A stretch of 41,524 nucleotides of DNA from contig CAZCBC010000003.1 of assembly GCA_964496775.1 (NCBI GenBank), forward strand, positions 1-41,524. The letters are read 5' to 3'. The notes beneath the pieces were generated by a model, which saw nothing but the letters and a program-made list of their open reading frames with translations, was not told the origin of the DNA and did not search any database. The position numbers were made by a program, and so were the translations under genes. Below, piece after piece: positions 1 through 41,524 of this stretch (within the stretch, counting starts at the first letter, position 1; each line of letters begins with the position of its first letter). Origin of the DNA: an uncultured Oscillospiraceae bacterium (GTDB lineage Bacteria > Bacillota > Clostridia > Christensenellales > Aristaeellaceae).

Positions 1-127
1 CTCCTAACGAATTCCTCAAAAAACACACTGTCCAATATGTTTGACAAACCTACATAACGTTTTGGGGTGGTATTAGTATCTACACTTTACTATCCTATTC
101 TTTCGCATAAACTGCACATAGCGATCA

Positions 128-2155
128 TCACCACATTGGGTTGAGCCACTCAATCTCTGCCTTGAAGGGCTCCATCTTTTTTGTCAGCACGTCGAGAAGC
201 ACATCACTCGTTTCCTCAATCGCCCTCGCAAGTGGCGGATATGGTTTGTTCGTACAGTCAATTACACCATGCGCCATGTGCTCACCGTCAAAACGTCCCA
301 TCAGCGTCTGATCGTTGTACTCGAAGTAGTGCGCTCCAACACACAATGGATGTGAAGCTGCTTCTTGCAAGAACATCTTATATGCCTTACCACGTTCCTC
401 CTGGGTGGTGCAGCTCTGCAAAGCTGTGCGAAGCAGGCCAATCTCTTGTCCACCGAAATGCCACTCACCGATAATTACCGGCTTGTTCACACGTTTAGCA
501 AGTGTCAACATCGGAATAGCGCTGTGCTGATAACAATTAAAAGAAAGTACATCGAAAATTGCGCTACCGTCCACTAACTTCTCATGCAATCTTGCATGGC
601 GCAACCCAAGACACAAATGATGGTTATCCACATTTCGGCAAGCCTTAAGAGGGATTTCTCCAAAGGCCAAAATCAGAACCTGTTCGTACTCCTTAAGATC
701 CCTGAAAGCCGTTTCGCTAAGCTGTACTTCACGCGAAACCGGCTTGAGCAATATTTCAAAAGAATCAAACGATACTTTCCAAGCAACATTCAACGCCTCA
801 ATCGTTCCGTAACGTTCCTTAAGCCACTCCATCATATGGTAACGGCTCTTCAATGGTTCGTTCTTTACCAGCAGCTCGTAGGCAATGCAACAATCAATCT
901 GGAACATCCATTCCGGTTCATTATGAAGGAAGTAACCAAGTAAAAATTGATCGTCTGCCAAAGGAGCTAATTCATTTTCGGCAAACACAGCACAGTTTTC
1001 AGCATACTCACTGGAGAATACATCGGGGAAGTCGCGGAAAATAAAATGTTTTGTTTTGGGGAAACGTTTGAGCGTAACCACATACGGCAACTTGGACATA
1101 TTTAGAAAATCCTCAACCCGCTCATCAATAAAATTAACAATGCCTACACCCGTCGTATTAATTCCCCAATCCCTGAAGCGGCGAGTAGCAATTGTGCGCC
1201 AAGCTTCCCACCAGTTCTCACCAAACACACGCATCATATTAGCACGCGCCGGATTGAACATCAGATCATTACTCCGCTCAGTCTCGCCGTTGCGTTTCAC
1301 ATACTCGGCAATATGTTTAGGCTTAGTAAAAGCTCTTTTGTAAAGCGGATCTTCGGGACTGGGAGGATTAGTGTAGAAACTTTCCATCCCTGTAAACCAG
1401 CCAAATTCACCCATTCGTGTACCATAGCAGATTCCGTGTGAAAAGAACGCGTACCCGTCTGGATCCACCAACCACCAGCGTCCCCCATCATAATGCGTAC
1501 GAAACCAACCCGTTGCTTCAAACCGCTTGTCAAGGTAACCACCATAAGGAGAAAGACCACGATCGCGCACCGGAGTAGTCATTGCTGTTTGATAGTCAGT
1601 TTGCAAACGTGCGGTCATCTCTTCAATGGAGTGCGTTTTCGTTGGCCATTCATGGCCGATTAACTGTCCCATCTCGTCAATCATTGGCTTTCCCGGCGGC
1701 TCAAACCCAGGTTCCTCATCTGCGACATAAACGCGTCTGAGTTGCGCCCCCTTAAAATCCTTGCCTGGAAGGACCGTAATCACAACACGTTCTACGCTCT
1801 GTGGATCCGTCGGTAGTCCACGACAATGTGATTTGTACGCACCCGGAAAAACATGCAGAAAAAAACGGCGAGACCATAATTCGTCAATAAGCACTCGAAA
1901 AGATTGCCACATATTGGGTAACAGCTCATATTGCAACTCAAGAGGGGCATCACCATTCCTTGAATAAAACAGAGCCGCAACTTTCGCATCAGAATACTGC
2001 TCCACCAAGATATCAAAGCAAAACCACTTGTCCTCGTTCCATGGAGATTCAGGAGGTCTGTCAAACGATACAACAAGCGGATCGTCCCCATGTTTCACCT
2101 GCATACCAGGCTTTACAAACGAATAGCTCCCCTCAAACCAGGTATAAGAACTCAT
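128..2155 (-). CDS. Putative clan GH-A (beta/alpha)8 glycoside hydrolase with an N-terminal beta-sandwich-like region (GH42/GH50-like; family not assignable by eye)
   Basis: 675-aa ORF. 'GYFLHNEPEW' is an NEP acid/base-type motif and 'VIIGEWHFG' holds a candidate nucleophile Glu, in the order expected for clan GH-A. A GGAGG RBS overlaps the stop of the upstream ROK-like gene. No signal peptide. Last gene of the minus-strand array. Confidence 0.6.
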   Translation of the reverse strand: MSSYTWFEGSYSFVKPGMQVKHGDDPLVVSFDRPPESPWNEDKWFCFDILVEQYSDAKVAALFYSRNGDAPLELQYELLPNMWQSFRVLIDELWSRRFFLHVFPGAYKSHCRGLPTDPQSVERVVITVLPGKDFKGAQLRRVYVADEEPGFEPPGKPMIDEMGQLIGHEWPTKTHSIEEMTARLQTDYQTAMTTPVRDRGLSPYGGYLDKRFEATGWFRTHYDGGRWWLVDPDGYAFFSHGICYGTRMGEFGWFTGMESFYTNPPSPEDPLYKRAFTKPKHIAEYVKRNGETERSNDLMFNPARANMMRVFGENWWEAWRTIATRRFRDWGINTTGVGIVNFIDERVEDFLNMSKLPYVVTLKRFPKTKHFIFRDFPDVFSSEYAENCAVFAENELAPLADDQFLLGYFLHNEPEWMFQIDCCIAYELLVKNEPLKSRYHMMEWLKERYGTIEALNVAWKVSFDSFEILLKPVSREVQLSETAFRDLKEYEQVLILAFGEIPLKACRNVDNHHLCLGLRHARLHEKLVDGSAIFDVLSFNCYQHSAIPMLTLAKRVNKPVIIGEWHFGGQEIGLLRTALQSCTTQEERGKAYKMFLQEAASHPLCVGAHYFEYNDQTLMGRFDGEHMAHGVIDCTNKPYPPLARAIEETSDVLLDVLTKKMEPFKAEIEWLNPMW

Positions 2156-2159
2156 AATT

Positions 2160-3020
2160 TCATCCTCCGTTTTCTACTTGTACACTTTGGTCAATTTTCA
2201 GCAATTGGTCTCCCCACTCTGCATAGGCATATGCTCCCCGTAAGGCTGCATCCTCTATATGTTCAGCTCTGCAGACCGTGATGGAACAGGTTGAACAAAA
2301 TCCTTCCATCATCAGATCCAGCGCCTTGGCAATCTGCCCACCAATCACAATCCGTTCAACTGCTTGTCCTTTCAGATGCTCTGTGAGCATTTGTCCAAGC
2401 ATTTTCCCAGTTTCTTTCATTAACTCTGCCGCTCGTGTGTCACCATTCCTTGCGTAAGCCGCAATTTCCTTAACGTTCAAATCTGCGCCACCCTGCTCTA
2501 TCCATCTACGATAAATCCCCCGCCCAGAGACATAGTTTTCCGCGATACTGGAGCCATATGGCGTACTCCAAAGAGGCATCAATGGAGTCAACTTCGAATG
2601 CACCAGGACTTTTCCATTCCGAAAGAGAACAAAACCCAAACCCGTTCCAAGCATCACGCCCGCCGCATAGGAGCAACCTTTCGCAGCACCATAAATTGCC
2701 TCTCCCAGCATAAAGGCTACGCCATCATGCACAAAGACGATATCGCGTTCTGAAAGTTCTCTGTTCAAAAGTTCGCGCAAATTTACACCGTAAAGAGCCG
2801 CAAACTTGTGCTTCATTAACACTGTGCCCGCCCTGTAATCCGCAGGTCCAGGCATGCTGATAGCAATTTTACCAACAGAATTCGTTTGCAAATATTTAAC
2901 GATTGGTCGGATTATTTGTTTGACTGTGCCGTTTTCAGCAATTGGAAACATGCCTGGTTGCGTAAACTCTCCCTTTTTTACCATGCTATGTTTAACAAAT
3001 GTACCGCCAATATCCAACAT
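2160..3020 (-). CDS. ROK-like (ASKHA superfamily) sugar kinase, copy A
   Basis: Carries 'MLDIGGTFVKH' (phosphate-1 DxGGT motif), 'VMLGTGLGF' and C-terminal 'IVIGGQIA'. Collinear with paralogue 28029-28898. The ORF-track start at 3053 is a TTG; ATG at 3020 matches the paralogue N-terminus, and TTG at 3032 is also possible. No CxCGxxGC zinc motif. Confidence 0.65.
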   Translation of the reverse strand: MLDIGGTFVKHSMVKKGEFTQPGMFPIAENGTVKQIIRPIVKYLQTNSVGKIAISMPGPADYRAGTVLMKHKFAALYGVNLRELLNRELSERDIVFVHDGVAFMLGEAIYGAAKGCSYAAGVMLGTGLGFVLFRNGKVLVHSKLTPLMPLWSTPYGSSIAENYVSGRGIYRRWIEQGGADLNVKEIAAYARNGDTRAAELMKETGKMLGQMLTEHLKGQAVERIVIGGQIAKALDLMMEGFCSTCSITVCRAEHIEDAALRGAYAYAEWGDQLLKIDQSVQVENGG

Positions 3021-3286
3021 TACACAATCCAAGTTACACCTCGTTATATTCAAAACCTAACATGGCGCTCAAGGCTAAGCATCACCCGACGCACACCAAC
3101 CGTACCTGATAAATACAGATTGCAACCAGGAAATATATATTGCACCAATTTAGTACAAGCCTTGTCATCCAAGTTGCCGCAATGTTTTCCGTTGCACATC
3201 ACTTCTGCGTACATTCACTTTTCAGATAGCTAAACGGAATATCGTCATCAAGGAGAAAGCCGACCAACTCTTAGGCGCAAATACGC

Positions 3287-5080
3287 TTAACTCTCCTTCT
3301 TTAGATGAGTCTTGTGAATCGTCACAATACCGACACCAAGGTTAGTTACCCTATACTTACCAAGATTTGCGGGTACTACAACCATGTCCAAGTTGTTCAT
3401 AATATAGTACTTGCTGGGATCAGCCAATGATTCAACTTTTACCTTTTCACCATCAACTAGAGCAAGTACATGGAAAAGACCGTCAGTATTGTCATCCATG
3501 GAGGTCTCAAAAATCAGATTGCGCAAAGAGAAATACAGCAGCTCATGCTCACCTACAACGATTTCTTTCCAGCCTTCTCCCTCACGCACCAGACCTCCGT
3601 GGTTAATTAGATTTTCATCACAATACTTTTTTGTACGTTCACTACGGATAACTTCACTGCCCATTTTCAGATGAATCGGGCGCGGCATGTTGGTCTGTGG
3701 ATCAAGGCGTTGATAATCGTAAAGTTTGTAGGTATAGGAACCAACCGTCAGGCTACCGATTTCAAGAATAACCTGGTTACGACCAGAAGCGTGGATGGTT
3801 CCGGCAGGAATCATTACCTGTGTGCCGGGCTTGGATTCTATATAGTTCACATACTTTTCATAGTCAATAAGTTCACCGTTATGCTCAACTCGGCGTGCCT
3901 CCTTGAAAAACTCCTCGCAACTGTTCTCTTCGCGGAATCCCAGATATGTTTTGGCCCCCTGACCAGATACGCAAACATAATAGCTCTCATCCTGACGCCC
4001 AAGTTCATCATGATTTTTTATCACATATTCAGCGTCCGGATGACACTGGATGGACATGTTGCCTGAAGCATGGTATGTATCATCATAATTAAAGCGAATC
4101 GGAAAATAACCGCCGAATTGCTCATAGGCCTGTCTGCCCAGCAACTTCTCACCCATCATCTGCACAAAAGTAAAGAACGGCGTTTCAAACTCATAGTCTT
4201 TCGTTTTAGCAACAATAGAAACTTCCATCGGGATTACGTCAAACACCCATGCGCAATTACGCATCTCACAAGGTAAATTGCGTAAACGATGGATATAATA
4301 ACCGCCCCAAACACCCTCCAAGTATACTGGCCGACAGCGGAAAGGACGTTCACAAAGTTCTTCAAAGAGAATTCTAAGATCCTTCATGGAAAGCATCTGC
4401 ATTTTTTCTGGAATGTCCGCACTGATATAGTAATCCATACGGCCTTGCTTAATCATATTCCAGCGAACTTCTATTGCGACTTCAAAATCAACGTAGTAGT
4501 TACGGCGCATGGTCAAGCCATATGTCTGATTTGTCACTGCGCCGATGTTACGTGCATGCCCGTTTTTGTAGGCTAGAACTGCCGTTCGCGGCGTGACATC
4601 TATCCAGATGCGTACATCATAAAATAGCTGTAATTCAGGTGCCAGCGCTCCCAGGCCATAGACTACACACGCACCATCCGCTTGGAGGAGAGAAGCGAGT
4701 TTCTCAACCTTGCCAGTATCCTGCAAGCCCTTGTAACCCTCTTTATAACGACGACCATAGAGCAGGACCGGATCACGCTCCCTATCCGTAGGTAAATACG
4801 GCGCGAGCATTACTTCGATTTCATCACCTGGCTTGAGCAGTGTGGCTGCATCAATAAAGGTTACATTCGTACCTGCGCAACGCTGGCGCAGCACATTGAC
4901 AAGGCTGGCTACATCCGTACCCGGATAAGCATCAATACCTATTTTTTTCTTTTCTTTTGCCATTTGCGCAATCTGCGCGGCCACGGCATGTATACCAGCT
5001 GTTGGTAGAACACCACGACCAGTCACATTGTTTACAGCATTCGGATCACTATAAGGATGCGGGTGAAACATAAAACTCAT
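3287..5080 (-). CDS. Extended (~600 aa) class-I phosphomannose-isomerase-type cupin protein, copy A
   Basis: The C-terminal ~350 aa carry type-I PMI-like motifs 'NMSIQCHPD', 'QDESYYV' and 'VMIPAGTIHASG'. The ~250-aa N-terminal region is unrecognised. Roughly two-thirds identical by eye to 29447-31249. GAGGAAAA RBS 7 nt upstream of the ATG. Confidence 0.7.
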   Translation of the reverse strand: MSFMFHPHPYSDPNAVNNVTGRGVLPTAGIHAVAAQIAQMAKEKKKIGIDAYPGTDVASLVNVLRQRCAGTNVTFIDAATLLKPGDEIEVMLAPYLPTDRERDPVLLYGRRYKEGYKGLQDTGKVEKLASLLQADGACVVYGLGALAPELQLFYDVRIWIDVTPRTAVLAYKNGHARNIGAVTNQTYGLTMRRNYYVDFEVAIEVRWNMIKQGRMDYYISADIPEKMQMLSMKDLRILFEELCERPFRCRPVYLEGVWGGYYIHRLRNLPCEMRNCAWVFDVIPMEVSIVAKTKDYEFETPFFTFVQMMGEKLLGRQAYEQFGGYFPIRFNYDDTYHASGNMSIQCHPDAEYVIKNHDELGRQDESYYVCVSGQGAKTYLGFREENSCEEFFKEARRVEHNGELIDYEKYVNYIESKPGTQVMIPAGTIHASGRNQVILEIGSLTVGSYTYKLYDYQRLDPQTNMPRPIHLKMGSEVIRSERTKKYCDENLINHGGLVREGEGWKEIVVGEHELLYFSLRNLIFETSMDDNTDGLFHVLALVDGEKVKVESLADPSKYYIMNNLDMVVVPANLGKYRVTNLGVGIVTIHKTHLKKES

Positions 5081-5104
5081 GATATTTTCCTCGCTAATTC
5101 TTGT

Positions 5105-7171
5105 TTATTCTTCATAGAGTAGCATTACTTGATCCTGTTCAATGGTATCAGGACTACCCTGACCAGCCTTCTCCACAGTAGCCCAGCGATTCCATTGTGT
5201 ATCTTCAATAATATTGGATACTGATAACACCTTGCTGGTATCATTCCAGAGCACCAATGCATAAGTATCATCCTTAGCGCGATATAACGCACGTTTTAGG
5301 CCAGGTCCAATGTCTGCCAATTCCTGCTGTGCGTGGAATTGTCCCTCCAGCAAATATTTTCTATGCGCCTTTCGCAGATCAGAAATCTTTTTGACATAGT
5401 CCAGGTCTTCCGGCTGACGCTGTTCCTGAATAAACTTCTTATCTGTAAGGTACCGTAATTCCATCTCAAGTTTAAAGCCGTACAGGAACGCATAGTTGGC
5501 GAAGCGTCTGGAAACATAGGGATTGGGATTACGGATCGTAATCAGGGTTTCTGGAAAGGTGTGCCGAAACAATTCGGGCATGGCAGACGGCCCTGTTCCA
5601 GTGCTGCCAGCTATCAAATCATGGGTACCTGGACCTCTTTCCATAAATCCGTATTCTTTTCCACCGGGATAACTGCCAATGCCATGAATACAATCCAGAA
5701 ACTGAGAATGCACATCGGTAATATGTTCCGTCATATAAGCGAAATCTGCATATTGGTCCACTTGCTTGCGAATACGTTTATGCAGTTTTATCCTGCCCGG
5801 AGCATGAGATAGAGACGGGCGATCCTGCGGATGCTCATGGGTACTGTCAAAACAGGGGTAGGGAGGCATACCGCCGATTTGATCATACAAAACACCGTCT
5901 GCTCCAAAGCCATGGATCCAGTCCGCATTCTGCGCCATAAGTTCGTGCCAATCGCTGCAGCTGGGACAAACGGTTGCAAATGGATTTTTAGAGAAAAAAT
6001 GCAGGTAGTCGCTGTGGCAGAACTTATCATAGTACTCATAATACGGAGTTCCCCAGCGGGTCTTCCCTTCCCGCTTATGACCAGTTTCTTTATAGTATTT
6101 AGTACTAACATCAATCAAATGACCTTGGAAATATAAAGTTACACGCCCCCCCATTTCCTGCACATTACGGATATTCTCCCTAAGGGCATCTGCGCCACCA
6201 AGGGTAGGGCTGACTTCAAGATCCGGATAATGGTTATCATGACCACTATGGTACCAGCCAAACAGACCGAGGGTATCAAACCCGTGGGCTTGCGCGTATT
6301 CATACAGTTGTGGAAGAGTGTCATACGGCCATAGTTCATCTCCATACTGTTGCTTGTTAATCACCAAAAAATAACCGTTCATCGCTTGTACCCAATCCTT
6401 GGGTACCACAGGCTTACGCCAAGAAGAAGCCCAGGAAGCATACTCCTGCGCGCCCTTCATCCAATTGCCTGTATATAACCAGGCCATATAAGAAGGACAT
6501 TGCCATGTTTCGCCAGGTTTTACGAAAGACATTTTATTCATTTCCAGTGTTACTCCACCTTCTGGCGAACCCACTGCCCGCAGCGCGCTGGCGTGAAATT
6601 GATCATCTCTCCCTGTAAGATACAAGCAAGTATCCTTTCCCTCTAACATCATCCATTGCATAGACAACGGCCCGGGATAAGTCGCGGTTATTTCATGCAG
6701 TGCTTCCCGTCCAATTAGACTCATCAGGTAGGCATTGACCCCCAAAATACGTTCTCCCAGGTGCCTGGGATATAGTAAGTTCATGACGCCTTCATCCAAA
6801 CGCTCAACAGCGCCAAAGCAGGGATAAAACCATTCATTAAGGGTAGCATCGCTGTTATTAATGATAGTAGAATCGAAGTATAATTTTCCGTTTTCTACAT
6901 GGATGATCAGCTCAAGCGAAATGCTGACCAGCCCTTCCCGGGTTTGTAGGTCAGCATAACGCAGTATAATCTTGTCATCCTGAACGTCTATATCAAAATG
7001 CTGGTCATCTGAAAACGCCATTAGTTCCCAATTGTTACCAGCATGAATTACTGCGCGAAACAAGCCGGTCGGACGGCTGATGATATTTGGGCCACCAAGG
7101 AACGAAAACTCCGAAAATTGTCCAGACGCGTTTATCGCTATACGTATACCATCTTTTTCCAGAATATGCAT
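5105..7171 (-). CDS. Uncharacterised ~700-aa protein family 'X700', copy 1 (predicted intracellular TIM-barrel-like glycosidase)
   Basis: Shares collinear motifs with 11093-13150 and 32576-34774: 'GFDTLGLFGWY', 'GGRVTLYF', 'GADGVLYDQIGG', 'AYMTEH'. No signal peptide. The ORF-track start at 7189 is a TTG; ATG at 7171 has an AAGGGGGA RBS 7 nt upstream. Confidence 0.55.
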   Translation of the reverse strand: MHILEKDGIRIAINASGQFSEFSFLGGPNIISRPTGLFRAVIHAGNNWELMAFSDDQHFDIDVQDDKIILRYADLQTREGLVSISLELIIHVENGKLYFDSTIINNSDATLNEWFYPCFGAVERLDEGVMNLLYPRHLGERILGVNAYLMSLIGREALHEITATYPGPLSMQWMMLEGKDTCLYLTGRDDQFHASALRAVGSPEGGVTLEMNKMSFVKPGETWQCPSYMAWLYTGNWMKGAQEYASWASSWRKPVVPKDWVQAMNGYFLVINKQQYGDELWPYDTLPQLYEYAQAHGFDTLGLFGWYHSGHDNHYPDLEVSPTLGGADALRENIRNVQEMGGRVTLYFQGHLIDVSTKYYKETGHKREGKTRWGTPYYEYYDKFCHSDYLHFFSKNPFATVCPSCSDWHELMAQNADWIHGFGADGVLYDQIGGMPPYPCFDSTHEHPQDRPSLSHAPGRIKLHKRIRKQVDQYADFAYMTEHITDVHSQFLDCIHGIGSYPGGKEYGFMERGPGTHDLIAGSTGTGPSAMPELFRHTFPETLITIRNPNPYVSRRFANYAFLYGFKLEMELRYLTDKKFIQEQRQPEDLDYVKKISDLRKAHRKYLLEGQFHAQQELADIGPGLKRALYRAKDDTYALVLWNDTSKVLSVSNIIEDTQWNRWATVEKAGQGSPDTIEQDQVMLLYEE

Positions 7172-7290
7172 TCTAATTTCCCCCTTCAATCTATTAACAC
7201 CAATTTAAATTATCACCAAATTATGGCTGTATTTTTCTTGCTTTTTTGCTTTTTATACGAAAAGTAATTGGTTCGATTGAGTTTTAAAGT

Positions 7291-7316
7291 CCCGGAGGCT
7301 GTATACAACCTCCGGG
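7291..7316 (-). terminator. Intra-operon stem-loop after the SBP gene of set A (8-bp stem, weak U-tract)
   Basis: CCCGGAGG (7291-7298) pairs with CCTCCGGG (7309-7316) around a 10-nt loop, 13 nt downstream of the SBP stop. On the minus strand it is followed by ACTTTAAAAC. Confidence 0.45.
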
Positions 7317-7328
7317 ACATCATTGTGT

Positions 7329-8822
7329 TTATTTCTTCTGATTTTCCTCCGCATATACCCGGCTGGCTTCTTCTTCAAACTCAAGACCACCTTCACTTTC
7401 CCAGCGGGCAATAAACTCTTGGTACTCTGCTTCTACATCCCCAGTAGTAACGATCAATTGAGCAAAGCACTCCTTGACAATATCATCCAAGATAGCGCCA
7501 TACTCCGTCCGGGTTTCCAGTACTTGCGCAATCATTGGATAATCAAGCGCAACAGCCCATTCAGCGCTCAGGCCATCCTGGGTTGTCTTATTCATCAAGC
7601 GTGTTTCGGCATTTTCGCGTGTGTAACCGCCAAACCCATTGTAAACAAAGGCACCAGCAGCACGGTGAGTGGCATCATCAGTATAAATTCCAAGCCGCTT
7701 ATACTTGCCTGCTTCTTTATCCACCCACTCAAAGTGTTTTCCCTCAACGCCCATGTAAGTAAGTTCCTGACCTTCAGCATTATAATACATATAGTTGAGC
7801 AGTTTAACAGCCAATTCGGGATGGGCGCAACTCGCGTTGATTACGGCATCAGCGATTTGGTAGTTAGGATACAATTTAATGGGTCCATTCCCGTTAATAT
7901 GCGCGAAGCCAAACAGGTCACTCGGGTTTTCCGGAACCTCAAAAGTATAGCGGTTAGGGTACCAGTTGTTGGTAGTACCTACGCACTGAAAGTCCAGCAT
8001 ACCTACACTTCCGCGCCACAACTTTTCAAAACTCTGCATCAACGTCAGCGTTGCAAAATCCGGGTCCATCACGCCGTCCTGATATAACCGGCGCAGATAA
8101 TCCATAGCTTCAAGAAAACGAGGATGTTTCAGGAAGGTTGTGACTGTACCATCCTCAAGCAATATGGTGCCATTATTGAATCGAAGCGGAATATCAAAAG
8201 CTGACATCAGGTGTTGGAACGTCGCGTCGTCAGTCATCGTATTGACGATGCCATACGTGTCATTTGCGCCATTACCATCAGGATCCTTGAAGGTGAAAGC
8301 GTACAACACCTCATATAGGCTCTCTGTATCTGTGGGCATCTCCAGTCCCACATTCGCCAACCAATCTTTCCTTACAGCAAGGCTTTTAGGATACAGGCCC
8401 GCTTCTGACACAAGTCCATATACGCCGTCTTTGTTTACAAGCGGACTATAGAGATTTTCACCCGCCTCTGCCAGAATATCTGGTCCATATTCTGCGAGCA
8501 AAGGTTCCATGTTGTAAAGCATGTCCGCATCCCTAAGCTCCATCAAAACTTTGGTGTCTCGAACAGAGAAGATGTCTGGCAGTGAATTAGATGCAATGAG
8601 GGTGTTCAATTTAGCATTATAGTCGTCAGCCGTAACATAAATCACCTTCAGCTTAACCCCCAGACGGGCTTCCAATTCCGAGAGCACATCATTTTCTTCC
8701 GGAGGATTGTTATCTCCAGAAAGCAACATCGTAATTGTTGGAGTTTCCTGAGCAGCAAGCGAAACAGGGGTACCAGATAGAAAGAGCGCAACAGCAAGGA
8801 ACAAAGCGACAATAGTTTTCAT
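7329..8822 (-). CDS. ABC transporter extracellular solute-binding protein (family 1, LplA-like), set A
   Basis: 497 aa. N-terminal signal peptide 'MKTIVALFLAVALFLSGTPVSLAAQ' with no lipobox Cys. Lies immediately downstream of two CUT1-type permease genes. AAGGAGG RBS. Confidence 0.8.
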   Translation of the reverse strand: MKTIVALFLAVALFLSGTPVSLAAQETPTITMLLSGDNNPPEENDVLSELEARLGVKLKVIYVTADDYNAKLNTLIASNSLPDIFSVRDTKVLMELRDADMLYNMEPLLAEYGPDILAEAGENLYSPLVNKDGVYGLVSEAGLYPKSLAVRKDWLANVGLEMPTDTESLYEVLYAFTFKDPDGNGANDTYGIVNTMTDDATFQHLMSAFDIPLRFNNGTILLEDGTVTTFLKHPRFLEAMDYLRRLYQDGVMDPDFATLTLMQSFEKLWRGSVGMLDFQCVGTTNNWYPNRYTFEVPENPSDLFGFAHINGNGPIKLYPNYQIADAVINASCAHPELAVKLLNYMYYNAEGQELTYMGVEGKHFEWVDKEAGKYKRLGIYTDDATHRAAGAFVYNGFGGYTRENAETRLMNKTTQDGLSAEWAVALDYPMIAQVLETRTEYGAILDDIVKECFAQLIVTTGDVEAEYQEFIARWESEGGLEFEEEASRVYAEENQKK

Positions 8823-8845
8823 GGGAACCTCCTTGTGATGTATAT

Positions 8846-9763
8846 TTATCCTTTGACAGCGCCGATAGTAATCCCTTTGGTATAATAGCGCTGCAAGTAA
8901 GGATATGCGATAATAATTGGAACCACAGAAACAGCCACTACTGTCATTTTTAATGTCTCCTCAGTTAGGGTAGCCGCTTTGTCGAGCGAGGTAGTATCAC
9001 CGGATGCGGAAAGAGCATTGGCAGCCGCGCCACCAAGGACACTTCTAAGATATAATGGGAGCACCTGCAAATCATTGGTATTGGTGTAAAGAAGGCAGTT
9101 CATATAGTTATTCCAAAACCCAACGCCATAAAACATCGCAACTGCTGCCAGAGCAGGTGCACACAGCGGGACATAAATTTTAAACAAGATCATTACATCA
9201 TTGGCACCATCTATCCGGGCGCTCTCCTCTAAAGAGTCTGGTATAGATTGCATGTAATTGCGCAGGATAAACATATTATATGCGCTCATTGCAGTAGGAA
9301 GAATCATAGACCAGAATGTATTAATCAGCCCAAGCCGATAGACCTGTAAATATAATGGAATCATTCCCCCAGAAAACAACATTGTGAAAAAAATAACAAA
9401 ACTAATAATCCCCCTGCCCCGCAGGCGTTTTCTGGACAAGGGATATGCAGTTAGTGTCGAAAGCGTTATGCTAAGAATGGTACCTAACAAAGTTACTAAG
9501 ATAGAATTCTTGTAAGCTACCCATATTTGTGATGTTTTAAAAATCAGCTCATATCCTTTAAAATCCAACCCCCGTGGCCAGAAGAAAAAGCCGCCTGACA
9601 TGGCACGGTTAGAATCACTGATGGAGTACATAATAACGTGCCATACCGGGTATACTGTAGTAAACGCAAACAAGCCTAACGTCAGACAGATAAAGAAATA
9701 ACCGATACGTTCCCCTTTACTTTTACGTATTTTGAGGGGTTTCTTAAACCGTACAGCACTCAC
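8846..9763 (-). CDS. Carbohydrate ABC transporter permease (LplC/MalG-like), set A
   Basis: Multi-TM protein with EAA-loop motif 'ESARIDGANDVMILFKIYVPL'. The ORF-track ATG at 9817 overlaps the upstream gene by 38 nt. GTG at 9763 has an AAGGGGA RBS 8 nt upstream and is the likelier start. Confidence 0.8.
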   Translation of the reverse strand: MSAVRFKKPLKIRKSKGERIGYFFICLTLGLFAFTTVYPVWHVIMYSISDSNRAMSGGFFFWPRGLDFKGYELIFKTSQIWVAYKNSILVTLLGTILSITLSTLTAYPLSRKRLRGRGIISFVIFFTMLFSGGMIPLYLQVYRLGLINTFWSMILPTAMSAYNMFILRNYMQSIPDSLEESARIDGANDVMILFKIYVPLCAPALAAVAMFYGVGFWNNYMNCLLYTNTNDLQVLPLYLRSVLGGAAANALSASGDTTSLDKAATLTEETLKMTVVAVSVVPIIIAYPYLQRYYTKGITIGAVKG

Positions 9764-9779
9764 TTTTGTTTTTCCCCTT

Positions 9780-10733
9780 CTAAATGATGCCACTATCGGG
9801 ATCAATACGCTTAGCAATGCTGTTTGAGAGCAAAACCAAAGTCAACCCGATGGTGGATTTAAAAAGGCCCGCAGCAGTCGCCTCAGAAAAACGGGCCTGC
9901 TCTATACCTGTTTTATAAACATAGGTATCAATAATATCAATCTTTGATACAACTAAGGGATTGGATAACGCGAAAATTTGGTCAAAGCCTGCATCCATTA
10001 CTGTACCCACTCTAAAGATAAACAAAATGATAATTGTTGGCCGCAAAGAAGCCAGTGTAATATGCCACATCTGTTTCCATTTACCGGCTCCGTCAATCAT
10101 CGCAGCCTCGTATAATTGCTGGTCAATTCCAGTGATTGCAGCCAAATATACAATTGTTCCCATACCAGCAGCTTGCCAAACATAAGAAATAATGACCACT
10201 GCCCGAATACTGTTTTTATCTGTTAGAACATTAGTAACAACAGCCCCTGGTTGTAGTCTCCTGATGATGCCCGGTATCGCTCCGCTTGTTACATTGAACA
10301 TAGCAAAAAGCAAACCGCTGATGATGAACCAAGATATGAAATTGGGTAGTATAACCGCAGTCTGTATCAACTTTTTCGGTCTGCTTTTGCGAATTTCATT
10401 AATCATCAGAGATAAAATGATGGGAACCGGAAACCCGCAGATTAACTTTAGCAGAGAAATTATTACGTTATTTTCAAACGCACGCTGGAATGATACTCGG
10501 GAAAAGAGTTTTCGAAAGACTTCAAAACCAACCCAGTCGCCAGCCCCCTTCACCACACTATACTCTCGAAAAGCATATGTAATACCAAACATTGGAATAT
10601 AGTGAAACAGTATAAAATAAACAATACCAGGAATAAGAAGGGCGTAAAGCAACCCATCTCGGCAGACACCCCGAAAAAAGCGTATCCCTCGTTTATTGAC
10701 GGTCTTTATATTTGTATTCGAAAAAACTGCCAT
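9780..10733 (-). CDS. Carbohydrate ABC transporter permease (LplB/MalF-like), set A
   Basis: Multi-TM protein with EAA-loop 'EAAMIDGAGKWKQMWHITL'. The ORF-track start at 10769 is a TTG. ATG at 10733 (MAVFSNTN...) has a GAGG 9 nt upstream and gives an N-terminus comparable to paralogue 19308-20300. Confidence 0.8.
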   Translation of the reverse strand: MAVFSNTNIKTVNKRGIRFFRGVCRDGLLYALLIPGIVYFILFHYIPMFGITYAFREYSVVKGAGDWVGFEVFRKLFSRVSFQRAFENNVIISLLKLICGFPVPIILSLMINEIRKSRPKKLIQTAVILPNFISWFIISGLLFAMFNVTSGAIPGIIRRLQPGAVVTNVLTDKNSIRAVVIISYVWQAAGMGTIVYLAAITGIDQQLYEAAMIDGAGKWKQMWHITLASLRPTIIILFIFRVGTVMDAGFDQIFALSNPLVVSKIDIIDTYVYKTGIEQARFSEATAAGLFKSTIGLTLVLLSNSIAKRIDPDSGII

Positions 10734-10792
10734 ATTGAAAAACCTCATTATATGTACTTGTCGCTGCAAACCAATACACTACTATGCTAATT

Positions 10793-10821
10793 AGTATAAG
10801 TTGTCAAAAAATATCTGTCAA
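10793..10821 (-). promoter_or_regulatory. SigmaA-type promoter for ABC set A (TTGACA-17 nt-TATACT)
   Basis: Minus-strand -35 TTGACA (10816-10821), 17-nt spacer, -10 TATACT (10793-10798), about 55 nt upstream of ATG 10733. A second TTGACA (10802-10807) lies inside the spacer. Confidence 0.6.
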
Positions 10822-11092
10822 GTTCAAAGGAGTTTACATCCTCTATACACTATTGGTGCCATGGAAGGGGAAACAGATAAAATCCACCAAGCAATCCCAC
10901 CTCCATACGCTGTAAACATTCTGACTTCAATCACGATAAGATCATTATCAGCTTTGATATAATCAAATGCATCTCTCCTGTTCGGAATGCTTATATAAAA
11001 TTTGTAAATCTATTCTCCAGAATACCATTCAAGCGGTTTAAATGTCGGAGCAAACCGTATCATTACATCAGAATCCCAGCACCGTAGCGAAG

Positions 11093-13150
11093 TCAGATTT
11101 CCGTAGCAGTAGCCATTTCAGCTACGATATTCACCAAGGTTTTCTTATCGGTTTGGGCGTTCGTAATCGTAACCGTATGGTTGCGTGCGGTAGGATTCCA
11201 CAGTGTGACTGCCATGGTACCGTCCTCAGCCCTCCACCCCTTCACGTAAACATAGGGATTGTCAGTCGTAAAGCCATCCGTGTCTACAAACAAGCCTCGC
11301 AGCAGATGCTTTTCATACTGATGATACAGGGCATTCAACTCCTTGAGGTACGCAGTATAGTTGGGCAAATCCTTCAGACTGCCGCAACAGCGATAGATCG
11401 TCATGTCAAACCGAAGTCCCAGCAGAAAGCTGTAGCCCGCCATGGCGCGGTAATGATCTTCATCCTCGCCGCATTCCCGGTTGGTACTCATTAGTTCCGG
11501 AAAAGTATAACGGTACATTTCTATAAGGCGGCTGTCCATGCGTGCGGCATCAAGATTTTCAGCAGCAACAGGATCAAGCAGACGCGCGTCCGGCTGTGAG
11601 TTGGAACCGTGGCTGATATCCATGCTTTGTCCGTAAATATCCACATTGTGTTCCATCAGGATTATTTTGTCATCGCCAAAACTTTTCACATAGTCCCGCA
11701 GGCCGCTGTAGTTGGCGGCTTTACTTTCATGGGAATGGCTTGGTTTTTTATGCGTGTGACCCTCAGCATAACAAAAATAGGGGAACCAGCCACCTATATC
11801 GTACAGCACACCGTCAGCACCCAAATCCAGACATTGTTTTGCCGACCACTTCATCTTTTCCTGCCACAACGGTGCGCCAGGGCATGCCAGATACATAGGC
11901 ATGGCCGGATTGCCGATTTTGCGATAAGTTCCTTCGCCGCAATAGGTTTCTGAGAAAGGAATATCCTCCCCCCAGAGCGAACGGATGGGAACGCTTTGGC
12001 CGCCCTCCTTCAAATAAAAATCGCTATAATGATCTACCAAAGCGTAGCTCAAGAACATCAGTACCCGTCCACCCTTTTGGTGAACATAGTCAATGCCTTC
12101 TTTCAGTTTTTCTACGCCGCCCATCCGTTCATCCACATAGTAATCGGGCCACATTCGGGCAAAGCCGCCTTTTTCCCAGCCCAACAGGTAGAGCGTATTA
12201 AAACCGGCAGCAGCAGCCTCGTCATACAAGGCGGGAATATCACTGTAATCCCAATTGAGTTCACCATGCTGTTGCTTCAAAATTACGCGCAGCCATCCAG
12301 TCATGTCACGGCACCAGTCCGGACGCTCAGGCGGAACAAACCCGCCGCTTATTTCCATAAAGGAGCGATAGAAACGAGAGCCCGCATGCCAGTCGCCCAG
12401 ATGGGGAAAACAATCAATCGCCTGTCCCTGCCAGCGCTCACCAGCCTTAAGCATGGGATAGCGAATCATACCGAAACGCAGTACGTTCAGACGTGTATCT
12501 CTCTCAACATGCAGACACAGTGCCTGACGCGTGGTATCCTCGGAGCCGATATACAGACCTTCCTCGCTGTTGTACCAGTCGAACCACTGCATTGATGCCT
12601 GCTCCCCCTGGTACATTGCATCCAAGTCGGTATGGAACTGGTCATGGCGTTCGTACTTTCGAAATCCGGCGTAGGTGGACAGATCGTTGTAAGCGGGATT
12701 TGGGATACGAATCCCTAAACCTCTGGGCCAGGCAATAAAATCATCCTTATGACAGCCAGACAGGGAACGGACACCGGAGACTGGCGTTACCTGAAGCTCC
12801 TGCAAAACAACGGACGAATCGCGATTTTCTAATTCCGCTATAACTCTCAGGCCACGCGGGTCACTCAAAAACCGCAATATCAGGGACGCATCAATCAGGC
12901 GTCCATCCTCACCAATCAATGAATCACAGCGTAACGTAAGTGCATCCTCGTCAGCAGAAATCTGCTGCTTTTGATCATCCTGCCAAACCACGCATTCTAC
13001 TCGCTCGGTACCGGGAATGGAATAGATTAGCTTCCAAACCGTCCCCGGTATCTCTACATACTCGTGATTTGTCGCCAAGTGAAGGAACGAACTGTTGTGT
13101 CCCTGATTGTCCAGCGCATAGGAAATAACCTCGTTTTTAATCGTATACAT
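11093..13150 (-). CDS. Uncharacterised ~700-aa protein family 'X700', copy 2
   Basis: Carries motifs 'GFNTLYLLGWE', 'GGRVLMFL', 'GADGVLYDIGG' and 'IILMEHN', collinear with copies 1 and 3. The ORF-track start at 13165 is a GTG overlapping the upstream stop. ATG at 13150 (MYTIKNE...) has GTGAGG 9 nt upstream. Confidence 0.55.
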   Translation of the reverse strand: MYTIKNEVISYALDNQGHNSSFLHLATNHEYVEIPGTVWKLIYSIPGTERVECVVWQDDQKQQISADEDALTLRCDSLIGEDGRLIDASLILRFLSDPRGLRVIAELENRDSSVVLQELQVTPVSGVRSLSGCHKDDFIAWPRGLGIRIPNPAYNDLSTYAGFRKYERHDQFHTDLDAMYQGEQASMQWFDWYNSEEGLYIGSEDTTRQALCLHVERDTRLNVLRFGMIRYPMLKAGERWQGQAIDCFPHLGDWHAGSRFYRSFMEISGGFVPPERPDWCRDMTGWLRVILKQQHGELNWDYSDIPALYDEAAAAGFNTLYLLGWEKGGFARMWPDYYVDERMGGVEKLKEGIDYVHQKGGRVLMFLSYALVDHYSDFYLKEGGQSVPIRSLWGEDIPFSETYCGEGTYRKIGNPAMPMYLACPGAPLWQEKMKWSAKQCLDLGADGVLYDIGGWFPYFCYAEGHTHKKPSHSHESKAANYSGLRDYVKSFGDDKIILMEHNVDIYGQSMDISHGSNSQPDARLLDPVAAENLDAARMDSRLIEMYRYTFPELMSTNRECGEDEDHYRAMAGYSFLLGLRFDMTIYRCCGSLKDLPNYTAYLKELNALYHQYEKHLLRGLFVDTDGFTTDNPYVYVKGWRAEDGTMAVTLWNPTARNHTVTITNAQTDKKTLVNIVAEMATATEI

Positions 13151-13161
13151 GATGTGGCGCC

Positions 13162-14589
13162 TCACTTTCTCAACTCAGCAAAATCACCAAAAGTAATCAG
13201 CAAAGGATAATCTTTCAGGGGCATGTTCAAAAGTGTAAGAACACCGTCTTCCACGCACATCCTTTCAGGAGTGATGGTGTAGACTGTTCCGTCATAAGGA
13301 TCAATCAGGCGAACGTTTCCCTGTTGTCCAATAAAGGAGATGGTGACCGAGGCATCCAGATCAACGGTCAGGATGTTTTCCACCTTCCAATAGGCAAAGC
13401 AACGGGCGTCGCCTGCCCCCTCAAAGCCCTGACAAAAAAATCCGGCATCCGCTTGACGCAAGTCCACATCCCGTCCACCGGTTAACGTATTCTCACGGCA
13501 CTCAAACTGTACAGGCAGATGAGCCCTATGAACCTCTCCCGTAAACAGGGAGCAAAGGTTCTGCATAGCAAAATAGGCCTTCTTTTTATGATATGCGCCA
13601 AGGGGATGTCCACTCTCGTCAAATGATTCTCCAAGAAGTCCAAAAAAGCCATACCAGTCCTTTGTCATTTCGCCTTCATCGTTTACAATATTTTCAAAGA
13701 TGTCAGCGGTGGAAAACCAACTGGTAAAATAAACGTCACTCATCAGATCAATCAGGATCTTGCGAAGCAGAAACTTGGTTTGGCGATGCTCCGTCCACTG
13801 CGCCTTTTTGAGCGCACCCTGCGTGGAATACGAACTTTGGGTGCCGGTTTCCCCTTGAATGATGCCGATATGCTGTCCACCAAACGAATCCAGAATCGCA
13901 CGGATATTCCTGACATATTCCAACACACCGGTATCAACGTCAAAGACGTACCGATGATAGGTTACATAGTCCGTTATCGCTGCAAGTTCGCGGCTCATAA
14001 AACGATACAGAAATTCAAGCTCCACACAAAAGGAACCGACCAATACTTTGGCCTGTGGATTGGCCGCCTTGATAACCCGGGCGGTGCGCAGGGCAAAATC
14101 ACCGTACTGTTTTGCGTTTGACTTAGGCCGCCAACACCACGCACCATCCGGCTCGTTCCACACTTCAAAAAAACTTATGCGTCCTTCATAGTGTCGAACA
14201 ACAGCCGCCACATAACAATCCCACGCAACGCGTTCTTCTTCCGTAGAAATCGGTGGGTGTCCTACGGCCCCTGCCTTATTGTTGGCTGAGGGCGTGTATA
14301 GCTCATTGCCATAGCACAAGCAAAGCCAGGGTTCCACGCCTTGCAAAATCAGATTATCCACAATGCTGTCCAGCCACGCGAAATCGTATACTCCGCGCAC
14401 GCTTTCGGTACGGCACCAACCGGATTGGATACGAACCCATTTCACGCCAAGTTCGCCAATGGGACCATAACAGGGATTTGGATCGTACAGGTCGCGGTCA
14501 AGCTTTTCGAGGCCAATGCCGATTCGTGACGAAACAATATTGCGCGAGTGCTTCGGGGCAACGTGACCAATGGGAGTAAGACCGTACAT
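13162..14589 (-). CDS. Clan GH-A glycoside hydrolase, GH39-like, copy A
   Basis: 475 aa. 'FFEVWNEPDGAW' is an NEP acid/base motif and 'GIIQGETGTQS' holds a candidate nucleophile Glu. About half identical by eye to 26606-28015. AAGGAGG RBS. No signal peptide. Confidence 0.65.
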   Translation of the reverse strand: MYGLTPIGHVAPKHSRNIVSSRIGIGLEKLDRDLYDPNPCYGPIGELGVKWVRIQSGWCRTESVRGVYDFAWLDSIVDNLILQGVEPWLCLCYGNELYTPSANNKAGAVGHPPISTEEERVAWDCYVAAVVRHYEGRISFFEVWNEPDGAWCWRPKSNAKQYGDFALRTARVIKAANPQAKVLVGSFCVELEFLYRFMSRELAAITDYVTYHRYVFDVDTGVLEYVRNIRAILDSFGGQHIGIIQGETGTQSSYSTQGALKKAQWTEHRQTKFLLRKILIDLMSDVYFTSWFSTADIFENIVNDEGEMTKDWYGFFGLLGESFDESGHPLGAYHKKKAYFAMQNLCSLFTGEVHRAHLPVQFECRENTLTGGRDVDLRQADAGFFCQGFEGAGDARCFAYWKVENILTVDLDASVTISFIGQQGNVRLIDPYDGTVYTITPERMCVEDGVLTLLNMPLKDYPLLITFGDFAELRK

Positions 14590-14615
14590 GCTACCTGCCT
14601 CCTTTTTGTAGCTTA

Positions 14616-17600
14616 TTACATAAGTGTGGCATATAAGTTGGTAGGATTGTTTTTCAAGCTTTCTTGGGCTAATTTGGCTGCAGTCCGCACATCACCTGCG
14701 GCAAAGTGGGCCATGGCGCGCTGCCAATTCACGTTCGCCATACGAATCCGCCTGGCATCTTCCATGTAAGAGATAAAGAACGGCGTTGTTTTTCCGTATC
14801 CGGGATCAACTGCAGCAGCCGTATTTTCCTGTGCACGCAGATGAGCAGCAATCCGTTCGCGTACCTCCGGTTCATGTCCACCCTGCAAGGTACGAGCCAT
14901 GGCTTGCCAGCAGGGCAGCTCCGGCAAGTGCATATCTGTAAAGTAATCTTGCCGATGGAGAAGAATCCATTCCAGCAACTTGGTTGCTTCGCTTTCCCTG
15001 CCAAGTTTTTTCAGACATACAGTCTCAAAGTAGCGATGAGGCACCAACAATACATCGTTCCAAAGTCCGGCACCAAGGTTTTCGGGAAGAACCTGTGCCT
15101 GTCTAAAATGCTCCAGCGCTGCTTGAGTTTCACCGGAATTCAACGCCTTTCGTCCCAGCGCATGATGGGCAAACATGTACTGTTCCGCCACGGCATGTTC
15201 GCCGCCTTCACAGGGGGTAAACCGTTTGTTCCGCATAATTTCAAGCACCTGCTCGTGACTGCCGGCCAAGTTCAGCGCATGGCAAAGGGTGATCATTACA
15301 TCCTCGCGGGGATTATTCTCATCCAGCAAGAACGCTGCGATAGCGTTCGGATTCTGACCGGTGTGCAGCATCACATGTGCTCTTTCCCAAATCAGCTGAC
15401 CGTCATGGGGTTGCAGTGCCAGCGCCCTATCCAACAGCTCCAATGCCTCGCTGCGGCGGTTAAGGTGACTGTAACGGGCAACAGCCATATTGCGCAAGTA
15501 GCGGTAGTTTTTCGGAGCGAGAACGGACGCCTGCTCCCACAGCTTCTCTGCCCGCTCATGATGACCGTGGTGATACAAAAGGCAGGCAAGCAGATCGCGG
15601 GCATTGGCATCCTCAGGTGCAGCGAGGACAGCTGCTGTCAACGCTTTATATTCAAGCATACGGGATGGCCATGCGATTCCGTTTCCAAGCTTTTCAGCGG
15701 CATACAAAGCGTTCGAGTCTCCACAAAGATACCAGCGTACATACTCGGTCTGGGCACATTTTTCCGGCAGCCCCTTCAGTAGCGTACAGGCAAAGTCAAC
15801 CTCACCCATGTCTACCAGCTCTTCCGCGACATCCAGAAGCGTTTGGCAAGCATCGCTTTGCAGCGAATGATAGAAAGCAGGAACTGCTCCCTGCCGCAAC
15901 GCCCGGCAAACGGGATTCAGCCTATCGTATTTCCAGAGACGATCCAGTACACCACGCATGGCTTCGGGGTCGCCGGCACAGCTAAGCGCCAGTACCAACT
16001 GAGCAGTCTCGTTCCGGGTGTGCTCTTGAAGCGCCTCTTTAGCTAACTTTTCCATCACAACACGGTCGCCCTGGCGGCCCTTGATCATCGCGGCACGGGT
16101 CAGCGCGCGACTACGGCTATCCTGCGCCCATGCAGACTGCATGTACCATTCCCAAGCCTGTTCATCTTCACCCTGCGCTTCCAGAATACGGCCCAGCACA
16201 TATTGTAGCTCGCCGCTTTCCGGATGAAAGTTGCGCATAGTGACCTTTTTCCACGCACGCATCGCATAATCGTATGCTGCATCAAAGCGAAAATGATTCA
16301 GTTCACTGTTTGCAAGGGCTGTAAGGGCAGGTACGTATTCCGGATCACGGCGGATCGCCTCCTGCCAATATGTCTCTGCACGGGTAGCCGGATCCCGATA
16401 CTGCTCCACATGAACACCCATCAGATACAACTCCTGCGCGGTATGCAGCTTGTCCAGCGAGGGATTGTCCGGGAGGACGGCAGGCATTTTCCGGGCGACC
16501 TTGTTGTCCGGTCTTGTATACTTAAGCAAAACGCGGCCATCGGAAGAGCGGAGTACAAAGGCTGACACTTCATCGTCTATGGCTGTTCTGAAGTCGGCAT
16601 CAGGAGAGGTGTTCAGCATGATTCTTTGTCCGTTGATCTCCAGTTCAGCATTGTTCAGTACAACAGTCGCCTGAAGTCGCAATTCGCCATCATGAATTGA
16701 AACAGCCGCTTCACGGCATGCACACAGCGGTGTCCCAATATCGCCGATAGGGTACCACATCTGGCTGAATTCCTTTCCCTCATAGGGCATCAGCCAGGCA
16801 AAGTCCGGCTGGTTGAGAGAATAGGAGCTGGCCATCAGTTCCGCATAAGCGCCGTCCGTATCCGTAAGAGCATTTTCCCAGCTTGAAGCCAGCTGACTGT
16901 ATGCCCATGTAAACATTTTTTTGCCAACAGACACAGTATGATCCGCCACATGAATCACACCACAGCGTTTACCCTCATCGTAGCCGCCAAAGAAATCGTA
17001 CTTTGTTTCAGCACAGAAATATGAAGTGGGCTGGCGTGTGTTCTTGTGGTAAGAAATATCTATGCCATCGCCCATACGAATACCGTTATACACACCGCCG
17101 GCGATAGGATAGCTGATAACATTTTTGCGGTAGTGAAATTGAACATATGTTACATCGGGCGGGAAAACCAGACGATACTGCGGGTTGACGGGAACGGCCG
17201 CGTTTTCCCACCATAGAAAGGAATGCCGTGTTGCCGTGCGATTGTAAACCTTCATCCGAGTATCAAAACGAGCTTCACCGGGCGCGAGATAAACACCAAC
17301 CATACCCTTCATGCGGTTCAGCGGCTCATTTTCGCTCATCCACACAGTAACTGCGCCGTCCAAATGCTCCTCTATGCATACGTCTACAGGCATGTAGGTA
17401 CTGGGCCGATGGTGGCAGGGCCAGTTAAACTCGCAGCCGCCAGAAATCCAACTCCCCAACAGGCCAATCAAGGCGGGCTTGATAACATGTTGCTTATAAA
17501 AAAAATCATATCCTGTACGCTTGTCAAAGGCGGAATAGATACGCCCTCCCAATTCGGGCATCAACTCGATACGAAGATACTCATTTTCCAAGGTGATGAT

Positions 17601-17780
17601 ACGAATCGGTTTTTCGCTCTTACACTCCCGATTTACTTGCATTACAACTTTGCAGGGATACGGATTTCCACTGGAACGCTGGTGGACGCGATTTTCTGCA
17701 AACATTGGCAATTCTTCTGCCGCAGGCGAATCGTAAGTAGGCATAAGCCGGATTTCGTCTGTCACAATCACTTTTTGCAT
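14616..17780 (-). CDS. DUF5107-like N-terminal domain fused to a long TPR/helical-repeat region, copy A (long form)
   Basis: About 1054 aa. N-terminal motifs 'WISGGCEFNWPCHH', 'FLWWENAAVPV' and 'FTWAYSQ' are shared with 23069-25042. The C-terminal ~600 aa are Ala/Leu-rich TPR-like repeats. ATG at 17792 abuts the GGGGGAG RBS, so ATG at 17780 is the likelier start. No signal peptide. Confidence 0.6.
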   Translation of the reverse strand: MQKVIVTDEIRLMPTYDSPAAEELPMFAENRVHQRSSGNPYPCKVVMQVNRECKSEKPIRIITLENEYLRIELMPELGGRIYSAFDKRTGYDFFYKQHVIKPALIGLLGSWISGGCEFNWPCHHRPSTYMPVDVCIEEHLDGAVTVWMSENEPLNRMKGMVGVYLAPGEARFDTRMKVYNRTATRHSFLWWENAAVPVNPQYRLVFPPDVTYVQFHYRKNVISYPIAGGVYNGIRMGDGIDISYHKNTRQPTSYFCAETKYDFFGGYDEGKRCGVIHVADHTVSVGKKMFTWAYSQLASSWENALTDTDGAYAELMASSYSLNQPDFAWLMPYEGKEFSQMWYPIGDIGTPLCACREAAVSIHDGELRLQATVVLNNAELEINGQRIMLNTSPDADFRTAIDDEVSAFVLRSSDGRVLLKYTRPDNKVARKMPAVLPDNPSLDKLHTAQELYLMGVHVEQYRDPATRAETYWQEAIRRDPEYVPALTALANSELNHFRFDAAYDYAMRAWKKVTMRNFHPESGELQYVLGRILEAQGEDEQAWEWYMQSAWAQDSRSRALTRAAMIKGRQGDRVVMEKLAKEALQEHTRNETAQLVLALSCAGDPEAMRGVLDRLWKYDRLNPVCRALRQGAVPAFYHSLQSDACQTLLDVAEELVDMGEVDFACTLLKGLPEKCAQTEYVRWYLCGDSNALYAAEKLGNGIAWPSRMLEYKALTAAVLAAPEDANARDLLACLLYHHGHHERAEKLWEQASVLAPKNYRYLRNMAVARYSHLNRRSEALELLDRALALQPHDGQLIWERAHVMLHTGQNPNAIAAFLLDENNPREDVMITLCHALNLAGSHEQVLEIMRNKRFTPCEGGEHAVAEQYMFAHHALGRKALNSGETQAALEHFRQAQVLPENLGAGLWNDVLLVPHRYFETVCLKKLGRESEATKLLEWILLHRQDYFTDMHLPELPCWQAMARTLQGGHEPEVRERIAAHLRAQENTAAAVDPGYGKTTPFFISYMEDARRIRMANVNWQRAMAHFAAGDVRTAAKLAQESLKNNPTNLYATLM

Positions 17781-17843
17781 ATCAAAACACATCTCCCCCG
17801 CAAACTGTCAATTGTCTCTATCAATCCTATCATATTCAAAATG

Positions 17844-17873
17844 AGTATAGCATTTGTCCATTTACACGAACAA
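17844..17873 (-). promoter_or_regulatory. Candidate sigmaA-type promoter of the minus-strand array (TTGTTC-18 nt-TATACT)
   Basis: Minus-strand -35 TTGTTC (17868-17873), 18-nt spacer, -10 TATACT (17844-17849), about 60 nt upstream of the DUF5107-like start. Confidence 0.45.
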
Positions 17874-17923
17874 TGGGAAAGTTGTCGGACTTTTTCCGAA
17901 GATGTTGATTCCCTTTCCGTACA

Positions 17924-17952
17924 TTGATTACCGTTTCAAAATATGGTATGGT
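17924..17952 (+). promoter_or_regulatory. Candidate promoter of the regulator gene (TTGATT-17 nt-TATGGT)
   Basis: -35 TTGATT (17924-17929), 17-nt spacer, -10 TATGGT (17947-17952), about 30 nt upstream of ATG 17986, which has a GAAGAGG RBS. Confidence 0.4.
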
Positions 17953-17985
17953 AATTTATATTGCATGTATGAAGAGGTTGTCGAT

Positions 17986-19119
17986 ATGCTGATTCCTGTT
18001 TTGACGGAACCTAATTTACGTAGCTATTTTTGGGCTCAGCAGACAATGGAAGGTATTGTGCAGGAAGCGACCCGGCGCAAATATAAAGTTGTGACATTGA
18101 ATGCAGAATCCTATGAAACGATTGATTATGATGACCTTTTTGGTACTAAAAGGCGTATGCTCATCGTGATTGGAACCTCTATTTCATGGATGCCCAAGGC
18201 ACTTGCGTTTTTTACCGCTCAACAGATTGAATCCATTTTTATCAGCTTTGATCCCGCCGAAACATCGCTGCCCTCCGGCATGGTGCGAATGGATTACGTT
18301 GGAGCACTCCACCATCTGCTTACCTACCTTTCGGTGGACTGTGCACGAAACAAGATCGCCCTGTACGGTTACAACCCCAATTCCTCGGCGGATAATATCA
18401 AATTGCGATTTTTCCAGCGCTGGAAGACGCAGACAGATCACCCTGCAACAGAAGATGTCTTTTATAACCTTGCGAATCTGGAAGCCTGCTATAACCAGTT
18501 CCGGCAACACGCAAAACGATTTAATGCGGTAATCTGTGCTAACGATATCGTTGCCGTCTCATTGCTGAGCATGCTCCGGCAGGATGGTATACGCGTCCCC
18601 GAGGATCTTTTTGTTACAGCTTTCGGAGATTCAAAAATATCAGAACGGGTCAATCCGCCGCTGACCATTGCTACACTGGATCATCCCGAGATGGGACGTC
18701 AGGCGGTCCTCCTGTTTTCGCATCTAAACAAAGTACCTGCCACAGCCAGCGTATCTGCACGCGTACATAGCAAGTTAATCATACGCGCCTCCACAGCTTG
18801 TATCGCTGATACTACAGCAAACACGCTACCCAGCAGCGACGCGGATGCGTTTGAAAATACCATTAACTTTTACAGTGACCCCGAGGCAGAGCAGCTGCTG
18901 CGTGCAGAGATGCTGTTAAATGCCTGCGACGCAACAGACATGCAGCTGATCACGGGGCTACTTGAGGGTGTATCGCTAAACAGCATGGAGCAGGAACTAT
19001 ATCTTACCGCATCTGCCCTGCAGTACCGAAAAAAGCGGCTAATGAATCTGGTAGGGTGTTCGCATACATCAGAATTTATTGATTTTCTTATGTTTTGCCG
19101 CGGGAAACACGTGATATAG
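17986..19119 (+). CDS. Transcriptional regulator with a LacI/PBP1-type sugar-binding domain and a C-terminal GerE/LuxR-like HTH (no N-terminal HTH)
   Basis: Body motifs are typical of LacI-family effector domains ('AVICANDIVAVSLLSMLRQDGIRVPEDLFVTAFGD'). The C-terminus 'DMQLITGLLEGVSLNSMEQELYLTASALQYRKKRLMNLVGCSHTSEF' aligns by eye with the LuxR HTH of 38227-39309. The ORF-track extension to 17854 has no RBS and reads like non-coding sequence. Confidence 0.6.
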   Translation: MLIPVLTEPNLRSYFWAQQTMEGIVQEATRRKYKVVTLNAESYETIDYDDLFGTKRRMLIVIGTSISWMPKALAFFTAQQIESIFISFDPAETSLPSGMVRMDYVGALHHLLTYLSVDCARNKIALYGYNPNSSADNIKLRFFQRWKTQTDHPATEDVFYNLANLEACYNQFRQHAKRFNAVICANDIVAVSLLSMLRQDGIRVPEDLFVTAFGDSKISERVNPPLTIATLDHPEMGRQAVLLFSHLNKVPATASVSARVHSKLIIRASTACIADTTANTLPSSDADAFENTINFYSDPEAEQLLRAEMLLNACDATDMQLITGLLEGVSLNSMEQELYLTASALQYRKKRLMNLVGCSHTSEFIDFLMFCRGKHVI

Positions 19120-19130
19120 AAAGTATTTTG

Positions 19131-19143
19131 TGGAATAATTCCA
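19131..19143. promoter_or_regulatory. Perfect 13-bp palindrome TGGAAT-A-ATTCCA (candidate operator)
   Basis: Read directly; lies 12 nt after the regulator stop codon. Confidence 0.3.
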
Positions 19144-19216
19144 TAAAATTTAAAACGCGAACTCCCAACAGCAGAAAAGCATTGAAAACAAAGGGAACCG
19201 GATGTCATCTCCAAAG

Positions 19217-19229
19217 ATGGATTATCCAT
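19217..19229. promoter_or_regulatory. Perfect 13-bp palindrome ATGGAT-T-ATCCAT (candidate operator or activator site)
   Basis: Read directly; ends 16 nt upstream of the -35 box of the plus-strand operon promoter. Confidence 0.35.
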
Positions 19230-19244
19230 AGTATTCCTTGGGTG

Positions 19245-19273
19245 TTGCATAAACAAGTCTTTTTCGTTATAAT
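19245..19273 (+). promoter_or_regulatory. SigmaA-type promoter of the plus-strand operon (TTGCAT-17 nt-TATAAT)
   Basis: -35 TTGCAT (19245-19250), exact 17-nt spacer, consensus -10 TATAAT (19268-19273), 35 nt upstream of ATG 19308. Confidence 0.7.
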
Positions 19274-19307
19274 ATACGCAACAGCTATCAGAGCAAGATG
19301 ATACGGT

Positions 19308-20300
19308 ATGAATAATGAGTGGAGAAAGAAGGTTTTTATTTTGACCACGTTTATAAAGAAAAAGAAAGGCTCGCTTTTTAATTCTCCATCCATCAGAAAG
19401 CGTGTTGCGAACAACATCTGGCAGAACCGCTATATTTATATGATGGTAATCCCCGTATTGGTTTATATGGTACTTTTCAAATATCTGCCCATGTATTTTT
19501 TGCGTGCGTCCTTTTACGATTATAAGCTTCTCAAGGGCTTTGAAGGTTCAAAGTATGTAGGTTTAAAATGGTTTGATCGCCTGTTAAGCAGCCCGGAGCT
19601 TTGGCAGTATATTCGAAATACGCTAACGCTAAACTCTTTAAGTCTGTTGATTTGCTTCCCCATGCCGATGGTATTCGCACTGTTGCTTAATGAGGTGCAC
19701 AATAAGCCCTATAAAAAAATTGTGCAGACCGTTTCCTACATGCCTCATTTCATTTCTACGGTTGTTTTGGTCAGCATGATTAACAATATTCTTTCTCCCT
19801 CATTGGGAACACTTGCTAAGATTTATAAGCTTATGGGGAAGACGCCCATCAATTTCCTCTCTAATCCCGATTATTTTTACGGCATCAATATCGTATCCGG
19901 TGTATGGCAGACGGTGGGCTGGAATGCTATTATCTATATTTCTGCCATCTCCAGCATCGACCAAACACTGTATGAGGCGGCGCGCATTGATGGAGCAAAT
20001 CGTTGGAAGCAAACGTTGTATGTAACAATACCCGGAATCCTTCCCACGTTTGTTCTGCTGCTAATTATGCAGATCGGCCAGATGCTCAACTGCGTATTCG
20101 ATAAGATCTATCTGCTGCAGAACACCTTGAACCTGCGGGTTTCGGAGATGTTGCCCACTTATGTATACAAGGTGGGTATAGAAAGCCAAAAGTATGGCTT
20201 AGCAACGGCGGGCGGTCTGTTTAACTCCGTGCTCTCTGTTATATTGGTTCTGATTGCAAACGCTATCAGCAAAAAGGTCTCTGATATCTCGTTGTTCTGA
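19308..20300 (+). CDS. Carbohydrate ABC transporter permease (LplB/MalF-like), set B
   Basis: Multi-TM protein with EAA-loop 'EAARIDGANRWKQTLYVTIP'. Paralogue of 9780-10733. ATG 19308 lacks a clear RBS; in-frame TTG at 19341 follows GGAGAAAGAAGG and is an alternative start. Confidence 0.8.
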   Translation: MNNEWRKKVFILTTFIKKKKGSLFNSPSIRKRVANNIWQNRYIYMMVIPVLVYMVLFKYLPMYFLRASFYDYKLLKGFEGSKYVGLKWFDRLLSSPELWQYIRNTLTLNSLSLLICFPMPMVFALLLNEVHNKPYKKIVQTVSYMPHFISTVVLVSMINNILSPSLGTLAKIYKLMGKTPINFLSNPDYFYGINIVSGVWQTVGWNAIIYISAISSIDQTLYEAARIDGANRWKQTLYVTIPGILPTFVLLLIMQIGQMLNCVFDKIYLLQNTLNLRVSEMLPTYVYKVGIESQKYGLATAGGLFNSVLSVILVLIANAISKKVSDISLF

Positions 20301-21280
20301 TGGAAGGGGGACAAAATATAGTGAAAGATACTGTTCAAATCACCACGGAAAAAAAGATTGTCCTGCGTAAAGCAAAATATGATCAGGATTTTATTAAGCG
20401 CTCCACGGGTGAGAAGGTCTTTAACGTATGCAACCTCTTTCTAATGGCCCTGCTTCTGGTTTTTCTGCTCTATCCGGTGCTGAATGTACTGGCTATCTCC
20501 GTAAGTTCCGAAACAGAGGTTATGGCGGCAAACGTCACCTTCTATCCCATTGGTTTCAATCCTCAGGCGTATACCACCATTTTTAAAGATTCGGAGTTGT
20601 GGCGTTCCATCCTCAACAGTGCAACTGTGGCCTTCGGCGGCTGTGTTCTGAGCTTGATAGCATTGTGCATTGCGGCGTATCCGCTGGCCTATGCTCAGTT
20701 TTATGGTAAAAAACTGTACTCCATTATCATCATGTTTACCATGTGGTTTCAAGGCGGTATCGTGCCATTGTTTTTGACAATCCAGAAGCTAGGCCTGTAT
20801 GATTCGCTTTGGGCGCTTGTGCTGAACGGGCTGATCAGCGCTTACAATGTTGTAATCATCCGCAGTTATTTCAACTCAATTCCCTTCTCCGTTGTAGAAA
20901 GTGCCCGAATTGACGGCGCAAACGACTTTACTATCCTATTTAGGCTGATTGTTCCCTTATCTAAACCTGTGCTGGCAACCGTTGCGCTGTGGGTGATAGT
21001 CGGCCACTGGAACGACTACATGAATCCTTTAATTTTGATTTCCAGCACCAAAAATCATACTCTGCAGCTAAAGCTAAAATCCTTGGTTTTGGCAGCGGAA
21101 AGCTCCACCAGTAACCTAACCACGTTAAGTCAGACTACCGCCCACAAGGGCGTTGCAGCGCTTAGCACACAGGTTAAAAACGCAGTACTGGTCGTCTCCA
21201 TGGTTCCCATGATTTCTATTTATCCCTTTATCCAGCGGTATTTTATATCTGGCGTTATGCTGGGCGCTGTCAAGGGATAA
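20300..21280 (+). CDS. Carbohydrate ABC transporter permease (LplC/MalG-like), set B
   Basis: Carries EAA-loop 'ESARIDGANDFTILFRLIVPL'. Paralogue of 8846-9763. The ATG overlaps the upstream stop (TGATG). GTG at 20321 with a GAAGGGGGA RBS is an alternative start. Confidence 0.8.
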   Translation: MEGGQNIVKDTVQITTEKKIVLRKAKYDQDFIKRSTGEKVFNVCNLFLMALLLVFLLYPVLNVLAISVSSETEVMAANVTFYPIGFNPQAYTTIFKDSELWRSILNSATVAFGGCVLSLIALCIAAYPLAYAQFYGKKLYSIIIMFTMWFQGGIVPLFLTIQKLGLYDSLWALVLNGLISAYNVVIIRSYFNSIPFSVVESARIDGANDFTILFRLIVPLSKPVLATVALWVIVGHWNDYMNPLILISSTKNHTLQLKLKSLVLAAESSTSNLTTLSQTTAHKGVAALSTQVKNAVLVVSMVPMISIYPFIQRYFISGVMLGAVKG

Positions 21281-21343
21281 GACAAGTGAGTTTTTGCGGG
21301 TTAAGCCCGTAAGAATATAAAATAAAAAGGAGGCTCTGTTATC

Positions 21344-22990
21344 ATGAAAAAAATCCTTTCTCTGATTCTGGCTCTTGCATTGTTCCTAAGCGTTGCCCCC
21401 GCCTTTGCTACCAGTACCGACGCAGTCGGTGGTCTGGAAGCAAACTGGTGGGTAGACGCAGATGTGCAGAAGAGCACCGAGTTCTATGTGGACGGAGGCC
21501 TGAACGTTAAGATGGTCGGCATCCACTACAACCAGTATCCCACCACTTTTGACGGCGGCTACTATTTCCCCACCATCGAAAAAATGACGGGTGTACATTT
21601 TGACATTGACTGGCGCACAAGCGACGGGTATGCTGCTGTGGTTTCCACCATCCTTGCCGGCGGCGTAAACAATCTGCCCGACGTCATTCAACCCGGCGCG
21701 TTCGGCATTGCCGGTCTGGCTGAGGAAGGCGCCATCATTCCGCTGGACGATTATCTGGATCTCATCCCCAACGTGGTTGCGGCTGTAGGTGAAGACCGTA
21801 TGAATAACTGGCGTTCCGCTGACGGTCATGTTTACGCCATTCCCACCATTGTCAACGTTCCCGGTTCTCAGAGCATGACCTACCGCAAGGACTGGGCCCT
21901 TAAATTAAAGGAAATGGGCGTAATCGACTTTGAGACCCCCGAAACCTGGGAACAGTGGAAGGCCTTCTGGTATGGCGTGCGTGACAACGATGTCAACGGT
22001 AACGGTGACAGCGCTGACGAGATACCGTTGGTTCTGGAAACAGGCGAAACTGGCGAGCGTTCGCTGCATGCCCTGCTGAACGCATTCGGTATCAAGGCTT
22101 CCAGTGACGCGCAGTTCTGCGTGCTGGAAGACGGCACCTACACCATGGTCTATGAGCATCCCAACTATAAGGACTTCCTGACTGAGGTTCAGAAACTGTA
22201 TGCTGATGGTATCATTGACCCTGAGTTTGTAACCCGCAAGCAGGCTGATATGTACAACACCATGTCCGCCAACATCTGCGCTTCGTGCTTTACGTGGGCA
22301 CAGATGTCTCAGACTCATACCGAGGAACTGTGGACCATGGGCATTAAGGATGCGTTGTTTGAATGCTGCGCCCCCATCACCGGCCCCCATGGCGATTCTT
22401 GGCTTCAGGAACGCAACGCTGTTACCAGGCTGAACTGCATTACTGCTAAGGCGAAAGCCGACGGCAAGGTGGAAGATATCCTGAAGTTCTTCAACTGGCA
22501 GTTCTCCAAGGAAGGCGTTATGCTGTACAACTACGGCATTGAGGGCTTAACCTATACCATGGTTGATGATGTACCTACTCTGAATTTGGATATCGTGAAG
22601 AACGGCTTTACCGATTATCGCACCATCGGCATGGAGTGTGAACCCTTTGGCGGTTTGTGGGAAACCAACGCTTTCATGCAATGTCTGTTTGCTGGTGAAA
22701 CCCTTGAGAATCTGAATGCTGCGTATAAATCCTTCTGGAACGGCCTCAACAGCGAGGGTGTAAACAAGGGTCACTACTACCCGATGCCCCCCACACTGGA
22801 GACCGAAGCGTACATTGAGTACCGCGGTGAGTTGATTATCGGTTCCTCCGGCATCTGCACTCTGCGTGACCAATGCATAGCTGGTCAGCTGTCCGTGGAC
22901 GACTTCTTTACGAAGTACGAAGAGCTGAAGGGACGCGGCCTGCAAGAGATCATCGACGAAGGCAACGAAGCTTATCAGCTGATCAAGTAA
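21344..22990 (+). CDS. ABC transporter extracellular solute-binding protein (large LplA-like), set B
   Basis: 548 aa. Signal peptide 'MKKILSLILALALFLSVAPAFATS' with no lipobox Cys. AAGGAGG RBS. Follows the two permease genes. Confidence 0.8.
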   Translation: MKKILSLILALALFLSVAPAFATSTDAVGGLEANWWVDADVQKSTEFYVDGGLNVKMVGIHYNQYPTTFDGGYYFPTIEKMTGVHFDIDWRTSDGYAAVVSTILAGGVNNLPDVIQPGAFGIAGLAEEGAIIPLDDYLDLIPNVVAAVGEDRMNNWRSADGHVYAIPTIVNVPGSQSMTYRKDWALKLKEMGVIDFETPETWEQWKAFWYGVRDNDVNGNGDSADEIPLVLETGETGERSLHALLNAFGIKASSDAQFCVLEDGTYTMVYEHPNYKDFLTEVQKLYADGIIDPEFVTRKQADMYNTMSANICASCFTWAQMSQTHTEELWTMGIKDALFECCAPITGPHGDSWLQERNAVTRLNCITAKAKADGKVEDILKFFNWQFSKEGVMLYNYGIEGLTYTMVDDVPTLNLDIVKNGFTDYRTIGMECEPFGGLWETNAFMQCLFAGETLENLNAAYKSFWNGLNSEGVNKGHYYPMPPTLETEAYIEYRGELIIGSSGICTLRDQCIAGQLSVDDFFTKYEELKGRGLQEIIDEGNEAYQLIK

Positions 22991-23013
22991 TTACATAATA
23001 GAAACCACATTAA

Positions 23014-23043
23014 GGGGATTCCGCTCTTCGGAGAGGAATCCCC
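23014..23043 (+). terminator. Intra-operon stem-loop after the SBP gene (9 bp + 3 bp stem, UUCG loop; no U-tract)
   Basis: GGGGATTCC-g-CTC-TTCG-GAG-a-GGAATCCCC read directly, 24 nt after the SBP stop. It is followed by CCTCTTGG, not a T-run, so it is more likely an attenuating or mRNA-stabilising element than a full terminator. Confidence 0.45.
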
Positions 23044-23068
23044 CCCTCTTGGCAAAAGAAAGGAAGGA

Positions 23069-25042
23069 ATGGTTTTCTTGAGTAGCGTCACCCTGCAGAA
23101 GCAGCGCTATCAAATGGCAGATCTTGGGTCGACTGACCAGTTGCCGGATCTTCACAATGTATCCTATGTTCATTCCACCGTGTTATGGGACGATTCTCTT
23201 ACCGAAAATGATACGCGCTATGTGCGTTACGGACGGATCTCCAGCATCCTGCCATACATGAACCAGAGCAGATATAACCGTGAAAAGCATGATGTACAAA
23301 AGGATGCGGTCATTTTAGAAAATGAGCGCGTACGGGCAGAGTTTTTGCCGTGGATGGGCGGCAGAATGTGGTCGCTGCAAGTGGATGGCCGGGAACTGTT
23401 AAGCAGAAATCCCGTGGTTCAGCCTTGCAATCTGGCGTTGCGAAACGCTTGGTGCAGCGGGGGCGTTGAATGGAATGTTTCTGTTCGTGGACACAGTTTG
23501 CTGACCTGTGAAACCCTTTTTACAGAGCTACTGCACCTGAAAGATGGAACGGCTGGCGTACGTTTTTACGAATATGAGCGCCTGCGGGGGATTGTATACC
23601 GGTTGGAGGCGTATTTGCCCCCCCAAAGCAGTTTTCTTTATGTACAGGTACATATTGAAAATCCCGTGGGAAATGGAGAGGTTCCCATGTATTGGTGGAG
23701 CAACATCGCTGTGCCGGAAGAAAAAGGCACAAGAATCGTTGTGCCTGCCGATACAGCGATCCTGAGCCTGTACGACGCCGGTCAATACCGTATGTTGCGA
23801 CACAAGTTGCCGGTCTTTGAAGGAATGAATTTAACCCGACCGTGCGATATAACGCGATCCTTTGACGTTTTTTTTGACCTTCGAGAAGGAGAATATCCTT
23901 TCATTACTGCACTGCAAAGCGATCATACCGGACTAGTTCAATGCTCTACTGCACGTCAGTTCGGTCGAAAGCTTTTTGTTTGGGGAATGGGCCAGGGTGG
24001 TCGCAATTGGCAGCGATTCCTATCAGATGGGGATACTCGGTACTTGGAGATTCAGGCAGGAATTGCCCGGACGCAACAGGATCATCTACCCATGCCGGAT
24101 GGCGCCACTTGGAAATGGCTGGAGGCCTATGGCAGGTTAACCTGCGATGTGGATACGCTTGACCATACCGACGCAGTCCTTAAATGCCGGGATGCGTTGG
24201 AGGCAGCGCTTCCTTTTGAACAATTGAACGCTGAGCACCAAGGAAGAGGTGTTGAAATTTCGCAGGCATACGGAGAACTGGTTGTGTACGGTTCCGGCTG
24301 GGGTGCCTTGGAGAACGAGCGACGGACAGCTGAGGGGTTGGAGGCACTGTCTGCTGTGTGCCGCTTCCCGGACAGCACCATCGGGAAGGAACAGGCGCCA
24401 TGGAAACAACTTCTGCAAACTGGACGGTTTGACGATATGGAACCTTCGGAGTTTCCAATATCGTATATGATCGCTGCGCCTTGGAAAGCACTACTAAAGA
24501 ATGTACCAGCAAATGCTGCAACTTGTTACCATCTGGCAATCATGGAGCATTGTCAAGGAAATAGTGATAAGGCCAGGGCACTGCTCGACCGCAGCCTATC
24601 GTACTATTCTAGTGCCGCTGCACACAGAGCCTTAGCGCGATTAGATTACCTGGACGGTCAAAAAGAAGCCTGCCTTAAGCAGTATCATGAGGCACTGCAA
24701 TTGTCCGGGGCAATGCCTGAGTTAGAACTGGAGTATGCGCAGACCCTACTGGCTTTTGGCAAGTACGGTGAATTGCTCGCGTTTATGGACGAACTGCCGC
24801 AGGCAGTTCGGGATTTACCGCGCTTTTTGTATCTACGCGCCTCGGCATTGACGGAAACGAGACGCTATGAGGATGCGGAAGAAATCCTCCTTCGTCCCCT
24901 AGTTATCCCGGATATGCGGGAAGGCGAGTTAAGCCTTTGTGATCTGTGGTTCCATTTGTATATGAAAAAGGAAAACTTGACTCGACAGCAGGTGGAAGAA
25001 AAGTATCCGCTCCCCAAGGAATTGGATTTCAGAATGCATTGA
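23069..25042 (+). CDS. DUF5107-like domain + TPR repeats, copy B (short form)
   Basis: 657 aa. Carries 'WCSGGVEWNVS', 'MYWWSNIAVPE' and 'LFVWGMGQGG', collinear with copy A. The C-terminal ~170 aa are TPR-like. The start is uncertain (ATG 23069 abuts the RBS; TTG 23078 is possible). Confidence 0.6.
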   Translation: MVFLSSVTLQKQRYQMADLGSTDQLPDLHNVSYVHSTVLWDDSLTENDTRYVRYGRISSILPYMNQSRYNREKHDVQKDAVILENERVRAEFLPWMGGRMWSLQVDGRELLSRNPVVQPCNLALRNAWCSGGVEWNVSVRGHSLLTCETLFTELLHLKDGTAGVRFYEYERLRGIVYRLEAYLPPQSSFLYVQVHIENPVGNGEVPMYWWSNIAVPEEKGTRIVVPADTAILSLYDAGQYRMLRHKLPVFEGMNLTRPCDITRSFDVFFDLREGEYPFITALQSDHTGLVQCSTARQFGRKLFVWGMGQGGRNWQRFLSDGDTRYLEIQAGIARTQQDHLPMPDGATWKWLEAYGRLTCDVDTLDHTDAVLKCRDALEAALPFEQLNAEHQGRGVEISQAYGELVVYGSGWGALENERRTAEGLEALSAVCRFPDSTIGKEQAPWKQLLQTGRFDDMEPSEFPISYMIAAPWKALLKNVPANAATCYHLAIMEHCQGNSDKARALLDRSLSYYSSAAAHRALARLDYLDGQKEACLKQYHEALQLSGAMPELELEYAQTLLAFGKYGELLAFMDELPQAVRDLPRFLYLRASALTETRRYEDAEEILLRPLVIPDMREGELSLCDLWFHLYMKKENLTRQQVEEKYPLPKELDFRMH

Positions 25043-25170
25043 GTGAAAATCGTTAACAGAGTGCCGTATCCATGACACAGTACAGAAGCAAATCAATGAT
25101 ACAGTCAATATATGGGGCTGTACACCACTTCTGTTTATAATTAATTAGCTGAGAAAGAAAGGTAAGCGAA

Positions 25171-26601
25171 ATGCTTGATTTAAGCCGTCGCCCACGCATG
25201 GGACTACTGCTGATTTCCCCCGAGCGGTTTGCCGTAATTGGAGAGGGAACCGTCCGCGGCTCCTACAAAGAACGCAAGGAAGCGGAAGCCGCTTGGATGG
25301 TAAAAGAAGCTTCCGCCATCGCAGATGTGACTTTTACCGGAATCACATGGAATCGGGAACACGTACAGCGTTCCATTGATGCCTTTACAGCTGCCAAGGT
25401 GGATTATGTGTTGGCAATTTACCTATCTTGGGCGGAGGACTTTGCATGGATCCGTTTCCTGCGTGATATGCCGGAATGTCCGATATTGTTCTGCCATCGG
25501 ATGCGCGACCAAATTGAGTTGAAGGACACGCACGATGATGACGAGTTTGCGGAATACCTGTGCTGTGGCGGATTGGTTGGTTCGCTGGAAGCCAGCGGTT
25601 CCATCAAACGTTTTAACAGAAAAATGTTAGTCACCTTTGTGGGAACGTGGACGCAGATTCTTGAACGTGCAAAGCGTTTCGGAGCGGCAGCCCGCGCCCG
25701 AGCCCTGCTGCGGCAGAGTACATTTGGTCTGCTGGCCTGTATGAATGAGGTCATGTGGAGTACCTACGTAGATATCTATGCCCTTTTTCGGGACATTGGT
25801 CCGGAAATGCGTTTTCTGTCCGTAGCTGAACTGGAAAATACGGTAGATGCCGTTTCTCATGAGGATGCAATGACTACCATGAAACGTATTGCATCACAGT
25901 ATGAGGTGTTACCAAATGTAGATGAAGACAAATTTCTTGCTTCCGTACGGGCTTCCATGGGCATGGAACGCATGGCAGAGAAGTATAACCTTGACTTGTT
26001 GGTGCTTAACGATATTGATACAGTATTGTTTCAGCACATCGGATTGAGGCCGGGTTTCTGGCCGACCCATCCTGACGTAAGAACCATGGTAGTTCCCGAG
26101 GGTGATATCGGAAGCGGAGTTGCCTTTGCCGCACTCAAACTACTGGGCGGCGGACATGTCAACTATATTGAGCCTTTCCATGTCGATCTGCCAAGCGGCC
26201 GCTTTGACGCAGGACACGCTGGTCCAAACGACTACACGGATCCCCGGGGCAAATGCAAAATCTCTTCAGACGTACGCTTTGCCAAAACCAAATGGAAATA
26301 CGCAGGTGCGCCGTTTGCATGGTATGTTTTCCCTGAGGGACGTAAAACCATGCTACATTGTTCACAGCAAACCGGCAAGTTCCAGATGGTGGTAACGCAG
26401 GTAGAAGCCACACCCACAGAGCATTTTTTGGCAACCTATTCTCACAGTCATTTCAAGCCGATAGGCGAGGACTGTACGGCACTGTTCAGTAGACTGTTGG
26501 AGCGTGGCGTTACACAACATTACTGCATTACAGACGGCGATTTGACCGGTGCGGTCGAGGACCTGGCCATGATGCTCGGCTGCGAATTTGAGGAGGTATA
26601 A
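25171..26601 (+). CDS. L-fucose/L-arabinose isomerase-family sugar isomerase-like protein
   Basis: 476 aa. The overall pattern resembles the FucI/AraA-related family: an N-terminal Rossmann-like 'RMGLLLISPERF' segment, then 'VVPEGDIGSGVAF', 'YIEPFHVD' and 'DAGHAGPNDY' in the C-terminal part. Assignment is by eye only. Confidence 0.5.
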   Translation: MLDLSRRPRMGLLLISPERFAVIGEGTVRGSYKERKEAEAAWMVKEASAIADVTFTGITWNREHVQRSIDAFTAAKVDYVLAIYLSWAEDFAWIRFLRDMPECPILFCHRMRDQIELKDTHDDDEFAEYLCCGGLVGSLEASGSIKRFNRKMLVTFVGTWTQILERAKRFGAAARARALLRQSTFGLLACMNEVMWSTYVDIYALFRDIGPEMRFLSVAELENTVDAVSHEDAMTTMKRIASQYEVLPNVDEDKFLASVRASMGMERMAEKYNLDLLVLNDIDTVLFQHIGLRPGFWPTHPDVRTMVVPEGDIGSGVAFAALKLLGGGHVNYIEPFHVDLPSGRFDAGHAGPNDYTDPRGKCKISSDVRFAKTKWKYAGAPFAWYVFPEGRKTMLHCSQQTGKFQMVVTQVEATPTEHFLATYSHSHFKPIGEDCTALFSRLLERGVTQHYCITDGDLTGAVEDLAMMLGCEFEEV

Positions 26602-26605
26602 CCAT

Positions 26606-28015
26606 ATGGAACGCTTAAAAAAAATCGGGCGGATACAGCCTGCAAGCGCAAGGGAGATTGGTCCGTCACGGCTGGGAGTCGGCTTTGAAAAGTTGGATCG
26701 CAAAGCTTTTGATCCCAGCAACGCGTATGATAAGGTTGCAGAGTTGGGAGTGCATTATGTTCGTCTGCAATCCGGCTGGCAACGTACGGAGCGCGAAAAG
26801 GGCGTTTATGATTTCGCGTGGCTGGACGAAATCGTTGATAACATCCTGGCACGTGGACAAGAACCCTGGATAGATCTATGCTATGGCAATGATTTATATA
26901 GCGCTGATGCCCGCAAGTATTACGGTGCGGTCGGCTGTGCGCCGATCTTCTCCGATGAGGAGAAAAAAGCGTGGGAAAATTATGTGGAAGCCTGCGTGCG
27001 ACGTTACCGCGGCAAGGTTCGCTGGTATGAAATATGGAACGAGGCGGACGGAAAATGGTGTTGGAAACATGGTCCCAACGCAGCGGAATATGGCGATTTT
27101 ACCGTCGCCACAGCCAATGCAATCCACCGCGCGGATCCGCAGGCTAAGGCGATTGGCGGTGTGTTGTGCTTCATTCAAATGCCATTCTTCAAGGCCATGT
27201 TTGACCGTGGCGTCGCAGACGCTGTGGACGCTGTATCCTTCCACCGCTACAATGTGGACGAGTTGAGTGCGCTTCAAGAAATTCGGGCGTTACGTGCGTT
27301 GATTAATCGTTATAATCCGCGCGTACAGATCATTCAGGGCGAATCCGGTACACAGAGCGATTCACGAGGATGTGGAGCATTGCGCGGCGGCGCATGGACT
27401 GAGTTAAAACAGGCTAAGTATACGCTGCGTCACCGCCTGCTGGACCTCAGCTCCGAGGTGGTATTCAGTTCTCATTTCAGTGCGTTGGATATGGTTGAGG
27501 CATTGAATGGAACGGTGGGTGACAAAAGCTCTTGGCTGGATTACGGGTATTTCGGACTGCTGCATGCTGATTTTGACGCTGACGGTGTGGCCTGTGGTAC
27601 CTACTCCCCCAAGATGTCCTACTATGCAATGCAGCATTTAACAGCGATTTTCCGTGCGGATGTAAAGCCCACCGACCTCCCGATTATTCGCAGGGTAAAG
27701 GATTCACCCCGGGTCTTTGGCAAGGATGATGGCTCCAGTCGGTTTATTATGCTGGGCTTTGAAAGGGATAACGGCGCACAGGCGCTGGCCTATTGGAAAG
27801 CAGTGGACCTGATAACGGAAACCTATGATGGAACCGTGACATTGGAGTTGCCTGAAGAGAGTCGGGAAATCCGTTTAACAGATCTGATGACCGGTGATAT
27901 TTACGAACTTCCCGAAAGCATGTTGACGCGAACCGAAGGTGGCATAACCCATCTAAATCATCTGCCCCTAACGGATAGTCCGATTCTAATCACCTTTGGT
28001 GATTTTATCCGCTGA
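26606..28015 (+). CDS. Clan GH-A glycoside hydrolase, GH39-like, copy B
   Basis: 'WYEIWNEADGKW' carries NEA in place of NEP, and 'QIIQGESGTQS' matches the candidate nucleophile segment. Collinear with 13162-14589. ATG at 26606 has a GAGGAGG RBS; the ORF-track start at 26588 overlaps the upstream gene. Confidence 0.65.
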   Translation: MERLKKIGRIQPASAREIGPSRLGVGFEKLDRKAFDPSNAYDKVAELGVHYVRLQSGWQRTEREKGVYDFAWLDEIVDNILARGQEPWIDLCYGNDLYSADARKYYGAVGCAPIFSDEEKKAWENYVEACVRRYRGKVRWYEIWNEADGKWCWKHGPNAAEYGDFTVATANAIHRADPQAKAIGGVLCFIQMPFFKAMFDRGVADAVDAVSFHRYNVDELSALQEIRALRALINRYNPRVQIIQGESGTQSDSRGCGALRGGAWTELKQAKYTLRHRLLDLSSEVVFSSHFSALDMVEALNGTVGDKSSWLDYGYFGLLHADFDADGVACGTYSPKMSYYAMQHLTAIFRADVKPTDLPIIRRVKDSPRVFGKDDGSSRFIMLGFERDNGAQALAYWKAVDLITETYDGTVTLELPEESREIRLTDLMTGDIYELPESMLTRTEGGITHLNHLPLTDSPILITFGDFIR

Positions 28016-28028
28016 AACGGAGGTACCT

Positions 28029-28898
28029 ATGCTTGCACTGGATATCGGCGGAACCTTTATCAAATACGCACTGACAGATGAAAGTGGTACAATCCTGCCC
28101 GAAACCGTGGGACAAGTGCCCACCAATGCCGAGGGAAACTATGAGGACTTTCTTAATGTGCTGGCGGAGATTATCCGGCAGGCGCGCAAGTGGCAACCAT
28201 TTCATAAAGCCAGCGTCTGTATTGCAGGTCCCTTCGACTTTGACCAAGGCGTAAGCATGATGCAGCATAAGTTCAGAGCAGTATACCAAAAGTCGCTGCG
28301 GCCGCCCTTTGAACAATCTGGCGTAGATGTGAGTTTTCTTCATGATTCAACTGCCTTTATTCTTGGCGAAGCTTACGATGGGGTGCTTAAAGGCTGGAAA
28401 GCCCCCTGCTGTGTGATGCTGGGAACAGGCCTTGGTTTTGCGTTTATGCGTGATAACAAGGTGTGTGTTAACGAAAAGCGAACGCCCGCTCTCATCCTGT
28501 GGAACATGCCATGGCGAGACGGGATCGCTGAGGATTACGTTTCCACAAGAGCCATTCAAGCATTGTATGGAGAAAAACTTCCGGTCAAGAAGATTGCAGA
28601 GTTAGCGCGGCAGGGTGATGTCAAAGCTACAGAAGCATTTAAGCAAACTGGCAAACATCTTTCAGAAATCTTGAGGAAAATAATCCCCAGACTAAGCTGT
28701 GACTGTTTTGCGTTGGGCGGGCAGATTGCCAAATCGGCGGAGCTGTTCGAACTGGATGTTCCAGTCGTATGGAACGTTGCTAAGCACCTGGATGACGCAG
28801 CTCTACGGGGAGCCAGTTACTATGCCCTCCATGGACAAGCTGTATGTGAACAGGTGCCACAGCGTCTGTTTGTGGATACCGATGAGGTAAACGTATGA
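28029..28898 (+). CDS. ROK-like (ASKHA superfamily) sugar kinase, copy B
   Basis: Carries 'MLALDIGGTFIKY', 'VMLGTGLGF' and 'ALGGQIA'. ATG at 28029 has a GGAGG RBS; the ORF-track start at 27996 overlaps the upstream gene. No CxCGxxGC zinc motif. Confidence 0.65.
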   Translation: MLALDIGGTFIKYALTDESGTILPETVGQVPTNAEGNYEDFLNVLAEIIRQARKWQPFHKASVCIAGPFDFDQGVSMMQHKFRAVYQKSLRPPFEQSGVDVSFLHDSTAFILGEAYDGVLKGWKAPCCVMLGTGLGFAFMRDNKVCVNEKRTPALILWNMPWRDGIAEDYVSTRAIQALYGEKLPVKKIAELARQGDVKATEAFKQTGKHLSEILRKIIPRLSCDCFALGGQIAKSAELFELDVPVVWNVAKHLDDAALRGASYYALHGQAVCEQVPQRLFVDTDEVNV

Positions 28899-29434
28899 AT
28901 TTCTGGATCAATTTTTTTGGGGTGCTGGGCATTATTACGACCGTGGTTATTTACCAGCAAAAGGACAACCGTAAAATGCTTCTATGGAAGCTGATGACGG
29001 ATTTGTCATGGATGATCCATTATCTGCTGCTTGGCGCCAACTCAGTTGCGGTTGTAGTGTTCATTGCGATTTTGCGTAGCATCATCCTGCTCTGCCGAAA
29101 GCATCGGTGGGCACAGAGCAAAGTCTGGTTATGGATATTTCTCGGCAGCAGCCTGTTCTTAAGCATTCTGGCATGGAAAGACTGGACTAGCCTGCTGACC
29201 ACGGTGTCCTCTTTAGTCTGCATTGTTGTATTCTGGATTGGAATTCCCAAGATTACAAGGATCGTCTCAATTCCGGTTGCGCTAATGTTTCTGATCAATG
29301 TATCAATAAACGGTTCACTATGGGGAACACTTTGCGAATCCTTCCTTCTAATAAGTGCCGTGGTTGGGTTTATCCGTATGGATCTGCGCAAGGACCAATT
29401 GCAAAAGAAACAAAATATAGAAATAAACAAGTAA
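28895..29434 (+). CDS. Small polytopic membrane protein, YgjV-like
   Basis: 179 aa with about 5-6 hydrophobic segments. The N-terminus 'FGVLGIITTVVIYQQKDNRKMLLWKLMTDLSWMIHYLLLGA' resembles the YgjV inner-membrane-protein family from memory. ATGA overlap with the ROK stop suggests translational coupling. Confidence 0.5.
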   Translation: MNFWINFFGVLGIITTVVIYQQKDNRKMLLWKLMTDLSWMIHYLLLGANSVAVVVFIAILRSIILLCRKHRWAQSKVWLWIFLGSSLFLSILAWKDWTSLLTTVSSLVCIVVFWIGIPKITRIVSIPVALMFLINVSINGSLWGTLCESFLLISAVVGFIRMDLRKDQLQKKQNIEINK

Positions 29435-29446
29435 AGGAGAAAAATA

Positions 29447-31249
29447 ATGAGTTTTATGTTCCACCCCTATCCCTATGTAGATCACAACGCAGTGAATGTT
29501 ATTTCCGGGCGTGGTGTACAGCCAGTAAAGGGTGTCATCCCTGTTGCCAAACGGATTATCGCATTGCTTCGGGATGGTAAAAACGTGGGGATCGATGCTT
29601 ATCCCGGTACTGATACCCATATTTTACTCAATGTGCTTAAGCAGGTCAGCGAGGGCGTAGCTTACGAGTATGTAAATCCAGCCACGTTGCTGAAACCAGC
29701 GGACGAAATAGCGGAAATGCTTAAGCCCTATCTGCCTGAGGACCGAGATGCTGACCCTGTACTGTTATATGGTCGTCGCTATATGGGGGGCTATGCGGGA
29801 TTGCAGGTGGCGGAAAAGATAACAGCGCTGAAAGATAAACTGGCTTCCAGTCACGGCGTGCTGGTACTGGGGCAGGGAGCCTTGGCACCGGAACTGCAAG
29901 ACAGCTATGATGTGCGCGTCTGGATGGATGTAACGCCACGCACCGCTGTGCTGAATTTTAAATTCGGCCATGTACGAAATGTCGGTGCAGGAGAAGACTT
30001 GCCCTATGGATTGCTGATGCGCCGCAACTACTACGTGGATTTTGAGATTGCTGTGGATTTACGCTGGGAGTTGATTCGCAGCGAAAAGCTAGACCTTTAT
30101 ATTACCGCCGATGTGCCGGAAGAAATGCAGCTTGTATCCTTTGAAGAGTTAAAGACTCTTTTTGAGGAACTGTGCGAGCGCCCTTTCCGCTGTCGACCAG
30201 TATATTTGGAAGGTGTCTGGGGTGGTTTCTATATTCATAAGCAGCGTAATCTTCCAAAGGAAATGAAGAACTGTGCATGGGTCTTCGACCTGATTCCCAT
30301 GGAAGTGTCCATCGTCGCCAAGTTGGGAGACAATGAATTTGAAACACCCTTCTTTACCTTTGTTCAAACGATGGGCGAAAGATTGTTGGGACGCCAGGCC
30401 ATGGAACAGTTCGGCGGCTATTTCCCTGTTCGCTTCAACTATGACGATACCTACCACGGTAATGGCAACATGTCTATCCAGTGTCATCCGGACGCCGATT
30501 ATGTAATAAGGAACCACGATGAGTTTGGCCGTCAGGATGAAAGCTACTATGTTTGTGTGACCGCACAGGGCGCAAAGACTTACCTTGGCTTTAACGACAA
30601 GAATAGCTGCGAAGAATTTTTTGATGAAGCGCGCAGAGCAGAGAAAACCCATGAACTAATCGACTACGAAAAGTATATTTACGCCCTTCCCTCTGTACCC
30701 GGAATGCAGGTTATGATTCCCGCCGGTACAGTACATGCTTCAGGCCGCAACCAGGTGATACTGGAGATTGGCAGCCTGACGATGGGTTCTTATACCTATA
30801 AGCTGTACGATTATCAGCGTATCGATCCACGAAATGGCCTGCCGCGCCCAATTCACCTGAAAATGGGCAGTGAAGTTATTCGTGGTGAAAGAACAAAGCA
30901 ATGGGTCAATGACAATCTGGTCAATCACGGCGGAACAGTTCGCGAGGGTAAAGATCAACACGGGAATCCATGGCAAGAAATCATTGTTGGCGAACACGAT
31001 CTGCTGTACTTTTCGCTACGTAATCTGATCTTCTGGGATAGAATCGAGGATGATACAGACGGTCTGTTCCACGTACTGGCGCTGGTGGATGGTGAAAAGG
31101 TACGGATTTCCTCCGTGGAAGATCCCTCCAAATCGTTTGTTATCAATAGCTTGGAAATCGCTGTAGTACCTGCGTCTCTGGGCAGATACACAATTGAAAA
31201 TCTGGGCATCGGTTCAGTAACGGTTCATAAAACGCAGCTGAAGCGCTAA
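29447..31249 (+). CDS. Extended (~600 aa) class-I phosphomannose-isomerase-type cupin protein, copy B
   Basis: Carries 'NMSIQCHPD', 'QDESYYV' and 'VMIPAGTVHASG'. Begins with the same N-terminal 'MSFMFHP' as copy A. AAAGGAG RBS. Confidence 0.7.
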   Translation: MSFMFHPYPYVDHNAVNVISGRGVQPVKGVIPVAKRIIALLRDGKNVGIDAYPGTDTHILLNVLKQVSEGVAYEYVNPATLLKPADEIAEMLKPYLPEDRDADPVLLYGRRYMGGYAGLQVAEKITALKDKLASSHGVLVLGQGALAPELQDSYDVRVWMDVTPRTAVLNFKFGHVRNVGAGEDLPYGLLMRRNYYVDFEIAVDLRWELIRSEKLDLYITADVPEEMQLVSFEELKTLFEELCERPFRCRPVYLEGVWGGFYIHKQRNLPKEMKNCAWVFDLIPMEVSIVAKLGDNEFETPFFTFVQTMGERLLGRQAMEQFGGYFPVRFNYDDTYHGNGNMSIQCHPDADYVIRNHDEFGRQDESYYVCVTAQGAKTYLGFNDKNSCEEFFDEARRAEKTHELIDYEKYIYALPSVPGMQVMIPAGTVHASGRNQVILEIGSLTMGSYTYKLYDYQRIDPRNGLPRPIHLKMGSEVIRGERTKQWVNDNLVNHGGTVREGKDQHGNPWQEIIVGEHDLLYFSLRNLIFWDRIEDDTDGLFHVLALVDGEKVRISSVEDPSKSFVINSLEIAVVPASLGRYTIENLGIGSVTVHKTQLKR

Positions 31250-31259
31250 CCACAATCAT

Positions 31260-31303
31260 AACGCCCCTTTTCAATAAAAAGCGAAAGGGGCGTTTGCCAT
31301 TTT
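31260..31303 (+). terminator. Rho-independent terminator ending the plus-strand operon
   Basis: Perfect 11-bp stem AACGCCCCTTT/AAAGGGGCGTT (31260-31270 / 31284-31294), 13-nt loop, followed by TGCCATTTT. Lies 10 nt after the PMI-like stop. Confidence 0.75.
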
Positions 31304-31380
31304 CAACAAGAATGGCTAACAATCTTTTGTTTCCTGTGATGCAGCACAATCTAACAGAGTATATATAAGGAGTAGAAGAT

Positions 31381-32568
31381 ATGCTAAGGCGCGTTTTAAG
31401 CGGTATTGACCGTAGGGAGCTGATGGATAAGGTCCTGAAGGGAAAACGGCTCGCTGTTGCCACGGGCGGAGCTGCCGTTGACCGGGAACTTAGGCACGTT
31501 GCGGATGTGTTGTGCGAACGCTATAAGGTTTGTAAGCTATTCAATATGATCTATGGTATTCGAGGCGAGTTCCGCTACGGAGAAACGACTCCGGTTTACA
31601 CGGATTTGGGCACGGGATTACCCGTTTACAGTATCTTTAACCGTGAGCGGATTGCACCGTCCGCAGAAATGCTGGAGGATATCGATGCCGTAGTTTTTGA
31701 CATCCGGGAAGCGGGTACACGCTTTTTTGAGTATCTACATTGCTTGGCCGCATTGATGCGAAGCTGTGCAGCATCCGGAAAAGAAGTAGTCATACTAGAC
31801 CGTATTGCACCGCTTGGCGGTGAGATCGTGGAAGGCACGGTTTGTCCTGCCGAGATGCATACCATTGTAGGCGATTTTGAGCTGCCGTCTCGCACGGCAC
31901 TAACCATGGGTGAATTTGCTCGCTATGTGAACGGCGAGTTTCATTTAGGGTGCATACTGACAGTAATTCCTGTGGCTGGTTGGACGCGCTCACTCTACTA
32001 TGATGAAACGGATGTTCCGTGGTTGTTACCATCACCCAGCCTAAATAGCCTAACGGCCAACTTGCTGTACGCAGGCTATTGCATATTTGAGGGTATTTCA
32101 ACAATCAGTGAGGGCCGTGGAACCAGCAAACCCTTTGAGTTAACGGGTGCGCCATGGATCGATGGTACCGCACTGCGCCGAGAAATGGAACAAAAAGGGC
32201 TGGAGGGTGTTCGCTTTGCAGATGTTTTTTTCAAGCCCTATGCTTCCAAGTTCGCGGGCGAAGTCTGTAGCGGCGTTCAAACGTTAATCACGGACAGGGA
32301 AACGTTTCGTCCCTTCCTGACGGCGCTGACGCTTTTAGAAACGATACGGGAAATGTACCCCGACAAAGTTGTCTATGCAGATTGTTCCGTAGGCCATGAT
32401 GTGGTGCAACAACCATCCAAGCCGGATTTTCACCTCTACTTGGATAAGCTGCTTGCTACAAGTGCGTTTTCAGAGGGATTCGTGACTGCCGCTGAGCTTG
32501 TAAACCAGTCAGCCGCCGCAAGAAATGCCTATATCGAAAGAAAAAGGCAATACCATTTATACGATTGA
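31381..32568 (+). CDS. DUF1343 / NamZ-like (GH171-type exo-beta-N-acetylmuramidase family) protein
   Basis: 395 aa. The pattern 'LFNMIYGIRGEF...TGLPVYSIF...VVFDIREAGTRFFEYL' matches the conserved DUF1343 N-terminal signature (PEHG-RG ... SLYG ... DIQDVG-R-YTY) from memory. AAGGAG RBS. Monocistronic between a terminator and a convergent gene. Confidence 0.6.
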   Translation: MLRRVLSGIDRRELMDKVLKGKRLAVATGGAAVDRELRHVADVLCERYKVCKLFNMIYGIRGEFRYGETTPVYTDLGTGLPVYSIFNRERIAPSAEMLEDIDAVVFDIREAGTRFFEYLHCLAALMRSCAASGKEVVILDRIAPLGGEIVEGTVCPAEMHTIVGDFELPSRTALTMGEFARYVNGEFHLGCILTVIPVAGWTRSLYYDETDVPWLLPSPSLNSLTANLLYAGYCIFEGISTISEGRGTSKPFELTGAPWIDGTALRREMEQKGLEGVRFADVFFKPYASKFAGEVCSGVQTLITDRETFRPFLTALTLLETIREMYPDKVVYADCSVGHDVVQQPSKPDFHLYLDKLLATSAFSEGFVTAAELVNQSAAARNAYIERKRQYHLYD

Positions 32569-32575
32569 CTACTAA

Positions 32576-34774
32576 TTAAACCGTTAGAACGATTACAGCC
32601 GCTTCGTCCAGCGGAAGCGTGACTGTAACCTCGGTTCCCACTTCCGTTGCTGCAACTGTACAGGTTATCTCCATCGGTTTGGGTTGGCGCATTGTCATCT
32701 GCCTGCAAGCGGGTGATTTGTCATATTCCCAAAGAACTGTAACGGTTCCGTGCAGTCCTTTTTCAGCAGCACAGGCAAGCAACATACCATTTGCAAGCGT
32801 ATATCGCCGGACCTGCTGTTCCTGCGGAGCACGAAGCAAACCAACCGTGTCTGTAAAATATCCTTGCCCATAATGCTCAAGCCACGCGACACGCAAAGTA
32901 ACGAGCTGCTTCAGCCGCTCGTATTGTTCCGGGTCGCGTCGCCAAGTATTATCCCATTCCAAATCATAGCACCATAAATATGCGCCCATGGTAAATGCAT
33001 TGTGCAAAAGTTCCGTGGAATGTCGGGCGATATGTTCCGGTCGCATTGCAGAGTTACGCCGGGGGTTCATCATATCTGCTAAAATCTGATTCGGGAAAGT
33101 ATATTTGTACACCTGCGGCATCCGCCCCTTAAAGGGACAGTGCAGTTCAGATACAAGTTGGCCGCTGGCATAGGGACCAAAGGCATCATTGCAACCCTCA
33201 AAGATTAGTGCCATGCCCTCCGGAGCATGGTCTTGTTGTATTTTGGCAAGCAGCTTGACATAACCCTGGTTCCATGCGCAGGGCTGATTGGTATGCTCCG
33301 CATGTTCTGGATGATAGCACTTGCAGGAGGTGGCCATGGCTAACTGGTCGAGATACATTCCATCGGCCCCGATCTCGTGAGTCATGTAGTAAACGGTCTG
33401 TGCCAGGTGCTCACGCCAAGCCGTATCATTGATGCACAGGGACGCGAAGGAAAACTCATCTGCGCCATATTTCTCAATGAGAAGAGAACCGTCCCGGTTC
33501 ATGACGGCGCTATGGCGAATCCGTTCCTGCTGGTCGGCAAAGCCAGTGTTGCAGAGCCGAGAATTGATATAGAAACACACATGCCCGCCCATTCTACGGC
33601 ATTCCGCCAAGGCATCCTTCAGCTCCTGTACGGTTCCCAGGCGGTGATTTGGTGTGTAGTGCGGAAAGCCATAGTCAAAGCCATTCTCGTGCCATCCAGC
33701 TAAAAGCAGATGATTAAAGCCCAATTTCTGCGCCTCTTTGAGTAATTCGGGAATATCCCGGAAGGTGTGCACAATCCCTCCACCCTGATACTGAAAATCG
33801 TAATGTGCCATTAGTCCGGGGCTTTTTTCAAACCAAGCAGGGCAATGATAGCCAGAATCGCGAAGTGAAAGTGTTTCAAACCAGTTGCGATAATCGTCTG
33901 CAGCCCAATGCCAATCCCCCTCGTGAAAAGCCAGTACACATTCCTCACTGTTCCAGACACCATTTTTTAGACCGGGTCTATGCAAGATAGCCAGACCAGT
34001 ACCGGGATAACTTTTCCCAAAAGACTCCATACGCAGTGCCTTCATGGTCAGGCTGCTGTTGCGGCAGGTGATGTAAATGCCTGTTCCTTCGGTTGGGTCA
34101 TAAAGGTCCATCCAGACCATAGAGGCCTGACCCGAATAATTGATTCGATGAACATAGGCGCCACGTTCATCCTGCTTGCCGGTTGCTTGTCCGATGTTGT
34201 ATTCGTAAATATATTCCTGCCATTTCCAGTGAATTAACTGCGGCTCAGAAGCTAACTGTTCGGTGGGGTTGTCGATACGGCAACCCGCAAAATGCGGATA
34301 AACCAACACATCATCTTGCCATGTCTCGCCCAGCCAGATTCCATCTATTGCCGGAAAAGCAATATCGTCCAACTCGAAACCGGTCTGGTTGTCCAATGCA
34401 AGTTTCCAATATGTGCGGCAATCTTCCGGCAACAAACAGATCGTCACGCGGGCGCTTAGGTTAATGCGAGCTTCCTCTGCCACAAGGAACGGAAAGTGCA
34501 TTTGGAGGGTTGCTTCTCGATCCCCCTGATTTACCATGATTTCCGGCTTGAGAGACGGGTTTTTTAGAATGTCGGCGTGCCTTGGCGGGTGAAAGCGAAT
34601 GTCTCCCGCATCGGTCAATAACAGCCCATCCAGCAGGGACCATGTGCGGCGTACATGGTTTTTAAGAATATTGTCGGCTGTACTTTCGCGTACAAACTCC
34701 AGCAGTTCACCACTGGACGCATCCACAGCCAGGGATACGATGCCGTTGGTCGCGTGTAAGCGGGACTGATACAT
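32576..34774 (-). CDS. Uncharacterised ~700-aa protein family 'X700', copy 3
   Basis: 732 aa. Carries 'GFNHLLLAGWH', 'GGHVCFYI', 'GADGMYLDQL' and 'ALIFEGC', collinear with copies 1 and 2. AAGGAGG RBS. No signal peptide. Confidence 0.55.
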   Translation of the reverse strand: MYQSRLHATNGIVSLAVDASSGELLEFVRESTADNILKNHVRRTWSLLDGLLLTDAGDIRFHPPRHADILKNPSLKPEIMVNQGDREATLQMHFPFLVAEEARINLSARVTICLLPEDCRTYWKLALDNQTGFELDDIAFPAIDGIWLGETWQDDVLVYPHFAGCRIDNPTEQLASEPQLIHWKWQEYIYEYNIGQATGKQDERGAYVHRINYSGQASMVWMDLYDPTEGTGIYITCRNSSLTMKALRMESFGKSYPGTGLAILHRPGLKNGVWNSEECVLAFHEGDWHWAADDYRNWFETLSLRDSGYHCPAWFEKSPGLMAHYDFQYQGGGIVHTFRDIPELLKEAQKLGFNHLLLAGWHENGFDYGFPHYTPNHRLGTVQELKDALAECRRMGGHVCFYINSRLCNTGFADQQERIRHSAVMNRDGSLLIEKYGADEFSFASLCINDTAWREHLAQTVYYMTHEIGADGMYLDQLAMATSCKCYHPEHAEHTNQPCAWNQGYVKLLAKIQQDHAPEGMALIFEGCNDAFGPYASGQLVSELHCPFKGRMPQVYKYTFPNQILADMMNPRRNSAMRPEHIARHSTELLHNAFTMGAYLWCYDLEWDNTWRRDPEQYERLKQLVTLRVAWLEHYGQGYFTDTVGLLRAPQEQQVRRYTLANGMLLACAAEKGLHGTVTVLWEYDKSPACRQMTMRQPKPMEITCTVAATEVGTEVTVTLPLDEAAVIVLTV

Positions 34775-34833
34775 AATAGTGCCTCCTTACAAATCGGACA
34801 ATAATAACAGGTATATATGCCTATTCTTTACAA

Positions 34834-35886
34834 TTATATGGTTTTTTTCATAATGGCAAATCGGCGCACGATACGGAAACCGGTACGCAGATAAATGCTC
34901 TGTGCGCGGTTATTTTCGCCGGTAAACAGAGTAGAGAAGGTAGCGCCCTCAGCAATAAACTCCTGCATAAGCAGGTGGAACAGAATGGGCGCAATGCCAC
35001 GGTGCTCAAACTGCGGGTCGGTAAAGATACCGCAGAACCAGCCGCGTCCGCTATCCTGCTTATCAACAGGCCCAGTAAAGGCGACAATATGTCGAGCATG
35101 GGTGGCAACCAGAAGCGGCCTTGGCCCGGAGGGAACCTTAGTACCGTTGGGAATAAAACGAACATCCGTATTTGGACGGTTCTCCTTCCAGCAAGCCAGC
35201 TCGGAGCGAATCACCTCGCGCCAATATTCGTTGCCCACACGATCGCACAACCTGTCGTAATCATAGTCGAGAGAGGCATCGTAGCGCCCGGTATATACGC
35301 CCTCGGAAAGCAGTTGTGCCTGACACTTTTTCATGTCATCCCAGGGAATGTAGTTTTTCAAATCAAGATACATAGCAATCTCACGGTCGTGTTCCTTAAA
35401 ACCGGATGATTTAAGAAATTCATATCCCGGCGAGGCCATATCCACACCTGGGGTGTTGTTGTGGTCATGTCCATGAGTACTGGGGATGTGCCAGTCAAGA
35501 TTGACTGGGTTATCGTTGGAAAGGGCAACAGACCTTTTCCCCGCAGCTTTGAATCGGCTGCACAGTTCGTCAACGAGGGCTCGGCCAATTCCCCGACCAC
35601 GGCAATCCTTGCGCACAAAGAAGCAGGTAATATAGCCCGGAGTGTTTTCGTTTGTCTCGTTATCCAGAAAAACTTTCTTGGCAATACCATTTATGAAGCC
35701 GACAATTTTACCATCTTTCTCGGCTACCAGTGAATACCTCGGGTCGTAGTTGGGATCTTTTTCAAACTTGGTGTAGAAATAAGCTTCAGTAAGGCTGTAG
35801 TAAATCACCTCACCAGCCTGTACACTTTCGTTCCAGATGCGGATTACAGATGGTAAATCCTGCTTCTTATAGGTGCGGATATTCAT
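34834..35886 (-). CDS. Tandem-GNAT N-acetyltransferase
   Basis: 350 aa. The first GNAT motif A is 'RGRGIGRALVDEL'. A second, degenerate acetyl-CoA motif 'EHRGIAPILFHLLMQEF' lies in the C-terminal half. GAGGAGG RBS. Confidence 0.7.
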   Translation of the reverse strand: MNIRTYKKQDLPSVIRIWNESVQAGEVIYYSLTEAYFYTKFEKDPNYDPRYSLVAEKDGKIVGFINGIAKKVFLDNETNENTPGYITCFFVRKDCRGRGIGRALVDELCSRFKAAGKRSVALSNDNPVNLDWHIPSTHGHDHNNTPGVDMASPGYEFLKSSGFKEHDREIAMYLDLKNYIPWDDMKKCQAQLLSEGVYTGRYDASLDYDYDRLCDRVGNEYWREVIRSELACWKENRPNTDVRFIPNGTKVPSGPRPLLVATHARHIVAFTGPVDKQDSGRGWFCGIFTDPQFEHRGIAPILFHLLMQEFIAEGATFSTLFTGENNRAQSIYLRTGFRIVRRFAIMKKTI

Positions 35887-35906
35887 GGCCTTGCCTCCTC
35901 GCGATA

Positions 35907-38015
35907 CTATATGATCTTGTCCTCTCTTCGAAAGATGAAATACTGTGCGGCATAATCACCCTTAAGCGCTATGCGGATACCACGTCGCATCAACGCCGCA
36001 CCGCTGTGAGGTCGGGCATTTTCATCACGATAAGCTGCCCGTTCATCTAATCCCCGAAGACGAATAATGAGGTTTCCTTCCGCATGCCGCAGCCCATGGC
36101 CAAAGGCAAATACAATTACGGTACCGCCATCTCTGCGTAGGTATTCAAGAACAGAAACATTCCCGTCGATGACGCTTTTCAGGCGCAGTACGTAGCTGTT
36201 TTGTAAGTCCTCGCGCAGCGTCTTAAAAATATCCGTCGCATTGCGAATTTCGCGTAGCGCCTCATCGCTACAAGTTGTTAGGTCAATGCCGATACTCATG
36301 GAGCCAGTCATCCCACTGATAGCACGGAATGAAAAGGGGGTGGAACGATTGTTGATTCCGTTGGGAGAAGGACTGATATTCCCCGCACCGCCTGCTAACT
36401 TTGGTAAAAACAGCGTAGTAAACCCTTCATGAAGCCGCATCACATCCACCGGATCAGCATTGTCGCTGCGGTTGATGCGGTCGGCATAGGGGAGCATACC
36501 AAAATCCGCACGTCCGCCGCCTGAAGCACAATTTTCGTATAGGACATCTGGATAATGCTCATTCATGAATTGCCAAATCTTATATAGGTTTTGTATATAG
36601 CGAACGCGAATTTCACGGTTTGTGCCAAAGGATGACAGATAGCGATTCATATCCCATTTCAAATAATCCAACTCGCACTCGCCAAGCAACCTGTCCAGCA
36701 TGGCGATGCACCACTGCGTAACGTCCTCCCGCGACAAATCCAGCACAAGCTGGTTGCGCATAAGATCCTCTGACTGATACGGATCCCGCAGCACCCAGTC
36801 GGGATGGAGTCTGTAGAGATCACTATTGCGATTCAACATTTCCGGTTCTACCCAAAGTCCAAACAACAAACCAGCTTCGTGACACGCGTCTGCAATGGGC
36901 TTCAGCCCGCCAGGAAAGCGCGCCGGATCCGCGAACCAATCTCCCAGACCGACCCGATCACACGTGCGGCCTTTCATCCAGCCATCATCAATTACGAACA
37001 GCTCTGCGCCGACCTCCTTTGCCCTTTGAAGCATCGCCATGCAGTTATATTGAGTCACACCAAACTCAAACGGATACCAAGAATTGTAGATTACAGGAAA
37101 GGGTCGGGCTATTTTGTTCTGCGGACAAACAACATCAAACTCCCAATCGTATAGCATACGGCTCATGTCGCTAAAGCCGTCTGGTGTATAACCGATAAGC
37201 AGCTCAGGCGAGGTTTCGGAACAACCTGGCGCAAGCGTAAACACTGTATCAAAATCGGATAATCCTGCACTAAGTCGCACATTTCCTGCGAAGCTTTTTT
37301 CCAGATCCATCCGAAAATCACCAGACCATGCAAGTCCGGCAAAAATCATTTCGCCATGTTCCTCATCCGCGTGCGTGTCGAGCGCAACGAAGGGTATTGC
37401 CTGATGCGAGGCACAAGTGCCACGCGTATTGGAAAGTGTCAGACAGGTTTGTGTAATCTTTGTTCGGTTTTTTGTATACTCCGCTCCCCAGTGCCCTGTG
37501 AAATAGGTGGCATTCCAAGCCCCGGCAGGTAACGAAAGCGTAGCAGAAAGAAAGCGTTCCAGCTGCACAGGCCTGTCGCTGCCATTTGTCACCGTCACAG
37601 AACGGAATAAAATCCCCGGCACTTCACAGAGGCGATAGTGCAGGATCACGCTTACAGCCCGAGATGGTTCTGTTAACGTAACATCAAGCTGAGTATCCGT
37701 TTGCACATGGCTCTGATAATAAAGGCGGATTCCGCGCGTACCGTCTTCATATACACAAAACAGCGCAGGCTGCAGATAATCAAACGGTTCCTGCACAGCG
37801 TATTCCTGAAACCACGGCCACTCTTCGCTGACGCCACGAGAGAAAAAGGGTTCCTTAATCCTGTCCAATTCCGGATCCAGATCGTATTCACCCGGCAATG
37901 TACCGCCCAGATAAAGATGACAAAGCTTTCCGGTGGGTGACACCGCGAAAGCATAAGTCATACGACCCGATTCAATTCTGAACAGATGTCGTGTTTCATC
38001 GTAATGTATTGCCAC
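35907..38015 (-). CDS. GH36 alpha-galactosidase
   Basis: 702 aa. Carries classic GH36 motifs 'FVIDDGW', 'YLKWDMNR' (nucleophile Asp region), 'CASGGGRADFG' and 'RSDNADPVDVMRL' (acid/base region). GTG start with an AAAGGAGGGA RBS. Confidence 0.85.
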   Translation of the reverse strand: MAIHYDETRHLFRIESGRMTYAFAVSPTGKLCHLYLGGTLPGEYDLDPELDRIKEPFFSRGVSEEWPWFQEYAVQEPFDYLQPALFCVYEDGTRGIRLYYQSHVQTDTQLDVTLTEPSRAVSVILHYRLCEVPGILFRSVTVTNGSDRPVQLERFLSATLSLPAGAWNATYFTGHWGAEYTKNRTKITQTCLTLSNTRGTCASHQAIPFVALDTHADEEHGEMIFAGLAWSGDFRMDLEKSFAGNVRLSAGLSDFDTVFTLAPGCSETSPELLIGYTPDGFSDMSRMLYDWEFDVVCPQNKIARPFPVIYNSWYPFEFGVTQYNCMAMLQRAKEVGAELFVIDDGWMKGRTCDRVGLGDWFADPARFPGGLKPIADACHEAGLLFGLWVEPEMLNRNSDLYRLHPDWVLRDPYQSEDLMRNQLVLDLSREDVTQWCIAMLDRLLGECELDYLKWDMNRYLSSFGTNREIRVRYIQNLYKIWQFMNEHYPDVLYENCASGGGRADFGMLPYADRINRSDNADPVDVMRLHEGFTTLFLPKLAGGAGNISPSPNGINNRSTPFSFRAISGMTGSMSIGIDLTTCSDEALREIRNATDIFKTLREDLQNSYVLRLKSVIDGNVSVLEYLRRDGGTVIVFAFGHGLRHAEGNLIIRLRGLDERAAYRDENARPHSGAALMRRGIRIALKGDYAAQYFIFRREDKII

Positions 38016-38049
38016 GGAGATCCCTCCTTTTTAACGAGCCACCTATCTA

Positions 38050-38058
38050 TTGTGATTC
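38050..38058 (-). promoter_or_regulatory. Candidate extended -10 element (TGATAGAAT) for the GH36-GNAT-X700 operon
   Basis: Minus-strand TGATAGAAT lies about 35 nt upstream of the GTG start. There is no good -35, which is compatible with an extended -10 promoter. Confidence 0.35.
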
Positions 38059-38156
38059 TATCAGATGGGCAAGGGGAAAGAAAGCGAAGGTTACAGGAAA
38101 AAATCCTAAAACTTCTATGTAATTTTCGAGGTTAAAAACACTATTCATTAATATAC

Positions 38157-38194
38157 TGGCAAAAACAAGGCTCCTTGATTTTCGAGGAGCCTTG
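38157..38194 (-). terminator. Rho-independent terminator of the LuxR-type regulator gene
   Basis: 9-bp stem CAAGGCTCC/GGAGCCTTG (38166-38174 / 38186-38194) with an 11-nt loop. On the minus strand it is followed by TTTTTG. Lies 33 nt after the stop. Confidence 0.75.
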
Positions 38195-38226
38195 TTAAGG
38201 AGAATCAAATATATCACCGTATACTA

Positions 38227-39309
38227 TTACTTTTGCAAGCATTTCTTCAGTTCACTACGTTTCGTAACGCCTACCTTTTGAAAAATAACCGAAAGATAGG
38301 CTTTCACAGTATTGATGGAGATATTCAAATAATCGGCGATTTCCTGGTTGGTCTTGCCTTTGGCGGCCATCATAGCAAGTGCATATTCATAAGGCGTCAA
38401 CAGGTTGGTTACCTTGTCATCGGATTGCGGATTATGAATCTCTGTCCATCCGTGCCTGAAGCGCGTCACTTTTTCAGAAATCGTCTTGTATAGTTCAGGC
38501 TCCCGGTCACGAACATGTTTTTCCACCAGTCCCTGCAATGGGCCGTGATGTCCGACAAAGGGCTGTATATAGCCCTCCGGCTTGGCTATCCGCAATGCTT
38601 CCAGGAAAAAACGGTCGGCCTGTTCAAAACGGGATAGATTCATTGCCGCCATGGAAGCCGCCAAATTCAGGTAAACGCTTATAATCGGATGACGGTCGGC
38701 TGCCATCATCAGTGCGGCCTCAGCCACACCCAACGCCTGCGCATATTCCTGCTGAAGATAAAGCACATACGATTGAGCGTACAGCACAAAAAGTTGAGAC
38801 CCTTCGGAACAATAGGAGAAATTTTCCAACGGAATCGGTGCAATATTTTCGCCCAGATGAAAAAAGGCAGACAAAACAAAATGATAAATATTGTTGAGTG
38901 CGGCCGTACGCCTGTTCTCCGGTTGCTGCGCCTTCCACCGCAGGGCTTGAAAGTCCTTTCGGGCAACCTCAATGTTGTTCAGAGCCACATTGGACACGGC
39001 ATGTGCCAGCAACGCAAAAACACTGATTTCGGGGTGAGGACTGTTGATGCAGTATTCAGCCTCGATCGCGGCTTCCTCATAACGCGCCTGTAAAAAGAAG
39101 TGCACTACCCTTGCAATTGCCTGCTCCTCCTCTTCGGACAGCGTTTTATCTGTTTCATCTACCGCGCCGCCTACAGAAGGCGGCTCAAGAAACAGATAGT
39201 CTATAATAACTCTCGCCCCTTCGCCACGCCGCCGTGTAGCCAAAGACACGTCATCCTGTGCGCGCCCTCCGTTATTTTGTAGTTCTTTATCTTCCATACA
39301 ATCCTCCAC
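38227..39309 (-). CDS. LuxR/GerE-family transcriptional regulator with an N-terminal helical-repeat (TPR/MalT-C-like) domain
   Basis: The C-terminal HTH 'LTPYEYALAMMAAKGKTNQEIADYLNISINTVKAYLSVIFQKVGVTKRSEL' is a textbook LuxR-type motif. GGTGGAGGA RBS. Confidence 0.85.
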   Translation of the reverse strand: MEDCMEDKELQNNGGRAQDDVSLATRRRGEGARVIIDYLFLEPPSVGGAVDETDKTLSEEEEQAIARVVHFFLQARYEEAAIEAEYCINSPHPEISVFALLAHAVSNVALNNIEVARKDFQALRWKAQQPENRRTAALNNIYHFVLSAFFHLGENIAPIPLENFSYCSEGSQLFVLYAQSYVLYLQQEYAQALGVAEAALMMAADRHPIISVYLNLAASMAAMNLSRFEQADRFFLEALRIAKPEGYIQPFVGHHGPLQGLVEKHVRDREPELYKTISEKVTRFRHGWTEIHNPQSDDKVTNLLTPYEYALAMMAAKGKTNQEIADYLNISINTVKAYLSVIFQKVGVTKRSELKKCLQK

Positions 39310-39770
39310 CAGCTATGCATAAGCCGAATGAAAGTGTTCTCTATCCATACAGATCCCGCCGCATCATTACCGATACAGTAATTCTATGTCCTTCTGTATC
39401 TTGGGCACGGCGAAACAGATTGATATTGCAAAACCGTTCTCTTATCCAAGCAATTATCATTTTTATGTTACCACAAATGGTCATTGCTGTAAACAATTTC
39501 ATTGTTTTCACACGCTGATTTGTTGAATGTCTTACCGGTTCTTGTACAGGTTTCCACGCATGCAAGTGGGTGATGAATTTATACCTTCGAGTTTATACTT
39601 TTTTTCCTTGAAACGGGTATTCTAACAAATTAGCTTTTCAAGTATTCTAAGGTTGTACAAGTTAATTCATATCTCCGGCATCGACGAACCCCGCGAAGAC
39701 ATGATGACACCATCACTCTGGAGGAAATAGCACTATCAGTTGCATTAGATTGAATAAAGGAGGAACCCCC

Positions 39771-40691
39771 ATGAAACGGATACTTGCCTGTGTAATCATT
39801 CTGGCTCTAATGGCCTCGCTATCCCTGCCAATCGCCCTGGCACAGACCCCCGCCATTGGCTTGCCCAATCCCGTCTTTGAGGCAACCGCCGCAGAGGCCG
39901 CAGAGGCCTCGGGTACCCCCAGCGCTCACCTGTTCTATGATGATTCAACAAACATCCGCTACTCCTACATCAAAGGCCAGGAAGGGCCGGTTGTATTCCA
40001 GGTACAGTTTGCCTGGGAGGGGGTTGAGTGCGCCATCCGTGTATTCAAGAGCACGCAACTGGAGGATTTATCCGGCATGCACTACCCCTGGTCGCAGGAT
40101 AACAAGGTGATGGTTAGCGTTTATCCCGGCCGCGCGATGTATAACGAGGGCGAGGCCGGTGTACTCATGTGGCATGACGTACGCAACAACCTGGTGTACA
40201 ACATATCCATGATTGGCGATGTAACACTGTTTAAATTAATGAAGTTAGCCTGGATTAACGCGGAAGCGGAGCAAGACCTGATTGGCTTTCCCAACCCCAT
40301 CGTTGAGGCGTCCGCTGAGGAAGCTATCAAGGTTTCAGGCACCATGGGCGCCAATGTACCCGAGGAGGCGGAGGATGTCCGCTATTTCTACATCAAAGGC
40401 AAAGAGGAGCCGGTGATGTTCCAGGTGAAGTTTATCTGGGAGGGCGCCGAGTGCACCATCCGCGCGTTCAAGGGTACGCAGGCAGAGGATCTTTCCGGCA
40501 TGTACTACCCCTGGGAGCAGGATAAAGAAGTCATGATTGGCACCCACCCGGGCCGTGTGATGTACAACGAGGGTGTTCAGGGCGTGGCGATATGGTATGA
40601 CGCAAACAACGGGCTGGTGTACAACGTATCCATGGTTGGCAACGCGACGCAGGAAAACTTAATGAACCTGGCCCTGGTCAACGCCAAGTAA
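39771..40691 (+). CDS. Secreted protein of unknown function built from two tandem ~136-aa repeats
   Basis: Signal peptide 'MKRILACVIILALMASLSLPIALAQTP'. AAGGAGGA RBS 6 nt upstream of ATG 39771 (the ORF-track start at 39750 is a TTG). Carries an internal duplication, listed as a separate repeat feature. Confidence 0.75.
   Translation: MKRILACVIILALMASLSLPIALAQTPAIGLPNPVFEATAAEAAEASGTPSAHLFYDDSTNIRYSYIKGQEGPVVFQVQFAWEGVECAIRVFKSTQLEDLSGMHYPWSQDNKVMVSVYPGRAMYNEGEAGVLMWHDVRNNLVYNISMIGDVTLFKLMKLAWINAEAEQDLIGFPNPIVEASAEEAIKVSGTMGANVPEEAEDVRYFYIKGKEEPVMFQVKFIWEGAECTIRAFKGTQAEDLSGMYYPWEQDKEVMIGTHPGRVMYNEGVQGVAIWYDANNGLVYNVSMVGNATQENLMNLALVNAK
39855..40688 (+). repeat. Intragenic tandem duplication (repeat 1 39855-40262, repeat 2 40281-40688)
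   Basis: Both units start I-G-(L/F)-P-N-P. Both contain RY-YIKG-E-PV-FQV-F-WEG-EC-IR-FK-TQ-EDLSGM-YPW-QD and PGR-MYNEG...LVYN-SM-G. About 60% identical by eye over the last ~100 residues. Confidence 0.85.
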
Positions 40692-40798
40692 GAGCAGAAA
40701 TTGCTCATGCACAAAAGCGTCCCCGGAAGCATCACCCACTTTATTCGGACATTTTCAAATGAAACATAAGAGCGAAAAGTATCAGATAGGAGGATATT

Positions 40799-41524
40799 AT
40801 GAAAAAAGTCGTTGCTTTAGTAACATTGCTGGTGTTGCTGCTGAGCCTGTTACCCGCATCCGCTTCCATCTACGACCCTAACTCCGGCAACATGTTTATC
40901 AAGACGGAAAACGGCAAGTGCGTCAACATGCGCGAGGAGCCCAATACCGACGCCAAGGTGATTACTACCATCCCGTACGGCAAAAGCGTGCTGGTATACA
41001 GCGGCTTTATAAGCGGCCAGTGGTCCCATGTACAGTATGGTATGTTCAATGGGTATGTAATGAAAAAGTTCCTGACGGGTACAAAGCCTGCGCCCTTTGT
41101 GCCGCCCACACCCAAGCCCACAGCCAAACCAACGGCCACCCCATCGCCCGAGCAGCGCCGCGCCAATGACATCAAGGAAGCGCAAAAGCTGGGCATTGTG
41201 CCCCGGGGCATGAAAACCGATGGCATTGCCACCTGGGATGACCTGAACGCTCTGCTGACCAATGTGGTGCGCCTGAAGACCAAGAACCCTGCCGCACAGC
41301 GTACCCATGTGTATTTAACCAAACAGGAGTATGAGGCCTCCGGCGCAGGTGCCCAATACAACATGGTGCTGCGGGGCGCCGCTGTTGTTGAGCGGAGCGG
41401 GCAGGTCCGCCGGATTGCGAATGATCGAAACCGCATCCTCTGCAGCCGGAGCGACGGTCGCTGCAGCCATGCTGCTGTGATCCATCGCGGTGCTTCCGGA
41501 AGCGCCATAACCCGTGTCGGCCAG
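40799..41524 (+). CDS. Secreted SH3b-domain protein (5' partial; open to the window end, not in the ORF track)
   Basis: TAGGAGGA RBS 4 nt upstream of ATG 40799. Signal peptide 'MKKVVALVTLLVLLLSLLPASAS'. SH3_3-like 'VNMREEPNTDAKVITTIPYGKSVLVYSGFISGQWSHVQYGMFNGYVMKKFL', then a Pro/Thr/Lys linker. The frame is open for 242 codons. Translation beyond about 41340 becomes Arg-rich, and a competing minus-strand frame exists (41315-41524). Confidence 0.65.
   Translation, partial: MKKVVALVTLLVLLLSLLPASASIYDPNSGNMFIKTENGKCVNMREEPNTDAKVITTIPYGKSVLVYSGFISGQWSHVQYGMFNGYVMKKFLTGTKPAPFVPPTPKPTAKPTATPSPEQRRANDIKEAQKLGIVPRGMKTDGIATWDDLNALLTNVVRLKTKNPAAQRTHVYLTKQEYEASGAGAQYNMVLRGAAVVERSGQVRRIANDRNRILCSRSDGRCSHAAVIHRGASGSAITRVGQ

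Follow-up and report, generated by a model that had tools for sequence, protein, structure and literature searches.

The analyzed region, from an uncultured Clostridia bacterium of a gut or rumen setting, is probably a composite carbohydrate-utilisation super-locus, in which two separately conserved locus types stand side by side with an extra module on the minus strand. The type A section appears to occupy positions 128–10769 (minus strand) of the window, the 41,524-nucleotide stretch of DNA under analysis, and comprises an ABC importer, a GH50-like glycosidase and a TIM-barrel-like DUF6259 protein. The type B section, in our judgement, extends from 19308 to about 38015 with an ABC importer, a DUF5107 protein, a GH39-like glycosidase and a NamZ-family enzyme, and it seems to include a tandem GNAT protein, a third DUF6259 protein and GH36 as well. 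The minus-strand genes at 11093–17792 (long DUF5107, GH39-like and DUF6259) are best regarded as an extra module, placed between both loci together with a divergent sugar-sensing regulator. On balance we favour a function in oligosaccharide import, cleavage by exo-glycosidases, and kinase and isomerase steps that funnel the product to a sugar phosphate of glycolysis.

Proteins were assigned by Pfam, NCBIfam and PDB searches. Both gene arrays proposed by a sequence-only reading were found, with their open reading frames located as described on both strands. The minus arm runs from 17792 down to 128 in the order DUF5107+TPR, GH39-like, DUF6259, two permeases, solute-binding protein (SBP), DUF6259, long phosphomannose isomerase (PMI)-like, ROK and 675-aa glycosidase; the plus arm (19308–31249) is ordered as two permeases, SBP, DUF5107+TPR, 476-aa protein, GH39-like, ROK, YgjV and long PMI-like. 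The minus array had been taken as one unit and proved composite: G+C content is 0.50–0.54 over 11–17 kb versus 0.44–0.46 over 1–10 kb, a gap of 323 bp lies at 10770–11092, and a permease is the first gene of type A loci in other genomes. Nor does the locus end at 31249, since it runs on to about 38 kb. The reported absence of hallmark enzymes was borne out, as none of the 27 proteins matched GH5, GH26, GH130, GH10, GH11 or GH43 in Pfam.

In the type A section, the 675-aa clan GH-A glycosidase (128–2155, minus strand) gave only a weak GH42 match in Pfam, and phmmer aligned its residues ~300–650 with the GH50 beta-agarases 5z6p, 4bq2 and 6xj9 in the PDB (E values of 3e-44 to 8e-35). The earlier GH-A label can thus be refined to GH50-like, within or adjoining a characterised CAZy family that is polyspecific and includes both agarases and beta-1,3-glucanases (PMC11079163). 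The motif N412-E413-P414 and E564 are invariant across 11 orthologues; orthologues within type A loci share 41–74% identity. A ROK-family sugar kinase of 297 aa (2160–3053, minus strand; Pfam ROK 1.9e-21) carries no HTH domain, reaches no NCBIfam equivalog cut-off and has orthologues of 45–58% in type A loci, where the nearest orthologues (up to 78%) of the adjacent 597-aa long PMI-like isomerase (3287–5080, minus strand) are also located. The first DUF6259 protein (694 aa, 5105–7189, minus strand; 6.7e-24) is the type A partner of the GH50-like enzyme: its orthologues (44–61%) adjoin GH50-like genes in five related loci, and one of 47% is present in Sphaerochaeta pleomorpha. Importer A consists of a solute-binding lipoprotein of 497 aa (7329–8822, minus strand; SBP_bac_1, SBP_bac_8) with a signal-peptide-like N-terminus and orthologues of 49–70% in type A loci, and two BPD_transp_1 permeases (9780–10769 and 8846–9817, minus strand), which share 54–78% identity with type A orthologues versus 34–40% with the arm B permeases. 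A stable hairpin (-27 kcal/mol, z -6.1) lies 3' of the SBP gene.

The extra module starts with a DUF5107 and TPR protein of 1058 aa (14616–17792, minus strand; DUF5107 4e-52 plus TPR families), which matches PDB 5cd6, a 'TPR-domain containing protein' of unknown function, at E 2e-16. It is followed by the minus-arm GH39-like glycosidase (475 aa, 13162–14589, minus strand), with a Pfam GH39 score of 34.5 bits (cut-off 26) over residues 60–220 and a conserved N-E acid/base motif and second Glu in the alignment; none of the 80 loci of the comparison set encodes an orthologue closer to it than the plus-arm copy. The second DUF6259 protein (690 aa, 11093–13165, minus strand; 2e-15) has orthologues (65–66%) in loci L043, L047 and L048, next to genes for a long PMI and for a LacI-like regulator. 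In L043, L046 and L048, the gene for the orthologue (66%) of the long DUF5107 protein again diverges from that of a LacI-like regulator. The corresponding regulator in the window (17854–19119, plus strand) has homologues of 40–60% identity and ~377 aa in L043 and L046–L049. Pfam found in it the LacI-type sugar-binding domains Peripla_BP_3 (3.6e-20) and Peripla_BP_1 only, the LacI HTH being absent from the N-terminus; translation probably initiates around codons 38–45 of the reading frame, and the C-terminal ~90 aa, judged by eye from the translation, could form an HTH. The notion of a single governing regulator was not borne out, as a second one of 360 aa with a C-terminal LuxR/GerE HTH (GerE 1.4e-12, residues 303–354) is encoded at 38227–39309 (minus strand), with a terminator-like hairpin downstream. 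Promoter and terminator scans of the region stayed at chance level and a search for an operator shared by both arms found none, so co-regulation of both arms by the central regulator receives no support.

The putative plus-arm operon begins with the two BPD_transp_1 permeases of importer B (19308–21280, plus strand; orthologues of 60–87% in type B loci) and a 548-aa solute-binding lipoprotein (21344–22990, plus strand; weak SBP_bac_1 and SBP_bac_8 matches) with a signal-peptide-like N-terminus and type B orthologues of 54–87%. A short DUF5107 and TPR protein (657 aa, 23069–25042, plus strand; 4e-27) keeps its position in three related loci (61–63%), and is followed by the AraA-like sugar isomerase of 476 aa (25171–26601, plus strand). 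The plus-arm GH39-like glycosidase (475 aa, 26588–28015, plus strand; GH39 36 bits) matches GH39 beta-xylosidases and PslG in the PDB at E ~3e-10, has orthologues of 51–87% in 21 loci, and shows no variation at W150-N151-E152 and E252 across 22 sequences. The GH39-like proteins are also of clan GH-A, and they and the GH50-like protein retain the N-E acid/base motif of that clan along with a second invariant Glu. Further downstream are the arm B ROK kinase (300 aa, 27996–28898, plus strand; 1.2e-24), with orthologues of 53–72% in type B loci and no NCBIfam equivalog reached, a YgjV-family inner-membrane protein (179 aa, 28895–29434, plus strand; Imp-YgjV 2.4e-25) whose position is kept in eight related loci, and the 600-aa long PMI-like isomerase (29447–31249, plus strand; PDB 1qwr at E 2e-10). 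A terminator-like hairpin (31260–31294, plus strand; -17.7 kcal/mol, z -4.4) with a U-rich tract directly 3' marks the end of this putative operon. Although outside the originally delimited range of 128–31249, the following NamZ-family (GH171) gene (395 aa, 31381–32568, plus strand; NamZ_N 2.6e-59, NamZ_C 1.3e-39) belongs to the conserved type B neighbourhood, with an orthologue of 76% in the same position in a related locus; its product has no signal peptide and is cytoplasmic. A convergent putative operon on the minus strand encodes, by Pfam, a GH36 alpha-galactosidase (35907–38015), a tandem-GNAT acetyltransferase (34834–35886) and the third DUF6259 protein (32576–34774). The order DUF6259-GNAT(-GH36) after the long PMI is kept in three related loci with 68–80% identity.

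The comparison set comprised 80 loci from GTDB, each with a homologue of the long PMI. The ROK gene is adjacent to the long PMI in 69 of them and the AraA-like protein occurs in 38; the other neighbours are GH39-like (21 loci), NamZ (19), GNAT (15), DUF6259 (13), GH50-like (10) and DUF5107 (6). DUF5107 and DUF6259 had been placed in the core of the gene set, and with these counts they are accessory. The X700 family of the earlier reading is now identified as DUF6259. The conserved core is the long PMI with ROK, often accompanied by the AraA-like isomerase, a kinase-plus-isomerase module which is common among anaerobe genomes and uncharacterised. Around it, type A is made of ABC transporter, GH50-like, DUF6259, long PMI and ROK genes, and type B of ABC transporter, AraA-like, GH39-like, ROK, YgjV and long PMI genes with NamZ and GNAT. 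Conservation extends across phyla, as the cultured spirochaete Sphaerochaeta pleomorpha possesses a complete type A locus together with an AraA-like gene and an RpiR regulator. DUF5107 and DUF6259 are without characterised member; a literature search returned no mention of DUF6259, and DUF5107 appeared in an unrelated context only. No described pathway or known locus type matches the gene set, in keeping with its proposal as a candidate undescribed pathway.

The arm B long PMI-like isomerase is a fusion of a ~245-aa orphan N-terminal alpha/beta domain with the cupin core of a class I PMI. Its AlphaFold2 model (pLDDT 79) searched with Foldseek matched the PMIs 1zx5, 1qwr and that of Salmonella in the C-terminal part only (E 1e-17 to 1e-13), and the core retains the zinc-ligand and YDYxR motifs of Bacillus subtilis PMI 1qwr (SIxxHPD, E, GTxHA and YDYxR in the alignment). 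The N-domain is unmatched in Pfam and PDB, and a search of 1.84 billion representatives gave no more than 127 clusters for it. As a full protein the long PMI falls below all Pfam PMI models, and its arm A copy matches the curated model TIGR00218 manA weakly (26.7 bits, cut-off 116). In locus L056 a long PMI gene stands next to a short one, which argues against regarding the long form simply as a mannose-6-phosphate isomerase. The 476-aa protein, formerly labelled FucI-like, instead has a full-length L-arabinose isomerase fold: it has no Pfam or NCBIfam match, and the best Foldseek matches of its AlphaFold2 model (pLDDT 91) are L-arabinose isomerases (TM 0.79–0.85, E ~1e-29), with AraA also at E 1e-4 in a profile search of the PDB. 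Its invariant residues E310, E334, H349 and H450 lie in local motifs like those of E306, E333, H350 and H450 in E. coli AraA, and appear from the alignment to match the metal and catalytic positions.

The earlier sketch of ABC uptake, cytoplasmic hydrolysis, and isomerase and kinase steps fits these data: the locus enzymes have no signal peptide, the 675-aa GH50-like protein included, and lipoprotein-like ones are confined to the SBPs. In the order of steps and direction of flux that we infer, each arm would use a separate ABC system with a lipoprotein SBP to take up an oligosaccharide, which cytoplasmic exo-glycosidases would dismantle. The released monosaccharide would enter a shared funnel, be phosphorylated by the ROK kinase, and be converted towards fructose-6-phosphate by the PMI-type metal-dependent cupin isomerase with its family-specific N-domain. 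In arm B, the AraA-fold aldose-ketose isomerase may act on the free sugar or on a second released sugar. An RpiR/MurR-family phosphosugar-sensing regulator in 22 related loci and an aldose 1-epimerase in eight are consistent with a route in which free sugar is turned into a sugar phosphate. By analogy, a mannose-configured hexose is our leading guess for the funnelled sugar, held tentatively and at less than even confidence. Two isomerases and one kinase exceed the needs of mannose catabolism, which counts against mannose.

Amino-sugar or cell-wall fragments are a plausible substrate of arm B. It is possible, though rather unlikely, that arm B, perhaps along with the shared module, serves to salvage fragments of the bacterial cell wall or of other beta-hexosaminides and not a neutral glycan. 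In that case NamZ would cleave off terminal residues of MurNAc type, hexosamines that have lost their N-acetyl group would be acetylated again by the tandem GNAT, and ROK would be an amino-sugar kinase. The AraA-like and/or long PMI-like proteins would take the place of the absent MurQ-type etherase or of the deaminase step by drawing the C2 proton off the sugar in its open-chain form. To our knowledge, neither the cupin nor the AraA fold has a precedent for such a role. Arm B is indeed flanked by NamZ (both Pfam domains, E 1e-59) and the tandem GNAT, families recurring in the related loci as counted above. Minimal type B loci in Limiplasma and Egerieenecus MAGs consist of AraA-like, PMI, ROK, RpiR, NamZ, GNAT, ABC transporter and DUF4838 genes, with NamZ and DUF4838 as the sole glycosidases; DUF4838 is the catalytic domain of the GH163 and GH185 beta-GlcNAc-type hydrolases (PMC10570127). 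NamZ, GNAT and the relatives' DUF4838 point towards hexosaminides, not mannosides, for arm B. In L056, moreover, an ETF and FAD-oxidase pair of D-lactate-dehydrogenase type adjoins PMI-ROK, but this lactate link is seen in that locus alone. Against this reading, type A loci (GH50-like, DUF6259) and ~25 AraC-PMI-ROK-DJ-1 loci possess PMI and ROK but none of NamZ, GNAT and DUF4838, Pfam found no DUF4838, amidase or SIS protein in the window, and the relatives' RpiR regulators score below the MurR equivalog cut-off.

A use of beta-glucan or beta-galactan oligosaccharides is quite improbable. The ROK proteins would then be glucokinases, the long PMI a cupin-type isomerase of glucose-6-phosphate to fructose-6-phosphate, and the AraA-like protein a converter of galactose or arabinose. 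AraA enzymes do accept D-galactose and archaea possess cupin-type phosphoglucose isomerases (PGIs). The GH36 alpha-galactosidase nearby, the relatives' aldose 1-epimerase and the ROK glucokinase subfamily among the best NCBIfam matches point the same way, as do the non-marine GH50 members, which are beta-1,3-glucanases (PMC11079163). All ROK matches are nevertheless far below the equivalog cut-offs, the long PMI motifs are, as far as tested, those of PMI and not of cupin PGI, the housekeeping enzyme would make a PGI specific to the locus superfluous, and Pfam found no Leloir or tagatose pathway genes in the window.

Pairwise BLASTP confirmed that every pair aligned is homologous, with values close to the identities estimated by eye (PMI two-thirds, GH39 about half, ROK one-third): long PMI-like 67.8% over 600 aa (881 bits), GH39-like 42.5% over 475 aa (389 bits), ROK 39.1% (172 bits), permeases 33.8% and 39.6%, SBP 25.8% over ~300 aa (75 bits), and DUF5107 26.9% over ~300 aa of the N-terminal domain only (86 bits). 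The two minus-arm DUF6259 copies share 28.3% (202 bits). A paralogue for every core component had been claimed; this holds for the cross-arm pairs just listed and fails for AraA-like, YgjV and GH50-like proteins, and the plus arm as delimited contains no DUF6259 copy, the third one lying just outside. The transporter, ROK, PMI and GH39 genes are 45–87% identical to orthologues in other MAGs, closer than the in-window paralogues at only 26–42% (PMI 68%), so the arms are two neighbouring locus types, each conserved in its own right. The sequence-only reading had offered an old duplication or an assembly of two loci; the age stands, and assembly of related loci is favoured. A segmental duplication inside the genome with later divergence and shuffling, suggested by opposite-arm paralogues for nearly every component and the 68% identity of the PMI copies, is very improbable and already contradicted by the closer orthologues elsewhere, by the separate occurrence of types A and B in other MAGs (for example as L004 and L012, two contigs of a single MAG) and of type A in a spirochaete, and by long PMI identities of at least 55% across all 80 loci, so that the 68% reflects slow evolution and not recency.

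Two systems of B. subtilis bear comparison with the region. The gene set under the cell-wall reading parallels the operon murQ-murR-murP-amiE-nagZ-namZ (PMC8054146), minus MurQ and the amidase, which argues for that reading. The preferred import and funnel reading takes its guess of mannose from the other: the ROK and long PMI pair may be likened to the ROK protein GmuE and the PMI GmuF of the glucomannan operon.

Two gene arrays were identified in the window by ORF calling, one on the minus strand (17792 down to 128) and one on the plus strand (19308-31249), with a 421-codon ORF (17854-19119) between them. Searches of Pfam, NCBIfam and PDB sequences give the order of the minus arm as DUF5107 with TPR (1058 aa), a GH39-like protein, DUF6259, two permeases, an SBP, a second DUF6259, the long PMI-like protein (597 aa), ROK and a 675-aa glycosidase. 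In the plus arm, the same searches give two permeases, an SBP, DUF5107 with TPR (657 aa), a 476-aa protein that matched no family, a GH39-like protein, ROK, YgjV and the second long PMI-like protein (600 aa). Paralogue pairs were recovered across the arms by all-against-all BLASTP for the long PMI-like proteins (67.8% identity over the full length), the GH39-like proteins (42.5%), ROK (39.1%), the permeases (33.8% and 39.6%), DUF5107 (26.9%, N-terminal domain only) and the SBPs (25.8%); the two DUF6259 copies of the minus arm are 28.3% identical. These pairs denote homology rather than chance, since their bit scores range from 75 to 881 and both members of each pair share Pfam families. The sequence-only reading had described two arrays joined by homologous pairs, and this is borne out. 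Its further claim that every core component has a counterpart on the other side holds for the pairs recovered by BLASTP, but not for the 476-aa protein, YgjV and the 675-aa glycosidase, for which the same search found no paralogue on the opposite arm. The absence of GH5, GH26, GH130, GH10, GH11 and GH43 that it noted is also upheld, as no such Pfam domain is present in the window. Signal peptides are predicted on both SBPs and on none of the enzymes, which fits its proposal of cytoplasmic processing after ABC uptake.

With each GTDB species represented by one genome, a scan returned 408 stretches encoding a relative of the long PMI-like protein, and the best 80 of them, numbered L001 to L080, were analyzed. 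Almost all of these best 80 loci come from uncultured Clostridia of rumen, gut and digesters, together with a few spirochaetes, and the named groups among them include Christensenellales, Candidatus Limiplasma, Egerieenecus and Acutalibacteraceae. Closest to the window is an Eubacteriales MAG (84%). Neighbourhood counts were made by calling ORFs in the 80 loci and matching them to the window proteins. By these simple ORF-based counts, which undercount real genes unless antisense ORFs are corrected for, ROK adjoins the PMI in 69 of the 80 loci and the AraA-like protein (the 476-aa protein of the plus arm) is present in 38, followed by GH39-like proteins (21), NamZ (19), GNAT (15), DUF6259 (13), the GH50-like protein (the 675-aa glycosidase; 10), YgjV (8) and DUF5107 (6). 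The trio of DUF5107, DUF6259 and long PMI, previously put forward as co-occurring, is therefore not sustained by its neighbourhood check, and the core as first drawn was imprecise, being ROK beside PMI far more often than either DUF family. The relatives also bring in an RpiR/MurR-family phosphosugar regulator (22 loci), DUF4838 (9) and aldose 1-epimerase (8). Long antisense ORFs run across the PMI, SBP, AraA-like, ROK, NamZ and permease genes of many loci and are picked by a greedy ORF caller; the apparently conserved clusters U705, U507, U302, U502, U386 and antiPMI are of this kind and were discarded.

The loci fall into separately conserved types. Type A, represented in the window at 128-10769, has the order permease-permease-SBP_A-GH50-like-DUF6259-(aldose epimerase)-PMI-ROK (e.g. 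L012, L019, L055, L064, L073). Type B, represented from 19308 to about 38015, has the order permease-permease-SBP_B-(DUF5107 / second NamZ)-AraA-like-GH39-ROK-YgjV-PMI-(NamZ) with a convergent DUF6259-(DUF4838)-GNAT-(GH36) (e.g. L001, L003-L009). A minimal type B, AraA-like-PMI-ROK-RpiR-NamZ-GNAT-ABC-DUF4838, is found in Limiplasma and Egerieenecus (L066, L079, L080). The third type, seen in about 25 loci/species (L022-L045 and others, e.g. L024 9050-13802), consists of a divergent AraC followed by long PMI-ROK-DJ-1/PfpI and sometimes a GDSL hydrolase, with an MFS transporter and DUF6198 upstream in several; no glycosidases are encoded in it.

The plus arm had been closed at 31249, but its type B neighbourhood runs on to 38015. 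A NamZ-family (GH171) protein, cytoplasmic by prediction, is encoded at 31381-32568 (Pfam NamZ_N 2.6e-59, NamZ_C 1.3e-39), and a convergent operon at 32576-38015 encodes, by Pfam, a GH36 alpha-galactosidase, a tandem-GNAT acetyltransferase and the third DUF6259 paralogue. The order of NamZ and then convergent GH36-GNAT-DUF6259 is syntenic in L001, L003 and L004. To us, the GNAT of type B is reminiscent of GlmA, the GlcN acetyltransferase of Clostridium acetobutylicum. Towards the end of the window (39750-41524), a 313-aa protein possesses a signal peptide and only a sub-threshold DUF4367 match. The ORF at 40870-41508 (-) has no matches, overlaps another ORF and gives an Ala/Arg/Pro-rich translation, and its status as a gene is doubtful.

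A cultured spirochaete, Sphaerochaeta pleomorpha Grapes, possesses type A in full, at about 1.718-1.730 Mb of CP003155.1 (stretch compared: 1718096-1740183). It is arranged as AraA-like-RpiR-ROK-long PMI, divergent from permease-permease-SBP-GH50-like-DUF6259 (SpiGrapes_1590). The transporter, GH50-like, DUF6259, long PMI and AraA-like proteins are 41-63% identical to those of the window, and ROK about 32-35%. The module thus crosses phyla, and these similarities imply that it was transferred between them. The locus also offers a direct experimental entry point in a cultured organism.

Comparison with these loci shows that the two arms have separate ancestries. The minus-arm genes are closest to type A loci elsewhere (permeases 54-78%, SBP 49-70%, ROK 45-58%, PMI up to 78%) and the plus-arm genes to type B loci (permeases 60-87%, SBP 54-87%, ROK 53-72%, GH39 51-87%, PMI up to 84%), whereas identity between the arms is 26-42% except for the PMI at 68%, a value that is uninformative on recency because no long PMI protein falls below 55% identity anywhere in the 80 loci. 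Types A and B also occur on different contigs of one MAG (L004 and L012). A recent segmental duplication is rejected on this orthology comparison; old paralogy with assembly of related loci, as the sequence-only reading had it, agrees with each arm being closer to the matching locus type elsewhere than to its opposite. The minus arm is itself composite. In other genomes, the first gene of type A loci is the permease; in the window, 10769 and 11093 are parted by a gap of 323 bp, and the G+C content is 0.50-0.54 over 11-17 kb (the segment of the longer DUF5107 protein, GH39-like and DUF6259) against 0.44-0.46 over 1-10 kb, with 0.40 around the permeases. Moreover, an orthologue (66%) of the longer DUF5107 protein is divergent from a homologue of the central regulator in L043, L046 and L048, as in the window. 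The G+C difference fits an array made of two modules of different history.

The central regulator (17854-19119) has a LacI-type sugar-binding domain (Peripla_BP_3) and no N-terminal HTH; the listed TTG probably lies some 40 codons ahead of its true start, and a C-terminal HTH is suspected. This LacI-type-sugar-binding regulator takes the place of the RpiR of the relatives. It may not be the single regulator it had been taken for: a second one at 38227-39309 carries a C-terminal GerE HTH and an N-terminal 300 aa of no assigned family. A very stable hairpin (7286-7318 (-), z -6.1) follows the SBP_A gene inside the operon. Terminator-like hairpins follow the plus-arm PMI gene, where one closes the operon (31260-31294 (+), z -4.4), and the second regulator gene (about 38165-38197 (-), z -4.6). 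Consensus promoter and terminator scans stayed at chance level, and no convincing operator motif common to the intergenic regions of both arms was found.

The class I PMI fold occupies the C-terminal ~350 residues of the long PMI-like proteins (3287-5080 (-) and 29447-31249 (+)), where Foldseek matches the PMI-type double cupin to 1zx5, 1qwr and the Salmonella and Candida PMIs (E 5e-17 to 8e-11). In the HMM alignment to 1qwr, the B. subtilis PMI, all four motifs are kept (the His of SIxVHPD, Glu, the His of GTxHA, and YDYxR), and Q345, H347, E365, H430, Y454-D455-Y456 and R458 are invariant in 38 long PMI sequences. By profile, the proteins are far from known PMIs: one copy scores 26.7 bits with the curated manA model TIGR00218, whose cut-off is 116.2, and the other is not matched by it; no Pfam family was assigned, and the proteins fall short of every Pfam PMI model. 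The N-terminal ~245 residues (29447-30181) form a confidently predicted alpha/beta domain in the AlphaFold2 model. Nothing significant was found for this domain in Pfam (E up to 5) or in a PDB-sequence profile search, and the Foldseek matches of the full protein are dominated by the cupin part. When 1.84 billion representative proteins were searched exhaustively, only 127 clusters with this domain emerged. It nearly always starts at or close to residue 1 of the matched protein; the longest matches, of about 590-620 aa, are as long as the whole fusion, while most others look like fragments, so the domain appears nearly confined to the long PMI-like family. Many Asp, Arg and Tyr residues in it are invariant, and the listed invariant positions (D50, D99, D103, R111, D161, R165, K172, R192, R193, D198, E200, R206) suggest a functional site. 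By eye, the domain gives the impression of a degenerate uridine-kinase/PRK-like fold, a claim we do not make. The exact sequence of the PMI of the window is not on record. In public data, the family runs to over 3,000 protein clusters, and the sole source names seen for them are "class I mannose-6-phosphate isomerase", from Clostridia MAGs. In one Spirochaetales MAG (L056 10001-17278), a long PMI-like gene is directly followed by a short PMI-cupin of canonical size, after which come ROK, a fused ETF and a D-lactate-dehydrogenase-type, FAD-linked oxidase. The adjoining long and short PMIs suggest different activities or roles of the two forms; the putative link to lactate is a single case.

The 476-aa protein (25171-26601) had been labelled FucI-like, but the structural matches point elsewhere. 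Its AlphaFold2 model (pLDDT 91) adopts the three-domain fold of AraA over the full length, with TM of 0.79-0.85 and E of about 1e-29 to the AraA structures 4r1o, 7chl and 2ajt in Foldseek, while FucI and D-arabinose isomerase come lower at about 1e-16. A sequence profile finds AraA in the PDB at E 1e-4; neither AraA nor any other family was matched in Pfam or NCBIfam, and identity to AraA is just 14-18%. Four residues (E310, E334, H349, H450) are invariant in 40 homologues, and their local motifs and spacing resemble E306, E333, H350 and H450 of E. coli AraA, which we take to be its metal and catalytic residues, although the hhalign alignment is weak and does not reliably span the region. Compared with AraA as represented by the E. 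coli, Geobacillus and Thermotoga structures, the full-length fold is common and the invariant Glu/Glu/His/His are probably equivalent, but the genetic context is different. No ribulokinase (araB) or AraD was found in the window or related loci, and the protein is never beside araB/araD; its partners are instead the ROK kinase and the PMI-like protein, and its substrate is therefore probably other than L-arabinose.

The glycosidase-like proteins are a cytoplasmic set with conserved catalytic residues. The C-terminal ~350 aa of the 675-aa protein (128-2155) align to the GH50 agarases 5z6p, 4bq2 and 6xj9 (E 3e-44 to 8e-35; four GH50 structures matched), and N412-E413-P414 and E564 are invariant. 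The similarity across the catalytic domain and the clan GH-A Glu residues would place it in GH50, so that its earlier description as GH-A was imprecise: the PDB matches (E ~1e-44) make it GH50-like. No substrate follows from this match because the family is polyspecific, containing beta-1,3-glucanases such as Fsa16295Glu as well as agarases (PMC11079163). By comparison with the family, the GH50-like protein here is predicted to be cytoplasmic, occurs in terrestrial or gut anaerobes, and is always paired with DUF6259, without GH117, GH16, GH86 or an anhydrogalactose pathway. None of these enzymes, including those of anhydro-L-galactose catabolism, was found among the 27 window proteins or in related loci. 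An agar or porphyran locus, which the GH50 match brought to mind, was rejected in view of these missing genes, the non-marine hosts and the polyspecific family. The two GH39-like proteins (13162-14589, 26588-28015) score 34.5 and 36 bits against the Pfam GH39 cut-off of 26 over about 160 residues and match GH39 structures in the PDB at E ~1e-10, with N151-E152 and E252 invariant; by these scores they are at best distant GH39 members. The three DUF6259 copies (85, 57 and 118 bits; Pfam gathering threshold 28.7) and the two DUF5107 copies (177 and 95 bits; 24.4) are assigned well above threshold. A profile of 15 DUF6259 members gave a short match to GH129 alpha-N-acetylgalactosaminidase in the PDB (E 6e-4, ~47 residues), too weak for an assignment to GH129, and one copy has a sub-threshold GHL6 match. 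Invariant acidic residues of DUF6259 copy 1 include D431 and E488. DUF6259 is probably a TIM-barrel glycosidase-like protein. In the literature searched, DUF6259 is unmentioned, DUF5107 has no functional description, and no characterised member of either was found.

Besides two ABC importers with lipoprotein SBPs and the glycosidase-like set, the locus has a ROK kinase, a PMI-type cupin and an AraA-fold isomerase as its conserved module. From this gene content, we propose that oligosaccharides would be imported and hydrolysed in the cytoplasm, and that the free sugar would be phosphorylated by ROK, a step with which the aldose 1-epimerase of the relatives is compatible. The long PMI-like enzyme would then isomerise the sugar phosphate towards fructose-6-phosphate, and the phosphosugar may serve as the signal in relatives carrying RpiR. 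For the sugar so funnelled, a mannose-type hexose is our leading guess, held tentatively and at somewhat less than even confidence; ROK paired with a class I PMI is the typical mark of a route that channels mannose, GmuE/GmuF of B. subtilis being an example. Caution is needed because the long PMI is far from manA, because long and short PMIs lie side by side in L056, and because an AraA fold is unneeded for mannose. Were plain mannoside catabolism true, this would be an ordinary Gram-positive utilisation locus with unusual glycosidases.

Somewhat doubtful, yet possible, is that the AraA-fold isomerase, ROK and the long PMI-like protein make up a new catabolic route for a sugar outside the standard pathways. 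The sugar could be of the MurNAc type or another hexose that is substituted or carries an amino group, in which case the cupin or the AraA-fold enzyme would stand in for the MurQ etherase or for a deaminase; it could also be a rare hexose. New glycosidase specificities or families feeding the route might then be represented by DUF6259, DUF5107 and the cytoplasmic GH50-like and GH39-like proteins, in a module widespread among uncultured gut and rumen Clostridia and exchanged with spirochaetes.

We consider it rather unlikely that arm B serves the scavenging of hexosaminides or peptidoglycan fragments, with one of the two isomerases perhaps substituting for MurQ. The recurring NamZ, tandem GNAT, RpiR and DUF4838 do parallel the murQ-murR-murP-amiE-nagZ-namZ operon of B. 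subtilis (PMC8054146), except for the etherase and amidase. A NamZ-family enzyme is present in the window too, and in the relatives it is joined by the RpiR/MurR-family regulator and the beta-hexosaminidase-type DUF4838, along with a kinase or an uptake step for the sugar. In GH163 and GH185 beta-GlcNAc-type hydrolases, the catalytic domain is DUF4838 (PMC10570127). However, the window has no MurQ etherase, amidase or GH3 NagZ (no SIS, amidase or GH3 protein by Pfam), and the only SIS proteins found in the relatives are RpiR-type regulators carrying an HTH_6 domain. The NamZ here is predicted to be cytoplasmic, in contrast to the secreted B. subtilis enzyme, and the PMI-ROK core also occurs without NamZ, GNAT, RpiR and DUF4838. 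A beta-glucan or galactan substrate, with the long PMI in a cupin PGI-like role, is improbable.

The long PMI-like family is common, and most of its carriers are uncultured Christensenellales-like Clostridia of gut and rumen, whose carbohydrate niches are poorly known. Identification of the substrate would give annotation to a sizeable block of "hypothetical" gut-metagenome genes, would probably establish DUF6259 and DUF5107 as glycoside hydrolase families, and would clarify the joint role of the orphan-domain PMI cupin and the divergent AraA fold.

Among known systems, the gmuBACDREFG operon of B. subtilis carries the ROK kinase GmuE and the class I PMI GmuF beside transporter and glycosidase genes. 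As in that operon, the ROK kinase of the window is accompanied by a class I PMI-type isomerase, an oligosaccharide transporter, glycosidases and a regulator, by which a hexose would be funnelled to fructose-6-phosphate. The window differs in possessing ABC importers rather than a PTS, in a PMI of about 600 aa that falls short of the manA model and has an orphan domain at its N-terminus, in the AraA-fold isomerase as an extra core member, and in glycosidases that are GH50-like, GH39-like, DUF6259 and DUF5107, with no GH26 mannanase or GH1 phospho-glycosidase. No Pfam match to the beta-mannan/glucomannan markers GH26, GH5, GH113, GH130 and GH1/GH2 mannosidase was obtained in the window. Gram-positive polysaccharide utilisation loci, of which we take the Roseburia beta-mannan locus as an example, share with it a regulator, an SBP-dependent ABC importer, intracellular glycosidases and downstream sugar-phosphate enzymes. 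In contrast to the Roseburia-type mannan locus, the window has no GH26, GH113, GH130, CE2, CE17 or epimerase, and encodes no extracellular endo-acting enzyme. The defining enzymes of the described mannan, agar, xylan and MurNAc systems were each looked for and are absent, so the locus is not a member of any of them; a literature search returned no description of a module combining ROK, PMI and the AraA-like protein, nor one under the SpiGrapes locus tags. The sequence-only reading, which matched the locus to no known one, is confirmed on this point. What is known here is the architecture of a Gram-positive utilisation locus, and what is new is a widespread catabolic module with several candidate new glycosidase families.

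Follow-up and report, generated by a model that had tools for sequence, protein, structure and literature searches.

Among solved structures, the closest described relatives of the proteins presented here are found in families GH129, GH36 and GH101. NagBb of Bifidobacterium bifidum (GH129; PDB 5wzn, 5wzp, 5wzq and 5wzr) is an alpha-N-acetylgalactosaminidase, for which the structure study reportedly gives Glu478 as the catalytic acid/base and a role to Asp330 as well. Its Asp435 is a catalytic residue (PMC5698469), and roles for Asp435, Trp398 and Ca2+ have been given (PMC5698469, PMC8106489). ZgGH129, or DagB (ZGAL_3152; 5opq, 8rzk), of Zobellia galactanivorans is an alpha-1,3-(3,6-anhydro)-D-galactosidase composed of a beta-sandwich, a TIM barrel and an Ig-like domain, over a length similar to that of the proteins described below; it is predicted to be periplasmic and lies in a PUL of marine Bacteroidota (PMC5698469). 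The GH101 endo-alpha-N-acetylgalactosaminidases EngBF (2zxq) and SpGH101 (5a55) were solved as multi-domain constructs of 1,100-1,350 residues, and the mutants in PDB titles, D764N and E796Q, imply an Asp nucleophile and a Glu acid/base. The GH101 catalytic domain has been described as GH13-like, and that of NagBb as similar to GH101 (PMC8106489).

The window analyzed here, a 41,524-nt stretch of contig CAZCBC010000003.1 from an uncultured Oscillospiraceae bacterium, encodes three proteins of the uncharacterized family DUF6259. Glycosidases, sugar kinases and ABC transporters for sugars are encoded around them, in line with the sugar operons proposed in the initial annotation. The relevant genes are:

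128-2155, minus strand: GH50-like glycosidase (PDB sequence matches), 675 aa, no signal peptide visible
2160-3053, minus strand: ROK sugar kinase (Pfam ROK), conserved partner of copy 1
3287-5080, minus strand: 597-aa PMI-like protein, its C-terminal half resembling class I mannose-6-phosphate isomerase; conserved partner of copy 1
5105-7171, minus strand: DUF6259 copy 1, 688 aa from the ATG at 7171 (694 aa from the TTG at 7189)
7329-10769, minus strand: ABC sugar importer, a solute-binding protein and two permeases (Pfam SBP_bac_1, BPD_transp_1)
11093-13150, minus strand: DUF6259 copy 2, 685 aa from the ATG at 13150
32576-34774, minus strand: DUF6259 copy 3, 732 aa from an ATG; the most divergent of the three and the best match to GH129
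34834-35886, minus strand: double-GNAT acetyltransferase (Pfam), 350 aa, directly upstream of copy 3
35907-38015: bona fide GH36 gene, two genes upstream of copy 3, with strong matches to the Melibiase and the GH36 N- and C-terminal models

The minus-strand open reading frames span 5105-7189 (TTG), 11093-13165 (GTG) and 32576-34774 (ATG); 7171 and 13150 are in-frame ATGs inside the first two. Shine-Dalgarno-like sequences stand ahead of the ATGs of copy 1 (GAAGGGGG, before 7171), copy 2 (AAGTGAGG, before 13150) and copy 3 (AAGGAGG, before 34774). Because of these sites, and because 688 aa is the length of the closest homologues of copy 1, the starts at 7171 and 13150 are likelier to be genuine. 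Residue numbers of copy 1 count from the TTG at 7189.

A Pfam scan returned PF19773 (DUF6259) for copies 1, 2 and 3 at 85.0, 57.1 and 118.4 bits, all above the gathering threshold of 28.7 bits, so that the DUF-type match suspected earlier does exist; the model is also present in every close homologue. No established GH family model of Pfam matches any copy, and the NCBIfam scan matched no family model. The earlier statement that the family cannot be assigned is to be qualified: the proteins are already catalogued in Pfam and show detectable remote homology to GH129/GH101, so that the family forms a new branch within an established superfamily. It comprises ~4,000 clusters at 50% identity; cultured carriers include Sphaerochaeta pleomorpha Grapes (SpiGrapes_1590), a Cohnella species and Paenibacillus sp. 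598K. Literature searches within the library covered found no publication on DUF6259 or PF19773, nothing relevant on GHL6, SpiGrapes_1590, DUF5696 or PF18952, and no recent new family related to GH129/GH101 that would fit it.

The pairwise similarity of the three copies is far above chance: copies 1 and 2 share 28% identity (BLASTP E 8e-59), copies 1 and 3 22% (E 5e-23) and copies 2 and 3 23% (E 2e-21). They are paralogues, as had been noted, but the threefold amplification within the region, which the initial annotation had put forward, is not supported. With only 22-28% identity, different gene partners and separate close relatives elsewhere for copy 1 (up to 86% identity) and copy 3 (up to 98%), they are ancient subfamilies co-located in one sugar-utilization region. 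The nearest relatives are from Clostridia and Eubacteriales MAGs; for copy 2, the best relative is 49% identical.

The collinear motif series was recovered in full, with four motifs in the same order in all three copies: GFDTLGLFGW, GFNTLYLLGW and GFNHLLLAGW (copies 1, 2 and 3), then GGRVTLYF, GGRVLMF and GGHVCFY, then GADGVLYD (copies 1 and 2) or GADGMYLD (copy 3), and finally MTEH, LMEH and IFEG. The Asp closing GADGxxxD and the Glu of the last motif are separated by 52, 49 and 50 residues, within the ~40-60 proposed before. The candidate catalytic residues and a further invariant Asp of copy 1, all on the minus strand, are:

5882-5884: copy 1 Asp436, predicted nucleophile, which closes both GADGVLYD and strand 432-436
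5726-5728: copy 1 Glu488, predicted general acid/base, the Glu of MTEH, closing strand 484-488 of the model
5714-5716: copy 1 Asp492, invariant in the homologue alignment
11798-11800: copy 2 Asp456, predicted nucleophile (alignment)
11651-11653: copy 2 Glu505, predicted general acid/base (alignment)
33347-33349: copy 3 Asp476, predicted nucleophile (alignment, including that to NagBb Asp435)
33197-33199: copy 3 Glu526, predicted general acid/base (alignment)

All 81 sequences compared, which span the subfamilies, have D436, E488 and D492 (copy 1 numbering). An Asp after the GW motif (D318 in copy 1, D367 in copy 3) is found in 80 of 81 relatives; copy 2 has Ala336 at this position (12158-12160).

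AlphaFold2 models of copy 1 (pLDDT 92.3, pTM 0.92) and copy 3 (pLDDT 94.0, pTM 0.93) predict with high confidence a (beta/alpha)8 barrel flanked by one beta-sandwich at the N-terminal and another at the C-terminal end. For both, Foldseek gave full-length matches (E 1e-20 to 1e-26, TM 0.6-0.73), with only 9-14% identity to any solved structure. The best 50 matches listed per model are, without exception, retaining alpha-glycosidases (GH129, FpGalNase, GH36, GH101). The barrel and these neighbors bear out the retaining-glycosidase look read from the motifs alone, and the comparison with GH13 was apt, as the GH101 domain is GH13-like and the NagBb domain similar to GH101 (PMC8106489).

The highest TM values (0.63-0.73; 0.66/0.73 for 5wzn) are those of NagBb, which has the same three-domain order at 11-14% identity. 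The top E-value for copy 1 is that of ZgGH129 (5opq, 5e-26; TM 0.64/0.67, 12-14% identity), and the domain order of the copies agrees with the published layout of this protein (PMC5698469). The top match of copy 3 is FpGalNase, the GH36 blood-group A galactosaminidase of Flavonifractor plautii (8x1b, E 8e-26, TM 0.60/0.65; also 9awt), which is like the copies in overall architecture. The same architecture is seen in the GH36 alpha-galactosidases 6phw, 3mi6, 4fnr and 2xn0, with a TM of ~0.5 for classical GH36. However, the Melibiase and GH36 N- and C-terminal Pfam models match none of the three copies at E <= 0.1, and GH36 catalysis uses two Asp, whereas the copies keep an Asp/Glu pair. GH101 enzymes are found with a Foldseek probability of 1.0 and E ~1e-20, at a target-normalized TM of just 0.24-0.30 because these proteins are far larger than the copies; as Glyco_hydro_101 (PF12905) is unmatched, the likeness is at the fold level only.

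NagBb is the only solved protein that can be reached by sequence from the copies. Copy 3 matches 5wzq at E 0.0035 in phmmer, and a profile of its subfamily finds NagBb at E 3e-5 (5wzq) and 1.9e-4, over a span of only ~150 residues. Asp476 of copy 3, like the GADGxxxD Asp of the family profiles, is aligned with the catalytic Asp435, which agrees with the catalytic-type Asp proposed initially: three independent HMMER profiles place GADGxxxD...C....H on LDCAYLD...C....H of NagBb, so that the nucleophile position and the surrounding Cys...Cys-x4-His pattern are common to both. Also common is GW-x-x-G-x-D-N-x-x-P-D-Y after the second strand. MAFFT --add gave another, implausible register, with YLD of NagBb under the non-conserved FLD of copy 1; it was rejected, since copy 3 lacks an Asp at this position and the HMMER profiles agree with one another on the first alignment. 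The HMMER alignments end before the Glu. The region of Glu478 in NagBb reads SSSEEVSDW (fragment P0142), and its Glu-x-x-x-Asp after the next strand resembles that of the copies; by this motif comparison only, the invariant Glu may be the counterpart of Glu478.

A 144-aa fragment of NagBb used as homologue query retrieved short metagenomic fragments only, and metagenomic GH129 fragments also match PF12905 (GH101), PF18952, PF11308 and, once, PF19773. With a chimera of two of the retrieved fragments, P0128 and P0142, hhalign aligned the GW motif only to the family profile (probability 30%), as was the case with the A2 HMM, a profile of mostly copy-1-type sequences. NagBb has a Ca2+ site that serves to recognize the N-acetyl group; its ligands were taken to be the residues changed to Ala in the quadruple mutant, a His and an Asp within YLHLDGW and a His within THDQ (5wzn vs. 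5wzq). YLHLDGW aligns with GLFGW, YLLGW and LLAGW, and THDQ with YFQG, FLSY and YINS; the presumed ligands are thus not conserved in the three copies, which carry non-liganding residues instead, and the N-acetyl recognition mode of NagBb does not transfer to them.

Taken together, the copies are likely to be cytoplasmic three-domain retaining alpha-glycosidases acting on imported oligosaccharides, with DUF6259 a remote homologue of GH129 and related by fold to GH101 and GH36. No hydrophobic N-terminal signal sequence is visible in the three translations, as had been noted, and since ABC importers are adjacent, with solute-binding proteins at 7329-8822 and 21344-22990, a cytoplasmic location is most likely. 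Oligosaccharides would be imported by these transporters and cleaved inside the cell, probably in an exo manner. In the predicted double displacement, the Asp ending the GADGxxxD strand (D436, D456, D476) would attack the anomeric carbon, and the invariant Glu ending the next strand (E488, E505, E526) would serve as the general acid/base. Further upstream in the sequence, the Asp that follows GW (D318, D367), missing in copy 2, may help to hold the sugar in the -1 subsite; copy 2 would then have an altered -1 site.

The gene neighborhoods give some indications of the substrates. In the PDB sequence search, the GH50-like protein matches beta-agarases of GH50 (5z6p at E 3e-44, 4bq2 at E 9e-41), and every GH50 match is an agarase; GH50 is not known to have been assigned any activity other than beta-agarase. 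Its gene is found in 27 of 79 related loci, and beside or near a copy-1-type gene in L001, L080, L081 and L082. The 597-aa PMI-like protein matches 1qwr (E 1e-13) and, weakly, the NCBIfam manA model. The ABC importer between copies 2 and 1 is kept beside relatives of copy 1. The conserved cassette of copy 1 with the GH50-like glycosidase, the ROK kinase and the PMI-like protein suggests the stepwise breakdown of a mixed-linkage oligosaccharide, in which the released hexose would be phosphorylated and isomerized. ZgGH129 likewise works with a beta-galactosidase on an oligosaccharide of alternating alpha and beta linkages, which parallels the pairing of DUF6259 with the GH50-like enzyme. Yet the downstream ROK kinase and PMI-like protein are ill-suited to the galacto-configured substrates of the structural neighbors, and the conserved GH50-like partnership, together with this odd kinase/isomerase pair, points to an unrecognized oligosaccharide substrate and pathway. 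For copy 3, which is associated with amino-sugar genes, the sugar released may be a hexosamine or N-acetylhexosamine in alpha linkage. Its pairing with the GNAT gene recurs beside a 98% relative (L088) and a 72% relative (L083, GNAT 76% identical).

As NagBb gives the highest TM and ZgGH129 the top Foldseek E-value, and as NagBb is found by profile at E 3e-5, the copies could also belong, as highly divergent members, to a CAZy family that already exists, likeliest GH129, with an activity already known there (e.g., alpha-N-acetylgalactosaminidase or alpha-1,3-(3,6-anhydro)-D-galactosidase); neither the family nor the specificity would then be new. The GH129 label is already used broadly: PDB 8rzk names the Zobellia enzyme ZgGH129 despite just 16% identity to NagBb (PMC5698469). 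We nevertheless regard such membership as unlikely, because the GH129 model PF11308 is, like PF12905, without a match in the copies at E <= 0.1, the A2 profile misses 5opq at E <= 10, and the presumed Ca2+ ligands are missing. Judged from the sequences, the GH129 link appears to be one of remote homology and not of family-level similarity. No dehydrogenase or cycloisomerase for 3,6-anhydro-galactose is encoded around the copies, in contrast to DagB, nor is a Leloir or GalNAc pathway; this setting is not one of mucin or GalNAc utilization, unlike that of NagBb. DagB is predicted to be periplasmic, the copies cytoplasmic. By their source names, most DUF6259 carriers are MAGs from rumen and gut, come from anaerobic digesters or are cultured Cohnella and Paenibacillus, rather than marine algal degraders.

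Glycoside phosphorylases or transglycosylases using the same retaining machinery, as occur within GH13, would be in keeping with cytoplasmic proteins of GH13-like catalytic architecture (PMC8106489) and with a weak profile match to a GH13 pullulanase at the third-strand motif. This is improbable, however, since the copy 1 cassette has no conserved gene for a phosphomutase or for handling sugar-1-phosphate, its ATP-dependent ROK kinase fits a free sugar product, and the structural neighbors, among the matches listed, are all hydrolases. Least probable of all, and hardly to be expected, are beta-glycosidases akin to clan GH-A enzymes with a TIM barrel, of the GH42/GHL6 type, which a sub-threshold match of copy 3 to GHL6 (22.7 bits, cut-off 35) would favor. 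Clan GH-A catalysis relies on two Glu on strands 4 and 7, but the candidate Asp and Glu are separated by ~50 residues and close successive strands of the prediction, and none of the best 50 Foldseek matches listed for either model belongs to this clan.

For the retaining alpha-glycosidase reading, it is credible that DUF6259 is a candidate new glycoside hydrolase family, and not a new kind of enzyme. A wider proposal can be made only tentatively: the ~4,000 clusters would form a new family of cytoplasmic retaining alpha-glycosidases with undescribed specificities, of which the copy 1 type would be obligately paired with a non-marine GH50-like enzyme on an undescribed oligosaccharide, the sugar entering metabolism via the ROK kinase and the unusual 600-aa PMI-like protein. 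This would be a complete undescribed catabolic pathway, widespread in Clostridia of gut, rumen and digesters and in Sphaerochaeta, Paenibacillaceae and Victivallales. If the activity is confirmed, several thousand hypothetical proteins, common in bacteria of herbivore guts, the human gut and anaerobic digesters, would acquire a function and a catalytic mechanism, and DUF6259 would probably become the basis of a new CAZy family in the GH101/GH129/GH36-like alpha-glycosidase group. The advance would be useful yet incremental, as GH families that are new but of known fold and mechanism are reported regularly; DUF6259 is worth biochemical study.

Copy 2 is preceded by genes for a GH39-like glycosidase and for a protein of the DUF5107/TPR type; around its nearest relative (P0320), the neighborhood consists mostly of transposase genes and is uninformative. 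A 476-aa protein encoded at 25171-26601, without a meaningful PDB or Pfam match, is at a guess a sugar isomerase.

The three paralogues, called copies 1 to 3, are full members of the Pfam family DUF6259 (PF19773), with scores of 85, 57 and 118 bits, respectively (threshold 28.7); a DUF-type match had been suspected in the initial annotation. The remaining Pfam matches of the copies, DUF5696 and GHL6, are sub-threshold, and no NCBIfam model matches them. Their reading frames are as follows, residues of copy 1 being counted from TTG 7189:

5105-7189, minus strand: copy 1, long open reading frame with an in-frame ATG at 7171
11093-13165, minus strand: copy 2, long open reading frame with an in-frame ATG at 13150
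32576-34774, minus strand: copy 3, starting at ATG 34774

Good ribosome-binding sites precede ATG 7171 (GAAGGGGG-N8-ATG) and ATG 13150 (AAGTGAGG-N8-ATG), and AAGGAGG precedes ATG 34774. From ATG 7171, copy 1 has 688 aa, the same length as its closest homologues. At the sequence level, the copies are homologous end to end: BLASTP gives 28% identity between copies 1 and 2 (E 8e-59), 22% between 1 and 3 (E 5e-23) and 23% between 2 and 3 (E 2e-21). Each motif of the series first described for them was found, collinear in all three, with an Asp-to-Glu spacing of 52, 49 and 50 residues in copies 1, 2 and 3. No N-terminus resembles a signal peptide, in line with the initial annotation.

AlphaFold2 models, built with family alignments, were obtained for copy 1 (pLDDT 92.3, pTM 0.92) and copy 3 (pLDDT 94.0, pTM 0.93). 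Both predict the same three domains (copy 1 numbering):

about residues 8-240: N-terminal all-beta domain
about residues 270-610: barrel of alternating strands and helices
about residues 617-692: C-terminal beta-sandwich

Against the PDB, Foldseek returned full-length matches for both models (probability 1.0, E 1e-18 to 1e-26) at only 9-14% sequence identity, and the best 50 matches listed per model are all retaining alpha-glycosidases. The best TM-scores, 0.63-0.73, belong to NagBb, the GH129 alpha-N-acetylgalactosaminidase of Bifidobacterium bifidum; GH36 alpha-galactosidases and GH101 endo-alpha-GalNAc-ases are also among the best fold matches, and the models further match the 3,6-anhydro-D-galactosidase ZgGH129 (5opq, 8rzk) and the Flavonifractor plautii galactosaminidase (8x1b, 9awt). 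The TIM-barrel glycosidase proposed from motif spacing is well supported by the models and their structural neighbours. The Zobellia enzyme ZGAL_3152 (ZgGH129) has a distorted beta-sandwich, a TIM barrel and an Ig-like domain, in the same order and of similar sizes (PMC5698469).

NagBb is also the only solved protein found by sequence methods: copy 3 alone matches it at E 0.0035, the alignment A2 (mainly copy-1-type sequences, copies 2 and 3 included) at E 0.007, and the copy-3 subfamily profile at E 3e-5 for the quadruple mutant (5wzq) and 1.9e-4 for the wild type (5wzn). In all these alignments, as well as in two more profiles, the last Asp of GADGxxxD sits on Asp435, one of the two catalytic residues of NagBb and the only one kept in the Zobellia enzyme, as Asp486 (PMC5698469). 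In an alignment of 81 sequences, drawn from the subfamilies of copies 1 and 3 with copy 2 added, the predicted nucleophile D436, the predicted acid/base E488 and D492 are invariant, so the acidic Asp-then-Glu pair of the initial annotation holds up well. D436 and E488 lie at the ends of consecutive strands predicted in copy 1 (432-436 and 484-488), which fits the GH13-like barrel of GH101, shared by NagBb on grounds of similarity (PMC8106489).

The second catalytic position is less direct. Since no alignment program tried bridged the Glu478 segment of NagBb, we infer from sequence that the Glu of MTEHITD in copy 1 is its equivalent. Glu478 is presumably the first Glu of SSSEEVSDW, as read from a 92%-identical fragment; the two segments have E-x-x-x-D in common. 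Asp330 of NagBb (GYDN), which reportedly binds O4 of GalNAc, is matched in the alignments by D318 and D367. The former belongs to the motif GW-x-x-G-x-D and is kept in 80 of the 81 sequences; the lone exception is copy 2, with Ala336 (12158-12160, minus strand), which suggests an altered -1 subsite or specificity. A Cys...Cys-x4-His triad (C408, C446 and H451; copy 1 codons 5966-5968, 5852-5854 and 5837-5839, minus strand), with equivalents in copies 2 and 3, is likewise conserved in 80/81 sequences and corresponds to C407, C445 and H450 of NagBb. The triad may bind a structural metal ion or form a disulphide.

The copies were initially considered candidates for a new glycoside hydrolase family, being unassignable from sequence alone. 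This stands insofar as no established GH family in Pfam was matched, but DUF6259 is a catalogued remote branch of a known alpha-glycosidase superfamily, not unrelated to known families. Its members here would work like GH129, GH101 and GH36 enzymes, yet show no family-level match to any of the three: none of the copies matches PF11308, PF12905 or Melibiase in Pfam, the sequence similarity to NagBb is remote and partial, its presumed Ca2+ ligands (the residues changed between 5wzn and 5wzq) are not conserved in the sequence alignments, and searches with the DUF6259 sequences did not find ZgGH129. Metagenomic GH129 fragments cross-match PF12905, PF18952, PF11308 and, once, PF19773, supporting a single superfamily.

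Searches with copies 1 and 3 gave well over a hundred relatives each, the named ones carrying only "DUF6259 domain-containing protein" or "hypothetical protein". Among 1.84 billion cluster representatives searched with a profile, 4,257 clusters matched at E <= 1e-3, 682 of them at E <= 1e-30. Copy-1-type genes occur in Clostridia, Christensenella and Oscillospiraceae MAGs (rumen, gut, digesters), in Sphaerochaeta, Cohnella and Paenibacillus, and in Victivallales, Planctomycetaceae, Verrucomicrobia and Dyadobacter. No mention of DUF6259, PF19773 or DUF5696 was found in the literature searched. Fold and chemistry are familiar; the family itself is large and wholly uncharacterised, its pathway context conserved and unexplained.

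Copy 1 belongs to a minus-strand string in the order DUF5107/TPR, GH39-like, copy 2, two permeases, solute-binding protein, copy 1, 597-aa protein, ROK kinase, 675-aa protein. Two of its partners, and a paralogue of the second elsewhere in the window, are:

128-2155, minus strand: 675-aa cytoplasmic GH50-like protein, catalytic region similar to GH50 beta-agarases
3287-5080, minus strand: 597-aa PMI-like protein, C-terminal half similar to class I phosphomannose isomerase (1qwr, E 1e-13)
29447-31249, plus strand: 600-aa PMI-like paralogue, 68% identical to the 597-aa protein

The ABC importer, DUF6259, PMI-like, ROK kinase and GH50-like genes recur as a block, usually with an RpiR regulator, in an 86%-identical metagenomic contig, Sphaerochaeta pleomorpha and two further assemblies. 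Of 79 related loci searched by tblastn, 27 have the GH50-like gene, 24 the PMI-like gene, 16 a ROK gene and 35 the transporter. The GH50-like protein matches 5z6p (E 3e-44) and 4bq2 (E 9e-41) in the PDB and only GH42, sub-threshold, in Pfam. As it repeatedly neighbours copy-1-type genes in non-marine anaerobes, where an agarase function seems unlikely, its GH50-like specificity may be a new one. The PMI-like pair, each with a ROK kinase gene nearby, has QCHPD and IHASG in the C-terminal half, which we take to be cupin-type motifs; for the N-terminal ~240 residues, Pfam, NCBIfam and the PDB gave no match.

A 350-aa double-GNAT gene lies directly upstream of copy 3 in the window, a 98%-identical contig and a 72%-identical relative, and a convergent NamZ-type exo-muramidase gene lies beside it in the first two. 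Some distant relatives neighbour an APH-family kinase, others a BadF-type kinase, an RpiR regulator and a SIS-domain protein resembling MurQ-type etherases by our reading of the Pfam hits. These partners point to an amino-sugar substrate. The nearest relative found for copy 2 is 49% identical, in an uninformative context. The threefold local amplification first proposed gives way to ancient paralogues of distinct subfamilies with different partner sets. Multiplication within loci is common in the family: 13 loci (L028, L029, L033 and ten others), from other Bacillota MAGs, contain copy-1-type genes in tandem, two or three per locus, ~40-45% identical to copy 1.

The copies are probably cytoplasmic, retaining and probably exo-acting alpha-glycosidases, their hydrolase activity, stereochemistry and substrates all being inferred. 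They would trim imported oligosaccharides, each subfamily with a different specificity. There is a tension between the structural neighbours, every one of which is active on galacto-configured sugars, and the partner genes, since a ROK kinase and a PMI-like protein suggest that the product is of the gluco or manno type.

A GC-rich hairpin, CCCGGAGG...CCTCCGGG (7288-7313, minus strand), sits immediately 3' of the gene for the solute-binding protein; a short stretch containing Ts, ACTTT, comes after it, and then an AT-rich spacer before copy 1. Transcription of copy 1 and of its downstream genes may hence be separate from that of the transporter. G+C is ~44-46% over 1-12000, where the copy-1 cassette lies, and ~48-53% over most of 12000-38000; the cassette may have a separate origin.

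Much of 13162-31249, on both strands, is a diverged duplication around a LacI-like sensor gene (17854-19119). Identities within pairs are 27% (DUF5107/TPR), 43% (GH39-like), 39% (ROK), 68% (PMI-like), 34-40% (permeases) and 27% (solute-binding proteins); DUF6259 and GH50-like genes are confined to the minus-strand set. Other genes of the region are:

14616-17792, minus strand: 1058-aa DUF5107 protein with C-terminal TPR repeats, upstream of a GH39-like gene
23069-25042, plus strand: 657-aa DUF5107 protein with C-terminal TPR repeats, upstream of a GH39-like gene
25171-26601, plus strand: 476-aa protein

The DUF5107/TPR and GH39-like pairing may be a functional unit. The 476-aa protein has no sequence match in Pfam, NCBIfam or the PDB, and tblastn detected relatives in 7 of the 79 loci. 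In Sphaerochaeta and two other assemblies, an unannotated gene of 474-484 aa edges the copy-1 cassette; these genes, cut at the locus ends, are possible relatives of the 476-aa protein. Finally, a 313-aa secreted protein (39750-40691, plus strand) consists of two tandem repeats of ~140 aa, PNPVFEATAAEA... and PNPIVEASAEEA...
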